Shown here: in pieces, positions 1-64,000 of the stretch | Position numbering within the stretch: the stretch's first letter is position 1 | Layout of the letters: each line of letters begins with the position of its first letter | NCBI GenBank assembly: GCA_009103225.1 | Contig: RHPI01000560.1 | Span: 541,465-605,464 of the forward strand | Length of the DNA: 64,000 nucleotides | DNA from: Chlorokybus atmophyticus | Taxonomy: Eukaryota > Plantae > Mesostigma and Chlorokybus algae | Direction of reading: 5' to 3' | Notes under the pieces: generated by a model | What the model was told of the DNA's origin: nothing | What the model saw: the letters and a program-made list of their open reading frames with translations, nothing else | Databases searched by the model: none | Made by a program: the position numbers and the translations under genes

Positions 1-3000
1 CGGGTGTGGCGGCCTGGGAGGCCTCGTCTACCACAGCGCAGGCGAAGGACACCGCTTCACCTGAGCATGTTGGTTGTCACTCATAAAACCATAAACCAAA
101 ACCATGCGCGCACGCTTGCATACACAAAAGCACACGCGCGCGCCCCACCCAGCCACACATAGCCACATACACGCGCGACAAACGCACAACCATGCACGCA
201 TGCACACACTCACACACTTAGCCACCGCCGCACGTGAGCACACGCGTGGTCTCGCATCTCACGCACACATACAAGTGGTTGGAGAAAACAACATGTTTGC
301 TTACTGTCCGCTGTCGCGTATTCACGCAGGGCGGACGCAAATCCCGTCAGCGTCCCGCACACAACCTGCCCGTGGTTGCGCAGCGCACTCGCGGCGGCGC
401 TGCTCTCCAAGCTGACAGATACAAACCCAACACACACACATATTGTCGGTACTGTTGGTCTTGTCCCATTGCTCCAAGTGTATACGGTTGTGTATACATG
501 TGCGTGTACGTGTACGTGTACGTGTATGTGTGTATGTTTACATACCGTCTGGCGGTCTTGAACAGCTCGTTGGCCTCTTTGCGAGCCGCCCGTCTGCGCT
601 GCCCGCCATCCGCGGCGCGTGTCCACTTCGTCGAGGACGCCAGGGCAGCCTAATGGGGAGGAGAGATTGTCACAACCAAGTGCGTGTGCTTGTGTGTTGG
701 TAGGTTGTGTCAGACCTGTGCTTCCTTGCGCATGTTGGCCGCGAGTTTGGCCTCCGGCTGCGCTAGCTGGACGGCTTCGAGAGTGTGCTTCGCCAATGCT
801 TCGCTCACGCGCTCTAACGGATACACAGCGATGAGTTCACATAACATGTTGTGACAAGTTGGATTCACATATGTATGCATGACACACATCCCGACAACAC
901 CTGTGATGCCTAGGCGCACCAGCGCTAGCGCGGGCTCGCGCTCCAGCATTGCGATGGCGAGGTTGTCAACCTGCAGACATCAACACCTTTAAGTGTAAGT
1001 GAATGGTGTGTTGTGTTTGAAACGAAGCCTCAGTTGTGTTGCGTACAATGTACCGCAGCGTTGGAGGCAGCGAGGACCAGCACGCGCTCACCCATCCTTA
1101 CACGCTGCCTCACAACCTCAACCTAATACGAATGTCAGTGCCTTGTACACACCTACCGCCCCCCCACCACCACCCACACCACCCACATACAAGTTACCAG
1201 AGTTCGTGTCTTTCCAGTGCCAAAGGGCCCGTGCACGAGCGCAACGGCAGGGCCGCCGTGGTCATGACTGTCATCTCTCCTCCCAACACAAAGGGCGACT
1301 GCATCCGCCTGCTTCTGGTTCAAGTTCGGGTCTAGAAGTTGGAAGCGCATGTTGTCGTTGTTGGGGTTGTGTCCCGCGGGCTGCGTGTTGGGAGCGCTAC
1401 CAAGCAGGATCGCGAGGAGGCGGGCTGTCCCGTCCTTGGCAGCCTCACACTCTGTGCGCAGCAGATGGTGTCAAAACCAACAAAGCGATAGCCTGCACAC
1501 GCGCGCACAGCACACCCACACACCAACCACCACCCACAGTCACCTTTAATCCCCGCGCGCATCCGATCGAACGTGACGCTATCCATCACCACCATCACAT
1601 CCACCTTGTCGGTCCCCTTTCCAGCCCCTCCTCCCCCCTCTCCCTCCTCCTCCACTTCCGGAGCCTCATCGAACACGATGCACATCTTCTCCCCCCTCGC
1701 CCACGCCACGCGCGCCGCCGGCCACCCCGCCGCGGGCTCCCACACGCCTGTTGTATTCACGCGCGTGGCGATGCGGACGGGAGCGCCGGGACGAGCGGAT
1801 TGGGAGAAGAGGGAGACGCGGGAGGGAAGGTTGGGGTTGCCGCCGGGAGGGTCGGAGAGTACCCACCTGAGTGGGAGAGTGGGTGGGTGTGAGAGTCAGA
1901 GTCAGAGTGAGAGTGAGAGGGTGCGGGTGAGAGGGGCAAGTCTGAGAATGAGAGTGAAAGTGAGCGCGAGAGTGGGAGTGAGTGTGGGAGTCAGAGGATG
2001 AGACTTGGAGTGGGAGCACAACGACAAGAGTGAGAGTGAGATGGAAAATGTGGCTGCAAGGACGAGGGTGTCAGTGTAAGGGGAGAGAGGAAGGTAACGT
2101 AAGACACGCTGTTGTGTGTGTGTGCCCGCGTACCGTTCTCGGCCAAATGGGGCGGCGGCTGTCTCGAGGACCCGGGCGCCTCTGAGGACTGGGAGGGAGG
2201 GTGTTGATGATGATGATGTGGAGGACGAGGAGGCGAGGCGGCTGGCAAGCTCTTCGGCGTCAACAAGCTGGAGGATGAGAGACACACTTGTGAGCGGATT
2301 GTGATCGATGGGGATAGGCATGGGAAGTTGCGAAGCATGTATGACGTTGGTGCATGCGGACCCGCACTACACGTACTGTCCGGAGCTCGGCGAGTCGCTC
2401 TGCCAACGTCGGTCGCCTGATGACTACCCGACAACTGGTCTTGCCGCCGTTACCGGTGTCGCAACGCAGCCCGAGCCTCTCTGCTGCCTCCCTCACCTGT
2501 ATGTGGACGCGCGTGTGTGTGTGTGTGCGCGCGTGTTCGTTTGCGTGCGCATGTGTGGTTACCGACACGAACACGCACAGGCTGACGCGTTGACGCATGT
2601 GTGCATGCGTCAACACGTGTGTACGTGTCTGTGGGTAGGTATGCATGCGTGTGCATCCACTCTCTCCACATCACACCGTACCTCTACCAACACCATGATT
2701 TATCGCACCTTGCGACGGTCCGCAGGCGAGTCCAGCGTCAATGCGAGTTCCGCAGTGGAGTTGAAATCCCCCTCGCCGTTGCGCAGACGCAGCAGGTCGC
2801 CATCAACAGCTGCTGCAGTAACAATGGTGACGATGACAATGATGACGATGATATGAATGATGATGATGATGTTGAGCATGCAGTGTCGGTCGGGAATCAC
2901 TGAAGTGCTATATGTTGGGAAGCATGCAGACCTGCATTGTGAGTGACGGACGGTTGCTCAGGGGTGGTAGATGAGGAGGAGGCTACGGATGATGAGGAGG

Positions 3001-3163
3001 CGGAGGAGAAAGAGGAGGAGGTAGTGTAGCAGTAGCGGGGGGTGACGCTCCCCTGCACCCACCGCCGCCGCTGCCGCCGTGTTCTGTTGACAGTCGGAGG
3101 TGGCTTGCTGGACGATATGCAGCTCAACACTGCCAACTGCAACGCCGCAGCCACCGCCGCCAT
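1..3163 (-). CDS. Superfamily-1 helicase of UPF1/IGHMBP2 (DNA2/NAM7) type, multi-exon, 3' end beyond the left edge
   Basis: Walker A VALVHGPFGTGKTRTLV (~1207-1230) preceded by Q-motif-like NLNQKQADAV. Walker B-like SFACAVVDEASQAATP at ~1-45. Exons are bounded by GT/AG and separated by (RY)n introns. The Ser/Ala/Arg-rich N-terminus from ATG 3163 resembles a transit peptide. Confidence 0.88.
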
Positions 3164-3428
3164 GCTGCCAAATGCTGCCGTTGGCAGCAAAGCTTGGGTT
3201 ATACTAACCAAGTAGCCTAATGCCGGCTAGCCTGTTTGAAGCACATCCACGGAGAAGTCTAACGCCGCAACCACAGTGAAGTTCCCTGCGAACCATGAAT
3301 CGTCACTGTGGAATGCCTGTGAACGCCTGAGATGAGTTGACCGAGTAGCCCAACACCGGTTAAGCGTAGCGGATAAAGTTCGCCAGCAGAAGTCTAACAG
3401 CAATCGCTTCAGACGGAGAAGCCTAACC

Positions 3429-6400
3429 ATGGCGGCGGCGGCGGCGGCGGTGGTGGTGTCGTGGCGCCGCTGCTGCTCCCCTCACTGCTGCAGCTCACTC
3501 CTCTCCTCTGTCTCCTCCCTTTCCTCTCCCTCCTCCTCATGGCGCAGGAGGGCAGTGGTGCTGCCGCCCCCTCGCCGCGCGGCCAGGCTGCCGTCGGCGG
3601 CTTACTGCCAGCTTGCTGCAGCGCCGGCGGCGGAGAAGGAGAAGGAGGAGGAGTTGACAGGCCAGGCTGCTTTGGATGGTGGGCGCACTGGCCTGCCGGG
3701 AGAGCACTGGCGCAAGAAGAAGGTCGCCCTGATGGTCGGCTATGTCGGCACTGGGTACAGAGGTGGAGTTTGAATTGTGTAATAGTCATCAGCCATTAAC
3801 TCAGCTGTTACAAGGGTTGACTGCTGCTGTGGGAGCTGGTGGCACTGTGTTGTAACATATTTCAACAAGTACAGTCTCAACTTAGTCTTGAGCAAGTTTG
3901 ACTGCTGCACACAGTGCGTTGCAACACTCGGTACACTGATTGGTAATTTGGCAGCAACCGGGTCAAATATAGCTGATTGGTATACAGTATAATGCAACAC
4001 TTGTCAATTGCACTGCATGCGGAGCTTCTAGCCTCCAGCCTTTGTCGTCCACACTGCCTCAATCGCCATTTGCTAAAAAGTGAGCACTGTGCTTGCAGGG
4101 CTGCAGATTAACCGCGACTGCGCCCCGGGACAAAGTAAGCATCACATGTGTATGAGCGTGTGCATGCGTGTGCGCGTGCGTGTGCGTGTCTGTGCGCGCA
4201 AGTGTGTATAAGCATGCACAAGTGTCATGCATGTATGCGCGAGCTGTCGCGTGCATGCATGCATGCATGCATGCGTGCGTGCATGCGTGCTTATGTCGCT
4301 GCATACCCAAGGGAGATTGACTGAGAGTGCAGTAGCGTGTGTGTCTTGCCATGGTGATGATCATGATGGTAAGTCTCTCGCAGCGATTGAGGACCATCTG
4401 GAGCGCGCCATCCTTGCCATCGGTGGCATGCGGCCTGAGAACTACGGCTCACTCGGAAAGATTGGCTGGGCGCGCTCCAGCCGCACCGACAAGGGAGTAA
4501 GTGTTGCCAACATCGACATGTTCACATCATAGCAAACATGCATGCGCATATGCGAGCATGCACACTCGCACATGCGCGAACATGCATGCACCCGTGCGCG
4601 AACACGCACACGCACACGCACACAGTTCCACGCTTGAACGAATCTGAGAGCGCGCATGCATAGACATGCACACGCACATGCAGAAGCACGCATGCACGCA
4701 CGCGCAAGCGCACACACATTCACCACCACTATCATATCTTCGATACCATCTTTATCGATTACTCAGGTCCATTCAGTCAGCACCTTCATATCTTTAAAGC
4801 TCGAGTGCGACGTGTCCATGTTTGAGAGGAGCGATCCCGAGGGCCAGACCATCGCCGCGGCGCTGAACGCGCATCTCCCGCCCGCCATGCGAGTGTTCGG
4901 CTGCTTCAGCACCACCAAGTAAGGGTATGTGCGTAGCTAGTTGGGGCAAGATGCATACCTGCATATCTCAACAAGCCATAGACGCATGCATGCATACATG
5001 CGCGCACATCATTGTGCGTATGTACATACATACGCACACATGCACACACACGCGCGCACACACAGAGGCGCATACTTGTACATGCACACAAACGAACACA
5101 CACGCACAGATACACATGCACACGCAGGGCTTTCTCAGCATGGAAGGCCTGCCGAGCCCGCACGTACGACTACGTCGTGCCGGCCGAGGCTGTCCTCGGC
5201 AACCTCCAAGTCGGCAGCATCGAGGCACAGAGCAGGATTGAAGACTTCAGACAACTCCTGAGTCAGTTTGAGGTATGAGAACTGAGTATACATACTTGTC
5301 ATGCGTGATTATGATACCGTAGCATACAAACACATGGAACCATAATCAACAGGGCGCGCATGCATTTCACAACTTTACGGACCGGAGAAGGTATAGAAAG
5401 CCAGAGCATCGAAGGCCTTACGACCGAAGGACAACATTCGGGCAGCAGCCAACACTACTTCCAATGGTTGATGATGGTGATGTTGATAGCATCACAACCA
5501 TAAGTGATGACGGTTCTGCTGTGGAAGATGAGACTGAGGCGTCACCATCAAGGGGTGAGGGTGACGAAGGCGAGGGTGGGGGAGAGGAGCAGGAGGAGGA
5601 GGAGGCAGTGTTGTTGGTAGGTAGTGATGATGTTGGTGGTGGCGATGATGGTGGTGGGTATGAGCCGTATGTGCCGAAGGTGGTGTGGCAGCATGAAGTG
5701 GATCCACGCGACAAGCTGACCAACCGGCACTTCCGACACGTCATCAGCTTCACATGCAGCGACCCTGAGCACTATTCTTCACCCTCCTCTTCGTCCTCCT
5801 CCTCTTCCTCCTCTTCCTGTGAGCACTTCATTAGGCTGACGGTCACAGGCGACTCCTTCATGTACAACCAGGTGTGCACACACTGTACACACTGGCACAC
5901 TCATCACGTTGTTTTTGGCACGCCAGTGGTATCAGTCCTCCGTTACTGGTAGGCAGAGACACAACGCAAGATACCAACAACAACTCAACAACTGACCGTG
6001 CCATGCAGATCCGTATGATGGTCGGTGCATCAATGGCCTTCGCGCAAGGCTTCTACCCACCCTCTTTGCTGCCAGTGCTTCTAAGCCCGAAGGCGCGCAT
6101 AACAGTTCCAATAGCGCCCTCAGAGGGTCTCTACTTGTCCGACACGCTGTTCCACCCATTCAAGATGCCGAAAACAAAGGCGGGCGAACCCGCACCACCC
6201 CCACGTTACTTGCATGCGGGGCCTATTGCGTTGGCAAACCAGAGGGAGTTCAGAGAGAGATGTGTTCTACCGGCCGTCACGCGTGCGCTGAGGGAGAGAG
6301 GTGGCGTGTGGGACGTGTGGATGAGAGAGGAGCTACCGGTCAAGGCGGGGATACCGGCGGAGAGGGTGGAGGAGGTGGTGAGGGCGTATGGGGAGTGGCG

Positions 6401-6467
6401 GGAGGGGAAGAGGAGAGATGAGGAAGAAAGGATGTTTGAGAGGCAAAGGAGAGACGGTGGCTGTTGA
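3429..6467 (+). CDS. tRNA pseudouridine synthase, TruA/PUS1 family (7 exons)
   Basis: Spliced in frame: KKKVALMVGYVGTGYRG-LQIN, IEDHLERAIL...ARSSRTDKG-VHS (catalytic Asp motif), ARTYDYVVP, GAHAFHNFT, RHFRHVISF, TVTGDSFMYNQ-IRMMVG. Approximate exons 3429-3762, 4098-4134, 4384-4497, 4767-4918, 5128-5272, 5352-5871, 6009-6467. Confidence 0.95.
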
Positions 6468-7405
6468 TACATTGATGTGAGCGCTGCTCCGGCGTGTCTG
6501 TGTCTGTAGTGGTGATTGCTATGCCATACATGCCCTCTCATCAGCAGAGCCGTTGAATGTACAAACAACAGCGGTCTTTGTTTATAATATGCAAGAGCCG
6601 AAGCGCTGTCAAAAGGGTTTGGCCACTGTGATAGGATTATGCTATGACAGTACCAAGCAGAGGACATTAACCTGATATGATTACTAACTTTGTAATCAAG
6701 GGTGAGTTCAAGGCGGCGTTGTGAAAGGCTTTCAGCCAAGCGCAGGGTAGGTGATGAAGGTGTATGTGTGAACGAGAGCTTGCCCAACTTGTATACTACT
6801 ATCAAGCGCATGCTACAGTGCATCACTCATTGCACATAATGCAAGTGTGCCAAGCTAGCTAGTTGGCAATTTAATTTTGTGTCATAATCAACCTTCTCAT
6901 TCAGCAACATGCCCCACCTTTCAGTAAATACCGCACGATGTAGATTCATTAGTGACAAACCATGCTGATATGATGCCACTACCATTGATGGTAGTGGCAT
7001 AGTGCTTACATTATTGTAAGCATAAATGTGCTTTGGGCTTGGCATTTGCTCAACAGTGCATGCGCTAACAGCTCTGAGTGGGCTCGCCATGTGAAGCACT
7101 TAAACACACATTGGAGCAACATGCCTAGCCCTCTCGAGGCTCAGCCACGAGAGGGCGCTGGATAGTGTCCATCGCGTGCATCACATCAGCTAACCGCACA
7201 CCCACATGCACGGGAAAAAGTCGAGATCCGTATCTGACTAACACCATGCGGATCAGAACCAGGCTGCCCATCGACGCAAACAATACACGCGAACAGTCTG
7301 TAGCATGGCGTCCTCTACGGCGGCTGGACAGTCGGGCGTGTATTGCCAGATCGCATCCACATCATGTGGACCACATGTGCTTGCAAGCACGTCCTCTTGT
7401 GCACT

Positions 7406-7717
<312 letters not shown>

Positions 7718-7898
7718 TAAGCATTGACAAATGTAGAATCACGAAAGGGGGGGCACGTCTAGACTTGCAACTTTAGTAACTGCTTGTATATCAGAAAAGA
7801 GTTGTTGCTCAGCCTGATATTCCGAATATGGCATTGCAACGCTATTCATAATCTTCAGGTTTCCTTGAAAGCGCTACACAAACACGTGCACAACTACA

Positions 7899-7901
<3 letters not shown>

Positions 7902-7957
<56 letters not shown>
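7902..7957. repeat. (CT)n microsatellite
   Basis: Directly visible. Confidence 0.97.
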
Positions 7958-7962
<5 letters not shown>

Positions 7963-8650
7963 CGCAAGGCAAAAGGAGGGAGGGAGAGCGAGCAAGAAAC
8001 AGTAAGCTGCATTGCGCACGAAACTGCACCGCAGCTTGCTGCGGTGGCAGTGCCAGCGCCTCCATGCACTCAAATAGCTGCGCGACCCTCCTCCTTCGAG
8101 TTCTGATATACGCCGCCGCCTTTGACAGTGCCGTGCAGTGCCATCGCGGCACATGTATCCTTTTAACATCACCAACAATAGCGAGACAGCTCGACATGAC
8201 TACGATTGCGATTCCGTAACAAGGACCGCACCTAACACTTTGCCTTTCACCTTGCTGTCGCTGCACACGGCAAGGAGCGAGCCGGCTTTTACGAAAGCCT
8301 ACGGCAGGTGGGAGGCCCTAGAAGGGGTTGCGGTTCTGATTGGTACTACGCGTGATGGCCTCGAGCTTTACTCCCCCAGCATCCCTGAGGTGCACGTCGT
8401 GTTCAACGACGGACCCCGTCACGCCACCGGCGTACAGAGTGGACTGCAGGCCCGCCGCGATGCTGTGCATGCAGTGGATGACCTGGCACCACACCATCAG
8501 CAACATAATCTACAGTATATAGACATCTACAGTGCAGTACCTGCTGTCACGCTCACATCTCCAGGGTAATTATCTGCATGCATCGTCATACTTGTTGCGC
8601 GCAGTTGCAGTCCCTCTTTGCCATCGTGCTCCTCAGCCCACCTACCTCCC

Positions 8651-8845
8651 NNNNNNNNNNNNNNNNNNNNNNNNNNNNNNNNNNNNNNNNNNNNNNNNNN
8701 NNNNNNNNNNNNNNNNNNNNNNNNNNNNNNNNNNNNNNNNNNNNNNNNNNNNNNNNNNNNNNNNNNNNNNNNNNNNNNNNNNNNNNNNNNNNNNNNNNNN
8801 NNNNNNNNNNNNNNNNNNNNNNNNNNNNNNNNNNNNNNNNNNNNN
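8651..8845. other. Assembly gap (N run)
   Basis: Run of N. Confidence 0.99.
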
Positions 8846-9934
8846 CCACCACCACCACCACCACCACCCCACCCCACGCGCTTGAGCATGCGGGCGTACA
8901 CACGTGTGCACGAATGCTTTGACGCCGCTGCCACGCACATACACATGTGTGCGTCCATGTATGCACGTGCACGCATGCATGCGCACACACGCGTGCGCGT
9001 GCGTGTGTGCGTATGCATGCATGCGCACGCAGACACATGCGCATGCGGTTTGTACCTCGGATAACTGTCCCTCTTTCCCCTTACCAGAATGCAGTTAAAC
9101 ATAGAGGCTGTAGCGCTAAGCTCATCTCATTATAGGGCTCTGAGCAGAGGCGATTCTGCCAGGTCCGCTGGAAGCCAGTCCACCACTTTTTGGCTCAGCC
9201 GCCAAGCCGGCAAGATGAATGTTTTGCAATGCACGATTCAGTCAGTTCAGACCATGACAATGTCTCGTCATCAGCACAGGTGGTGTATGCATTTGTGATA
9301 GATGATGTTCGATTAACATGATTGGTGAGTAGCCTATCATTCACAGCTTGGGCCGCCGTGATGCTGACCGACATTATGCGAGCCCTTATGCAGTATGTGT
9401 GACTCATGAGTCTATATCTTTCAAGACGTCTCCACAACTTCCAAGGCAATTGAGATGTCTCACACATGCTTATGTCAGAGAAGTTGGTAACTTCAGTCAT
9501 GATACTTGTTGCAACAGCAGCGTGCGCTCGAGTCAACCGACCACATACGTAATCACGTGTGCAACCTACCGCGTGCACTCCACCACGTGTAGTTTCTAAC
9601 AACTACATGTGCATGCGTGTCATGCATGCAGGTTACCATGCACTGCATGGTGACCTGCATCCATGCCTTGTTGCTACTTGATAGCAGATCGCAAGCCAAG
9701 GGTACATCAGATGTCACAAACTAGAAGAATAAACAGCACAAAACTTGCTTGCAGCCTCGAAGTGAGCAGACATGCATGACGTTGCAACCCAAATGTCCTT
9801 GCAGAGCGGAACAAGCAGCTAACAGCAGACTGACCCGCCTTACCGCTTGTCGAAGGGACACTTCAGCCCCAAGCCAGGCAAGGACAAGCCCATGCAAACA
9901 CGCAAGCAAGGGGCATGCAATCAGCGAGAGAGTC

Positions 9935-10037
9935 AGTGGTTCACTCAGCTTGCTTTGTGCTGTAGTTTGCACCGTAGCTGACAGCTCAGAGACTCCCCAA
10001 TCCCAGCTTCATGCTCGCCCCACGCCCTCACCTCCAC

Positions 10038-10068
<31 letters not shown>

Positions 10069-11350
10069 CCAGCAGCTGGAAACAAGGACCACAACAAGGC
10101 GTGCGTGAGAGAGTGAGTGAGTGAGTGAGTGGCGGCTGCTTTCGACTACTACTCTAGTGCAGAAGCCAGCCACACCGCACCGCCAGCGACGCTCCACCAC
10201 TGCCTAGCTACCTCGCCGCCACCGGCGGTGGCAACCTGCACTACCCCCGTGAACTCCAACACGCCATGCAAGGCACCGTCAGCCGCCTGCCTGCCTGCCT
10301 GCCTGCCTCACCCACATCAACCGACCCCCTCACACAAGCAAAACTCAGCGCCGGCTAAGTGTGTACTGCGTGCTGCTTGCAGGGCTGCAGATCAATCAAC
10401 CGCGATTGCGCCCCGGGGGGAAAGTAAGCAGCGTGTGTGTGCGTGTGCGTGCATGCTCATGTGGGTGCGTACGTAAGGGAGGGGAGATCGACTCAAGCGC
10501 AGCAGTGGTGTCTCATGCTGTGCCATGCGGCCCCGAGAACTACGGCTCGCTTTGGAGAAGTTGGCTGGGCGTGCTGCAGCCGTACCGCCGGTCCCTTGTC
10601 GGACAAGGGAGTGAATGTCGCAATCACCAACATGTCCACATGAATGTATATGCACGCACGCTCAAGCGCATACATGCAACCCATGCAGCCGTGCGCCTGC
10701 GTGCACACAAACATGTGCTTGCAGAGATGCGTCCACACATGAACGCATCCATATACGCAAACGCACATACTGTGGCATGCACATGCACGCGCGCACACAT
10801 GTCACCGCCATCATCATCAGCGTCGTCATCAGACTATCTTCACCAGTATGCAGGTCCATTCAGTCAGCACGCTCATGTCGTTGAAGCTCATGTGCACGAC
10901 GCGTGTCTGTCCGCGTTTGTCGTTTGAGAGAGGAGCGATCCTGCGGCGCTGAACCCGCATATGGCGGGCGGCAGATGCACGCTCAGCCACACGAGTGCTC
11001 AGATGCTTCAACACCACCAAGTCAGGGTGTGTACGTAGCTGGGCGGGGCAACAGCTGATATCAACGAGCAACGGACACTATGCACCAGCACGCACATGCG
11101 CGCACGCGCATATGACTTCAAGGAAATACCGCGCACGGTATGTACACGCGCGCAAACACACACTGCATGCCTGCGCACGCACACGCAAGCACGCAGGGGC
11201 ATGCAAGCATCATTAATCCATTCACCTTGCTCATTGTGCTGCGGTTTGCGCCGTAGCTGAGCAGCTCAGACACCACCCTCAGCCTCATGCTCGCCCCACG
11301 CCCGCACCTTCCGCACCACCACCACCGCTGTCTGTCGCCGCCCCAGCAGG
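9935..11350 (+). repeat. Pair of ~130 bp diverged direct repeats (9935-10075 and 11225-11350)
   Basis: Both copies share gctttgtgctgtagtttgcaccgtagctga-cagctcagagac...catgctcgccccacgccc...ccaccaccgc...gccccagcag. Confidence 0.8.
10378..11041 (+). pseudogene. Decayed partial copy of the PUS gene (exons 2-4 with introns)
   Basis: cagggctgcagatcaatcaaccgcgattgcgccccggggggaaagtaagc matches PUS exon 2. gagaactacggctcgc...gacaagggagtgaatgt matches exon 3. caggtccattcagtcagcac...ttcaacaccaccaagt matches exon 4. Frameshifts and deletions are present. Confidence 0.88.
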
Positions 11351-11554
11351 AGCACTGCTTTCCTTATGATAAGAACCACCAAGGGCCAAAACAATCAGTG
11401 CTTGGCACAGAGCAGCAAAGCTTTCATCTACTGCGCTTGCATGGCTAAGCGTTGGAGTGAGGGCGGCCCGTCTTAGGCGCCAGCTGGCAGCTGGTCGGCC
11501 TCATCGCAGAGGAGGGCAAGGAGGGCAAGAGGCGCTTCACCTGGGGTCAATACC

Positions 11555-14069
11555 ATGAGAGAAGAGGTGGATGTGCCGGCGAGCGCCCTCGGCAGAGTCA
11601 TTGGTAGGGGCAGCCAGACCCTTCAAAAGCTTGAAACAAACGCCGGGCATCACATCATGGACGTCAGTAATGCAGCAGGCAACTCTCTCCAACTGCCAAG
11701 GCAAGTTGGAAGAACGGCATGTTGCACACACGACAACTTGTGTAAGCTTCCCTTGTGCTGTAGCCCAACATGCAACGAACTGAGCGTGGTGCACGCTCAC
11801 TTCGTTGTCTGTCGTCGCATTGGTCTTGAAAACGACAACATTGGTAGTTAATGCTGCTCCTCCTGCAAAACTCCACAACAGGTCGTGGTGTTTACAGCAG
11901 GTGATGGTGGCAACCACGCTCATTATTGTTGCTGTTGTGCATGCAGGTGGCGATATGCGGAAGAGACAGAGAGGCGGTCGAGGAGGTTGCGGGCCTCGTG
12001 CCAAGTGGCGGGGCACGCGGAGGAGACGCGAGCAGAGCGGCTATCATCCTGAATGGGCATGCTACTACTGCTTCGATACTGCAGACACAACAGAACCATC
12101 AGCAGGAGAGGAGACACCAGCCTCCTCCTCCTTACAGCCTTCAAGTTGCATTCCGCCGCTTCAGCTCAGTGCTTAACAGAGAACTCATGCCTGAACACCC
12201 GCGCTTCACCGACAAGCAGCTTTACACTTTCCATTCAGACGCCGCAGAAGAATGTGACTACTCTCTGTACTCCAGGCAAGACTCTCTGCCAGTGGTTGTA
12301 AGCAGCTGTACTGTGTGGTATTTGTGCGCGTACAGTGATACTGTGTAGTACAGGCACACGCACAGGCTAGCGAATGCATGTACACACACTGAGAGTGCAC
12401 ACATGCGCGGCACACACGCACATGCATCCATGTGAGCGTGCACCGAAGCATGCAACAGTGCGTTACGATGCGTGCAGGTCAGGTGTGTGCGACGGTTAGC
12501 TTTTGGTGCGTGCACGTCAGGTGTGTGCCACCGTGCCGGAACCCAGAGGCTGCAGCTTTGGTGCATCTTAGCATCAGGCCGGCATTGCATGAGCCGTTGT
12601 TTGCTGCAAGAGTTATGCAGGCAAGCAAAGATGCACGAGAAAATGAAGGCCGCCGCACTCTGGCTGATGTTGTGCGCTTCGGCATAATTTATGTCACACG
12701 CCTGAGTGCGGGCGCTAGCTCTTGGAAAAGAGGTGAGTGAAAATGACAATGACATGCACGCGCGCACATTACTCTGTACATGCGTGTGTGCAGGTTGCCT
12801 ACCGTTGTATTAGTCATTGTGCAGATGTCACCGTCACAGCAGAGGAGCTCAACAGCTTCAGGATGCCCGAAGGTATTGCCTTCCGGTATATACACTACAA
12901 ACGGACTTAAAGCCCATGTGAGCAGCATACGAGACTGGCCAAACACGTAAGGGTAAACATTGCTTGTATACTTGGCTTGTCGCATACGCATGCAAGCACG
13001 GACGCACCCGCATCCGTGTGCACACAAACCGTGACGTACATGCACATGCATGTGCTGTGTTGTGTCATACATACATGTATTGGGCTGTAAGTGCAGGCAT
13101 TATGAGGCTACAGGCCACCAACGCTCGGTGTCTGTACATATGACTTTTCATCAAGCGTCGCCACAGAAGGCGTTGAAAGTGATGTTAGCTTGTTCGGGCG
13201 AAGGCGACGATGCAGACATCATTGGCTGGCATGTCGAGCAAGGAAGGTGAGCTGGCAGTGCGCCACAGCCATGTGCATCACGTGCAACATTTGACTCGCA
13301 CCAGAGTGTGCGCCAAAATGCACTCACACGTACGGGCATGCTTAAACACAGTTCCTTGTTTGCAGACACCGGCAGGGCTTTCTTTCCATGGTACAATCCG
13401 ACGACTTGCCAGACTCTCGCATAGCCCTGGAGAAAAAACAGTCAATGGTAAGTTACGGCAGCAGCAGCAGCAGAGCCGACTGTAACCTCATGGCATGCTT
13501 GCAGTGGGGCATGCCCCACATGATGTGCGTATCTGCACTGATAAAAGTGCGTAGCAAAATGCCTTTTTCGGGCAGCTTCATGAGGCTGCAGAGCTGAAAG
13601 ATTACGTAGTGGATGCCTGCAATCACCGCTCCCGCGCCGATGGGTATCTCCGCTGTTAATCAGGCCATGATTGGTATCACGTCCACTTTGTGCGACACAT
13701 CATGAAGGAGGAATGCTTTGCAAAAGGGCCTTTGAAGGTCTACCTGATACAAGTTACCTCGGGCACAGCAACCAACGGTGATGAAGTGCAGCAGTACTTG
13801 TTGTTAGCTGGTGTTGTCATCATCAATAATGTACTCGTTGTTGTCGTTGTTGCTGTTGTTGTTGTGGTTGTTGTTGTTACTGTAGTTGTTGCTGTTGTTG
13901 TTGCATCCAGTAGCGGCGTGTGCCCGAGCAGGTGACCTGGGAGTTTGAGATCAAATCAAGCCTCCCGAGAACCCTGGCGGATGTCGGTGGTTGCGAGGAG
14001 GATGTCCAATGTGCCTTGCATGAGCTAGCTGCGGAAGGCTGGAGGCTAGCGCTGGCCATGAGCACTTGA
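11555..14069 (+). pseudogene. KH-domain + uncharacterised domain gene, multi-exon, frameshifted
   Basis: KH signature EVDVPASALGRVIGRGSQTLQKLE...VAICGRDREAVEEVAGL, then exons FRRFSSVLNRELMPEHPRF, RFGIIYVTRL, HYEATGH, GQLHEAAELKD, VTWEFEIK...LAMST*. Several frameshifts and stops relative to the paralog at 53.6-55.6 kb. Confidence 0.78.
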
Positions 14070-14699
14070 GGGGATCCAGGCCACTCTTGTCATTGAATGT
14101 CCAGTGCACAGAACATTGGACAAGGGGGGCAGTCGCTTTTATGGAGGCTCGGTATAGTAGGACTGTTGTCACAGTCGACTGCGATTGTAGCTGATGTGCT
14201 TTTACCATAGGGAGTAATTGATGCAACTCACGTGTAGCAAAGCAGCACGGAAGAACGGCCTAGCGACCACCACCAACAACAACAACAACAACAACAACTT
14301 CTTCTCACGCTGAACTCAGGGCGCGGTGAGCGTCGCTGCATGCGCGTCAGTTGTACGCTGCTGCATTAGGCGAGCCTCAAATACGTTGGTCATGTCAAGT
14401 GCGTTGGTAATGCGCATGTGGTCATGATGTTCATGTGACTACCGGTATGAGGCCAACGCAGGGCACTTTAGTACTTGGTAATACGGTTGCACTCGGCGAT
14501 GTCAATTCATTTCGTACAACTTGCTGTACCCTGCTTTACAGCTTACAGCGTGATGTAAGTTACATGATGTGACTTGAGTCGCGTTTGCGCGTGATGTAAT
14601 GTGATTGACGCTTGCGTGATTCGAGTCGCATGATGTGACTTACATCACGCACTGCGCCTGAAGTCGACTCCAGACGCACGCGCTCAGCAGCGCTCACCG

Positions 14700-15830
14700 G
14701 AGACATCTCCGGCGCCCATCTCCTTTTTAAGCGCTGCTGCGAGTGCGTCTGGAGAACGCCCCTGCATCCGTTGGTATTGTTGACGTCGTTGTTATGCTGC
14801 TGCTCCTGTTGGACAGTGCTGCTCCAGCCGGCGTACCTGGCGTACCGTGTGAGCTGGAAGTCGTGCTGCGGCAAGCACTGCTGCCTAAAATCGAGGATTG
14901 AAAGAGGATTGAAAGGAAGACAAGCACCTGCAAGTGGGGAGTAAGGTTACGCCCTTTTGTTTGACTGTGCAACGGAGTGCAGGTATCTGCACTGGAAAAC
15001 GCAACACAACCAGGACACACAGCATGCATTACGTTTTGAGCCACGTGTGCTTGGATGGCGTGTCTAATGTTGCACAGTGTCAAGAGACAATGTTGTACGC
15101 GAGAGGGGTGGACCTACAAAACGCGGAGAGCAATAGTGCGTGAGAGGGGCCAAGTGCACTGCCAGTAGGCTTCTTTGACTGCATGGCATTACTTCTCAAA
15201 CAGCTCAAAGCTCACATCTCATAGCTTCCGAGTACATTGTTGTTGCTCGCAGACAGTGTATGGAATCCTCAGTGTTGTGCCCATTGTACAGAACATGTTT
15301 GATTGTTTGCCATGGATCACGCTGAAACCCCGGGTGGGCCACTTCTGCCTGAACACCTTGCAAACCATTTTGCAGGCCAGGGCGGTCGGGAGGTCATGAA
15401 AGCCAGCATGGCCGCCGGCATCATTGCTGGGTTGGGCGCTGCTGCAGCAGTGCCTTCAATACTGTTGACATCTGCTGGACTTATTGGCACCACTGCAGGT
15501 GCACACCGTTGCTACACACTCTGCAACGTGCCACATCAACAATGGCATTGTTGGACACAACGGCGAAATATCATGCCTTGGCATAAAACGCCATCAGCCG
15601 CTGCATCACAAGCTCGCACTCTGCAATGTGCAGGTGGCGTAGCGATTGCAGGTCTCAAAGGCGCAGCAGCAACGACCGCTGCTTTGGCTTGGCTCGGTGG
15701 CGGGTCTGTGGCTGCGGGCGGTGGTGGCATGGCTGCGGGGCTGGCAGTGCTGTCTGCAGTGGCTTTACCGGTGGGTGCGGCAGTCGCTGTGGGATGCGTT
15801 GCATGTGTAGAGATGATGCTCACAAAGTAG
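14700..15830 (+). CDS. Gly/Ala-rich (glycine-zipper-like) putative membrane protein, copy A; 5' part uncertain
   Basis: Spliced core ASMAAGIIAGLGAAAAVPSILLTSAGLIGTTAG/GVAIAGLKGAAATTAALAWLGGGSVAAGGGGMAAGLAVLSAVALPVGAAVAVG, with a phase-1 intron at ~15498-15633 and a stop at 15828-15830. Upstream Cys-rich exon-like sequence (14700-14940) is shared with copy C. Confidence 0.6.
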
Positions 15831-16015
15831 ACCGCCGTATGGCTAGCAAAGTACGCAGTGAGTCTGTGCAACGTAGGAACTGCTGTGTTGCGAACATGCA
15901 TCCCTAGAGATGCTGTGGCTTGATACTGTGAGTGTTTTCCATGGTACACGCCCCAGGTGGGCCACTCCGGCCTGAACACCTTGCAACACCCACCTTACGA
16001 GCCATTCTCTGCAGG

Positions 16016-16430
16016 CAATGGCAATCTGGAGCTTCGTGAAAGCCAGCATGGCCGCCGGCATTGCTGGAGTGGGCGCTGCTGCAGCAGTGCCTTCATTACT
16101 GTTGACATCTTCTGGACTTAATGGCACGACTGCAGGTGCGCAATGTTGCTGCACACTCTGTACTGTGCATTGCTGGTCAACGGCTTATTGTTATCACGCC
16201 GTGCATCCTAAGCTCAAACAACACTGCACTGTGCAGGTGGCGTGGCCATAGCTAGCCTCAAAGGTGCAGCAGCAACGACCGCTACTTTGGCAGGGCTGGG
16301 GGGCGGTCCTGTGGCTGCGGGCGGTGGTGGCATGGCTGCAGGGCTGGCAGTGCTGTCTGCAGTGGCTTCGCCGGTGATGCGGCAGTTGCTGTTGGAGTAG
16401 CAGCTGCATCTCATGCTGAGAGATGATGCT
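16016..16430 (+). pseudogene. Tandem copy B of the Gly-zipper gene, frameshifted
   Basis: Repeats aaagccagcatggccgccggcatt...gcaggtgc intron ...gcaggtggcgtggccatagctagcctcaaaggtgcagcagcaacgaccgct; a deletion after ccggtg disrupts the end. Confidence 0.75.
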
Positions 16431-17199
16431 AAGGTAGTGCGTGGGAGCAACTCTTGAGTGTCAGTGTGCGGCTAGACGACATACGCAGCGGGGCTGCTCA
16501 CTATGCTCACCCATTAAACTGTACGAACTTTCACAAGGAGTAAGCTCAGTAGTTGCCATCACGCAAAAGCATGTGGACATTAGCACACGCAGTACACAAC
16601 CTGCCAGTGACCTGCATGTTCTATGAAGCTTTTCGGCCTGCACCCTCTTGAACTAGTTTATGTTAGAGGAGCTAGGTTTACAGAGATGCTGTGGCTCAAT
16701 ACTCAGTCTTGCCCTGTGCATGTGTACAGAAAATGCATGTGATGTGTGCCACACGTGTACTCTGTGTATGTGTGACACATAGAGTGCATGCATACACGTG
16801 CACTGTTTTCTCTCGCATGCTCATACATCAAAAACCAGACGACTAGCCTTTCCTGCACCAGTCTTGTGACGTATGGGTTCTATGCTACTAGATACAATTA
16901 CAATGCTCCTCACTGCGACATGGTCATTCCAGTGACTGACCCCGCAGTGCATCATGGGCAGAGCTGCATGCGCTATAGGCTTGATAGCCCTAACGTAGCT
17001 ATCCGAAAGCTTTGAGTTAAGTTGAAATATTTGGCAAATGATTCAACTGGTCTGTTCCCACGGACAAAGCAAGTACTAGTGCAGGCGCTGTGCTGGCGCC
17101 AATTCAATTCAAGGGAGGGCCTGGCAAATTGGACCAGGAGCTGAATTTTGACTCCCCCCCCCCGCGCTTCCTCCTTTAAGCCACAGTTGGGCTGCGCTC

Positions 17200-19536
17200 C
17201 ACATAAGTTAGCACAATTCTGGCCGTCGGCGGCGTGCGCACTGAGAGTTGTGGCTCACTCCGGAAGGTCGGCTGGGCACGCTCGGACAAGGGTGTAAGTG
17301 TCACTATCATCAACTTGTGAAAGACTCTGTCTGTGTTGTGGATTGGTGCATAACTCAACACTGGCATGTGTGTAGAGTGCGTCAGCATGCCATGCATGTA
17401 TGCCGAGCATGTAGGGTTAGCACACACCCTGACCCCATGAGAAGACTCCGGTGCGAGACGTGACATGGGGAGCAACAGCGAGTTGCCCGTGTGCAGCTTG
17501 GTGGTGATACACAGATCCGTCAGGCCAATGCGTACTGCTGATATACATTGCATTGCGCCTAACATGTGGTGTTGTGACATGACGACTTGGTTGCTGGACT
17601 GTTTGGCTACGGTGGGGACGGCGAGTGGCGGGCGGGGAGTCGTCTGCGTCATGCATGTTGTTGTTGCGGTGCTGGTGGATTGTGACTGACGAATCCGTTG
17701 GCTGCCTATTCGGCCGCTGCTTTGTGACAGGTTCAGGAGATTCCCATGCATGCGGGGTGGGTGTAGGAAAAAAAACTGAGAGAAGTGATAGCGAAGTGCA
17801 CGCGGTTTGGTGGCATGAGCATCACCATGTGAGGACTATGTGTTTGAACGCATGGTATGCGCTGCTGTTGGTCATTATTGTTGATGAAGATGGGGTCCAA
17901 GGTTCGAGAAGGCTTGAAGTTGGTTTCCCGTTATCCTGTACCATAACTATGCAGTCATGCACGCTCGCGTGCATGCACATGCGTAGCCACACGCGCATGC
18001 ATGCACCCGTACGCGCACACACAGACAAGTACTACTGTCTGTGCATAGCATGGACAGACACGCGCACTCGGGGACAGGCACTAACACGTGCACGTGCCCG
18101 CACTTCTGCGCGTACGCCACCACCACTATCCTCCTCCTCCTCCTCGTCGTTGTCATTGGTACTATGATCAGGTCCATGTTGCATGACTGGCAGTCAACAC
18201 CTTCATATCGTTGCAGCTCCTGCGACGCGTCCGTATCTGAGAGGAGTAGTCCAAGCCTGAAGCTTGGGATCACTCCTTTTCAAACCCAACCCCACCACCG
18301 ACACCCAACCATCCGCAGCGACACTGCGCAATGCAGGGCTGACAGTGCTGACAGTCGCCCTGCATGCGTGTGCCAGAGGGAGGCAGGGCAGGGCAGAGGG
18401 GCCCCGCCACAGGTTTGCGAGTCGCAGCGACTGCGGCCGAAGAGAAGAGAAAGGAAGAGCGGAGGGAGAGAGAGGCGGAGGAGGGAGAGGAGCAGGAGGG
18501 GGAGGGAGAGAGAGAGGGAGACAGAGGGGAAGGAGGAAGGGAGAGGGAGGGGAAGCCCGCACATACAATGCATGGAGAGTCAACCGTCAATGGCCGACGG
18601 CAACACATATAATCAACACACAGTTGTTGATGCAATCCTTAACAAAGGAATATGCAATGATTGTCACGTCAAAGTGTTTATGATGCCACCTCAGCAATGC
18701 AGCCGCCAATACGAAATGTTTTACATACGCGGGGTAAAGCACTGTGCCACTTCAACAAGTTGGCCTGTTGAGCTCTCCTCGCAAGTAATATTGGTCCGAT
18801 GTCTTCAGGTCCTTCCACATGACGAGCCCACTCAAGCATGTCCAGCGCGTGCACCGCTGAGACAAGTGCAAGCGGTGAACCCTAATACGCGAGAAAGCCC
18901 GGATCCTCTCGCGCGAAAACGCCACACGTGTTAAACCCGGGTACCCGCGAATGCCCGAGGCGACAGCGTGATCAACCACCTGCATGGCGACCTCCACGGA
19001 CGCTGGACAGCTGGGCATGTGTGATGCTTGAGGGCATCCACATGGGCTTGCAAGCCCGTTCTCTTGGGCTGACAGAGAGAGTCGACAGACTTGAAAAAGG
19101 AGGGGTGGGCGTGGGGAAGCGCAAGTGCGGGGCCTCCATATCTTGACTTACCTTGTGCATCAAGAATGTGTAGTGCTTAAAGTTTATGGTGCCGTTAGCT
19201 ATGGCTTTCATAACTTCCTCTTCAAAATCCTGCACCACAACATGAACAATGTGCAATCCCCCCNNNNNNNNNNNNNNNNNNNNNNNNNNNNNNNNNNNNN
19301 NNNNNNNNNNNNNNNNNNNNNNNNNNNNNNNNNNNNNNNNNNNNNNNNNNNNNNNNNNNNNNNNNNNNNNNNNNNNNNNNNNNNNNNNNNNNNNNNNNNN
19401 NNNNNNNNNNNNNNNNNNNNNNNNNNNNNNNNNNNNNNNNNNNNNNNNNNNNNNNNNNNNNNNNNNNNNNNNNNNNNNNNNNNNNNNNNNNNNNNNNNNN
19501 NNNNNNNNNNNNNNNNNNNNNNNNNNNNNNNNNNNN

Positions 19537-19605
<69 letters not shown>

Positions 19606-19880
19606 ATCACCAAGGTGTTAGCGGTGATGTAGGTAGTGAGTTAGCTGATGCAATGGTTATGTCCGGTGGTCAAGTATGTATTGAGAGCTGCCTGCTGCCC
19701 TGCCCATGCATGATACGCATGGGCCATTCCACTGCGCATTATCTGTACATACACAGCCGATGTTTGTGTGCGTCTCTTGTCTATTACAGGCAAAGAGAGA
19801 AAGGGTTAGAGAGTAAGCTGCAGTGCCGCACGAACCTGCACCGCAGCAAGGTGCGGTGGCGCCTCCATTAGCGGCGCGAC
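17200..19880 (+). pseudogene. Second decayed segmental copy of the PUS locus and its 3' flank
   Basis: 17221-17310 matches PUS exon 3; 18168-18250 matches exon 4; gagaggagcaggagg (~18484) matches exon 6; 18980-19060 matches 7310-7400; 19812-19880 matches 8002-8090. Order and orientation are the same as the source. Confidence 0.75.
19264..19536. other. Assembly gap (N run) followed by (TG)n to 19604
   Basis: Directly visible. Confidence 0.99.
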
Positions 19881-20278
19881 CCTACTTCCCCTCCCTTCCG
19901 CCTTGCGCTCTGCTGTCTTCGGGCAGGCCGTCGCCGTCGTCAGCAACGCCGCCACTCCAGTACGAGCCGCAGGACCACGACAACGACTTGACCACCACCA
20001 CCGCTGCCGCCGCCGCCGCCCCTGACAATGCCATGCAGTGCCTGCGCCTGAGCCTGTACAGAGCATGCTGTCGGTGCTGATTCATTTGACAGCATGCTCT
20101 TCAAGCTCATAACGACCAACCGCATGCTGTGTGCCCACGTCACGTGACCCCCACGCATGCGGCGGGCCTTTTGCAACTATACCAACGGCTCAGCCAGCGG
20201 CGGCGGCGGCGGCGGTGTTGGCGGCGTCAGGCGCGGTGTCAGCGGCATTAGCTGATGTCGCATCCAGAGTGTTTAAGA

Positions 20279-23200
20279 ATGCCTATGCTCCTCATTCATG
20301 CCGGCGTCCTGGTGCTTCTCCTCTGCTCCATCACTCGCGTCACAGCAGCAGCGGTGGCGGCGGCGGTGCCAGCGGCCGGAGCGGACCAGGAGCTGTTTGC
20401 GTGGGGACGCAATGCTGAAGGACAGGTTGGCAAATTGCTGTTTTTGACGTAGTCAAGTTTCAACGTCATCATACTCGGCGATCAGTTGAGAAAGTTCGAG
20501 CTTTTGAATGGAACAGAGCATGAATCATTTATTCAAGTTTACGGTTTGCTTCCACTTTGAGCACAAAGCGCGTGTGTCGGCATGCTCTGCAACAGCCACC
20601 ATTGTCAGCACTCCCGCTGCATTGGTGCTATCGATCAGATCACGGTCATCGACATTCATGCATGGGCTTACAGCTGATGGACCTGTTGCGTGCAAGCACA
20701 ACATGCACACACGCACCCACATTATAGACGGAAAGGGGTCACTGATGATGCACCCAGAGTTACTTGTAACATGCAGTGCATACAGACTTGCGGTATAGCG
20801 TTACATATTGAGTGTCCTTTCCATGAATCAACACCACTACAGCTGACAGTAACCCTTTTTCCAATAAGCACAGCATTTGACAATGAACACAGTGCAATTT
20901 GTCCATGCAATTCATCTACCACCTGTCTAAGCAGCTCAGTGTAACACAACTCTTCATCACCTTACTATCCCGTAGACAACAATTTGACCAACTCACTTTC
21001 TTCTGTGCCCTTTGTTGCTTCACAGCTAGGTGTCTCCGACCGCGTGGACCGTTTCCTCCCCGTGCCCGCCTCGGCCCTCCGCGGGCACCGCGCGAGGGCG
21101 GTTGCGTTGGGTGCCGCGCACGCTGTGGCCGTCCTCGACAACGGCGGCAGCAACAACAACGCCGGTGGTGGGCGAGCGTGGAGCGCGGGGGCTGATGATG
21201 CGGGGCAGCTCGGGAACGAGGGGAGGAGCGGCGATGGAGGTGCGCTTGCACCGGTTGAGGGTATAGAGGGAATTGTGGCAGTTGCTGCGGGGGAAAAGCA
21301 CTCTGTTGGATTGTCCGCCGATGGAGAGGTATGCTGGGACAGTGCGTGTGTGAACCATGAGAGTGAGTGTGAGTGTGAGTGTGAGTGTGAGTGTGAGTGT
21401 GAGTGTGAGTGTGAGTGTGAGTGTGAGTGTGAGTGTGAGTGTGAGTGTGAGTGTGAGTGTGAGTGTGAGTGTGAGTGTGAATGTGAGTTTGATTGTGCGC
21501 ATGCAAATGTCTCATACTCTCACACACAAACAGATGTGTGTGCATGCGCATGCATGCATGTGTGTGCGGAGCGGGGGTATGAAACAGCAAGAGCGTGAGC
21601 AAATGTACCTGCGAGCAAGCAAGCATGCGAGCAAGCATGCATGCGTGCGACTGACCTGGGGTGCACATGCAGGTGTATGTGTGGGGTGGAAACGCGCAGG
21701 GGCAGCTTGCGCTGGACCCGGCGAGCACCGCAATGCTGTCAACGCCACACAGGCTGCGTATCACAGCCGCAACGTCCAAAGTGATTGGTATGCAACGCGT
21801 ATCAGGCCTGGAAGCAACAACAGCACGGTCGCCGACTGGCTGACTCATCACAGGTGTATGTGCGGGAGCAAACCACTCGCTAGTGTGGACTCAGGAAGGA
21901 GAGCTCTTTGCGTGGGGCGCCAACTACAACGGGCAGCTTGGAGTTGGGGACAAGAAAGCCCACTATGAGATCATGCGCGTGGCCGATGCTGACCCCGTGC
22001 GACAGGTACTAACTGGTGGAATGGACCTGTGCACAAGAGCCACTACATGTAATCACTCTGACTAACACAGGCTGCATGCGGAGGCCAACACTCCCTTGCC
22101 CTCACTACCAATGGCAAAGTGTATGCTTGGGGGCGCAACCAAGCTGGCCAGCTGGGCTTGCAATCCATGATCAACTCCCAGGTCAATATATGTACACACG
22201 CACACAAATGCACACTAACACACATGTGCACACACAGGCACATATGTGTACATGAATGTTTATGCACATGCATGCCTGTCCACACACATACACTTACCAT
22301 CATGGTGTATGTATATGTATGCTCACGTACGTAAGCAAACATCCGATCAGGATCGGTTGTTGCCGGAGTTGGTGCCACGCTTTACGCCCGCAGCAGTGCG
22401 GCGTCTGGGTGCGGGCCAGTCGTTCTCGCTGGCGTTCTGCGAGGACGGCGCGCTGTGGGCGTTCGGGGACAACAGCGAGGGGCGGCTCGGCACGGAGGGG
22501 CCGGATACTAGAACGAGTGCGACACCCATGCAGGTGGCAATGGGAGGCGTGGCTGTGAAGGATTTTGCGTGTGGGCGGCAGCATGTTGTCGCGCTCGGGG
22601 CTGATGGGAAGGTAACAATGCCCTGTGCCCCTACCAACGCAGATGCGTTTGGTGTCAAATGCGGTTAAAGTGGGAACTCCCCTGCTAGATATACGCGTGG
22701 GGCGCCAACAACGTGGGCCAGTTGGGCGTCGGGGACACTCTGCCCAGGATGAAGCCGACACGAATCCGCTCTTTTGACTCCAGCCACGTACACAATACCC
22801 TACACACTCTCCACTTAAGCTCATGGTACACCTACATTAACCTTACCTCTCCTCAGGTGGACTTTGTGAGTGCGGGGGAGGACTCCTCCCTGGCAGTCAT
22901 GTCAACTGGCGCTCTCTATAGTTGGGGTGGAGCAGCGGCCGCCAGCATTGCCGTCACTGGCGTCGAGGCCAGTAGCAACAACAGGGGCGGGCGCAGCAAA
23001 CCAACTCTGGCATTGCCACCACAGGATCGTAGCCCCATACTAGCAATCGCAGCAGGAGGGTATGCGCACGCGTATGGCGGACACAGCTTGGCGATCACTG
23101 CAGAGGGATCGCTATATGCTTGGGTGAGGCCTTTGGCAGTAACAATCTTGTCTCTTCGTAAGATTTTCTGATTGATGTGGTTAGCAAACCACAAGTTCAT

Positions 23201-24911
23201 CCGCAACAACACAGGGATGGAATGCGCACGGGCAGCTTGGTGTTGCCCCTGTGGAGGACAGCGATGGAATACGAGCGACCCCGAAGAAGCTGCGCTTAAA
23301 TGGCGTAAGGACAATCGCATATGCTTGTAGTTTCAATCGTAGCAAACAAAAATGTTGCACAGCTCACAGAGCATACCTGTTTTTGTCCCAGGCCAAACTG
23401 GGAAGGGTAGCAGCAGGACAGTCGGCAACAGCAATTTTGACAGAAACTGGCGAGGTGTACACGTTCGGAGCAAACGAGTTTGGTGTCCTTGGGAGAGGGG
23501 ATTTCCGACCACAAGATCTTGGCAAGGGCCCAAAGGACGTCCAAGTTGACGGGTACCAAGTCATTGAGATGTGTGTTGGCTACGGACACATGCTGGCACT
23601 CACGTCAGAGGGCAGGGTAAGCTACATGTGGAAGGATGTGTGCATGTTTAACCCCTCGACACAAGCTGGCCATCATGAGTGACAGATGTGGACACAACAA
23701 TTGTGTCGAAGCTGACCACAAACTGGGATGGCAGGTGTACTCTTGGGGACGCAACTTTTATGGGCAACTCGGACACGGTGACCACAGGTAAAGAGCTTGT
23801 TGGCGCTGCTTGTCTTTGTTGTGCACTTTGAAAAGAGATGGCACCTTTGACAAAGGCCGTAAGTGCAGCCAGCGAGAGTAAGCTAAATCCTGCCACAACA
23901 ACACCGAAACGCATGCATCTTATGAGTTCCCAACAGCACAACTTACTCAGGGACCGAGCTGCACCGGCACTGGTGGCCTACCTGACAGAGGAGCGCATTG
24001 CGACAATCGCAGCGGGACAATACCATTCGATTGCCATAACTCGAGACGGCAGAGCTTTCACATGGGGTTACAACCGCGACTACGAACTCGGCCTAGGTCA
24101 GACTCACTCTTTGCAGTCGACTTGCTGCATGCACGTTACTGCAGAGTGTCAACCAACCAACCTGCGAATGCGCACAGGTGACAATATGGACAGAGTTTTG
24201 CCTCAGGCAGTGCCTGGGTTGGAAGGCAAAAAGCTAGTTGCAGCTGCGGCTGGCGGATACCACTCCTTGGTTGTTACCGATGACGGGAGCATGTTCGGGT
24301 TTGGCCTGAACAACTACGGGCAGGTGAGAGAGCGACTAGTAGGCACAACCCACATATTCAAGCAAAGTAAGAGTTCACTACTCACAAGGAAGTCATGAAC
24401 ATGTGCGCAGGTTGGAGGTCCATACGAAAAGTCCTTTGTGAAAACACCATCATCAGTGCCAGTAGCTACCGACAGCCAACATGGGCGATTGGCAAGCAGG
24501 CATTACAAGGTGTGTCACATGTGTGCATGAGCAACTGCGCATCAGGCTGACCTGCTTTTGTGTCATAAAGGTTAAGGCAGTGTCCGCTGGCACATGGCAC
24601 TCGCTCGCTGTCTGCGAAGATGGAGAGCTATTCGCTTGGGGTCGCTGTGACTCCGGCCAGCTCGGGTTGATCGCTTGCACAGGAGACAACGTGCAAGCCC
24701 ATGTTGAAGTACCCACACGGGTAAGCAGCTTACTTTCTGACAAAGCACTATACTTCACAGCACGAGGGCTGCATTGGGAAGCCAACTTCACCCAATTCAC
24801 GCGCAGGTGGAAGAACTGCAAGCACACAAAGTGTTGATGGCAGCAGCTGGTGCTGCGCATTCCCTTGCTGTAGTGGATGGACAGTTAAGACTTCAACAGC
24901 AAACTCATTAA
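20279..24911 (+). CDS. RCC1-repeat (beta-propeller) protein with 14 repeats and an N-terminal signal-peptide-like segment
   Basis: N-terminus [29 protein letters not shown], then [149 protein letters not shown]. These alternate with AAGxxHSLA half-blades. GT-AG splicing keeps the frame; stop TAA at 24909-24911. Confidence 0.92.
21357..21490. repeat. (GAGTGT)n hexamer microsatellite inside an RCC1 intron
   Basis: Directly visible. Confidence 0.95.
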
Positions 24912-24999
24912 CTCGCAGTGGCGCAGGAGCGCTAGGTCAATGTACAGTGTACAGTGTACAGTCACATTGTAACGATTGCTACAGCAGGCAACCATTGAA

Positions 25000-27900
25000 T
25001 CAACCGCTGCTTGCACTAACAAAACTCTTTACATGCCGCTTCAATATCTGCAACACAAAACCAAGTCAAACGGTGGCACAGTATATCAATGACAGGCGCC
25101 ACCAGGTCAAACTCACCTCCAGCTCACTGTGCAGCTTGTTGAACGCCGCCTTCATGCGCGCAGCACGCTGCACAGATGTATGCATTAGCAATAGATATGC
25201 CCATCACAGCATAGTGGTTGCGATACCTTGCAGCAAGAAACAAACTTGATGTGAGCATTGATACAAGTGAGCTGTGGCACGCAAAGATTACCTGCTTTCT
25301 CTGTTTGTACAAAACTTGAACACGCGTTTGCAACTCCTGGCGATTACCCTCTTGTTGACACTTCGTAAGTTTGCGATTCAGAGTCGAAAACTCATTTCTG
25401 TTACCAGAGAGACACAATAAGACGCAGGCGCATAATACATGCTCTATGCCAGCTTCACTAGTACATGCACGTACGAGATGGCGAGCAGGTCTTGGTCAAG
25501 GCGAAAGTATGTAGGGTACTTGCTATTGTACTCCTCAACGTACTCATGGTACCTGCCAAGAAATTGTGTAAGCGGAAGTCAAGACCACATGAAGCAGACT
25601 TGAATGGCAACTGTAGGTGCGGAACGTACTGCGCTTCGGACGTGATGGGACCCCGTTGCACTGGCTCAGAGCTCTCCGCAAAGGACCAGTACACTTCAGA
25701 AGCATCTTCGACTGCAGGTGAATTCTGATCACCACCATTGGCTCGTTGCGACGACGCGCTGACCTTATCGCGCTTTGACTGTATATCCACCTTGCTGCCA
25801 ACTGCAGCTTCTCTGTCGCTGTCGCCAGGGCTGTCCGACCTGAGCTCTCCGGGTTCCATTGATAGAGCTGGTGAAGAAGGTTTGGAGGGTTCCACTGGGG
25901 GTTTCATCCTCAGCTTGCTGATAGGCAGCTTGGCCGTATCTATCCTGACTGTATCTCTACCAGTGCCGCCGTTTTGTAACCTCTCCTTTTCTGTAGACAA
26001 TCTGGCATTGCCATTAACATCTGTTGCACTGCTTCCAAGACCTTTGTGTTTCAAAGCACCATTTGCTGGTTCTGTGCGTGATCTGGCCTCTGTGTGGCCA
26101 TTATCTGCGGGTGACTCGTCACAATACATTCTGCTGTTTAAAGCATTAGCATCAGCAGCTTTACTGTTGGAGCGCGCAGCGGGCTCTGCATCGGCACCGT
26201 GCTGCAACCTGTCTGCGAGCTCCTTCTCAGGCGCCGATATCTCCGCATTCGTTTTCTTTTTGTGTGTCTTATGGACTTTAGCACCATCAACCTTGGACTT
26301 GGTCTTTGAGTCAATATGTCCATGCTTGGCAGACTGCTTGGGTTCGGTTGCCAAAGGTTGTACCAATAGTGGCTCTGGCGGCGACAGTTCCAACTCCTCT
26401 GGAGTTGCAGGCTTTGATCCAGCCGATTGCAACACAGGAGAGACCACGGCTGCTGGCCGGCTACTGTTGGCTGTTGCCAATGGAGAAGGCCCAGCGTCTG
26501 TGTCGGTGTCCATGCTTTGCGGAGTCCTGCCAGCAATACCCCACAAAAGTAAATGCCTGCCGTTGCCTTAATTCTGCCTAGTATGACACAGTACGCTGCT
26601 TACGTTGCTGTGGCGGCTTGGGTCAAAGCCGTTCGTGCCTGTGGCACTTCTTTGGATGCTTCTGGAGTCAGATGATATAGGCCCGGCGATCGGTACAGTG
26701 CTATCCCCTTGAGTACTCTCTCCATCACTTGACGTGTAGGCATCGACTTTTTCATCCGCTCAAACACAGCACGCTCCAATGCCTGCTTAAAGTGCACATG
26801 ATTAACATGATTGATCTAGAGCGCACAAACTGCCTCATTGCTTGGCCACCACCTCGTGACAAATGTCAACTCGAGAGCAAAAATGCAGCACATACCGCAA
26901 TTGACAAGGGCTTGACAGCAAGTATGTCGAGCAAGTGGTTGCGCAGGAACGTCAAATCTACATTGCTGGTGCGCTTGCCAAACTCGCCGCCATCCTTTGC
27001 AGCCTTTGCGGGGGGCTTTGGCTTTGCAGCTGAATCCGGCTTCATGACAGGTTCCTTGGGCGTAACTGGTGCGGACAGCCCACCATCTGACCTCGGGCGA
27101 GGCGGTGGCTCCAATGGCTGCGGTCGCTTGTGTTCAGGTCCAACGGGTAACGTCTTTGCTACCGGCCCTTGTGCAGATGCGGCTTCCGAGGTGGGTTTCA
27201 ACCTGATTGCAGTGTCTGTTGGCTGCGGTGCACGCAGCTTTGCGTCCTGTACAATGGGAGGGGTCTTGGGCTGTGCGCCTATCGGTGTAGAAGGCTTGGA
27301 GGGCACGTTAGGTGCTGCAGACTTTGAAACAGTTTTGCTTCTCTTTGGCATCGGCACGCGAGCAGCTTTGCCTGCAGTAACAGTTGACCAATGGTCATGT
27401 GCTAAGTGAACTGCCATTGCAATGGCATGCATGCCCAAGAGTCACGTACCTGCACTGCGCTTCTTTGGCCCTGTTGTCCGCGCAGGTTTGCAACCAAATC
27501 AATAGCACATTCAGTACGGCAGCTAAAAGCGTGCATTGCGCTTACAGCAACAGCATGACTTCGCACCTTCTGGAGGTGCTGGTTGCCCCAGTTTGAGTGA
27601 CTTGTCATAATGATCCAGCAGCAGTGCCCTGGCAAACAGCAAGTTAGACACGGGAAGCACGTGACAACAGCAACTGCTGGCCACGTTGCGTACGCACTTC
27701 CGTTCTTTCTGCTTGCGCACTGCCTCCTGGCCACGCTGTGAAGCTCGCGTCTTCTCATCAGCATCCCAGTCGCGAGCAACATGCAGCTTTTTGCCAATGG
27801 TGCCAACTTGCAACAGCACCCCAGCACCAGTCTCCTCGTAGCAGTCGCACGCACTGGCCTCTGGCAGTGTATTAAACTGGTACGTCTCCTTTCCTATTCG

Positions 27901-28448
27901 CAGAACCTGTGCATGCTCTCGTAAGATGTGAACGTGCCACACCAACTAGCGTGCCACGCACCAGGCGCGCCGGCACGCCAATTGCTAGGTATGATAGTAG
28001 AAACATCTACAACAAGTAGACTGCCAGCTTTGCCATCGACAACGCTGTACATGCGAGAATCATCAGCGCTGCCAATCTGCACAGCATGGACAAATGTGCA
28101 CGACTGCAGACACCATCACTTCACGAAATGTGGATGTATCCAATTCGACACCAATGCAACAACTGTTTGTTGAATGGATGCTTAGTCTCAACCAAATAGT
28201 GAACTCAACTCTGCAAGCTAATACAAGCGCATGTAGCTATCAACCACACACAGGCATACACCATCAGCCAGTACCGTGCCGGCAGGGCCCTGGCCCATTT
28301 TGAGCGTAACATTATCCCCAGCAGTGTGCGCAGCGATCAGGGCAGCGCGGAGCTCAGGGGTGAGCCTGAGGGTCATGGCAAAGGGGGCGGCGCCATCTGC
28401 ACCGCAGGCGGCGGGAGGCTGGAGAACCAGCTCATGGGGAAGCTCCAT
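25000..28448 (-). CDS. RNA Pol II elongation factor ELL-like / occludin-ELL domain protein
   Basis: N-terminus FAMTLRLTPELRAAL...VLRIGKETYQF...LQVGTIGKKLHV, central LRNHLLDILAVKP...VLKGIALYRSPGLYHL, and a long Ser/Pro/Lys low-complexity exon. C-terminus GPITSEAQY-HEYVEEYNSKYPTYFRLD...RAARMKAAFNKLHSELE-ILKRHVKSF, which resembles the occludin/ELL helical domain. Confidence 0.75.
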
Positions 28449-28604
28449 TGATCAAGCAGACCTTCGAAATAACCAGGCCCACATCAACTCCCGCACGCCT
28501 CCATCCTCTACATCTCCTCAAACCCCGCCCTCCAGGGCGCCGACGGCTACGCCACCACAACCGCCGCCGCTCAGGGTTTAATTAGTCTTGATGCAAGGCT
28601 TAGG

Positions 28605-28613
28605 AAACCCTAA
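28605..28613 (+). promoter_or_regulatory. Telo-box AAACCCTAA upstream of the ELL-like gene, in the divergent ELL/pLGIC intergenic region
   Basis: Exact plant telo-box ~160 bp upstream of ATG 28448. A function here is inferred only. Confidence 0.45.
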
Positions 28614-29172
28614 TTTACGACCTCGCTATAATGCTAACTTCATGTAAGCACATTGGAGCTGTGTCAAAATCGATTCCTGATACACAACCAAAGACACGTG
28701 GCGCAATGTGATCGCCCGCTTCATGCAAAGCATGACATGAAGCGCTACAATCATTATAGCGTACCTGCTGAATCAGTGCAATGCCGCAGGTTGGTAGCCC
28801 TTTTGCCCCTTTTATGCCCGGCGGCGGGTTCATTCACGACTCCCTGACCGCGCCCGCTTCATGAACGAAACGCGCACACGACCTGAACTTTTTTTGTCGC
28901 TTGCTAATGCCAGTCGCAACCGCCTCTACGAGACCCCTGATTTAGGACCCCTTTAGGACCCCTTTAGCTCAGCGCGTGTGGTCATGAGCCACGTCCTCCG
29001 GCGGCTCAAATGCCAAGCAAAAAGTGATGAATGCAATTGCAGTTTAGTGACCGTCTCGGCTTACCAAACAGTCAAGTGCTGCAACTAGCAAAAACTTCTG
29101 CATGGCGGTGGTAGTGGTGGTGATGGTGGTGGCGGCGGCGGCGAGGTAGCTTCGCGTCTGGGGGGTGAAACT

Positions 29173-32100
29173 ATGCGCATGGAGGGTAGGCTGCTGTGCT
29201 TGCTGGTGCTGAAGCTTCTGGCGCTGGTGGTGTCGGGGTCGGCGTCCTCAAACTCCGCGCAGGGACAGGTATTTTTGGGTGGCTGCTTGTTGCTGTTGCC
29301 ACAAAGCACCTGAAAGGGTTTCTGGTGTTTGGTTCTTATTGCTCAGCATTAACTTACGCGTCATCAATCACAATTATAGACTAGTTGCTGGTTGCTGTTG
29401 AACAATCCATGTGGTAGCAGTTACAGAGGCTGGGAGCAGTGGCCTGTTTGACACAAGCACTGCTGCATACCGCATGCCAAACTCTAGCTACCCAACACTG
29501 TATTTGATTGTTGTATACTGTATGTACAGTAGGCAATGCACCCTTGAGCCGAGCAGTCGACATGATCAAACGAGATCTGGAGCTCAGTCATAGTGTGCAT
29601 GCTGTGGATGTATGCATACACAGCATAAGTTCCATCCATTTAAGCACCATGCGCCATCAACCAACTTGCGCAACACTGCCTGTGCTTGGCAGTCACACTT
29701 GTTGTTGGGGTGCAGGGCGTTTCAAATCCATTCCAGTCACAGGGCGTGCCGCCCAAAGAGTTTTCGCCAATATACGTGTCATTCTACTTGGACCGGCTCA
29801 TAGCCGTAGATGGTAAACAATGATTTGCAAAATAAACTGTCATGCCAGATTCACTTGTTACACAATGGAAGCCTATGCTTGACACAACAACCATACACGT
29901 GCAGATCACCAGTACATATTCGAGGCTGTCACTTACGTTCGCTTCAGCTGGATAGACACTAGAGGTGAGCGTTGTCATCTAAGTTTTTGCTGCTTCTGCT
30001 GCTGCTCTTTTTGTATGTGGTGGTGGTCGTTGACGCTGGTGGGGTTGTTGGTCGTTGTCACGTATGTTGTTGTTGTCGACGTCATTGTTGCTTCTGAGCC
30101 AGTATGGTCCTGCACTTAAGCACAAACCATGTTCAACAGCTGCGGCGTTGTTGTATCCAATCGATCCGAACAACACCGCAGCGTGCACGCGCTCGTGCCA
30201 GAACCTTGTGCCAACGTCGGGCGCAGTTGAAGCCGTATGCTGCGACAGGGTGGGTTTGTATACATGTGGTGCTGACTGAAACAACACACTGACCAAACAT
30301 ACATTTTGTAGATATGGCTTCCCGGCACGAACTTTCGTAATGCTTTCCTCTTCCCCGATGGTCGCACTGAGTCGGAGATTGTGTCACTCGGTGGCGTGAA
30401 CAACTCCGCTGTGCAGTGGCTGAAGGTCCTTCATGGTGAGTGTGTGTTGATGTAGGTATTTGTTGTGTTGGTGTACTCGTACCAAGTAGGCACGCCAACA
30501 CGTTTGTTGTTGGGCAGGTGTGTATTACACGCCGATGTCCTTCCGCAACTTCCCGTTCGATCGGCAGAGCCTTGTGCTCTCGCTGGAGGCGATTGACCAT
30601 GCTGCTCCATACATCGCGTCCTCCATCGGCTCAAAGGTGTGAGCACTTTCAGGTGCAAGGAGGTTTCAATGGGGTTTGAGTTTCAGTTTGATTATGCACA
30701 CCTGGTAGGTTGGTGAGGATGTGATTCAGCGGAGAGGTAATGACCTCTCCAGCTGGCGGGTGCAGCGTGTAAGTACGGTTCAGTACAATCGCTCCCTCAC
30801 AGTCACGCTTCAGGTTGGTGTTATTGTTGTTGCTCTGTTGCTCTCATCATTGTGCGCATTTGCAAATACTCGAGGTGGGTTACCAATCTCACCGGCAGTT
30901 GTCGGTGTGTTTGCGACGTACAGTATGGAACATTCTCGAATGCAGCTGACCCGCTGCCACTGAAGCCCGAGCATGAGGCATTGACGTTTACGTACCCAAA
31001 CTTCGTCATCACGATAGACGTTGTACGGCTTTCCTCGTACTACGTTTACAACATCATCCTGCCAATGTCAATCTGTGTGGCCCTGTCGTGGATCACGTTT
31101 CTCCTATCTGCGGTGAGCGCAGTCAGGATTATGTGCCAAATCAGTACGCTGATGTTGCTGCAAGCATGTCATCACGCATTGCAATGTCGCCATGCATTGA
31201 GATTGTATATGGATCTACCTTACAGTAGCGCTCTGATAGGCGGAGCATGTGGACACGCGGCTGCAGATAGTGGTGACATTGTTTCTGGCGTTGACGGCGA
31301 TGCAGTTTGTCGTGAACGACCAGCTGCCCAAGTCCTCGTACATCACGGCACTGCACATTCAGGTGCCTGTGTGGACACGCGTGTACATCCATGTGCACAG
31401 AAGCGCAAGCACGCATGTTGTGCTTGTGTAGGTGCAATTGAGTTTGTGTTTGTTCGCGCCTGCGGCTGTGTGTTGATGTGTACATGTATTTGCATGTGCA
31501 CGTGCTGGTGTATCTGTAGTTGCACGGTTGTCAAGATGTGGTACCAACTGTTGTGTTACACAGGTGGTCATCTCGTACGCTGCCATCAGCGTTGTCGGGC
31601 TTGAGGGCCTTGCGGTGTACTACCTTACACGCAAGGATATCAAGAAGCGCAAGAATAACGCCCAGGCAATTGCCGCAGAGATGAGCTGGCGCACATTCGC
31701 AAAGAAGTTCCTCGTCAACCCCGCCACAGGCGCTGCTGCCAATGCCGCAAAGTCCATCGGCATCTTCTGGTTGAACACCTCTTCTGCCACCAGCAGGTAA
31801 CCCTTGTGGGCATGCACAAACTACATGCCAGCGTGAACACTACATTGAGCAGAAGTGTGCATATTGCAGTGTGCGCAAGGGTGTACTTACATGCTTGCTA
31901 TACACTGCTTTACTGCCATGGGCTCCATGTACTCCACTGCGTTTGTCTGCATGACTTTGTTGTGCGTGCGCTTGCAAGTGCGTGTGCTTGTACTCATGTG
32001 CAGGTACACGCGCGTGCGCGTGTGTGACGTCTCACAGGTGACTTCTTGCAGGAAAGCAAGGCAGCTGAGCGACAGGTTGAGTTTTCGCCACGGCAGCGAG

Positions 32101-32754
32101 ACCAACTGCGCTTCGGGGACCACTGCGTCAACGTCCAGCGACTTGGTGATTTGCAAAAGGCCCGCAGCCTCGACCGAGGCTGCGGAAGCACACAAGTGGC
32201 GAACACACTCGCCATTGCACAGCAGAGACTCGCAGGGGTGGCCCGGGATAACGGCTGTGTTAGCAGCCTCTGCAGACTCGCACAAACCACATCTGCAGCA
32301 GCAGCAGCATGAGCACCAGTTGTTCCGAACACGCCACCGTCCAGCCATCGAAGGTGAGGACCAGATGGCGTTCGAGATTGAAAGCACACATGATGACGAT
32401 CGCAACAACAGCCACAACATGGCAGCTATGCCGAAGAATTTCTCTTCAACATCCTTGTGCTCGTCGCACCCATTGGTGGCGGGTATGAACCACTGCGATG
32501 ACGATGTGGAGAACCCGCGGAGCCCGCACCCACCTTATCAGCACGCGACGCACACAAGCAAGCACAAAAAGCACCGTGGGTGGCTCGCACGCATGAGGCG
32601 GATACGCGCGCTCGTGCATGAAGACTTCGACTCTGCGCTCGAGACTGTCCACCAACTGGACGTCATCAGCCTCCTCATCCTACCTGTCTTGTATATTGCG
32701 GCCACCATACTCACTTTCACGCTCGATCATGAGCGAGCGAGCTATTCGGATTGA
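29173..32754 (+). CDS. Cys-less (Pro-loop) pentameric ligand-gated ion channel, paralog A, 11 exons
   Basis: Signal peptide MRMEGRLLCLLVLKLLALVVSG; IYVSFYLDRLIAVDDHQYIFEAVTYVRFSWIDTR; CCDR-IWLPGTNFRN; GVYYTPMSFRNFPFDRQSLVL; M1 YYVYNIILPMSICVALSWITFLL; M2 DTRLQIVVTLFLALTAMQFVVNDQLPKSSYIT; M3 VVISYAAISVVGLEGLAVYYL; M4 LDVISLLILPVLYIAATILTF. Splicing stays in frame. Confidence 0.93.
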
Positions 32755-34316
32755 ATTCTTTCCTTGTTCTTAGCTTGGTAAAGCATAGCACAGCATAGTA
32801 CGAACGCGTGCAAAACTGTAGTTGTCAACTACTAGGGGTTGGTATATAGAGTTGGTAGCGAAGCAGGTTTGTTAAATTGAAAGGCGCAAATGTGACATAT
32901 AAGTGTAGCAATGCCTCAAGAGGGATTGAGACAGTATGACAGTCTCATTGCCCAAGCGGAGCTGCAATCTAATAATGCAATCTAGTAACATTCCATACAG
33001 TGCCGCGCAGGCCCCCAACCCTAATATCTGGAGTAAATGAAGCACTGCAGTCCGCAGTGGCCAGCTGCCCAATGGCTTCTGGCTCACTGTGGTCCTCCCG
33101 TGTGTATGTGAGGCGAAGTTGCTGCTCCTTCCTGCTTTGCTGCCCACGCTGCTGAAGGGCCCAGCCAGCTGTTGCCTTGCTTTGATCACTTGCTTGACAG
33201 TAACTACTGCTTGTCCTCCTACACTACACACATACACGCATCTCCTTGGTTTGAGTTGCACAGGTTAGTCTAGCAGTCAGTCAGTCCATGAGTCTTGCCT
33301 ATGCACCGGCGCAAAGCATCGACCCGAGGGTAATGCTAAGCTTCTTATGAACAGCTGCAAGACAAGCGGTGCCCGTTGTGTACATGCTCGTGTTCCAAAC
33401 ATATGAAAGATATGCACGCGTATCGACTTGAAGTCGCGGGAAAAAGATTTTCAAAGACATCCCCACCGTGCACGCGCCTCAAGCAGACGCAAACCTAGCA
33501 ATACAGAAACAAACGTTGTCATCTCGCAAACGCATCGCTGTGCCAGGCAATAGACGCATCAGGCTTATCACAAACAAACTATTGACATCGCGTCGCAAAA
33601 TCATTATAACATGATGATGTTTCCCCTGCCGGCCGATTCAATATTGGCCATGGCCGTGCACCCGAGGATACTCGTTTAGACTGTCGTGGCTCAGTCCACC
33701 GGTAATCTCGATACAGGGACATGAGCATAACGGCCGTCACCATCAGTTGGCGGCCGTCTACAGAAAGGGCCTGACCCTAACCGACCGGTACTTGCCAAAT
33801 ACCCATCAGTCAAGCAAAAGGGACTTAACCTAACCTACTGACAAGTAACTAACTAGTATCTAACAACATAAAGTATCAGCGATTGTACATTGAATGATTG
33901 TGCCTGACAAGTACCTGATGGTGCCTCTATAGTACCGGCCATTATTGTTGTGTACCATGAAAGGTACCTGTTAGTACTGCTTGGTGATGATTATGTATCA
34001 CACAATAATTGTCATCAACTGTGCAAGACGGTGATAAATAATCAATTCTTAATGCCAATAGCAGTTTCTATGCTACAATGTAAACTCCACTGAGCTATTA
34101 CTACTACTGCTAGTACAATCAAGTTACTACTTCTAGTATCACTACCTTTGTACCAAGCTGCCGCTCTTGAACCGCCCGCCACTGGAGCTGGCAGCTCCGC
34201 CGCCGCTGTTCCCGTAAAGCACACAAGGCGGTTAAGGCAATCATATAAGCGCAAACAACAATAACATACACACCTACATGCTGTTGCTTGCCATGTATCG
34301 CCGCCGCCGCCGCCTA

Positions 34317-35820
34317 CACACGGATTGACGTTCAAGGACCATGAATGGTCCGTGACGCAGGACCGGGATTTTCCCCTGCTAAGTGAAATTGACGGACCAT
34401 GTATGGTCTGGCTTTCATGGACAGTCGGACCATGCATGGTCCGGATTTCACGTGAATGGTACCATTGTCCCTTGGTACGGACCACTTATGGTGCGGCCGA
34501 TTACTGTTGCGTCAGGACCAGGTATGGTCCGGCCATCAGACCAGGGACAAAATCATTTAATTACATATTTCAATCATAACTGGTCCGGCTAGCGGACCAT
34601 GGACCGAATTGTATTATGGAACAATGTACATATGAGTGCAAATGCAGTAAAAGTGGAGACATCTTTGCCGGCGGCACCGGCCACGCCCAACCTGCGGCGC
34701 ACGAGGCCGCGGCCAGCTCCGCGGCGTTAGTGGAATTATTAGTCAAGAACACACGCATCATCGGCCGGATTCGAACCCAGTACCTTTAGCATATCAAAGA
34801 CGACGCCCTAGCCACTAAGCTACAAGTGCACGTACCGGTAGGGTCGCATGGCAACCTATATCATATAGTGTATTGCATGCGCCGCTTGGCGACTGTCGGC
34901 CGGCGGCAGTAATTGCCGATGGACAGTCGAAGATTGTCACTTTGATAGGCCCATAGGCTGAGCCCATGCAACTGTAGCATTCATAGGCTGTACCAGTTAC
35001 ATGGACGGTGGCAAACTACATACCGGTAGCCGCGAACTCGGCGGTTGTCAATACGCCAGTACAATTTGTAGACTTGTTAGGGGCTGTCATTGTGACAATG
35101 CTTAGCGATAGTAGCCAAATTGCGACTGTCAATGCAGCCAGTGTACCTTATCGGGCTGTCGATGATTCTGTGGTCGCATGAGGCTTTTATAGGCCATTTA
35201 TGAGGTTATATATTTATATGTATACATATATCCATGTATACATATATAGGCCACAAGTGGACAGCCGCAACTGGTCGGCGGCTGTCAAGTTAAAATGTAC
35301 ATGGACAGCCGGCTGTCAATATACATTGACAGCCGCCGACCATTTGCGACTGTCCAATTTATGGTAAGCGGCGACAGTCGGTGCGGCCTGTCATTTATTA
35401 AATGATGATACACACAATGTACCTATGTACTCGTACATGCAATAACGATACTTCAGTCATGGTACACGTGTAGCGCGCCCTGCAGGGCCGCCAACCAGCA
35501 ACATTGCTGGTCCATGCCGCCCCATACATGGTGCGGCACGGACCATGTACGGTGCGCGGCTGCCGGGCCGCTGAGCCGCGGGCCCACTCCTGGTCCGCAT
35601 CCAGGAACCAGCGTAGAGTACTGGTCCGTGCCGCACCATACAAGGTGCGGCACGGACCATATGTGGTGCGCGACTGCGCGCCAGGTGTTGGGGCCCCAAA
35701 AGAACCATGGACGGTCCGTCCCTCGCGGACCAGACACTCGTGGTCCGCGGGGACGGACCATGTATGGCCCGCGGGGTCCGTGGAAGGACCATGCATGGTC
35801 CCCGAACGTCAATCCGTGTG
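34317..35820. mobile_element. Non-autonomous CACTA/EnSpm(CMC)-like DNA transposon, 1504 bp
   Basis: Left end CTA|CACACGGATTGACGTTCaaGGACCATGaATGGTCC. Right end GGACCATGcATGGTCCccGAACGTCAATCCGTGTG|CTA. This gives a 17-bp perfect TIR, a 3-bp TSD CTA, CAC...GTG termini, and arrays of palindromic GGACCATRYATGGTCC subterminal repeats at both ends. No transposase ORF. Confidence 0.85.
34757..34829 (-). tRNA. tRNA-derived sequence (pseudo-tRNA or SINE head), not a functional tRNA
   Basis: The reverse strand reads gcacttg TAGCTTAGTGGCTAGGGC gtcgtctttgatatgctaaaggtactg GGTTCGAATCC ggcc, with A-box and B-box at tRNA spacing. The acceptor and anticodon stems do not pair. Confidence 0.6.
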
Positions 35821-36302
35821 CTAGCCTTGCCAGGCCTGGCCGCCCTATGGTACAAAGGGTGGCTAGGCTGCCAGCGGTGTTGCGCATAAGACAACGTTAA
35901 ACCATACCGCAATTAAGCTCACCCACTGTTGGCCATTGCCACCGCCGCCGCCGCCACCACCACCGCCGCCACCACCACCGCTGCCGCCGCCGCTGCAGCG
36001 CTGCTAGCCACTGCACAACGCTCACAAGTCACTTGTGTCAAGTGTCAACTTGAATTAAGCCGTTGAGGGTTTGAATTGTTGTTCAAAACACGATGGCACA
36101 ATCATACAATTGCGCCATTGTCGCGATGGGAGCATTGTACTATGTTAATGGTACATTAAATGCATCGTATAAAAGTCACGTCTTGCCGGTAAAACGCAGC
36201 AACAAGTAGAAACTGCCGGTCACTTACTTGTCGCTAAAAGATCGCTGCAGCGCATGACATGCTACGGTTAGGTGAGGACCGACAGTCGGCTGGCACCGTG
36301 CG

Positions 36303-36337
36303 TTATAGTGACTTGTGGTGACCACAAGTCACTATAA
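36303..36337. repeat. Perfect 17-bp inverted repeat with 1-nt spacer
   Basis: ttatagtgacttgtggt-g-accacaagtcactataa. Confidence 0.95.
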
Positions 36338-37494
36338 GGGGACCTGCTTGCCACAACAGACAGGCCGCCGACGGTCAGGGTACAATCAACGGTCGGGCAT
36401 CACTGCAAAATGACGTGCTTGCCATTTCAGGCAAGCCGCCGTTGCTTCTACTATCGACCGTCGATTAGCCGTTAACAGTAGTCCACAATAGTCCAAGGCA
36501 AACCCAACAGTCCAAAAGCGACATGTCAGGCACGGTCAGGCACCCGTCAGTCCCTTGGTCACCGTGTAAAATTTGCAACCAAATGTGCCATAATCAAATA
36601 GTGTACATTATGAATGTTCATGTTTCTACATTTAATCTTGTCACCAACACGAGATTGGTTGACAACATAGTCAAATAACAATGCTGGTAAGAAAAATCAA
36701 GTCGGAGAAGTATTAACACTACGACTTTGAAGATTTATATGTTCTTGTTATCAGCGGGGAGCATTTTCCGGCCGCAAAGTCATTTAACAGCTCCAACTAG
36801 TTGATTTGTGGCAATCCATGTCACATGCGACCAAGTGAAAATGCATTTAATGTTGATGAATCAAGCAATAACCGACATTTGAATTCAGTACGAAACATCG
36901 GTGACATCCAAATTATGCATTGTTAATGAGTCTGTTATGGGTGTTTTATTAACACCACATCGGGGATTGTCATTTGTTGGATGCATTTTACTGGATGCAC
37001 AATGAATGCACAATCCCTAACACGTGCAACGACAATAGCTATGTCGATCAACGACGGAGAAAGGGCTGTCGTCGTCGTTGTGCATGTCGTGGCGGTCGTT
37101 GTCGTTGTGCATGCTGGCGTCAGCCGCAGCTGCTGCCACAACTCCACATCCAATAACCGCCCCTTCTGCACGACAAATGGGGGACATAGGCTGTTGTGGT
37201 GTGTCCCACGCCTGCCTGCTGTTGCTTCTACTAGTTGCATTGCACGTCGCTAGCCCTGCCCTTTAACCAACCCCATAGATTTAACCTAAGAAAGTGATTA
37301 GTTGGGTTGGAGTGGGTTTATGGGCGTGCTGCGTGTGCGTGTGTCTGCTCTGCTTTTGTGCGTGTGCATGTGTGTGCGTAGTATTGTATGTCTGCTCTGC
37401 GTGTGTGTGCGTATGTGTTGATGTGCGTGTGCATGCTGCGCGGTTCCTATATGCTGCATAGTGCTGCCGTAGTAAACCCATTGTTGTACCCCAA

Positions 37495-37893
37495 GGTGTT
37501 AACCATGATTTGTTGGTAAATAATGACGCTGTGCATTAGGTGCTGCGCACCTTTAGAGCCAGGAAAGCCCCAAAGAGTTGTTGGGAGAGCGACTCGCATC
37601 TCTATTCCTCGGAGGAAGACATGCCTTTTAACTGATGAAGCGATTACCAATGTTAACAATTGCAACCATGATGTGGGAAGAGACGCATGCACGGGTTTGG
37701 GTTTGGGTGTTAACCATGATTTGTCAGCAACTGACGACGCATGTGCATTAGGTGCTGCGCACCTTAAGTGCCAGGAAAGCCCCAGAGAGTTGTTGAGAGA
37801 GCGAGGAATAGAGATGCCTTCTATCTTGATGAAACGATTCCTAATGTTAACAATTGCAACCATGATGTGGGAAAAGACGCACGCACGGGTTTG
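37495..37893. repeat. Diverged tandem duplication, unit ~211 bp
   Basis: ggtgttaaccatgatttg...cattaggtgctgcgcacc...ccaggaaagcccc...aatgttaacaattgcaaccatgatgtggg...cacgggtttg occurs at 37495 and 37706. Confidence 0.9.
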
Positions 37894-39089
37894 CAAATAA
37901 CATTTGTACATTCGGCAACTGATGTGGTGCATGCCGGCAATTGTAATGGACTTCAGTGAGTGTGCATTGGATTCTGGCACAACCATTGCGTTAAGTCACA
38001 ACGAGTGCTTTGTGTGTGCACGTAGTCCCTACGCAAAGCGGCTATAAATGCAATAGAGAGGGGATACTTACGAGAAGGTTACCTCTACTTGTTAGTGGAG
38101 GTAAGTGCTGAGGTGGACGCCTGCATCCAGAAGTGCTATACATGCTTCGCCCTACCCCCTATTTCCTTCTCAACACTTGTGGGTGTTCTTAACGTCAAGC
38201 ACATACTGTGTCTCTATGCAGTTCAACAAGATCGGCTATAAAGCTCATCTTGACCAATTCCGTCATCAACTGGATTGTCCAACCAACATTGCAATTGCCA
38301 TGCAAGTAACAGACTGCACGATCACCAATGATCAGCACATGATGCGAAGTGCACTTCCACTTGGTGTTGAGGTGCAATACACGTGTACATGGTTGGCATT
38401 GCAGTGCTAGCAATCATTCTTGCAATAAACCGTCTTGAATCGGCGCGACACGTGGGCTTACAGATGTGGCTATTGTCGTTCTTGTCGATAGCGATGGGGG
38501 TCCTTCCCAATAGATGTGGCTAAATGTTTCAGCACGGAGGTGGAAGCGGTGGCACGGAGGCGAGCATGACCGGTGGTCCGTGAGTGCCTTACATAAGAGT
38601 ATGCAATATGTCAATGTGCTAAGTTTTGGTAGCATAATGCGAAGCTAGGGAACATCTTCCTGTGCAATCGCTGACGTGATGCTAGTTGCATCACAACCCT
38701 GCACGCTTTATTAACTTTATCTTTGTGTACGCATATGATAAAATTCATTATCGGTGTCAGCTGGAATATGTCTCTTGCTATAATCACTACAAGTGCGAGA
38801 TTTGTGTGTTGCCAAAATATTCATTGCAATGGCACGTGTCCTTATTACAATGGCATGTTCCTTCACGTACTGCGTGTTGCGAAAAGTGTTGGCAAAACTT
38901 TGAACCACCGGTATACATGAGAATGGGCAAGTTTGCAAGCTCATTGAAACACATCACTTACATTATTGCGCGAAGCACACTAACAATGCACACTCAAAGT
39001 TTGAGTGTAATCAAGTCTTGACCTTGGTGTCCACAATGTGAAGGAGTGGGTGTTATGAGTTGTAGCTGCCCCAAGCCAATTGCAAGTTG

Positions 39090-39460
39090 ATAGTTGACAC
39101 CATAGTGTCAACTGTCAACTTGTAACATCACCTTCGTAGTAGTTGATACTATGGTGCCAAAAACCACAAAGATGATGCTTCATATAGCATCATCTTTGGC
39201 TGGTATATCAATTACGCATAATGTGGATTACAATATTCCCCTGGATACAAGCTCCCTTGCGTATAAAGATGGGGGGCTTATATATGTAGCATCGTCTTTG
39301 TAGTTGTGGACACTATGGTGTCCACTACTACAAAGACGATGCCACATAGCATCATCTTTGCCTGGGATATTAATTACGCATAATTTGGTTTACAATATTC
39401 CACCGGATACAAGCTCCCTTGCGTATAAAAAAATGGGGTGCTTATATATGTATTACTTGT
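39090..39460. repeat. AT-rich tandem duplication (~170 bp unit) built from hairpins; probable non-autonomous mobile element
   Basis: tagcatcatctttg...aattacgcataat...tacaatattcc...ggatacaagctcccttgcgtataaa...gcttatatatgta occurs twice. A 25-bp stem hairpin lies at 39289-39342. Confidence 0.75.
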
Positions 39461-39563
39461 AAGTGTGCAAACCCCCATTGAGGCCCAGCTGACCTCGCTA
39501 GTTGCATCTGACACGCGTGGTTTGAACTGCACCTTGTGCGCATCAGGTGTAATGCATGCGAAT

Positions 39564-39564
<1 letters not shown>

Positions 39565-39659
<95 letters not shown>

Positions 39660-39660
39660 N
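39565..39660. repeat. Poly-C run (~95 nt) ending in N; length probably unreliable
   Basis: Directly visible; adjacent to an N. Confidence 0.9.
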
Positions 39661-40639
39661 TGTGGGATGAGTCTGTCACTCATACCAAGCGCTTTTGTAA
39701 TGCTGACGTCGAATACCACGGTGGTATTTCGTGGCATGAAATTGGTTGCTTGGTTAATTTATTTGTCTAGGCTAAATAAGTCATGCATTGTTTAACATAT
39801 GCGGTAATGTAGCACGTTAAAAGAAGAGTGCAAGAAGACATTGTTTAGGGAGAATGCAAAAGTATTGCACATATGTTAACAACTAAGTTGGTTATTATTG
39901 CATGTTGTTGGTAGCGAGTGAATTTGCCTATTGGAGGCATTAATTATGTGCTACTTGCCAAGCCATGTGAACTTGTTGGCCATGCATATTGCGACTATAA
40001 AGAAGCCCAACAATTAAGCATATAGCATATAATTGTGCCTAATAAACATAAACACTTGACAGCTCACTCATCTTTTGTGAAGCATTGCGCATTTGAATTT
40101 AAACATACTATATGGAATGTTAAACAACAGCGCGGGCCATACCTGCTCCGACCAAGAGCAGGTATGGCTCGCGCGGTTGAGTAGTCATTACTGTCAAGTC
40201 CGCGCTTTTGTCTGCGACCGCAAATTGCACTTGCAGTCTCCAAATGGTGAAATTACATGCAAAATTACTTGAACATGTATGCATCTGTAAACACTACCGT
40301 AGCTATCAACATTGCCAATATACATGAGAATTACCAAGACTTATCGCAATCATGATTGTAATGATGAGCTACGTTATAGTAAAAGGGATTGTGAAGTATA
40401 ACTTTGTAATACTTGATGGTTTATTACATTTACTTATGATGAATACGTGGTGAACGTACGTCAATTTCCCACATACCCACATGCAGTGAACCACATTCTC
40501 CGAAACAAACGCCACATTTGCGCATGCCGAGAATCTTGGAAGATGTGCCATTGCCCATTGGATATACTATCATTGAATGCATGACATACCGTACGGTCTG
40601 ACACACTGGTGGCACCCTGCTGCCAGCTGGCAGTCACAG

Positions 40640-41670
40640 GAGTGTCGGTCGCTGTGCGTAGGGAATTACTGCTGGCGGGAACGGCGGCGGCGGCGGCGGC
40701 AGTGGTGCGGTGTGGCGTGTATGCGAACGGGCATTGCCGTGGTTGCTGTCATCGAGCTTGGATAGCTTCCTGGTTAGCGGTCGTTTGTTCAAGAACGTTA
40801 GTGGTCAGAAGGGGCGACTGCTGCCCGTAGGACTGCTCTGCTGCCACCACAAGGTTGGAACGGTAGGCCGTATGTGCTTGGGAATTGCGTGTAACACGAG
40901 GCTTCTTTGTTAGCCTGGCAGATCGCTGCACGGTATTCTCATCACTCACGGTCACAAGGAACACACATTGGCTTGCATGGCAGCCAGGTGTCTACAACTT
41001 GTAGACTACAAGTGTGCTTGCTACATGCCTGCTTACGAATTGAGAGCAGGGAGAAGAGATGTTGCTTCGTTGTAATCTGCATTCGTGTGTTAATATCCGC
41101 TCTCTCACTATGTTTGGCATTGATTACGGTGCAAGCACCACGGCAGAGAAGGTTGCGTTGAAAATGCAGTTGTGCAGGGTCTCGTGCTGCCCACTGCCTA
41201 CTTCTCGCAGCCGCCCCTACCACGACGTCAACAGACGCATGGGAAATAAGCTCAGTACAGACTTCGAGCAATGCTGGAGAAGAGGTTTGCATACAGCATA
41301 TGTGGTTGGCAAGTGCGTCGGCAATATATGCATGTATTCGCGTGCATGTACTCATCACCAACTACACTCTTGTGGGAGATCATCACACCACCACCACCAC
41401 CAGCAAGGCGTGTGTGCACTTGCTATCTCTGCTTCCAGCACTTCAACAGTGAAGAAGCTGAAGTATGGCCGCATGTTGCAACTGACTGGAACGTCAGAGT
41501 CTTTGTAACATTGTAACTGTCCTGTTCGGTGCAGGATCAGTTCTACAGCGATGTTGCGCAAGGCGGGGTTGATTTCCTCCACCGAGGCGAACTGCCACCC
41601 AATGTGTTTCCATGCTGAGAGTTCAAAGACCGCATTCGCAACCAACTCTCTTCTATACTGGCACCAGGTA
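40640..41670 (+). pseudogene. Degenerate multi-exon gene remnant of unknown family
   Basis: Exon-like GC-rich blocks with splice signals (for example cag|gatcagttctacagcgat...ctggcaccag|gtaag, encoding DQFYSDVAQGGVDFLHRGELPPNVFPC*EFKDRIRNQLSS with an internal stop). No family recognised. Confidence 0.3.
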
Positions 41671-42975
41671 AGATTGTGCTGAGCCTTTGACTTTGAGTAG
41701 CGAATTGCTTCTCAGCCCCTCGTAACGATAAGCTGGCAGTGTCTGCAGTGTGGCGGAGTTTACAAGTACAGGGCAATGAACTCCAATCCGACCGTGCACA
41801 TCGCGATTGAGATTTGTCTAGGTATGTGTTTTTGGCTTTCACCAGGCCTTGATAAGTAGGGTCCGAGCTTAGAACAATGCATGGTAGTATCAAACAGAGC
41901 GCACACCGTCGAGGACGACATGCATTGTTTCTGACTCAAATATTGCTCAACACTGCACTATGCATAATTATGCATAGTTATCGTCATTGGTGTAAGCAGT
42001 CATATGGACAGTTGGTTTCAGGGCACTGCAGTTGTGACCTGGGCGCTGGTTGGGCACCCATCCCAACGGCCGGTCGATCATGAAGGCCGATGCAGCACCG
42101 GCATGCGAGTAATGTTAAGTGGGGGGAATTGTATGAAACTGAAACGGGACTACAGACGTGCATAGGCGGTCCATATTCAGTGGCAGTGCAGTGTGTGAGT
42201 GGTGTGCATGGTTAACTGAGTGCAGTATGATAGCGTTATCGTCGTGATAGCGAGCATGATGCGCAGAGATATGTACATAGATGTGTTCTGGTGTGCTACT
42301 CTTCAAGTTTAGGGGTAGTTCACCGTAAGATTGCGTATTGTCAATGGGTTTCTTTAGAGTGGGCCACCTTGCACATGTTCATTGCAAAATGGACGGTTTG
42401 TGTTTTTCTGCTGCAGTGCACATGCGTGCAGCAGTAGTTGCGTCATGATGACAGTATTCGACTGCTGCTGCTGTCGCGCAGGGCGCGAGCACATCACCGT
42501 GCCTTTTGATGAGCTGCCTGCCTTACAGAAACCTCTGCTACTGCTGACTGTATGTGTGACATGCCATAGCACACATTCGCATATGCGGGTGTTCGGCAAC
42601 GTTCGATACATGCACGCACACACACAAGCCTCTCGGAGTCGTGGACAAGGCCACATAGAGGCCCAAAGAGATGCGTGTAATGTTTGGTGAGCAAACCAGT
42701 TGCTGCAAGATGCGCAGTAGAAAAGCTAGACGAGCAGCATTGCAACAGCCTGGCGGCTCGAGGTAATTGCACGCAGGGATTGGGAACTGCCACGCAAGCG
42801 ACAAAAGTGTTGTAATTTGGGTCGTATACCACAAATAATCCGTCTCCATGCCCGGTTAAACAACCAACGATAATTATCTACAAGCTAGTGATACAATGTG
42901 TGCACGAAGAACAATATTCGTCAATCAACATATGTACCAATCTACAGTATTGCAACGTTTGTAGTACCCCACAGG

Positions 42976-45900
42976 TCAACTTGGGTAGCTCCCCTGCTCA
43001 TGGTTAAGCACGAACGTGAGAATTGCGGCGCCAATGTAAAGTACTGGCAGGATAAGCAGGCTGAGAAAGTCCAGACGGTTGACCGTCTCAACCGCAGTGC
43101 CAAAGTCTTCATGCACAAGTGTACGTATGCGCATCATACGCGTCAACCACCCGCGGTTCCTGTTCTTTGCATCTGAACAAGAAGCAGGGTTTTCAACATC
43201 GTTGTACCCGTCCTCACCCTTGCTATTGTCGCCGCACATGCTGCTGTTGTTCAGACCCGCCGTAGATGAATGTAAAGAGACCAGCAACGGTGCCGACAAA
43301 TTCTTCGGGACGACTTTTGGTCTGTTGTGGCTGTTGCTGTCGTCGGTGTTGTGGTTATTGTTGTCGTGGTTGTTGCTGTCGTGGTACTGGCTGTTGTTGA
43401 AATCGCCATCTTCACCATGGCTTGCAGGATGAGGTCTTAACCTTGTCTCGCCCTCCGCAACGAGCCCAGGCTGCTGCTGCTGCTCATGTCCGTCTGGCGC
43501 TATACATGATGGCCGAGCCGACACTGCTGAGGGCCATCCATGCTCATGTGTCGATGACGACAACAGCGATGGTGAGTTGGCTTGCCATGGAGGGGTCACA
43601 GTGGCCACCAAGCCGTTTGTTGACGCATTGACCTCAGAGCTGAGCTCCCTTGCTTGTCGGCGAGTCGAGCTCGCCTGCCTCGCTCTCCTGTACACGCGTG
43701 GTAAGGACAGTTTATAAATAAGATAACACGACTGCATTTGTGGCAAATCCAGCAGTCGCTGTTTAATGCTGTTTAAGACACAGTGCAGGATAGGAGACAT
43801 GCAGCAAAGCATGGCAGTACACAGCTCAACACAATGTACATGCGACATCCGTCCAGTTTCAAGTGAGCTGGGGCGTTGCGTGAGCGTTAACTGGCCATTG
43901 CGTGCAAGGGGGGCATACTTGCTCAGGGCGGAGGTCTGCACGAAGAGGGTGCCAATAGAGCGGATGGTGTTGGCGGCGCCTGAGGCGGGGTTGGTGATGT
44001 ATTTTCTCGTCAACCTTCGCCGGTTCAACGCAGCGGCCATCGCCTCTGCGGCGCTCCTCTTGCGCTTCCTCCTGATGTCCTTGCGGGTAAGGTAGTAAAC
44101 AGCGAGGCCCTCCAGCCCCACAACACTGATGGTGGCATATGAGACGACAACCTGGACAGTGAGGACGTTGATACGTAGTCATCACCAGCAACAGCTTGAG
44201 GAACAGACAACACGCACTCGTGCTTGCGCACAGGCACACGTACTCATAGACTCAGTTCACAACGGCACCTGGATGTGCAGTGCCGTAATGTACGACGACT
44301 TGGGCAGCTGGTCATTCACAACAAACTGCATCGCTGTCAACGCCAGGAACAACGTCACCACAATCTGCAGCCGCGTGTCCACATGCTCCTGCAAGCATAA
44401 TTCAAAGGCGGATGTGTACAAATGCCAGCAAGCTGCGCACAGTCTGGAATTATGTTTCAAGACAATGCAGGCACCACAGTATGCGCAGGTTGGTTGCTCA
44501 GAATATGATGCTATGTGTATCTTGTGCACTGCAAGAGTGAGCTACAGTTGCTGGGTCGTGGTTGTAGTGATCAGCAATCAAACAGGTACCCGCTAGGGTA
44601 CGCACTGGATGTGCTTACCATGTCATGGACTACTATATGTTGCCCTGTTCAGTGTTGTGCTCAGGTACATGACAACTGCTGGTCATGCCCAAAGGTACAG
44701 TCTGTTATGGCTGTGATAAGATATGCCACCAATCTAAACCAGCAATCACGCTGCCAACAGCACACGTGACATTGTGTCCAACCGCACAATGACCCAGTCA
44801 GTCACGCGATACTAAATACACTTTTTGGTACTCACCCTTGCAGCACATATGCACAAGACCATTGACAGCACTCACCGCAGATAGGAAGAAAGTAATCCAG
44901 GACATGGACACGCAGAGGCCCATGGGCACGATGATGTTGTAAACGTAGTAGGACGATAACCGCGACACCTCGATGGTGATGACAAAGTTCGGGTAGAAGA
45001 ATGGTGGCATCCCCGCCTCAGGCTTCAGAGGCAGCGGGTCCTCCGGATGCGAGAAGGTCCCGTACTGTGGGGTTTACAACTCTTGTAAGAGCAGTAGAGT
45101 GATAGCTGGGGTTGCAACACCAGGTCACAACAACACACCTCAAGCGTAACAGCCAGGGAGCGATTGTACGCATCCGTGCTCACGCTCTCCACCATCCAGC
45201 TGGAAAGGTCATTACCCCTACGTTCAATTACATCCTCACCGACCTGCAAAGAACAAGCGCATGAGATTGGTGAGAGCAAAGAGAGCCACAGCCATACACA
45301 CAATGGGTAATCAATCTGAACATAATCTGTTTTGATGCAACGGTGCGGCTGTCGATCGCACCTTTGAGCCAATGGAGGATGCAATGTAGGGCGCACGATG
45401 ATCAATGGCCTCCAGTGATATAACAAGGCTCTGTTTGTCGAATGGGAAGTTGCGAAAAGACATCGGCGTGTAGTAGACACCTGTAACAATTACACCTCAT
45501 TGAACAACCCACAATGATGACGTACTCCACATCACTGACAATATCACTATCATTGTTGCCATCACCATCGTCATCATGGTATACACCTACCATGGAGGAC
45601 CTTCAGCCATTGCACTGCGGAGTTGTTAACTCCGCCAACAGTCACAATCTCTGACTCTGTGCGACCATCGGGAAAAACATACGCATTGCGGAAGTTGGTG
45701 CCTGGCAGCCATATCTGCATGGAATGAGAATGGTAGTGAGAGATGTATGCGCTGAAGCTGTTGGAGACATCATGATGCAAACACATCCCACACTTGACAA
45801 GGCCAAACCTTGTCGCAACAAGAGGCCTGTGAGCTGCCTGAATCGGGCACAAGCGTTTGGCAAGGGCGGGTACACGACGCGATGTCAGTCTCATCAACGG

Positions 45901-46941
45901 GGGTGACCAACGCCGCAGCTGTTGAGCAAGCCAGTGGGTTAACAACTATTGGAAAATCTGTGGACAGCTGTATGCAATTTAAGGGCATAATCACAACTGA
46001 CCTCTGGTGTCTATCCAGCTGAAGCGTATGTATGTGACGGCCTCGAAAATGTACTGGTGATCTGCATATATGCATGTGTCTTGTTGGTCCGCAGTGTAAT
46101 GGTACGTCTTCAACCTGTGTGCTCTTACTCATGCGCTATCACATTACCGTCTACGGCTATAAGCCGGTCCAAGTAAAACGTAACGTATATTGGTGAGAAT
46201 TCTGTGGGAGGGACACCCTGCGCCTGGAACGGGACCGAAACCTGGAAGGAAAACAAGCTGCAGCCACTCACTTCTTCCAACACTGTATAGCATGTGATCG
46301 ATGTAGTGACTGTGGTAGTGTTTACAACCAAGAACTCACAACCCATGCGATTGAACTGTAAATGCTGAGTACACATCATGTGATTGCATAGGAAGTGTGG
46401 TTGTACATTCAGCTCACAGTGCTCAACGTACTGTGCTTGCATGCCATGTCCGGTACACAAGTGTCATGAAGAAACCTGCATGAATATATCTTGACACTCT
46501 TTCATTTGTTTCGTTCACTTTGCATTAGCTCCCATGCAAATTAGGGTTTGTAGCATGCAATATATATCTTGACACTCTTCCGTTTGTTTCGTTCACTTTG
46601 CCTTAGCTCCCATGCTGAGTAGTTCGTAGCATGAGCATGCCATGCTCAACTGTGCCCACAGTTGATCATGGCAGACCATGTGCCGGAACAAACACCACTC
46701 GCTGCACCACAGTGCAACCACTGAATGGTGACACAATGGCTTCAACTCAAGACCATGACAAGCAGAAACTGGCAAGCAAGCACGTCAAGCAGTTGCCAGC
46801 GCGCATTTGCTGCTTGCTGCCATGCTGAACCCAACTGCCGCTGGCAGCGCAGCTCACCTGCGCAAGCGCCACAGAGCTTGACAGCAGCAACGACAGCGAC
46901 AAGAAGGTCAACCTCAAGCACCGCAGCCCCCTGCCCGCCAT
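42976..46941 (-). CDS. Cys-less (Pro-loop) pentameric ligand-gated ion channel, paralog B, 11 exons
   Basis: Signal peptide MAGRGLRCLRLTFLSLSLLLSSSVALAQ, with the same exon set and phases as paralog A: SPIYVTFYLDRLIAVD, DHQYIFEAVTYIRFSWIDTR, CCDK-IWLPGTNFRN, GVYYTPMSFRNFPFDKQSL, YYVYNIIVPMGLCVSMSWITFFLS, EHVDTRLQIVVTLFLALTAMQF, LDFLSLLILPVLYIGAAILTF. Stop TGA at 42976-42978. Confidence 0.93.
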
Positions 46942-49260
46942 GCGATCGACCGCGCCAGCTACATCGCCGCCGCAGCCATACGCGAGGACATGCTTACACC
47001 TGGAGTTACCAACAGCCGGTTCGCAACTGGAACCAACTGGCACCAAAACACATCAGGTACGGCGTCTGTTGCTATGCAAAACTCGTTCTATCAGTCAGCA
47101 AAGTTTGAAGTGAACAAATGGGCAACTTGTCAGGCACGGTGAACGGTTTTAGGATATCAATTAGTGTCACAATGGTCAAGAGTAAAGTAAATTTGCCACA
47201 TTTTTACTTACAGCTATCAAGCGGGCCTCGGAGCGCGCTGCTGCGTTCCTGTAGGATGCCTCAGCCACCTGCGGCGGACGTACTGTCAGTACGGTACCGG
47301 TAATGATGGTGCTCAGTCCACCCTCTCTAAGCGAATGTTCTTCATCTTCGGATATTGTCAAGAGCTAATAGCTGGGTAGTTCTCTTGCGTTTGAGAGCAT
47401 GAACGCCAAGAGCACAACATGATAAAGAGCATAACATGATACAAATGTATTACTGCGATGATACCCATCACATCACGCCCATCATGCCATCATGACCATC
47501 ACGCACGTTACGCCTGATACCTTGCCTATCACGCATTATGTCCCATTTATCTGACAACGTGACACACGCTACTCCTTCGACAATGGAATAACGCTCATCA
47601 GCTGGAACTTGCGACAGTAGCTCCTCCCTACCTCGTTGATGTTGGCATAATCTATGTTGTGAGGGGTTATCGCGTCTCCTATCGGGGAGAGAGATCATAC
47701 TTCTCCACCTCTGTGGTGTGGAGGTGGAATAGCTGCAGCTGGGCCTGGACAGGCCTTTATCCCAACGGTTCAACCGTTAACGGGTAGCCATGCAGACGCA
47801 GGACTTTCATTGCAAGCATGAGACTCTGATTATCGTGTGGAACCGTATAAGAGTAACCGAGCTGCCTAACCAGCACTGCTGAACAGCGCATGGAGTGTTT
47901 GCATTGGTGTCATGGGAGGCCATGCTCATGCTCATCATGAGCACGGCCCTGACACGAGATGGTTTCCGTCGCTTTGTTCCGCCGGGTTGTGGTGCACTGC
48001 GTGACAGAAACAATTTCTTGGCCAGCAAGCCTTAGCAATCATGAAAGTGCCAACCACTGTTGCTGAATCGACAAGCGTGCGCATGCATGCCTTTGGCTTC
48101 GTGTACATGCGTGCTGCACTGTACACGCACGCCTACGGCGCACACACACGCCACACATATGCGTGTGCATACTTGCCTGTGAGGACCCAGTTCTCGCAAG
48201 CTACGAATAGCGCACGCACGTGCGAGTATGTGCCTGCGTGCGCGCGCACATGCAAGCGTGCGAGTGGACAGGTGCAAGTGAACATGCGCATGTACAGACC
48301 ACCTGTTCGCACGCAAGCCCCAAAACCTTGGCTTCCGTAACTCTAGCGACTCACTGGCAGCTGCGTGTCTCGGTCTCCTCCTTCGAAGAGAGTCTGCCCG
48401 GGCCTCAGCGGCGATGGTGAGGGATCTGCCCTGGCTGCCTTTGGTGGCGTTGGCCTCAGCCCAGCAGGCGCTGTTTTCCGGCCGCGCGCAGGTCGTTCTT
48501 GAGCACATTCTGCTCAGAGACAGGGGGCCAGCTGCGCCCGGCCTGTGCGCGGTGTGCAGGGCCTTCAATCTCCCCGTGATCGGCGCTGGCCTGCGCAGAG
48601 AGTGAGTCCGAAAGCGCCAGGAGTTGCTCCCTCATCAGCTGCGCCCACTGGCGTTAGGCCCACCTGATAGACATGGGTTCCTGTAGTGACGCCCAGCAAA
48701 ACAGAGATCAAGCAACTTCACCGGCCACTTGGCAAGGAGGGGGTGCGTGGGAGCTGCAGCTCCTGGTTCAATACTCCAAGTCCTCCCTTCAACTTGCGCC
48801 AGCACCTCCACATGCGTTGCCTCGCATCCGTAGGGAGAGACCAGATGAACCAGTCGAGGAATCTGAGACAGCGCTTGCAGCTCTCCATATGCAGGACGGT
48901 GTTGCACCCATCATTAGTCACTGACGACCATCGCGAAGACGCATTGAACAGCACTCTGCTTGCTGCTAGTACACAGAACACATAGGTCACAAGACTGCTG
49001 CATGGAGTGCAGAGTATGTCTAGTCGTGTGTGTTGTTGTGAAGTCGGAGAGAGAAAAGAGTGCATGTGTATATATATGCACTCTGTTTGTGTCACACATG
49101 TACAATGTTTAAGTGTGGCACACACGCAATCGTATGTGGCATATATATTGACCGCAAGCTGCACAGGGCATGCCTATCAAGCCACAGCACCTCTAGGATG
49201 CAAGAACTCAACACAGCAGTCCCTACATTGCACAGACCCACTGCGTACGTCGCTAGCCGC

Positions 49261-50450
49261 TCAGCAGTCTAATGTCTTAGCGTGTAACGCAGCTGCTACT
49301 CCAACAGCAACTGCGGCACCCACTGGTAAAGCCACCACAGATAGTACTGCCAGCCCCGCAGCCATGCCACCACCGCCAGCAGCAACAGGACCACCCCCAA
49401 GCCATGCCAAAGCAGCAGTCGTTGCTGCTGCGCCCTCCAGGCTGGCAATGGCCACTCCACCTGTAGTGCAGAGTGCAGTTGTGATGCATGGCGTGATGAC
49501 AGGTAGCCGTTGTCCAACAATGCACATTGCAGAGTGTGTAGCAACGGTGTGCACCTGCAGTGGTGCCAATAAGTCCAGCAGATGTCAACAGTAATGAAGG
49601 AACTGCTGCAGCAGCGCCCACGCCAGCAATGACGCCGGCGGCCGTCCTGGCTGTCATAGCCCCCCAGATTGTCATCGCCTGCAATAAATCTGTTTTCAGG
49701 AAGCTCGCAAGGTACTACGTGTTGCAGGGCGAAGTGGCCCACCCGGGGTAAGCGTGTTCCATTGCAAACACTCACTGTGTTGTGAACGTGCAAAACGCTG
49801 AAGACTTTGTCTACGAGCAACAATGCACTCAAGAGCTAAGCTATGTTGTGAAAGCCGTCATGCACGGTAGGAAAGGTCTTGGTCCCTGACTAGCAAATTC
49901 AGTCAAGCTGTGAAATGTCTGAAGTAGTCTTGAAGCAGTCATGCCACGCTGTCAGAAAAAGCCAATGGCAGTTCACTTGGGCCATATCTCTTGCCGTTAT
50001 TGAATGTGTTCTGTACGTGTAGGTCACCTGTGTGCGGCACACAAAGTATACCTCTTTACACTGTGCAACATCAAAAACGCCAGCCAAGTGCATGTGGCTC
50101 ATTACATAATGCACGCTCAGCTTTGTGTTCGCGCGTCCAGTGCACATACCTTTGCTCCGTTGCAGCCAGTCAAACGAGAAGGAGTACCTTACTCCCCACT
50201 TGCAGCTGCGCGTCTCCCTCAGTTTCTCTGGAAGGCAGCCGAGCTTGCCGCTGAACGATTGCTACCTCACACTGTGCGCCTGGCAGGCCAGCTAGACTGG
50301 ACTGGACAGCACTGTTGAGCACTGACCAGCGGAGCAGCAGCGCAACAACAACACAAACGAAGGTATGGGCGTACTACATACGCACGCCCAGCAGCGCTCA
50401 ATGGGGCAGGCTCCACGCCGGAGACTTTCCCAGACCCAGTGAATGCTGAC
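49261..50450 (-). CDS. Gly-zipper-like membrane protein, copy C; core intact, 5' part uncertain
   Basis: TAAGVIAGVGAAAAVPSLLLTSAGLIGTTAG/GVAIASLEGAAATTAALAWLGGGPVAAGGGGMAAGLAVLSVVALPVGAAVAVGVAAALHAKTLDC*, with the same intron position as copy A. Confidence 0.6.
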
Positions 50451-51869
50451 ACAGGGAGGGCGTACATAGTACGCTAGTGCGTGATGAAATTTCGTCACGC
50501 AATCCCGCAAGCGTCAAAGCAGTGATCGTCACGTCACATCACAAATCACAACTAATAAATCTACCGAGTGCAGGACCAGTGTACCCTCCCGCGTTGGCCT
50601 CACTTGAGAATTAAATTACTTGACGTGACGAACGCAATCTAGGCTCGCATAATGCACCAGCGTTAGGGCTGGGGCCGAACCTAGGTTTGAGCATGACCGA
50701 ACGAACTAGAACAGGAACCTGAAACTTATCGTTACTTTCAGGTTCATATGACCTTATTTTGCTCTTGCAAAACAATACAAGCGACATTCATGAGTGACAG
50801 CGACCGAACCATCGAGATAACGAATAAACATACGAACAAAACCTTTAAGAGAACGTACATAAATTCTACCATGAGGCATACATTTATCAACACGACTACA
50901 TGCATCATCCAACACAAAGCATTGCATAATTAATGGCATGTACTTTGCCACACAATATGTATATGAAAGCATGTATTGGACATTGATATGGCGTCGAGCC
51001 ACGCTGTGTCACGTGGTACGTAGAGTAATGCATCAATACAGCGTAACTATGCGTGGTATTGCGTGACAGCAAAAGGTTCGTTCTCGTTATGCGCCATGCA
51101 TACATAACGAACTAAGAATGTTCCTTCAACCCTGATTTCGTTCTATTTTTTGACTATAAAGGTAGGAACGAACAAAGAACATTCTTTGTTCATGCTATGT
51201 GACACAATACAATGGCTATGTCCCAGCTCTAACCGGTGTACAATTGTACGCATGCAGCAACGCTCACTGCACTCTGAGTTTCGGGAGAAGTTTGTGGTGG
51301 TGGTGATTATGTTACTAGGCCGCGTCTCCCGTGCAGCTGGCCCATTAGCCTCAGTAGCCGTCTGGGGTAAGCTGTCTTTCTATCGTGCTGCTGACGGTTA
51401 AAACCAAGTAGCAAAACTTGAGTTTGTACACAAAATGTGATGTGGGGTGGTGCATGCATAGTACATGCACATGTGTGTTGTACTGCATGCAACACTGTTG
51501 AACTGTGCACCGCTTCCCGTTTTTAGCTACTTGCCAATGGGTGATTGCTTTGTTGTTGCGTGCGACACACGCTTGGATCTGTCATCACGTAGCGATGTCA
51601 AGGTTTCGGTTCGGTCTGCATTAGCCTGATTTTATGACAAATGCATAAGTGCTTGGGCATGCTGCTATTGGCCTCGCCTCTCAAGTGGCCCTTGGCATGG
51701 TCGTATTATCGATGAGCAAGCGTGCTGATCGTCACAATGAGGTGGTCGCTCAGCAGTGCTACACTCCAATTAAGCTAGAGCAACAGCCACAACTACCGCG
51801 CTCCCATGGCCGAAACATTGGCATGAAGCTGAATGCACCTAAAGGCCGCCATTCCTGCTCGTCAACTGG

Positions 51870-51965
51870 TTATTATTGTCACGGAGGGCCGGAGGGAAAG
51901 GCGCGTCAGCTTAGTGAGGTTAGAGGTGGATGTGCCTGCGAGCATCGTTGGCAGAGTCATTAACA
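51870..51965 (+). pseudogene. Isolated KH-domain exon fragment
   Basis: LEVDVPASIVGRVINT. The nucleotide sequence agaggtggatgtgcc.gcgagc..c.t.ggcagagtcatt matches 11562-11603, and upstream 51745-51830 matches 11395-11460. Confidence 0.75.
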
Positions 51966-52320
51966 CAGATGCCACAACGTGACATCGACCGTAACCAAGT
52001 AGTGCACTGGCGCAGACTTTCTTGCAACTAGCCGCTCTTGCAGGTGACAACCGTTCGGAAAGAAACATGACGTGGTGGCTTACAGAGCGCTCAACATAGC
52101 AAAACCTAAAAGCAAAAACAGAGAGCTTCTACCCTAACCGGGCGTGCTGATGCTTTGCTGAAGCAGCAACAGCAACAGCTCTTCGTATTCTTGCGCTGCA
52201 ACGCAATGCTTGCCAAAGAAGTCACGACTGGTCCCCGGCTGAGGCAAGTGTGAATGCCACTCTGCACAACAAGAACCTTATCTAATATAAGTCAATGGAG
52301 GCAGCAACAATCATCCATAC

Positions 52321-52414
52321 AAGTCCATCATGGCCCTTGCGGCAGGCTTGCCGCAAGGGCCATAATGGACTTGCCTTAATGGACTCGCCTTAATGGACTC
52401 GCCTTGATGGACTT
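52321..52414. repeat. GC-rich hairpin followed by 14-bp tandem repeats
   Basis: aagtccatca-tggcccttgcggca-ggct-tgccgcaagggcca-taatggactt, then (gccttaatggact)x3. Confidence 0.9.
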
Positions 52415-52781
52415 GTATGATACGTGCCCCTTGTCGCTGGCCTCAACCGGGTTGTCACTCCACGCGTATCGCAACATCAAACACGATGTTAGTGGCATGT
52501 CTGTCAATAGGCTAACGGGACCCCCACAATGTATGGTGCAACGTATGCGGTGACACAAGCGCAGGTTGGTTGGCACGTGCATTTCAACACACAGCAGCAT
52601 TGACTTTGTACAGTTAAACTTTTACTGTACAGAGTGTGCACACAATAATATGATAGCATGCATAGCTGCCTGCCCAGTAACAGACATATTCCCCCGCTAA
52701 GAGACTTCGCTTCAAGAGAATAACCCCGTTTATAGCATAGAATGTGAGATTGCCAATGGTTTTACAGGCAAATTTTGGTGC

Positions 52782-53139
52782 TTAAGAGAATATGACTAAC
52801 CGCGAAGAGCATTTTTTATTTTCATAAAATTCTTGCAATCTTGAGTGTGCATATTCCCAACTTTAAGGGAGGATACGTGACGAGTGTCGCATAAGGCGTG
52901 ATGAGCGTGACAATTAGGGCGTGATGGGCAAAATGTGACGCGCAACCAGCGTGATGGGAGTAACGGTGCAACGGGCGCGACGTAATGCGCGTGACGTAAT
53001 GGGCGTGATGGGCGTGATGAAACCGCGTTTACAGCATACTTATGCTCTTGACATCCAAAAGCATATTATGCTCGTAAATGCCGAGAGAATTACCCCGCGC
53101 AGAGCATAAGATAGCGGAGGATAAACAGTATGCTCTTAA
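52782..53139. mobile_element. Possible MITE bounded by TTAA
   Basis: TTAA|gagaata ... tatgctc|TTAA, with internal GAGCATA/TATGCTC motifs in both orientations and a gcgtgatg repeat array. The TIR is short and imperfect. Confidence 0.35.
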
Positions 53140-53234
53140 AGGGGGTAGACTGTACACAATGTGATACACCACACTGGTTCCAATCGCAGTCCACCTTGGT
53201 CGCAGTCACCATGATAACAACTGTACCACACTTT

Positions 53235-53236
<2 letters not shown>

Positions 53237-53286
<50 letters not shown>
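53237..53286. repeat. (TA)n microsatellite
   Basis: Directly visible. Confidence 0.97.
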
Positions 53287-53288
<2 letters not shown>

Positions 53289-53364
53289 AGCCGCTGCCAC
53301 CACCGTTGTTTCACTCGTCTGTGTTCTAGACATCCGGCTGGAAACAAGAGTGGTCTAAACCTCC

Positions 53365-53803
53365 TCACGTGCTCATGGTCAGCGCTAGCCTCCAGCCTTC
53401 CGCAGCTAGCTCACTCAAAGCGCCTTGGACATCCTCCTCCGCGCAGTCACTGGCCTCTGCCAGGGTTTTCAGCAGGTTAATTTCGATCTCGATCTCCCAG
53501 GATACCTGCGCGGTGTGATGCGTTTATACACACCTTTGCCCACCGTTGTCCATGTTCTGTGCACTAGACATGCAATGACAAGAGTGGTCTAACACTCCTC
53601 AAGTGTTCATGGCCAGCGCTAACCTCCAGCCTTCCGCCGTCAGCTCATGCAAGGCGCCTTGGACATCCTCCTCGCTACCACCGGCGTCCGCCAGGATTTT
53701 AGGCAGGCTGAATTTTATCTCTTTCTCCCAGGTCACCTGCTTGGGCACACGCCGTGTGTGCATGCAAGCGTGCATGCACAAACCAAAACATGCAGCAGCA
53801 ACG

Positions 53804-53836
<33 letters not shown>

Positions 53837-55623
53837 TTCATGCAGCAATGATAACAACAACAACGAAAACAACTACTACTGATGCATTTCATCACCGTTG
53901 GCTGCTCGTTGGTTGCTGTAATTGAGGTAACTTGTGTCAGGTAGACCTTCAAAGACCCTTTTGCAAAGCATTCCTTCATGATGTGTCGCTAAGCGGACGT
54001 GATACCGGTCGTGGCCTAAAGGTTTGAATCGGAGATACCCGTCGGCGCGGGACCGGTGGTTCCAGGCATCCAGTACACAGTCTTTAAGCTCCGCAGCCTC
54101 ATGAAGCTGCCCAGAATAGACAATTTGCTGCGCACTCTGAACAGCACAAAAATGCACGGTTTGGGGCATGATGCCCCACCGCATGTATGTGTTACGGTCG
54201 GCTCTGCTGCTATAAACTCACCATTGCATGTTTGATCTCCAGGACTATGCGAAAGTCTGTCAAGTCATCAGATCGTAAGAAGGAAAGAAAGCCCCGCCGA
54301 TGTCTGCAAAATTGAGACATGTATCAGCATGCCCATACGTGTGAGTGCATGTTTGTGCATTATGTGGTGCGATCGAAACATTGCACGTGATGCACATGAA
54401 TGTGGCGCACTGCCAGTTCACCTCCCTTTCTCAGATTGCCAGCCAATAACGTCTGCATCATCGCCTTCGCCTGAGTAAGCAAGCTTTACTTTAACGCCTT
54501 TTGTGGCGACGCTTGACGATCGTTCATATGCACAGACACTGAGTGTTGTGGACTGTAGCCTCATAATGCCTGCAGTTCCAGCTCAATACATGTAAATGTG
54601 ACACAACACAGCACGTGTATGTACATGTGTGTGCGCATGCAGGTGCGTCCATGGTTGCATTGCATACGCGGCAAGGCCAAAGTGTACATGCAATGTTTAC
54701 CCTTACATGTTTAGCCAGTCTCGAATGCTGCTCACATGGGCTTAAAGTCCGTTGGTAGTATACTGGAAGGCAATGTCTTTGGGCAGCCTGAAGCTGTTGA
54801 GCTCCTCTGCTGTGATAGTGACATCTGCACAACAAACACAACGGTGAGTAGGCAACCTGCACACATACATGTACAAAACTACGCGCACGGGCGTGGTTGC
54901 GTGTCATCAAACCCACCTCTTCTCCAAGAGCTCGCGCCCGCACTCAGGCGCGTAAAATAAGTCTTGCCGAAGCGCAACATCAGCCGAGTGCGGTGGCTTC
55001 CACTCTCTCGTGCATCTTGCATTGCCTGCATCACTTTTGCAGCAAATAACGGCTCATGCATTGCCGGCCTGATGCCAAAATGCACCAATGCTGCAGCCTT
55101 CAGGTTCCGGCATCGTAATCTGGCCGTGGCGCAGCCACCTGACCTGCACGCATTGTAACCTGTTGCATGCTTCCATGCACACACACATGGATGCATGTGC
55201 GTGTGTGCCGCGCATCAGCGTGCACTCATTGTGTGTGCATGCACCTGTACTACACACATTATGACTGTACACGCACGCTTCAAGCAGCTGTACTGTGGTG
55301 ATTGTGCATGTACATGACAATACAACCACTGGCAGAGAGTCTTGCCTGGAGTAAACAGAGTAGTCACATTCTTCTGCGGCGTCTGAATGGAACGTGTAAA
55401 GCTGCTGTTCAGTGTGGCGAGGGTGTTCAGGTATGAGTTCTCTGGTAAGCACTGAGCTGAATCGCCGGAATACAAGGCTCTGAGGAGGAGGCTGGTGTTC
55501 CGCCCCTGTCGTTGGTTCTATTGTGTCGGCGGTTTTGAAGCAGTAGCATGCCCAGTCAGGGTAGTATCCCTCTGCTCGTGTCTCCTTCACGTGCCCCGCC
55601 ACTTGGCGCACGAGGCCCGCAAC
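53365..55623 (-). pseudogene. Inverted paralog of the uncharacterised domain of the KH gene, lacking KH, with a tandemly duplicated last exon
   Basis: VAGLVRQVAGHVKETRAEGYYPDWACY...FRRFSSVLTRELIPEHPRH, LMLRFGKTYFTRL, TTNGL*AH (in-frame TAA where the left copy has AAA), RRGFLSFLRSDDLTDFRIVLEIK, VTWEKEIK...LAMNT* (53599-53736), and a second last exon VSWEIEIE...LTMST* (53365-53505). Confidence 0.8.
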
Positions 55624-55787
55624 CTGTTTGGGGGAAGCTGCGACCTAGTAAGTCAATCCACAATGAGAAAGTGGGAAGGCCGACATCCGTCCATGCATGC
55701 ACCACGTGAAGTGCGCACTGCAGTTGCTGCCTCTAGCAAGGGAGCAACCGATTCAAGTTATCAGTGAGCAATGACCAGTGGTTCTAC

Positions 55788-56600
55788 CTGTAGTCACGCA
55801 GTAGCACCAGCAGGTGCAGGTGGAGCTTGAGTGGCAATCTAGTCATGAATGTCTCGGTTGTCTTGGATGTGTGGCCACACAACTTGCGAGCCAGCTCAGC
55901 AAACGTACCGAGCACATCCAGGGTGGACTGATCAACATTTCCTGCCAAGCCATAGCCAAAATCAACAGCTGCAGGGGCAGAGACCATAAGGCAGAAATAA
56001 GAGTATGATTTGTGGGATTTGCACACCTCCACTCTGATTGTAGATGATGAATGAGCTGATGGTGAGCACCAGCGCACCGAGCGTGTTGTCAACATTGGCT
56101 CTCTCTTTGCCGACATTCCACAAACCCTCCGTGTCCAGCACAAGGGTCACTTCTTTCTTGACATCGTCCAACCGACCCCAGCACCAGATGTTCGCCGTCT
56201 GAAGAGCAGCCAACAATGTCAATAACAGAGTAGAGACAGTGTGCAAATTGCATTGGTAGAATCACGACCATTTACTTCGAGAGCTGTATTCAGCGACCAA
56301 GACAGACAATGCTAGCTCTGCTTCTACTTACCTGGGCGTGCAGTGAGTGCCCTACTTAGAAGCCTTGTTGTGGTGTTTGTGCGTGCCCCCAAGCACGAGG
56401 CGACTCGCAAGGTCTGATTGGCCGTGGCGCTTGGTGCCGATAATAGTGATGACTTTGACAGGATACTGTTGGTTTAGCCCTGTCAATACAGACTCTGCAA
56501 GCTCGGTGATCATGGGGATGATCCGTTTCCTGTCGTCAGCTTCTGCAACGCCCTTGTTGGTATTGCGGTCACCCACGTCAATGAAGAAGCATGGTTCAGG
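55788..56600 (-). pseudogene. Truncated guanylate-binding protein (GBP)/atlastin-family GTPase N-terminal domain
   Basis: EPCFFID...ELAESVLTGLNQQYPVKVITIIGTKRHGQSDLASRL (G1, with K replaced by Q); TANIWCW...VTLVLDTEGL...DNTLGALVLTISSFIIYN (G3); GNVDQSTLDVLGTFAELARKL; LLVLLRDY (GBP W-x-x-RDF-like motif). No downstream helical region is present. Confidence 0.8.
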
Positions 56601-56924
56601 CGAGACGAGTACGACGTCCAGCGGAGGGTATAAGAGGGTGAGGCACCTTTCAAACCAGCCATGCAGCCCGCCACGCCATAGCTATGACATACACCACAGA
56701 GAGGTCGCAATAGTAACTCACAGTTGCCGGACACTTGCGAGTGCTGCTACACGTGCAATAAGCATTACGCTCGCAAGCGTCAAATCAAGTCATATCGTTT
56801 GCATTATTCAACTACTCGCCGGGTGCACTACTACCTGGTACCTTCAACACTAGCGCACCCTGCGTCAGCCTCGTATGAAAAACACTTGGAGGAACTGCTT
56901 TATTTAAGGCTTGCATCATGCACC

Positions 56925-57410
56925 AGCGTACAACTTACGCGCATGCAGCGACGCTCACTGCACCTGCGTCGAGCTTCCCTGAAATTGTTGTTAGTGTTCA
57001 ATCGCTAGGTCTTTCCGTGCACGTGCTGCTGAGTGCAGCACCCGTTGCTGCTGAGCCGCGCTAAGGGGACAGAAGTGCAGGAGGAGCAGGCATTCATCCC
57101 AGGAGCTCACAACTTGAAGAAGTGGCCTTGTCCAGCTAGTATTGTGGCATGGAGTGATGGTCTGCTTTGTACGACTGCGTGGAACAACACTTCCTGTGAG
57201 CTGCACTGGCTGTCAACGGGTGCTTCACCTAGTGGTCGGTTGCTTTTGTTGCATGCAACACGCGTTTGCATCTAGCACAGGCGTCTTGATCTCAGCGATG
57301 CCAGGGTCTTGCTTTTCTGTGCATGAGCATGGGTGTGAGCAAGAGCAAATGACAAAAGCACAACTTGATGCATGCTGCTGATTGGCGTCGCCGTGTAGCC
57401 GACAGTTTAA
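56925..57410 (+). repeat. Diverged direct repeat of 51237-51700
   Basis: Both share gtacaa...gcatgcagc.acgctcactgcac, tgctttgttg...gc.acac.cg.ttg.atct...agcgatg.ca.gg, and gcatgctgct.attggc.tcgcc in the same order. Confidence 0.65.
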
Positions 57411-58165
57411 GTGGCAACTCGCACAGCACTAAGCACCGCTGCACAGTATATATGAACCAGCCTGTTAGTCATGACAACAGTGATAATGCAGCAGTTCTGT
57501 CTGTCATGCACTGTGCATGTCTTTTAGCGCATACATGCACATACGACGTCAGCGCAGTCATCAGCAGGCTTTTCTATCCGTTATCCTGTCCAACGAGCCG
57601 CCAGACTATTGCATTGCTTTTATAGGTTTCGGCACTGATCCTTTCAAGCGTGTTCGTGTCTGACTTGTAAAGTGCATGCCCTTGTATGCAAACAAGCAAC
57701 TGCACGTCACATGTACTTGCTTGGTGCCATTGCAGCTAAACGAGGCTCCAGACTTGCGTGACTTCATTTTGAAGCTTGGACCCATTCATCAACTATTGCA
57801 TGCGCTTCTTATGGTATGCCAATAATACCATCACTCAAGGAACCACTGAGGGTCTATTGATGAGGATAACCATGGACACAATAAACGAGCCGCAGGTGCA
57901 TGCGAGTAGCAGCAATTTTACAGCACTGGTTACACCTACTACGAATTTAAAGCAGAGTTGTTGTTGCTGGCCTGAACGAGACCCAACTGCCAGTCTTGGG
58001 TCAAATGGGCTAGAGGTAAAGTGTAGGCTGTAATGCTGCAAGGCTTGCCACGGGATTTGTGGTTGCAAAGCGCGTGCCTGCACTTGGAGAAACAGGCAGG
58101 TTTGGCAGGCCATGCGAGTCTAGTCAGTTGCCAAGCAATGGCCGGACTATACTAAGCGCAATGCT

Positions 58166-61100
58166 TCACTGTTGAGCTTGCATGTCTGCCTCTGCGCGCC
58201 ATTCACCCATACTGCTTTCGCTTACTTTGCTACCAGCTGACAGCAATCGCTGGTCTTGGCATATACTTTGGTAAGCTCCTGTTGTTGCTATCGCCGCTGA
58301 AGCAACTTGTTTGAAGATAATCAGGGCAAGTTTTTCGTCAAAAGTTGTGGTTGTATCATATGCCTGTTTGAATTGCAGTGTGGTCATTGATTCCATTGCA
58401 ACCACTACGACGTAACCACAAGCATTCTGATGTTATACCAGCTGCTCTGCTTGCATCTCAGCAGCAGGCTGACCCGGTACAGGTGTTTGTGCTGCACTCT
58501 CACTGCATTCATGGCCGCGTCTGTAAGGTTGCGAACACCTGTCGCAGATGCGCTTCGTCTTGAATGTCTCAGCGTATGGGTTGTCCTCCACAGCACTCTT
58601 TTTCCGCTTCTTCTTCTTCCGCTTGAGCTTGGTCTTCTTGCTGGATGACTTGCTGTTGTCCTGTGCTTCACTCGTGCCTGTCGCCTGGCCACTCTCATCA
58701 GGGTTTTTCCTTTTCCTGCCCTTCTTCCGCTTCTGAGGCTTCTCAAGCTCGGGTAGCAACAGATTTGCATCCAAGGCATAGACCCGCATAGCCAGAGCTG
58801 AAATAGTGAATGCATGCATAGGTGCCTACAAAAAGAAGTGTGTCACTTGTGGTGTCAGCACGAGTACAGATGCCACGAAAGCGTGTTGTTACCTACCTGA
58901 GGTGACTGATGCAGCTGCCATCTTGGCATGAGCGCCGCATTGGTAAACATCCTTTCCAATAGCACCAGTGAAGCCGCCAGCTTGGAGACAGTAGTTGCAC
59001 GGCGTGCAGCTGTCCGCCATGCCACTCTGCGCTCTGAAGACCCATACACTGCGTGTGCAACCTGTTGCATTATGCCTTTCGTCAGCGTCATACACTGCAA
59101 GTCTTCTGATTTGCTTGAGACATTCAGTTCTCCGCAAGCAGATTTACCTCATCCTTGAGGGACGCCTCAATGTTTTGCAGGTCCGCCCGTAGCTTGCCAA
59201 TATAAACGCCAAGAACGTGGCACCCTTCTGCTTCCGGTGTGTTCTCCGGCCATTCCTTCTGCTGCATGCGTAAAACTTTGGGGACCTCTGACTTGACTAT
59301 GGACCTCTCCTGCACCTGGAGGCACTGCTGAGCTCTGAGGTAGGCACCATGCAACAGCTGCCCTTCATCTCGCTTGCCTCGCTCATCCCGTGCCTGATGA
59401 CGCATATCCCATGCATTCAACAACTGTTCCACAACAAATGCATGTTACTCAGACATGTGTGGCCACCTTGAGAAGACTTGCATCTGACTGCCGCTCGCTG
59501 CCAGCACGCATGGCGCTCAATAACTGCTGCTCGAAGCGAATCAAAGCCTAACATTCATAGCAAGCACAGTTACAGCACGCCACTTGTTTGATAAAAAGGC
59601 AGGCAGCATCAACGACCTTGCAACACCTGTACCTGGCGGAGTGAGCTTTCACGCAGCCCGCGAGGGTTGAGCCAGCCCAACAAGGCTTGCAATTGTTCAG
59701 GGGTCTCATACGCTGCCCATACACCTGGCGTGGTGGTGGCCTTATCATGTTGCAGCCAATATTTAGGTGCATTGGGTTTGTTCTGTATTGGAGCAGGTTC
59801 CACAGCTGTGTTGGTCTCAGCTGCCGTCTGTACAAGATCTGTAGCATGTTCTGCTGCAGGGAGTTGCAGCTGATGCAAGTCTTCTTGCTTTTGAGTACTG
59901 CCGATCGCTGTTCTCAATTCAGCAATAGCTTGCGCAGCTTCAACCACACGAGGGACAACCGTGATAGTCACAGGTTCACCAGCGTCGTCTATGCAAGTTT
60001 GCTGACACATCTGATGTCGCTCTTCCACCAACAACTTTGGGCCATCGGGATAAGTCACCACCACGTACTCGCTACCCCATCGGTCATAGCCAACTCGCTC
60101 CCGCCGCACAGCTGCATGGAAGTGTCGTTGTATTTCCAGCCATGGCAACCAAAATACTGACAACGAGCAAATACCTGATGCTTGCAACTTTGGTAAGAGA
60201 TCTGCCTTGATCTTGGCGAACTCCTGCTTGCTTTCTGCATTCTTGTCTGTTGGCTCTATGGTCTGGTTTTCTCGTACACCACCTGATGGATTCCAGTCAT
60301 CGTTTTGACTATCATCACTGTCAAGGGCCAATATTTCAGCAACATCCGCCTCCTCAAGCTTCACACCACTCCTGCGCCTGCCCCGTTGGCCTTTTGGCCT
60401 GTTCTCCTGCACACTCACTCATCAGTTTGCCTCTTTCCAAGACTGATACTCCATAGTCACTGCAACGATGCAGTCAAGTTACACATGGGCGAGCGTACCT
60501 TCAAGACTTTTCGATGAGATAGGTCGGCAGACCGTAGCTCCCGCTTGAACTCCAAGTGAGTTGCAAGGCTTTCATCCAGATGGATGCGCACGGCATCTGA
60601 GCAAAGGACTTCGTCGCACATCCAGAGCAGGAGAGCCAATCGCTGCTCGCAGAACAACATGCCTACATCAGTCGCATGCATTGAAGGTGCAGAATACAAG
60701 CGCAGATACTTACTTGTCCCACTGAAAGCTGCCAATACTCGCGTGCTGATATTAGTGCTATCAGCCATTGCCTTCTGGCTGAGTCAGTCGCCAGGCAAGG
60801 CTCGTGGCCGTCCAACTGAAGAGCATTCTCTATAAACACAAACCACGCCATTCGCTGACTTGAAGCTATGTCATGTGGCAACACAGGGGTAGCAGCTGCA
60901 TCAGGCAGTTCATTAACAGCCACTGCTGCTGTCTTTTCTGATCCTGTCTGCGGGATATGGAACGGATGCACCCCTGGTGCAGGGGTTGTGCTGACTTGTG
61001 CAGGCGGTGCAGCGATAATCAGGCTTGCAGGGTTGTCATGTGCGTTGACTTGAACCAGACCAGGTTGAGCGCCATGCGTAGCAGGGGTTTGGCAAGCGTC

Positions 61101-64000
61101 GAATAGTGTTGGTTGGGATGACAGGATGCTCACTGGGGCCAAACTTGCCAGTGCCAGGTTGCTTGCATCCAACTGAGCAGCCTGAAGATTCATAGCTCCA
61201 GTCAAGCCTTGACATTTTAAAACCCCAATACCGACACATGCGTTCTTAACTGACTAACTGCTTGCCTGACTGCCTTGACTGAAGCCATCCACGTATATGC
61301 CCTCAGGTTGGGCCACAGGCTCGGTTGATGCTACAGCAGTTTCAACAGGGCTGGTCATTGCTGGTATATCTTCCTCTAGCCCTTGGTTCATCTCATCTAA
61401 CCGCGTGCAGTTGGGACACAGCCATTCGCCCATTGGTACTTGTGTCAATGGTGGCGTGAGGCAATACAAGTGATATGGTTGGTTGCAATTGTCGCAAAGC
61501 AGGCTGCTGGTTGCATCATCATCCCAACCACAAACCTGCAGTCAGCTCATCCGGATTCAGTTGCAAACATAGGGTTAAAAGGAAAGTGCAGAAACTGCTT
61601 AATCCTTCTGGTCGTTGAAGTTTCTTCTTAGCATTGAACGCAATACTCTAGAAATGTGATGGTTCACCTGACAGCTTTCAGAGGACCATGCTGCTTCAGG
61701 CAGGGCTGGCTCATCAATGCAGCACGCTATGTTCACTGCCATTGGCCCCTTGGCGACATATGATACCACCTGTAACCAGAGTGCACAATGCAAGAGAGGG
61801 TGGGTGTAAGCCATGCAAATAAACGTCACACAAGTTATTTCAGTCTGCGACCTACCAGCTCATCATACAGCTGCTGAAAATTTTCTAAAAGGCACCGGCA
61901 GGCCGGTATGTATGCAGCTTCTTCTTCCTCGTTAGCAAGTGTATTTTCCCAAAGCAGCTGGACCTAATCACATGCACAGCTTAGATGACCGCAAACATGC
62001 AAAAGGTTCACACGCCCGCTCCTTACATAACCCTTTGCGTGACTCTGTTTACATACCTCAGAGTAGAATGCTTCAGCGGAGGGGTAAGCGCCAGCGGCCA
62101 GTCGCGCATCTATTGTTTGTAGATCAACCACTATTGCAAACTTGCCAGGTCTGTAGCAGACATGGCCATCACCGTGCGTGCACAGGCGGATGCACAGGCG
62201 GGGGAAAGGAGGGGGGGAGGGGGGGGGTGACAAGGAGATGCTAACCTGCCATCAGCAACTCGGCAGAAGTCGCGTCCGCCATCCATGTTTGCAAGCTGCC
62301 TCACTACTACGCGGCAGCGCCGAAACACGCGCTGACGAAACACCTCATTCTGCTTGTGTTCTAGCCTTCTGTCCAGTCTCTGGCGGCTGGCACCTGTTGC
62401 CTTCACGGGCGTTTTGGAGTGAATGCCAATCATCGCAAGAGCCTGTGCGACGAGTTTCTGCGCAGTACAGATGTTAGCGCGTAATTCACCCACACAATCA
62501 AGTCCCAAAAAGGTCACCTTGGTTGGGCCACAGCCGTTATTCTTGTAGACGCCTTTGGCAATGGACTCCACGAGCAACAATCTCGCAGGCTCTGGCGGAT
62601 CCATGCTGAGAGCATCCTCAACTTTAGCCTTGATCCTGCTGCCATAGTTGGAGGCCATGTGTGCGACCTGACAGTGGGCAAGCATCAATCAGAAAGCTGT
62701 AACAAGTCCCAACTGGAGCACTGATGGTAGCTGAAGCGCCAGCTGTGCAAATCCTTCAGTTGGGCAAGCTAGCTACTTCAGCATGGTCAGTGTGAACATG
62801 CCTTGACGGCTCACATCTGTCAGCGCCAGGGCCCAAGCCGGAAGTGTCTGGTCAATGGGTGCAATGTCCTCAGCCTTGGCAGTTGCAGCTACCGGCGGTA
62901 CTGCTTCCTCTGCAGCGATGTTTGCATCAACCCTATGTACCGTATCCTCTGCCTTGACGTTGGTGGCAACGTCGTCCAAGGAGCGTGGGGATAGCTTATA
63001 TTTCATGGAAGGCATATGCGCTTGCAACTGATTTTCAACGACAGCCAAACACTTGCTGTCGGCAAAGATTGCGCCACTCTGAAAGCCATCAACGGTCCGC
63101 AAGATGGTGCCACCATCTCCTGACATGCAGTGCAACACCTGCATTCAACAAGAGCTGCTTGCAGTTCTTACGCAATTTGGAAAAAACAGCTACTTGCAAA
63201 CGCCATGCACACATGTAACACATGGCTATAGCTTCATACCTGTGTCCAGTCAATAGTTGTATCCGCAGCTTCTGCGGAGGAAACAACCAATTGCGCGATG
63301 AGGTACCGACGCGTAAGCTCCTGCCACGTCAATGCGTTCACAGGGCATCCTGCATCATTGTCCACATACTCCAGTGTTGCCACCTGCATCACAACGAGCA
63401 CTTAAGAACGCATAATACGCAATACAAGTCATGCTTTTTGTACAAGCTTGTCTACCTCAAGCTTCTGTAGAGCTGTTCGTCGCAGTTCAAACAAAAGTAT
63501 CCGAAGCAATGATGCGTGTAGCTTTGTCAGCAAAGCCACACTTTCCAGCCGGCATGGGCTCAGCAGCATGTTCTCCAACTTCTCAGGGGTGGGCGGATGT
63601 CGGATCTCTAGTAAAGCAGCGAAGCGAGCACAACACTCCACAACCTGGACAACCCCAAGACGATCGATGAGCCAGATAACTTTGCATATGGCATGCTTCA
63701 CAAACATGTTATTCAAGTGCTTGACCTGCACCACGTTGCCAACAAAGTGAGCTGGGAGCTTAGCGAGAAGCACATTGGCAGCAGGTGGAGGCTCCAGAGC
63801 TTGCGGCAAAGTCAAGTCCTCAGGATACTGCTTTGCTTGCTGTCTCTGTTATAAATCAAACCGTGCTGTCAGCAACAAACTCTGTATGGTTGCCATTAAC
63901 CTGTCCGACTGAAGTGATGTAAAACACACACGCCTTGCAACACGCACATCACCTGTTGTCTTAACAGCTCGTTGGCTGCCTGCTGGGCTAGTCTAGCTTG
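58166..64000 (-). CDS. MBD9: MBD9-like chromatin reader (DDT-like, bromodomain-like, PHD, WHIM1-3, C-terminal Cys-rich fingers); 5' end beyond the right edge
   Basis: RRCRVVVRQLANMD and DLQTIDARLAAGAYPSAEAFYSEV resemble, from recall, the plant MBD9 DFRTIDLRLAAGAY segment. PHD ...LLCDNCNQPYHLYCLTPPLTQVPMGEWLCPNC; WHIM1-like EQRLALLLWMCDEVLCSDAVRIHLD; WHIM2/WSD RRERVGYDRWGSEY and LQALLGWLNPRGLRESSL; WHIM3-like AWRTAARRATTVSKLAASLVLLE; DDT-like VVECCARFAALLEIRHPPTPEKLE. Confidence 0.8.

Follow-up and report, generated by a model that had tools for sequence, protein, structure and literature searches.

Does the close linkage of a KH-domain gene, small Gly-zipper membrane-protein genes and a guanylate-binding protein (GBP) family GTPase in the nuclear genome of the early-diverging streptophyte alga Chlorokybus atmophyticus reflect a shared function? 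In the window analyzed here, a 64,000-nucleotide stretch of contig RHPI01000560.1, a first-pass annotation had noted an inverted duplication of the first two components beside the third, and had proposed an immune module of RNA-binding protein, membrane effector and GTPase undergoing birth-and-death evolution. The evidence presented below indicates that the region is probably a local inverted (palindrome-like) segmental duplication and not a three-component module.

The inverted ~5 kb duplication is real. By self-BLAST and MAFFT, positions 11984-16917 (+) match 55625-48940 (-) at 66-80% identity, with E-values of 0 to 1e-15, well above chance; identity is 79.6% of aligned columns between 11984-14131 (+) and 55625-53537 (-), and 75-79% between 15240-16424 and 49823-49175. 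The right-copy insert, previously put at ~2.5 kb, measures ~2.6 kb, and the match claimed for the intergenic spacer survives as weak traces only (14355-14400 vs. 50663-50618, 83%; 14605-14760 vs. 50517-50368, 64%). A second inverted pair, absent from the first-pass annotation, is nested inside the first (29728-32744 aligned with 46232-42986), so that the repeat forms the outer portion of a nested duplication, colinear in mirror image, which includes two Cys-loop ion-channel paralogues. The features of the region are as follows:

11555..11662 (+), first exon of the left (parent) KH gene: carries the start codon and the N-terminal half of KH_1 (MREEVDVPASALGRVIGRGSQTLQKLETNAGHHIMD), with a GT donor at 11663
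11947..12297 (+), second exon of the KH gene: remaining half of KH, then a linker and the conserved FRRFSSVL...DSLPVV
12298..13931 (+), probable second intron of the KH gene: makes up most of duplicated block 1 and is neutral between copies
13932..14069 (+), last exon of the KH gene, closed by a stop codon: VTWEFEIK...EEDVQCALHELAAEGWRLALAMST; its CAG acceptor is conserved in the two arms and keeps the phase of exon 2
14727..15086 (+), duplicated block 2, separating the KH gene from the Gly-rich gene: 66-71% identical to 50401-50052, no periodicity, non-coding pattern
15396..15830 (+), intact Gly-zipper copy La: 99 aa, encoded by exons 15396-15498 and 15634-15830
16018..16400 (+), tandemly duplicated Gly-zipper copy Lb: 93 aa, encoded by exons 16018-16135 and 16237-16400
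16743..16917 (+), 3'-flanking part of the duplicated block: 71% identical to 49124-48940
29728..32751 (+), pentameric ligand-gated (Cys-loop) ion-channel gene, left member: self-match with periodic exons and unalignable introns
42979..46232 (-), paralogous Cys-loop channel gene, right member: self-match with periodic exons and unalignable introns
49261..49675 (-), intact Gly-zipper copy R: 106 aa when read from the upstream ATG, encoded by exons 49675-49555 and 49460-49261
50664..53340 (no strand assigned; approximate bounds), right-arm-specific insert or scrambled segment, ~2.6 kb: (TA)25, a 14-nt minisatellite and a KH exon-1 relic inside
51918..51965 (+), degenerate KH exon-1 relic (LEVDVPASIVGRVIN...stop), on the strand opposite to the right gene-body copy
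53368..53523 (-), additional KH terminal exon in the right arm, duplicated in tandem: 53283-53509 matches 53525-53740 at 77%
53537..55625 (-), right-arm KH-gene body: truncated at its 5' end, KH domain absent, five indels in the exon-2 equivalent
55787..56513 (-), GBP-family GTPase fragment: three exons, 56513-56397, about 56213-56025 and 55945-55787

Judging from splice signals, frame and conservation, the left KH gene appears to be a small orphan gene of three exons encoding ~198 aa. Exon 1 falls outside the duplicated block, and homology with the right arm begins at 11984, within exon 2, which forms one open 117-codon frame from its AG acceptor to a GTAAGC donor. The spliced model matches Pfam KH_1 marginally, at 23.3-23.5 bits against a cut-off of 21.5, over profile positions 2-58 of 66 and across the exon 1/2 junction. 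The GXXG loop is important in KH domains; here the type I loop reads I-G-R-G-S (GRGS), with Ser in place of the last Gly. Between the arms, mismatches in block 1 lack codon periodicity, 10 of its 33 indels are multiples of three and K is 0.24; most of this 2.2 kb block evolves neutrally and is probably intronic, and the intron 2 region also holds a (GTT)n microsatellite. Constraint is visible in the terminal exon (omega 0.38) and in the conserved part of exon 2 (omega 0.37; jointly Fisher p = 0.009). The terminal exon bears a weak similarity to DUF4177 (E 0.019), and the gene's exons have no homologue in a 5.8-billion-protein set besides the chimeric gene model described below. A KH domain had been attributed to both copies but occurs in the left one only, the right arm retaining a 40-nt exon-1 relic in opposite orientation (87.5% over 40 nt to 11563-11602). 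With its frameshifting indels, doubled terminal exon and inverted exon-1 relic, the right arm is scrambled, and its KH-gene body is best read as a decaying duplicate.

In the inner pair, a composite of the right channel copy's exons matches GABA-A beta (E 8.7e-11) and ELIC (E 5e-8), and the TM1-TM3 region of the pair is homologous to Cys-loop receptors, with single exons giving no match in a Pfam search. Because the duplication also holds this ion-channel pair, the linkage of its genes would reflect one local rearrangement history rather than a recurrent association. Age signals nevertheless differ between the inverted pairs: channel introns are unalignable, whereas block 1 retains its low K, which suggests either two events or arm-to-arm gene conversion. 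A single duplication event for both pairs is consequently not proven, and gene conversion is one possible cause of the unequal divergence. Mirror-colinear arms, a unique spacer between them and uneven arm-to-arm divergence are also features of primate Y-chromosome palindromes; in contrast with these, the arms described here are small (~21 kb), 66-80% identical and heavily remodeled by insertions and deletions.

The Gly-zipper genes are indeed found in both arms, although not simply twice: the window has three copies, two in tandem in the left arm and one in the right. These gene models are predictions based on splice signals, frame and conservation, and a three-way alignment reveals a GT-AG intron conserved in all three. 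Their dN/dS ratios lie between 0.29 and 0.45 (Fisher p ~1e-4; 0.34 for La vs. R), with an excess of third-position mismatches between La and the right copy. They are the only genes clearly constrained in both arms. In Lb, a frameshifting 1-nt deletion leaves the last hydrophobic segment altered and shorter, and Lb may therefore be a decaying copy; together with the right KH-gene copy, it bears out the pseudogenization previously reported. The Gly-zipper ORFs are Gly/Ala-rich and have a GC content of 63%, compared with 52% across the window, and their products did not turn up in the annotated Chlat1 proteome to the extent that the search sampled it. They match no Pfam domain, TerB included, at E up to 10. 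Structure prediction is of low confidence (pLDDT 55), and membrane topology is hence read from the amino acid sequence.

A GBP-family fragment does adjoin the right copy, at 56513-55787 (-), 160 bp off the repeat edge. It matches Pfam GBP (E 1.9e-13) over profile positions 56-166 of 264 only, and human GBP1/2/5 with E-values of 1e-7 to 1e-5; a word search returned no close relative. With guanylate-binding proteins (GBP1/2/5; plant GBPL1-3) it shares the switch I Thr, the G3 DxxG motif (LDTEGL, aligned with human GBP2) and, at the corresponding position in the Chlat1 model P0001, the RD (G4-like) motif LLRD, as well as matches to solved structures. Unlike them, it spans ~110 of the 264 domain positions, stops just past LLRD and lacks the helical domain, and in place of the P-loop GxxxxGK[ST] it has GTKRHGQS, with Gln for Lys, the Pfam and PDB alignments beginning downstream. 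A tblastn search of the window with P0001 revealed no other GBP-like segment that could complete the GTPase domain or supply the C-terminal helical domain. P0001 maps onto the window at 100%, but beyond its GBP part it runs into unrelated repeat sequence, including two "exons" in the KH intron 2 region with omega of 0.59-0.77, non-triplet indels and Fisher p = 0.28. The annotated gene Chrsp127S01922 is a chimera of a GBP remnant and two near-neutral pseudo-exons.

Among the Gly-zipper proteins, the right copy matches PADLOC PDC-M09A (PDLC04407) with E 8.7e-16 and 56.3 bits over profile positions 98-182 of 282, and the three copies score 34-59 bits against a bacterial-only HMM (La 58.9), where 3,000 shuffles reach at most ~1 bit. 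They are true homologues of PDC-M09A, beyond shared composition. Both have a central hydrophobic Gly-zipper core, whose motif AATxAALAWLGGGxxAAGGGGMAAG is almost identical in the algal proteins. Whereas full-length PDC-M09A (~280 aa) consists of an N-terminal arm, the core and a C-terminal arm, the algal proteins (93-106 aa) lack both flanking coiled-coil-like arms and are encoded by intron-bearing genes in three copies. The family comprises 4,320 clusters, with cyanobacteria among its hosts and among the close relatives of the algal protein, and the PDC-M09 cassette is also present in the cyanobacterium Thainema. PDC-M09 (genes A and B, with A encoding the membrane component) is one of 145 listed PDCs, which are candidate phage-defence systems (Payne et al., bioRxiv 10.1101/2024.01.29.577857). 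The bacterial homologue adjoins a ~480-aa partner in six of six sampled contexts; among three partners scanned, two match PDC-M09B and one BnzB. Unlike the bacterial cassette, the algal window has no PDC-M09B partner (best E 0.19 in tblastn with six partners).

Bacterial relatives lie in defence-island-like neighborhoods and include fusions to TerB, PARG, Macro and ADP-ribosylglycohydrolase domains. One of them, P0032, adjoins a BnzB homologue (E 8e-101), and this neighbor, together with the TerB of some family members, links the family to Bunzi (BnzA/BnzB), for whose membrane protein a TerB domain has been described and for which 'membrane surveillance' has been proposed (Millman et al., 2022, preprint 10.1101/2022.05.11.491447). 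The algal proteins differ from Bunzi in lacking TerB and a BnzB neighbor in the window, and no direct HMM match to the Bunzi model was seen. The Ifi-6-16/ISG12 proteins (PF06140), which are likewise small, hydrophobic membrane proteins rich in Gly and Ala, also contain a GGG motif. The resemblance is superficial, and these comparisons gave no sign of kinship: there is no Pfam match at E up to 10, and hhalign against human IFI27 and IFI6, verified as PF06140, gave probabilities of 3.6% and 0.9%.

In the segmental duplication model, the left arm would carry the parent genes, namely the KH gene, the tandem Gly-zipper pair and, further in, the Cys-loop channel gene, and the right arm would be their mirror image, with the channel paralogue, one Gly-zipper gene and the truncated, scrambled KH-gene body. 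The outer breakpoint would cut KH exon 2 on the left and land, on the right, beside the remnant of a GBP gene truncated after its G4-like motif and deprived of its P-loop lysine. The Gly-zipper proteins would represent the hydrophobic core of the PDC-M09A family alone (...AATTAALAWLGGGxVAAGGGGMAAG...), which we infer to insert in membranes and self-associate through its glycine zippers, perhaps making a channel or perturbing the membrane. Their gene would have moved from bacteria into the algal lineage, followed by intron gain and local amplification.

An assembly artefact, in the form of haplotype mis-joining or a fold-back chimeric read, is hardly credible: the window does contain an N-gap (~8.65-8.85 kb) and long microsatellites, but the gap lies outside the repeat, and the arms, with their modest identity, many indels and differing insert content, do not resemble artefactual palindromes, which are near-identical. 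Bacterial contamination, or spurious low-complexity ORFs, could be invoked for the Gly-zipper genes from their composition and their absence from the sampled proteome. The identical placement of a GT-AG intron in three diverged copies, intron-containing algal genes on their flanks, the bias of substitutions toward third positions and the exclusion of a compositional match by the shuffle controls make this highly improbable.

The co-functioning, repeatedly duplicated immune module of KH protein, Gly-zipper effector(s) and GBP-like GTPase is in turn very unlikely. All three domain types do occur within ~5 kb on the right arm, duplication and decay are visible, and candidate defence cassettes of bacteria contain relatives of the Gly-zipper family. 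However, within the window the components come together only once, exactly at the duplication breakpoint, and no arm holds intact KH and GBP together, KH being confined to the left and GBP to the right. The GTPase survives as a truncated fragment whose P-loop is defective, the KH-gene body is mostly neutral, lacks the KH domain in its second copy and has exons with no homologue outside the chimeric model, and an unrelated ion-channel gene was copied in the same duplication. One mirror-image copy in decay thus argues against a real three-gene module, and what endures of the suggested defence flavor are the Gly-zipper genes. On their own, these could encode an algal immune or stress effector derived from a bacterial anti-phage membrane module and deployed without its bacterial partner, for example an inducible membrane-permeabilizing protein acting against viruses or bacteria. 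Their homology to PDC-M09A, the genomic surroundings and domain fusions of the bacterial relatives, and purifying selection with copy-number expansion in the alga speak for such a role, which we still regard as unlikely: PDC-M09 is itself a candidate system only, neither the coiled-coil arms nor the partner gene is present on the algal side, and a small hydrophobic protein could equally serve a housekeeping role in the membrane.

Within the segmental duplication, homology to PDC-M09A and purifying selection together make a conflict-related origin of the Gly-zipper genes plausible, from which an immune function in the alga does not follow. A more far-reaching and rather doubtful scenario is that this early-diverging streptophyte alga domesticated a PDC-M09A/Bunzi-associated core, probably acquired horizontally, which then gained an intron, was amplified locally and is kept by purifying selection as a stand-alone, membrane-permeabilizing effector of cell-autonomous defence. 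If this is true, the reuse of prokaryotic immune components by eukaryotes would gain a new example.

Self-comparison of the window upholds the inverted repeat described in the first-pass annotation, which is made up of four paired blocks between a left arm (about 11984-16917) and a right arm (about 55625-48940):

11984-14131 (+) and 55625-53537 (-), outer pair, block 1, 2.2 kb, 77% identity in BLAST, 79.6% over the aligned columns of a MAFFT alignment
14727-15086 (+) and 50401-50052 (-), outer pair, second block, 66-71% identity
15240-16424 (+) and 49823-49175 (-), outer pair, third block, 75-79% identity
16743-16917 (+) and 49124-48940 (-), outer pair, fourth block, 71% identity

The left-arm Gly-zipper segment is tandemly doubled (15300-15820 against 15929-16430, 74% identity), and the extra right-arm sequence reported earlier is present (about 2.6 kb, at about 50664-53340), but the reported match between intergenic spacers comes down to weak colinear traces. 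Nested within the outer pair lies a second inverted pair, absent from the first-pass annotation (29728-32744 (+) against 46232-42986 (-)), and gene order across the locus is mirror-colinear: a KH-domain gene, the Gly-zipper gene or genes and a channel gene on the left, followed by a second channel gene, a further Gly-zipper gene and a second copy of the KH-gene body on the right. Protein-level comparison of the arms detects no paralogy beyond these gene pairs, and a sensitive DNA search for arm-to-arm homology outside the two blocks yields only two weak colinear traces. The spacing between blocks is about 12.8 kb in the left arm, where it includes an RCC1-repeat gene, against 2.7 kb in the right arm. 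The locus is hence a local palindrome-like segmental duplication, afterwards remodelled by insertions and deletions, and its nested palindromic structure constitutes a modest but real new finding. The inner pair and the neighbouring genes are as follows:

29728-32751 (+), pentameric ligand-gated (Cys-loop) channel gene
42979-46232 (-), paralogous channel gene, tail to tail with the first
21800-24700 (+), RCC1-repeat gene, in the left-arm spacer only
57000-64000 (-), DDT/WSD/PHD chromatin-remodelling-type gene, beyond the GBP fragment
3400-6500 (+), upstream gene, probable TruA/PUS1-like pseudouridine synthase, judged by eye

A composite of the conserved channel exons matches the GABA-A beta and ELIC structures across TM1-TM3 (E 9e-11 to 5e-8). 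These exons share 70-85% identity with an excess of third-position mismatches, and the introns cannot be aligned; the exons are under constraint and the introns saturated. Given that block 1 has diverged by only K = 0.24 while the channel introns are saturated, the two pairs differ in apparent age, and either they arose one after the other in separate events, or later arm-to-arm gene conversion homogenised the outer block. Direct repeats upstream of the KH gene (4090-4949 against 10374-11051, and 9898-10075 against 11181-11349; 65-77% identity) suggest more local duplication in that flank. A short dispersed repeat of about 45-80 nt (67-92% identity), possibly a small element that is mobile or prone to recombination, occurs at 14301-14399, 51232-51290 and 56885-56965, sites that include both arms and the GBP flank. 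Outside the arms, the window holds an N-run assembly gap (about 8650-8850), an (AG)154 microsatellite (7407-7714), a 95-nt poly-C run (39565-39659) and a 162-nt tandem duplication (39121-39452). Its GC content is about 52% and its genes carry introns; Rfam and tRNA scans of the whole window gave no match.

The two copies of the KH gene have had different fates, as seen in their exons:

11555-11662 (+), KH exon 1, with the start codon at 11555 and the first KH_1 half, ending in a GT donor
11947-12297 (+), KH exon 2, from AG acceptor to GTAAGC donor, a single open frame of 117 codons
53368-53523, additional tandem copy of the KH terminal exon in the right arm
51918-51965 (+), 40-nt relic of KH exon 1 (LEVDVPASIVGRVIN..stop) in the right-arm insert, on the strand opposite to the right gene-body copy

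In the left copy, exon 2 contains the second KH half, a linker of low complexity and a conserved stretch of 50 residues, and in the spliced model KH_1 extends across the exon 1/2 junction (profile 2-58 of 66; 23.5 bits, cut-off 21.5), with GRGS at the position of the GXXG loop. Omega is 0.37 for the conserved part of exon 2 and 0.38 for the terminal exon, which ends in EGWRLALAMST and a stop (Fisher p = 0.009 jointly). Outside these constrained exons, block 1 lacks codon periodicity; of its 33 indels, only 10 have a length divisible by three. The acceptor CAG/GTGACC at 13932, kept in both arms, matches the phase of the exon 2 donor, so that the simplest model predicted from the sequence would be a gene of three exons encoding about 198 aa. 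Block 1 would then be mostly intron, which would account for its neutral pattern. Compared with 5.8 billion proteins, the exons match only an annotated Chlorokybus atmophyticus model of the same locus (Chrsp127S01922), and no homologue of the non-KH part was found; single-sequence structure prediction (pLDDT 30) was too poor for a fold search. The first-pass annotation had placed a KH domain in both arms. Homology with the right arm starts at 11984, inside exon 2, and the right copy therefore lacks the domain. Its exon 2 equivalent bears five indels, and the exon 1 relic, which runs into a stop codon, indicates by its inversion that the right arm has been scrambled. The left copy is plausibly the parent; the right copy is a 5'-truncated duplicate in decay.

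The GTPase that was proposed as the third member of the cluster is likewise incomplete:

56513-55787 (-), GBP-family fragment, three exons, Pfam GBP E 1.9e-13

Structures of human GBP2, GBP5 and GBP1 match this fragment (E 1e-7 to 1e-5), with profile coverage limited to positions 56-166 of 264. In its P-loop, GTKRHGQS, a Gln replaces the invariant Lys of GxxxxGK[ST], and the fragment ends directly after the LLRD motif; neither a helical domain nor further GBP-like sequence was found in the window, and a word search for homologues returned the fragment alone. The reported adjacency to the repeat does exist, but it occurs once and involves a crippled fragment. Given the truncation, the loss of the P-loop Lys and the position of the fragment 160 bp from the outer repeat edge, which is the rearrangement junction, this adjacency is best explained by the breakpoint. 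The annotated protein Chrsp127S01922 (Chlat1 model, EukProt/JGI; 250 aa), identical to the window over 54745-56513 (-), is a chimeric model in which the three exons of the truncated GBP run on into two pseudo-exons from the duplicated block that evolve almost neutrally (omega 0.59-0.77, non-triplet indels, p = 0.28). This mis-annotation is again a modest but real finding; a literature search found no paper on Chlorokybus GBPs.

The Gly-zipper genes, by contrast with these remnants, are real and constrained. A three-way alignment gives one two-exon structure, with GT-AG boundaries, common to all copies:

15396-15498 and 15634-15830 (+), first left copy, 99 aa, intact
16018-16135 and 16237-16400 (+), second left copy, final hydrophobic segment rewritten by a 1-nt deletion
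49675-49555 and 49460-49261 (-), right copy, 106 aa, intact
15330-15390, 15950-16010 and 49690-49760, upstream element of each copy, better conserved than the intron

Mismatches among the copies fall mostly at third codon positions, and dN/dS among paralogues is 0.29-0.45 (Fisher p about 1e-4 for inter-arm comparisons). Since a protein database search with their products returned no matching protein from the Chlat1 proteome, the genes appear to be unannotated. The upstream element, CCCCGGGTGGGCCACTTC..CCTG..AACACCTTGCA, is strongly conserved in each of the three copies, 60-100 nt before the start codon, and may belong to the promoter or 5'UTR. A Pfam scan of the proteins gave no match, and NCBIfam and PHROGs gave only weak tape-measure-like Gly-rich matches, none meaningful. 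Kinship with Ifi-6-16/ISG12 was rejected on the tests run (no Pfam match; hhalign 3.6% and 0.9% against verified sequences). The AlphaFold model, three helices of low confidence (pLDDT 55), was too poor for a fold search.

Homology was found instead in bacteria. The algal motif G-T-A-x-x-G-x-A-I-x-x-L-x-G-x-A-A-T-N-A-A-L-A-W-L-G-G-G-x-x-A-A-G-G-G-G-M-A-A-G recurs in unannotated metagenomic proteins, and PADLOC assigns both the algal protein (E 8.7e-16) and its bacterial relatives (E 1e-49 to 1e-73) to PDC-M09A, a gene of a candidate phage-defence cassette. This match is not compositional: with an HMM built from bacterial members only, the algal proteins reach 34-59 bits, whereas none of 1,000 shuffles of each exceeds about 1 bit. 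An exhaustive profile search recovers 4,320 representative clusters (2,808 at E <= 1e-10; typical length about 280 aa), a family of some 4,300 clusters at 50% identity that lacks a Pfam model. The algal proteins differ from PDC-M09A in consisting of the hydrophobic core alone (profile 98-182 of 282). In all six sampled contexts the bacterial homologue adjoins a partner of about 480 aa; of the three partners scanned, two match PDC-M09B (E about 1e-200) and one the Bunzi component BnzB (E 8e-101). The two-gene cassette is conserved in bacterial contigs L001-L006 and L012, with PDC-M09B-like and BnzB-like partner subfamilies; the L003 A gene comes in two parts (116 and 164 aa). Some neighbourhoods, with RelB/PIN, WYL, AAA_15/21 plus DUF4276, a NACHT/NB-ARC-WD40 protein or transposases, look like defence or mobile islands, and the N-terminal PARG, ADP-ribosylglycohydrolase, Macro, TerB or zinc-ribbon domains of longer members hint that signalling in these bacterial systems is linked to ADP-ribose. 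Four close matches were confirmed among reference genomes, three of them in filamentous cyanobacteria, and the cyanobacterium Thainema carries the A and B genes together; its partner match is broken by about 1.4 kb (4034-5427). No homologue of the partner was found in the window (tblastn best E 0.19), on which ground the KH gene was also rejected as its counterpart; a link to the GBP fragment through a dynamin/GBP-like partner was likewise discarded, the partner having neither a P-loop nor any Pfam domain. PDC systems are 145 "guilt-by-embedding" candidates drawn from BREX, DISARM and type I RM loci, and are explicitly untested for defence (bioRxiv 10.1101/2024.01.29.577857). Bunzi is validated, with a TerB protein that has transmembrane helices and a proposed mechanism of membrane surveillance (bioRxiv 10.1101/2022.05.11.491447). 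A literature search found no paper on eukaryotic relatives.

The first-pass observations were thus largely correct, but their reading as an immune module of KH protein, Gly-zipper protein and GBP, which would have amounted to an algal immune locus of a new kind, is not supported: the grouping is a by-product of local inverted duplication and gene decay. The Gly-zipper proteins themselves would be small, self-associating membrane-inserted hairpins, which may form channels or perturb membranes. They would descend from a component of a bacterial conflict system, probably acquired by horizontal transfer, after which the gene gained an intron and was amplified locally; a role in algal defence seems rather unlikely. 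As eukaryotic members, standing alone, of a bacterial family of uncharacterised membrane proteins that are defence candidates, they are a modest but real addition. The Chlorokybus annotation appears to omit at least two small constrained genes, and a large bacterial membrane-protein family, so far only a candidate for defence, has eukaryotic members. Should the algal genes prove responsive to infection, they would represent another bacterial defence part reused by eukaryotes, and would give access to the family's membrane activity in a minimal form that lacks the partner.

Follow-up and report, generated by a model that had tools for sequence, protein, structure and literature searches.

Two mirror-image channel genes

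The window, a 64,000-nucleotide stretch of the Chlorokybus atmophyticus genome, holds two intact mirror-image copies of a gene for a ligand-gated ion channel of the pentameric kind (pLGIC), a sound but fairly ordinary member of a family already described in green algae. The JGI annotation already includes both genes (Table 1). They lie tail to tail because their stop codons (32752-32754 in gene 1, 42976-42978 in gene 2) face each other over a 10,221-bp spacer, and their start codons form the outer limits of the interval, 29173-46941, singled out in a preliminary description of this DNA.

Gene models were derived by tblastx between the paralogues combined with GT-AG splice modelling. Both genes consist of 11 exons; every one of the 20 introns has GT-AG borders, and the ten introns of one gene occupy positions homologous to those of the other and share their phases. 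Exon lengths are 96, 97, 60, 110, 124, 119, 105, 189, 123, 233 and 703 in gene 1 and 84, 94, 60, 110, 124, 119, 105, 189, 120, 233 and 712 in gene 2, with every difference a multiple of 3, and neither model contains in-frame stops or frameshifts. The gene 2 model matches its annotated protein at 100% identity and 100% coverage (649 aa), and the gene 1 model equals the annotated 652-aa protein with the exon 11 acceptor at 32052. These results bear out the preliminary description in its claims of two intact, tail-to-tail paralogous pLGIC genes in an alga, with identical exon phases and no disabling changes. An in-phase alternative acceptor for exon 11 of gene 1 is present at 32004; the annotated acceptor agrees with gene 2.

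Table 1. Coordinates of the two channel genes, their diagnostic segments and the surrounding duplication
Feature	Position	Strand	Details and basis
pLGIC gene 1	29173..32754	+	JGI Chlat1/1687, 652 aa; P0002; ATG at 29173
Gene 1 exons 1-6	29173-29268, 29716-29812, 29905-29964, 30140-30249, 30312-30435, 30518-30636	+	
Gene 1 exons 7-11	30709-30813, 30924-31112, 31240-31362, 31564-31796, 32052-32754	+	
Gene 1 exon 4, four-cysteine insertion, beta2 to loop A	30140..30249	+	..AACTRSCQNLVPTSGAVEAVCCDR, then IWLPG
Gene 1 beta6-beta7 Pro-loop	30520..30567	+	VYYTPMSFRNFPFDRQ; translation, ELIC alignment (FRLFPFDRQ), column counts
Gene 1 exon 9, M1-M2 linker, M2, M2-M3 linker	31240..31362	+	AEHVD(-2')T R(0')LQ(2')IVVT(6')LFL(9')ALTA(13')MQF(16')VVND QLPKSSY
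pLGIC gene 2	42976..46941	-	JGI Chlat1/1688, 649 aa; P0001; ATG at 46941
Gene 2 exons 1-6	46941-46858, 46241-46148, 46061-46002, 45918-45809, 45714-45591, 45480-45362	-	
Gene 2 exons 7-11	45243-45139, 45064-44876, 44388-44269, 44151-43919, 43687-42976	-	
Gene 2 exon 4, four-cysteine insertion	45809..45918	-	..ASCTRPCQTLVPDSGSSQASCCDK, then IWLPG
Gene 2 Pro-loop	45431..45478	-	VYYTPMSFRNFPFDKQ; translation, column counts
Gene 2 exon 9, M2 pore helix, M2-M3 linker	44269..44388	-	
Left arm of inverted segmental duplication	11984..32744	.	Inverted repeats, colinear blastn blocks
Spacer between stop codons	32755..42975	.	10.2 kb, GC lower (46-48%), local repeats
Right arm of inverted segmental duplication	42986..55625	.	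Inverted repeats, colinear blastn blocks

Domain architecture and fold

Both proteins contain a full extracellular domain (ECD), the transmembrane segments M1-M4 and an M3-M4 loop of ~230 residues, and hydrophobic N-termini together with the family alignment suggest a putative signal peptide in each. The Pfam domains Neur_chan_LBD (PF02931) and Neur_chan_memb (PF02932) score above curated cut-offs in both. An AF2 monomer model of the gene 2 protein, built from a 59-sequence alignment, has a mean pLDDT of 71.9 (core >90) and consists of a beta-sandwich and four transmembrane helices (helices at 269-291, 298-322, 331-388 and 608-644). In Foldseek superpositions this model reached TM-scores (target-normalised) of 0.65-0.69 against chains of ELIC, GLIC and GABA-A, and the top matches listed are pLGICs without exception.

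All superfamily-conserved residues in Table 1 of PMC4795631 are found in both paralogues. Just one residue is conserved without exception across the superfamily, the proline of [F/Y]-P-x-D at the tip of the beta6-beta7 loop (PMC4795631); both genes have F-P-F-D, and the proline column is invariant across the family (59/59 sequences). Also present in both paralogues, in the numbering of the gene 2 protein (P0001), are the pre-M1 arginine R267 (58/59), which pairs with the loop Asp in a salt bridge in the superfamily, the invariant M1 kink proline P279, the M2-M3 proline P324 (57/59) and the nearly invariant beta9 tryptophan W213, and M2, which is identical in the two genes, carries the basic 0' residue R301 (59/59) and the 9' leucine L310 (57/59). 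On these sequence and model features both products are members of the pLGIC, or Pro-loop, superfamily, and pentameric assembly and ligand gating are predicted for them. The long, disordered M3-M4 loop and an Arg-rich helix before M4 form a eukaryote-type intracellular domain. Animal Cys-loop receptors (nAChR, 5-HT3, GABA-A, GlyR, GluCl) share this architecture, with a long M3-M4 intracellular domain and a pre-M4 helix, and GABA-A and GlyR chains are profile matches to the TMD of the Chlorokybus proteins.

The Pro-loop and a four-cysteine insertion

The loop reads G-V-Y-Y-T-P-M-S-F-R-N-F-P-F-D-(R/K)-Q in both genes. Where Cys-loop cysteines would stand are Thr162 and Leu176 (P0001 numbering), with no flanking cysteines in either gene; across the family alignment the first position is T, Q, S, N or A and the second is Leu in 58/59. 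A Cys-loop receptor sensu stricto, with its cysteine pair 13 residues apart, is ruled out by this Thr and Leu. The disulfide-bonded 13-residue Cys-loop of animal receptors is thus absent from the Chlorokybus pair, whose cysteines sit instead in a family-specific insertion.

That insertion carries Cys95, Cys99, Cys113 and Cys114 in gene 2. Its signature, derived in the present analysis and not from the literature, is C-x3-C...C-C-D-x-[IVL]-W-x-P, taking the form C-x3-C...CC-D-x-I-W-L-P in genes 1 and 2. All four columns are Cys in 58/59 aligned family members, and two prokaryote-like outgroups lack the insertion. No other ECD segment differs as much between the paralogues (43%); AF2 models the insertion with low confidence (pLDDT 56-67), and it probably forms two disulfides. 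The preliminary description had called these channels Cys-less, which stands for the Cys-loop pair and fails for the ECD as a whole, since four family-invariant cysteines lie elsewhere in it.

Resemblance to ELIC and GLIC

Among solved structures, the best sequence match is ELIC of Erwinia/Dickeya chrysanthemi (PDB 2vl0, 2yn6; E = 3e-14), which is also among the best matches in fold (TM-score 0.67-0.69). ELIC and the Chlorokybus pair share a nearly identical loop, FR(N/L)FPFDRQ, the absence of Cys-loop cysteines and the M2 pattern R0'-L-Q2'...T6'...L9'...A13'...F16'. GLIC, the proton-gated channel of Gloeobacter violaceus (PDB 3eam, 4hfi), shares the modelled fold, with a weaker sequence match than that of ELIC (E ~1e-9). 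It too lacks Cys-loop cysteines, and has an acidic -2' residue and an L-P-K-(T/S)-(P/S)-Y M2-M3 linker. The earlier likening of the Pro-loop to GLIC and ELIC agrees with our finding that loop and M2 are closest to these two among solved structures. The resemblance in sequence is confined to loop and pore. Overall identity between ELIC and the Chlorokybus proteins is ~20%. ELIC differs in being a bacterial, intronless channel whose M3-M4 linker is very short and in which the four-cysteine insertion is missing; GLIC differs in being prokaryotic and proton-gated and in lacking both an intracellular domain and the insertion. A compact prokaryotic channel of the ELIC/GLIC type (~310-320 aa, intronless) is ruled out by the protein lengths of 649 and 652 aa and the ~230-residue M3-M4 loop, and a prokaryotic gene type by ten spliceosomal-type introns per gene. 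The ELIC agonist contacts Phe133 (the loop-B aromatic) and Arg91 align with Ile and Ser in Chlorokybus; as neither is kept, the ELIC pocket is no guide to the agonist class.

A family of the green lineage

A profile search returned 144 representatives at E <= 1e-30, and those that can be named are nearly all from green algae. The chlorophytes among them are Chlorella, Micractinium, Gonium, Chloropicon, Parachlorella, Botryococcus, Tetraselmis, Raphidocelis, Monoraphidium, Myrmecia, Neomeris and Picochlorum; beyond these come the streptophyte Spirogloea and a single holozoan protist, Creolimax. Identity to the nearest non-self protein does not exceed 37%, and bootstrap support for the pairing of the two Chlorokybus copies is 100%. 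By sequence, both genes belong to a green-lineage clade of Cys-loop-less pLGICs.

Chlorophyte Cys-less (Pro-loop) pLGICs were described by Jaiteh, Taly and Henin in 2016 (PMC4795631), and we found no functional characterisation of them in the literature searched. They include Chlorella variabilis CHLNCDRAFT_137328 and CHLNCDRAFT_133508, Chlorella sorokiniana PRW60468.1 and a Chloropicon primus 'ligand-gated ion-channel protein', and match the Chlorokybus pair in profile searches with E-values to 1e-117 and below. Common to both groups are an N-terminal P-[FL]-x-G-Q-G, the four-cysteine insertion, a Cys-unflanked FPFD loop, D-P-x-P in loop C, the M2 consensus LDTRLxxVVTLFLALTAxQFV and a long M3-M4 loop. 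Identity between them is nevertheless only 30-37%, and Chlorokybus is a streptophyte (Chlorokybophyceae), not a chlorophyte, with its genes in an inverted duplicated pair. Its lineage is among the earliest-diverging of the streptophytes.

Predicted pLGICs of Spirogloea muscicola (Zygnematophyceae; SM000062S19953 / SM000023S07568 and SM000171S03221 / SM000042S15392) are likewise streptophyte-algal members of the family and have the four cysteines. A GG-x(0-2)-NN-(S/T) motif in the beta5 region, missing from most chlorophyte sequences, is common to one of them, SM000062S19953 (P0034), and the Chlorokybus pair. Identity between the Spirogloea and Chlorokybus proteins is only ~35%, and their orthology is not established because the neighbour-joining grouping of the two is unsupported (bootstrap 18% with the metagenomic sequence P0003, 8% without).

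The family range, which the preliminary description did not give, thus takes in chlorophytes and Spirogloea. Streptophyte algae therefore kept pLGICs, though land plants are reported to be without them, and published work assigns the loss to some point within the streptophyte lineage (PMC4795631, PMC11085791). Spirogloea belongs to Zygnematophyceae, the class regarded as nearest to land plants among algae (PMC4873514). The maintained Chlorokybus copies and the Spirogloea homologues narrow the interval of pLGIC loss. We consider it doubtful, if worth stating, that the insertion is a two-disulfide module defining a structurally distinct eukaryotic pLGIC subclass and that, the family having persisted in Chlorokybus and in Zygnematophyceae (Spirogloea), the algal ancestors of land plants still had fast pentameric ligand-gated channels, which disappeared no earlier than the rise of embryophytes; were this so, the insertion would stabilise the ECD or sense ligand or redox, replacing the Cys-loop disulfide. 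It offers a concrete, testable structural trait of the green-lineage clade, and the Chlorokybus pair are tractable candidates for a first functional study of a green-lineage pLGIC. Current views are not overturned, the genes being in public annotation and the family described in 2016.

An inverted duplication, and purifying selection on both genes

The channel genes lie innermost in a more extensive inverted segmental duplication, not reported in the preliminary description, in which 11984-32744 pairs with 55625-42986 in colinear blastn blocks of 68-91% identity. Its outer blocks (11984-16917 paired with 55625-48940) have conserved frames by tblastx, so the duplication carries other conserved sequence besides the channels; nothing in the right arm corresponds to 16917-29728 of the left arm. 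The spacer (32755-42975) gave no protein-family signal; a 95-nt poly-C run with one N after it lies there at 39565-39660, and the exact spacing of the genes depends on the join at 39660.

Between the paralogues, exons are 67-93% identical in nucleotides, and introns are unequal in length (e.g. 127 vs 487 nt), with alignable parts mostly <= ~70%. These introns and a dS of ~1.05 exclude the haplotype artefact that the preliminary description had named as a risk to its reading. Another risk that it named, a dN/dS of ~1, is not borne out either: computed by domain, dN/dS is 0.108 for the ECD, 0.086 for M1-M3, 0.136 for pre-M4 with M4 and 0.364 for the M3-M4 loop (~0.11 for ECD plus TMD). Tajima relative-rate tests against 8 outgroups are symmetric. 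The M2 helix and M2-M3 linker are 0% different, the M3-M4 loops are 40% identical, and the ECDs are ~80% identical with their differences concentrated in the Cys-rich insertion and loop C (36% different), a pattern of conserved pore with divergent ECD positions and M3-M4 loops that had been noticed at the outset. Exon 9, which encodes the pore, has 100% amino-acid and 91-93% nucleotide identity, with a pS of 0.30 vs ~0.58 in other exons. Both copies are under purifying selection, and they are neither haplotypes nor a gene and its decaying copy.

Retention, assembly and gating

We place at about 80% the probability that the pair are functional Cys-loop-less pLGIC subunits that arose by an old inverted duplication in the Chlorokybus lineage and were both kept by purifying selection. 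The preliminary description had gone further, taking the retention of both copies to suggest heteropentamers or ligand diversification. That step is weak: conservation extends to the outer blocks of this duplication, and retention is therefore not channel-specific.

The two products may form separate homopentamers, subfunctionalised in agonist sensitivity, in regulation through the M3-M4 loop or in expression, and we give this a little less than an even chance. The low identity of the M3-M4 loops and their dN/dS of 0.36 are consistent with it, as is the hotspot of substitution in loop C, part of the principal ligand-binding face in known pLGICs; ELIC and GLIC, the nearest relatives with solved structures, assemble as homopentamers. 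The hotspot loops are, however, also the least constrained surface loops. Co-assembly of the two subunits as obligate heteropentamers would also explain retention but seems unlikely to us. It would fit the identical pore and coupling elements, the differing peripheral ECD loops and the symmetric evolutionary rates, and the low synonymous divergence of the M2 exon would hold the pore uniform. Yet ~80% ECD identity fits homomers equally, family members elsewhere in algae are single, divergent genes, and the conservation of the outer duplicated blocks again speaks against a channel-specific cause.

As a functional ligand-gated channel, each subunit would be secreted into the plasma membrane and assemble as a pentamer, with extracellular agonist binding at subunit interfaces. 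The signal would pass through the ECD-TMD coupling elements, the Asp of the FPFD loop with the pre-M1 Arg and the M2-M3 Pro, to open an ELIC-like pore with Asp -2', Arg 0', Gln 2', Thr 6', Leu 9', Ala 13' and Phe 16'. The analysis establishes gene structure, family membership, fold, selection and genomic arrangement; membrane location, assembly, gating, ion selectivity and disulfides are all predicted here. The pore pattern is ELIC-like (R-L-Q..T..L..A..F) with an acidic -2' residue, a position that varies among D, E, G and A in the family alignment. Such a pore would most probably be cation-selective, although this is a weak inference: the -1' residue is Thr, where classical cation channels have Glu, and Arg at 0' occurs in cation and anion channels alike.

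These same residues, together with the variable -2' position, would be compatible with an anion-selective channel, and gating by a stimulus other than a small extracellular ligand can be envisaged from the proton gating of GLIC, a close structural match, or from the four invariant extracellular cysteines, which could be redox-sensitive. We regard such alternatives as improbable. Against anion selectivity, Asp -2' and Asp 20' give each mouth of the pore a ring of net negative charge, there is no P-A-R motif such as anion channels have, and the M2 pattern agrees with that of ELIC, which is cation-selective.

It is very improbable that one copy is silent or decaying or that the pair is an assembly or haplotype artefact: the palindromic layout, with the poly-C run and N between its arms, is prone to assembler error, and no transcript-derived contig on record carries the exact protein of either gene, but the synonymous, exon and intron divergence, the low dN/dS and symmetric rates all argue otherwise, both reading frames are intact with canonical splice sites, and the two arms differ from each other by a 10-kb indel.

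Two intact paralogous channel genes

A tblastx comparison of the two halves of the window returned eleven colinear conserved blocks, and using GT-AG boundaries we built two 11-exon models, gene 1 on the forward strand and gene 2 on the reverse strand (table). Neither model contains a premature stop, and their facing stop codons lie 10,221 bp apart. Exon lengths are the same in 7 of 11 exons and differ by multiples of three in the other four, which puts all ten introns at matching positions and in the same phases. The preliminary description of two tail-to-tail paralogues in an alga, with the same exon phases and no disabling changes, was thus correct. The sole ambiguity was the last acceptor of gene 1, where 32004 and 32052 are both in phase; we replaced the former with the latter, which matches the public annotation and the homologous gene 2 acceptor. 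[quoted passage not shown] These matches place the window on scaffold 127 of the Chlorokybus atmophyticus assembly. A lookup of the exact gene 2 protein in assemblies found no record, and the window contains no third pLGIC copy or fragment.

Coordinates of the channel genes, the inverted duplication and neighboring features (window positions)
Feature	Coordinates	Strand or orientation	Basis or remark
Gene 1 exons 1-6	29173-29268, 29716-29812, 29905-29964, 30140-30249, 30312-30435, 30518-30636	+	GT-AG model
Gene 1 exons 7-11	30709-30813, 30924-31112, 31240-31362, 31564-31796, 32052-32754	+	GT-AG model
Gene 2 exons 1-6	46941-46858, 46241-46148, 46061-46002, 45918-45809, 45714-45591, 45480-45362	-	GT-AG model
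Gene 2 exons 7-11	45243-45139, 45064-44876, 44388-44269, 44151-43919, 43687-42976	-	GT-AG model
M2 exon similarity	31240-31376 vs 44255-44388		91-93% nucleotide identity
Arms	left 11984-32744; right 55625-42986		inverted segmental duplication
Inverted block	11984-14131 vs 55625-53537	inverted	blastn, 77% over 2.2 kb
Inverted block	14727-16917 vs 50401-48940	inverted	blastn, colinear
Inverted block	pLGIC exons of gene 1 vs gene 2	inverted	blastn, colinear
Outer blocks	11984-16917 vs 55625-48940		71-81% DNA identity
Gly/Ala-rich ORF common to both arms	15303-15830; 49296-49832	+; -	
Gly/Ala-rich, predicted membrane-like ORF	15303-16424; 49175-49832		86% identity between arms in parts
Tandem copies of unit, left arm	15414-15773, 16051-16376		unit of about 600 bp
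Left-arm segment without counterpart	16917-29728		12.8 kb
Long ORFs in that segment (examples)	18041-18934, 20916-21851, 25458-26546		no Pfam matches
Assembly gap in that segment	19264-19536		
Spacer tandem repeat and poly-C	39121-39660		
Microsatellite-like array	7335-7800		8-bp period, N at 7493
Assembly gap	8651-8845		195 N
ORF with WSD motif	59612-60418	-	E = 5.6e-12

Fold, pore and a four-cysteine insertion

Both proteins match Neur_chan_LBD and Neur_chan_memb above the curated Pfam thresholds. Among solved structures, the top sequence match was the prokaryotic channel ELIC (2vl0, E = 2.8e-14), with GLIC next and GABA-A and GlyR transmembrane domains after it, which bears out the noted resemblance of the Pro-loop to GLIC/ELIC; a family profile search agreed and gave no closer solved relative. 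The AF2 model built from a 59-sequence family alignment had a mean pLDDT of 71.9, exceeding 90 in most beta-strand and transmembrane blocks, with a disordered M3-M4 loop (about 390-590); a 6-sequence alignment gave a pLDDT of only 50. All top matches listed by Foldseek against the PDB were pLGICs; ELIC and GLIC reached TM-scores, normalised to the target, of 0.65-0.69. Both paralogues carry all the superfamily-conserved residues of Jaiteh et al. ([F/Y]PxD, the beta9 Trp, pre-M1 Arg, M1 Pro, M2-M3 Pro, a basic 0' residue and Leu 9'). The signature loop reads H-G-V-Y-Y-T-P-M-S-F-R-N-F-P-F-D-(R/K)-Q-S-L, and Thr and Leu occupy both Cys-loop positions (counted from Pro), so the Cys-loop disulfide is absent, as had been noted from the lack of a Cys pair.

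With M2 numbered by alignment to ELIC and the L-P-K linker, the pore carries Asp -2', Thr -1', Arg 0', Leu 1', Gln 2', Thr 6', Leu 9', Ala 13', Phe 16', Asn 19' and Asp 20'; ELIC has the same R-L-Q...T...L...A...F pattern. Acidic rings occupy -2' and 20', and no Pro-Ala-Arg motif is present; from this we predict with moderate confidence that the Chlorokybus proteins are cation channels, confidence being limited because there is no -1' Glu and because -2' varies across the family (D, E, G, A). The ELIC agonist-contact residues Phe133 and Arg91 align to Ile and Ser in the Chlorokybus proteins, which precludes a guess at the agonist.

Exon 4 encodes a feature missed by the preliminary description: beta2 (FSWIDTR) and loop A (IWLPG) are separated by an insertion, some 40 residues long, whose four cysteines are spaced as C-x3-C...C-C-D. 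Each of these columns holds Cys in 58 sequences of the 59-sequence family alignment, the exceptions lying in two gapped models, and the insertion is missing from two prokaryote-like outgroup sequences. The conserved-motif section of the 2016 survey (PMC4795631) does not mention it. AF2 confidence is low across the insertion (pLDDT 56-67); on the most economical reading, the cysteines would form two disulfides stapling a hairpin. Three other motifs recur across the clade: P-[FL]-x-G-Q-G at the N-terminus, which immediately follows the signal-like segment; G-D-D-x-S-G-W, preceding beta9; and, within loop C, D-P-x-P.

Family distribution and origin

A loop-trimmed alignment outperformed the full-length one in homologue searches; with the latter nothing beyond the input proteins came back, probably because its candidate list was taken up by low-complexity words from the M3-M4 loop. 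When the family profile was run with HMMER against all 1.84 billion representatives, it yielded 144 proteins at E <= 1e-30. Named chlorophyte members come from Chlorella, Micractinium, Parachlorella, Picochlorum, Botryococcus, Myrmecia, Gonium, Raphidocelis, Monoraphidium, Tetraselmis, Chloropicon and the ulvophyte Neomeris, streptophyte members comprise four gene models of the zygnematophycean Spirogloea muscicola, and one named relative, from Creolimax, is ichthyosporean. Chlorokybus is itself a streptophyte alga (class Chlorokybophyceae). Its two copies pair with 100% bootstrap and reach at most 37% identity to any protein outside Chlorokybus, indicating that the duplication is lineage-specific. 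We reject horizontal transfer from bacteria because the genes have introns and encode a long intracellular loop, and because their nearest relatives are eukaryotic. The neighbor-joining (NJ) tree places the pair beside Spirogloea, the eukprot transcript P0028 and a metagenomic sequence, but bootstrap values there are no higher than 8-29%, and vertical descent within Streptophyta is at most a plausible reading.

The Creolimax fragrantissima homologue (P0035, CFRG7252T1), a holozoan protein inside an otherwise green-algal clade, retains the four-cysteine insertion and a VTLFLALTALQFV M2 helix, and forms the basal ingroup branch of the NJ tree; judging from this sequence, the clade may be older than Viridiplantae or may have been transferred. 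The metagenomic homologue P0003 is a single uninterrupted ORF at 1436-3124 of L001 (ENA metagenome contig k141_906846, 5.7 kb) and adjoins a UAA/EamA transporter gene; the Chlorokybus genes have ten introns each.

Cys-less pLGICs have been described in protists including Chlorophyta, with none in multicellular plants (Jaiteh, Taly and Henin, PMC4795631), and a 2024 review (PMC11085791) reports land plants without pLGICs and places the loss in the streptophyte lineage. Full-text searches with incomplete coverage found no papers linking pLGICs or Cys-loop receptors to Chlorokybus or streptophyte algae, and no functional study of any green-algal pLGIC. The Chlorokybus pair is a new duplicate member of a known, already annotated family; what it adds is modest, namely the family's occurrence in streptophytes, Spirogloea among them, an invariant insertion with four cysteines, and a palindromic segmental duplication in which the pore exon may have undergone gene conversion.

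Age of the pair and selection

Nei-Gojobori estimates on the codon alignment of the paralogues gave dN/dS of 0.113 for the extracellular domain (ECD) plus transmembrane domain (dS about 1.05), with regional values of 0.108 in the ECD (dS 1.21), 0.086 in M1-M3 (dS 0.70), 0.364 in the M3-M4 loop (dS 1.51) and 0.136 in pre-M4 plus M4 (dS 1.42). Paralogous introns differ in length (e.g. 127 vs 487 nt) and most share no more than about 70% identity where alignable at all, and Tajima relative-rate tests with eight outgroups were non-significant in all cases. Together these results show that the duplication is old, that both copies are constrained and that neither is decaying. Two doubts raised at the outset are thereby settled: dN/dS is not near 1 in any region, and the synonymous and intron divergence excludes a haplotype artefact. 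Amino-acid differences cluster in the cysteine-rich insertion (16/37) and loop C (10/28), with none in beta5'-beta6, M2 or the M2-M3 linker; together with the M3-M4 ratio, this agrees with the conserved pore and divergent ECD positions and loops originally described.

All nine nucleotide differences in the M2 exon are synonymous, its pS is 0.30 vs about 0.58 in other exons (binomial p about 0.002), and the similarity continues for about 14 nt in the downstream intron. The low pS could stem from past conversion of one inverted copy by the other, or from synonymous constraint.

An inverted segmental duplication

A repeat search of the whole window found that inverted homology reaches well past the channel genes. 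The inverted blocks are colinear, making the pLGIC pair the inner part of a palindromic segmental duplication. Because neighboring sequence was retained too, retention of both channel copies is by itself a weaker argument for heteromerisation, and the earlier ideas of heteropentamers and a chemosensory role are speculation.

The outer blocks hold stop-free conserved frames in both arms, none with a Pfam match. They include a Gly/Ala-rich ORF, which the left arm carries on a tandemly duplicated unit; an apparent likeness to Ifi-6-16-type proteins is not claimed, as no Pfam family matched. The left-arm segment without a counterpart corresponds to only 2.7 kb in the right arm, reflecting either a left-arm insertion or a right-arm deletion.

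The ten longest ORFs of the inter-gene spacer gave no Pfam family signal, and we take a sub-threshold ABC_toxin_N match (E = 0.077, 13 bits vs a cut-off of 27) as chance. The spacer also holds two tandem copies (84%) of a 162-bp repeat and, after them, a perfect poly-C tract of 95 nt closed by one N (39565-39660), which may mark an assembly join between the channel genes. A long microsatellite-like array lies near another assembly gap at the left of the window, and an ORF with a WSD motif (Williams-Beuren syndrome DDT, D-TOX E) probably belongs, as an exon, to a chromatin-remodelling-associated gene.
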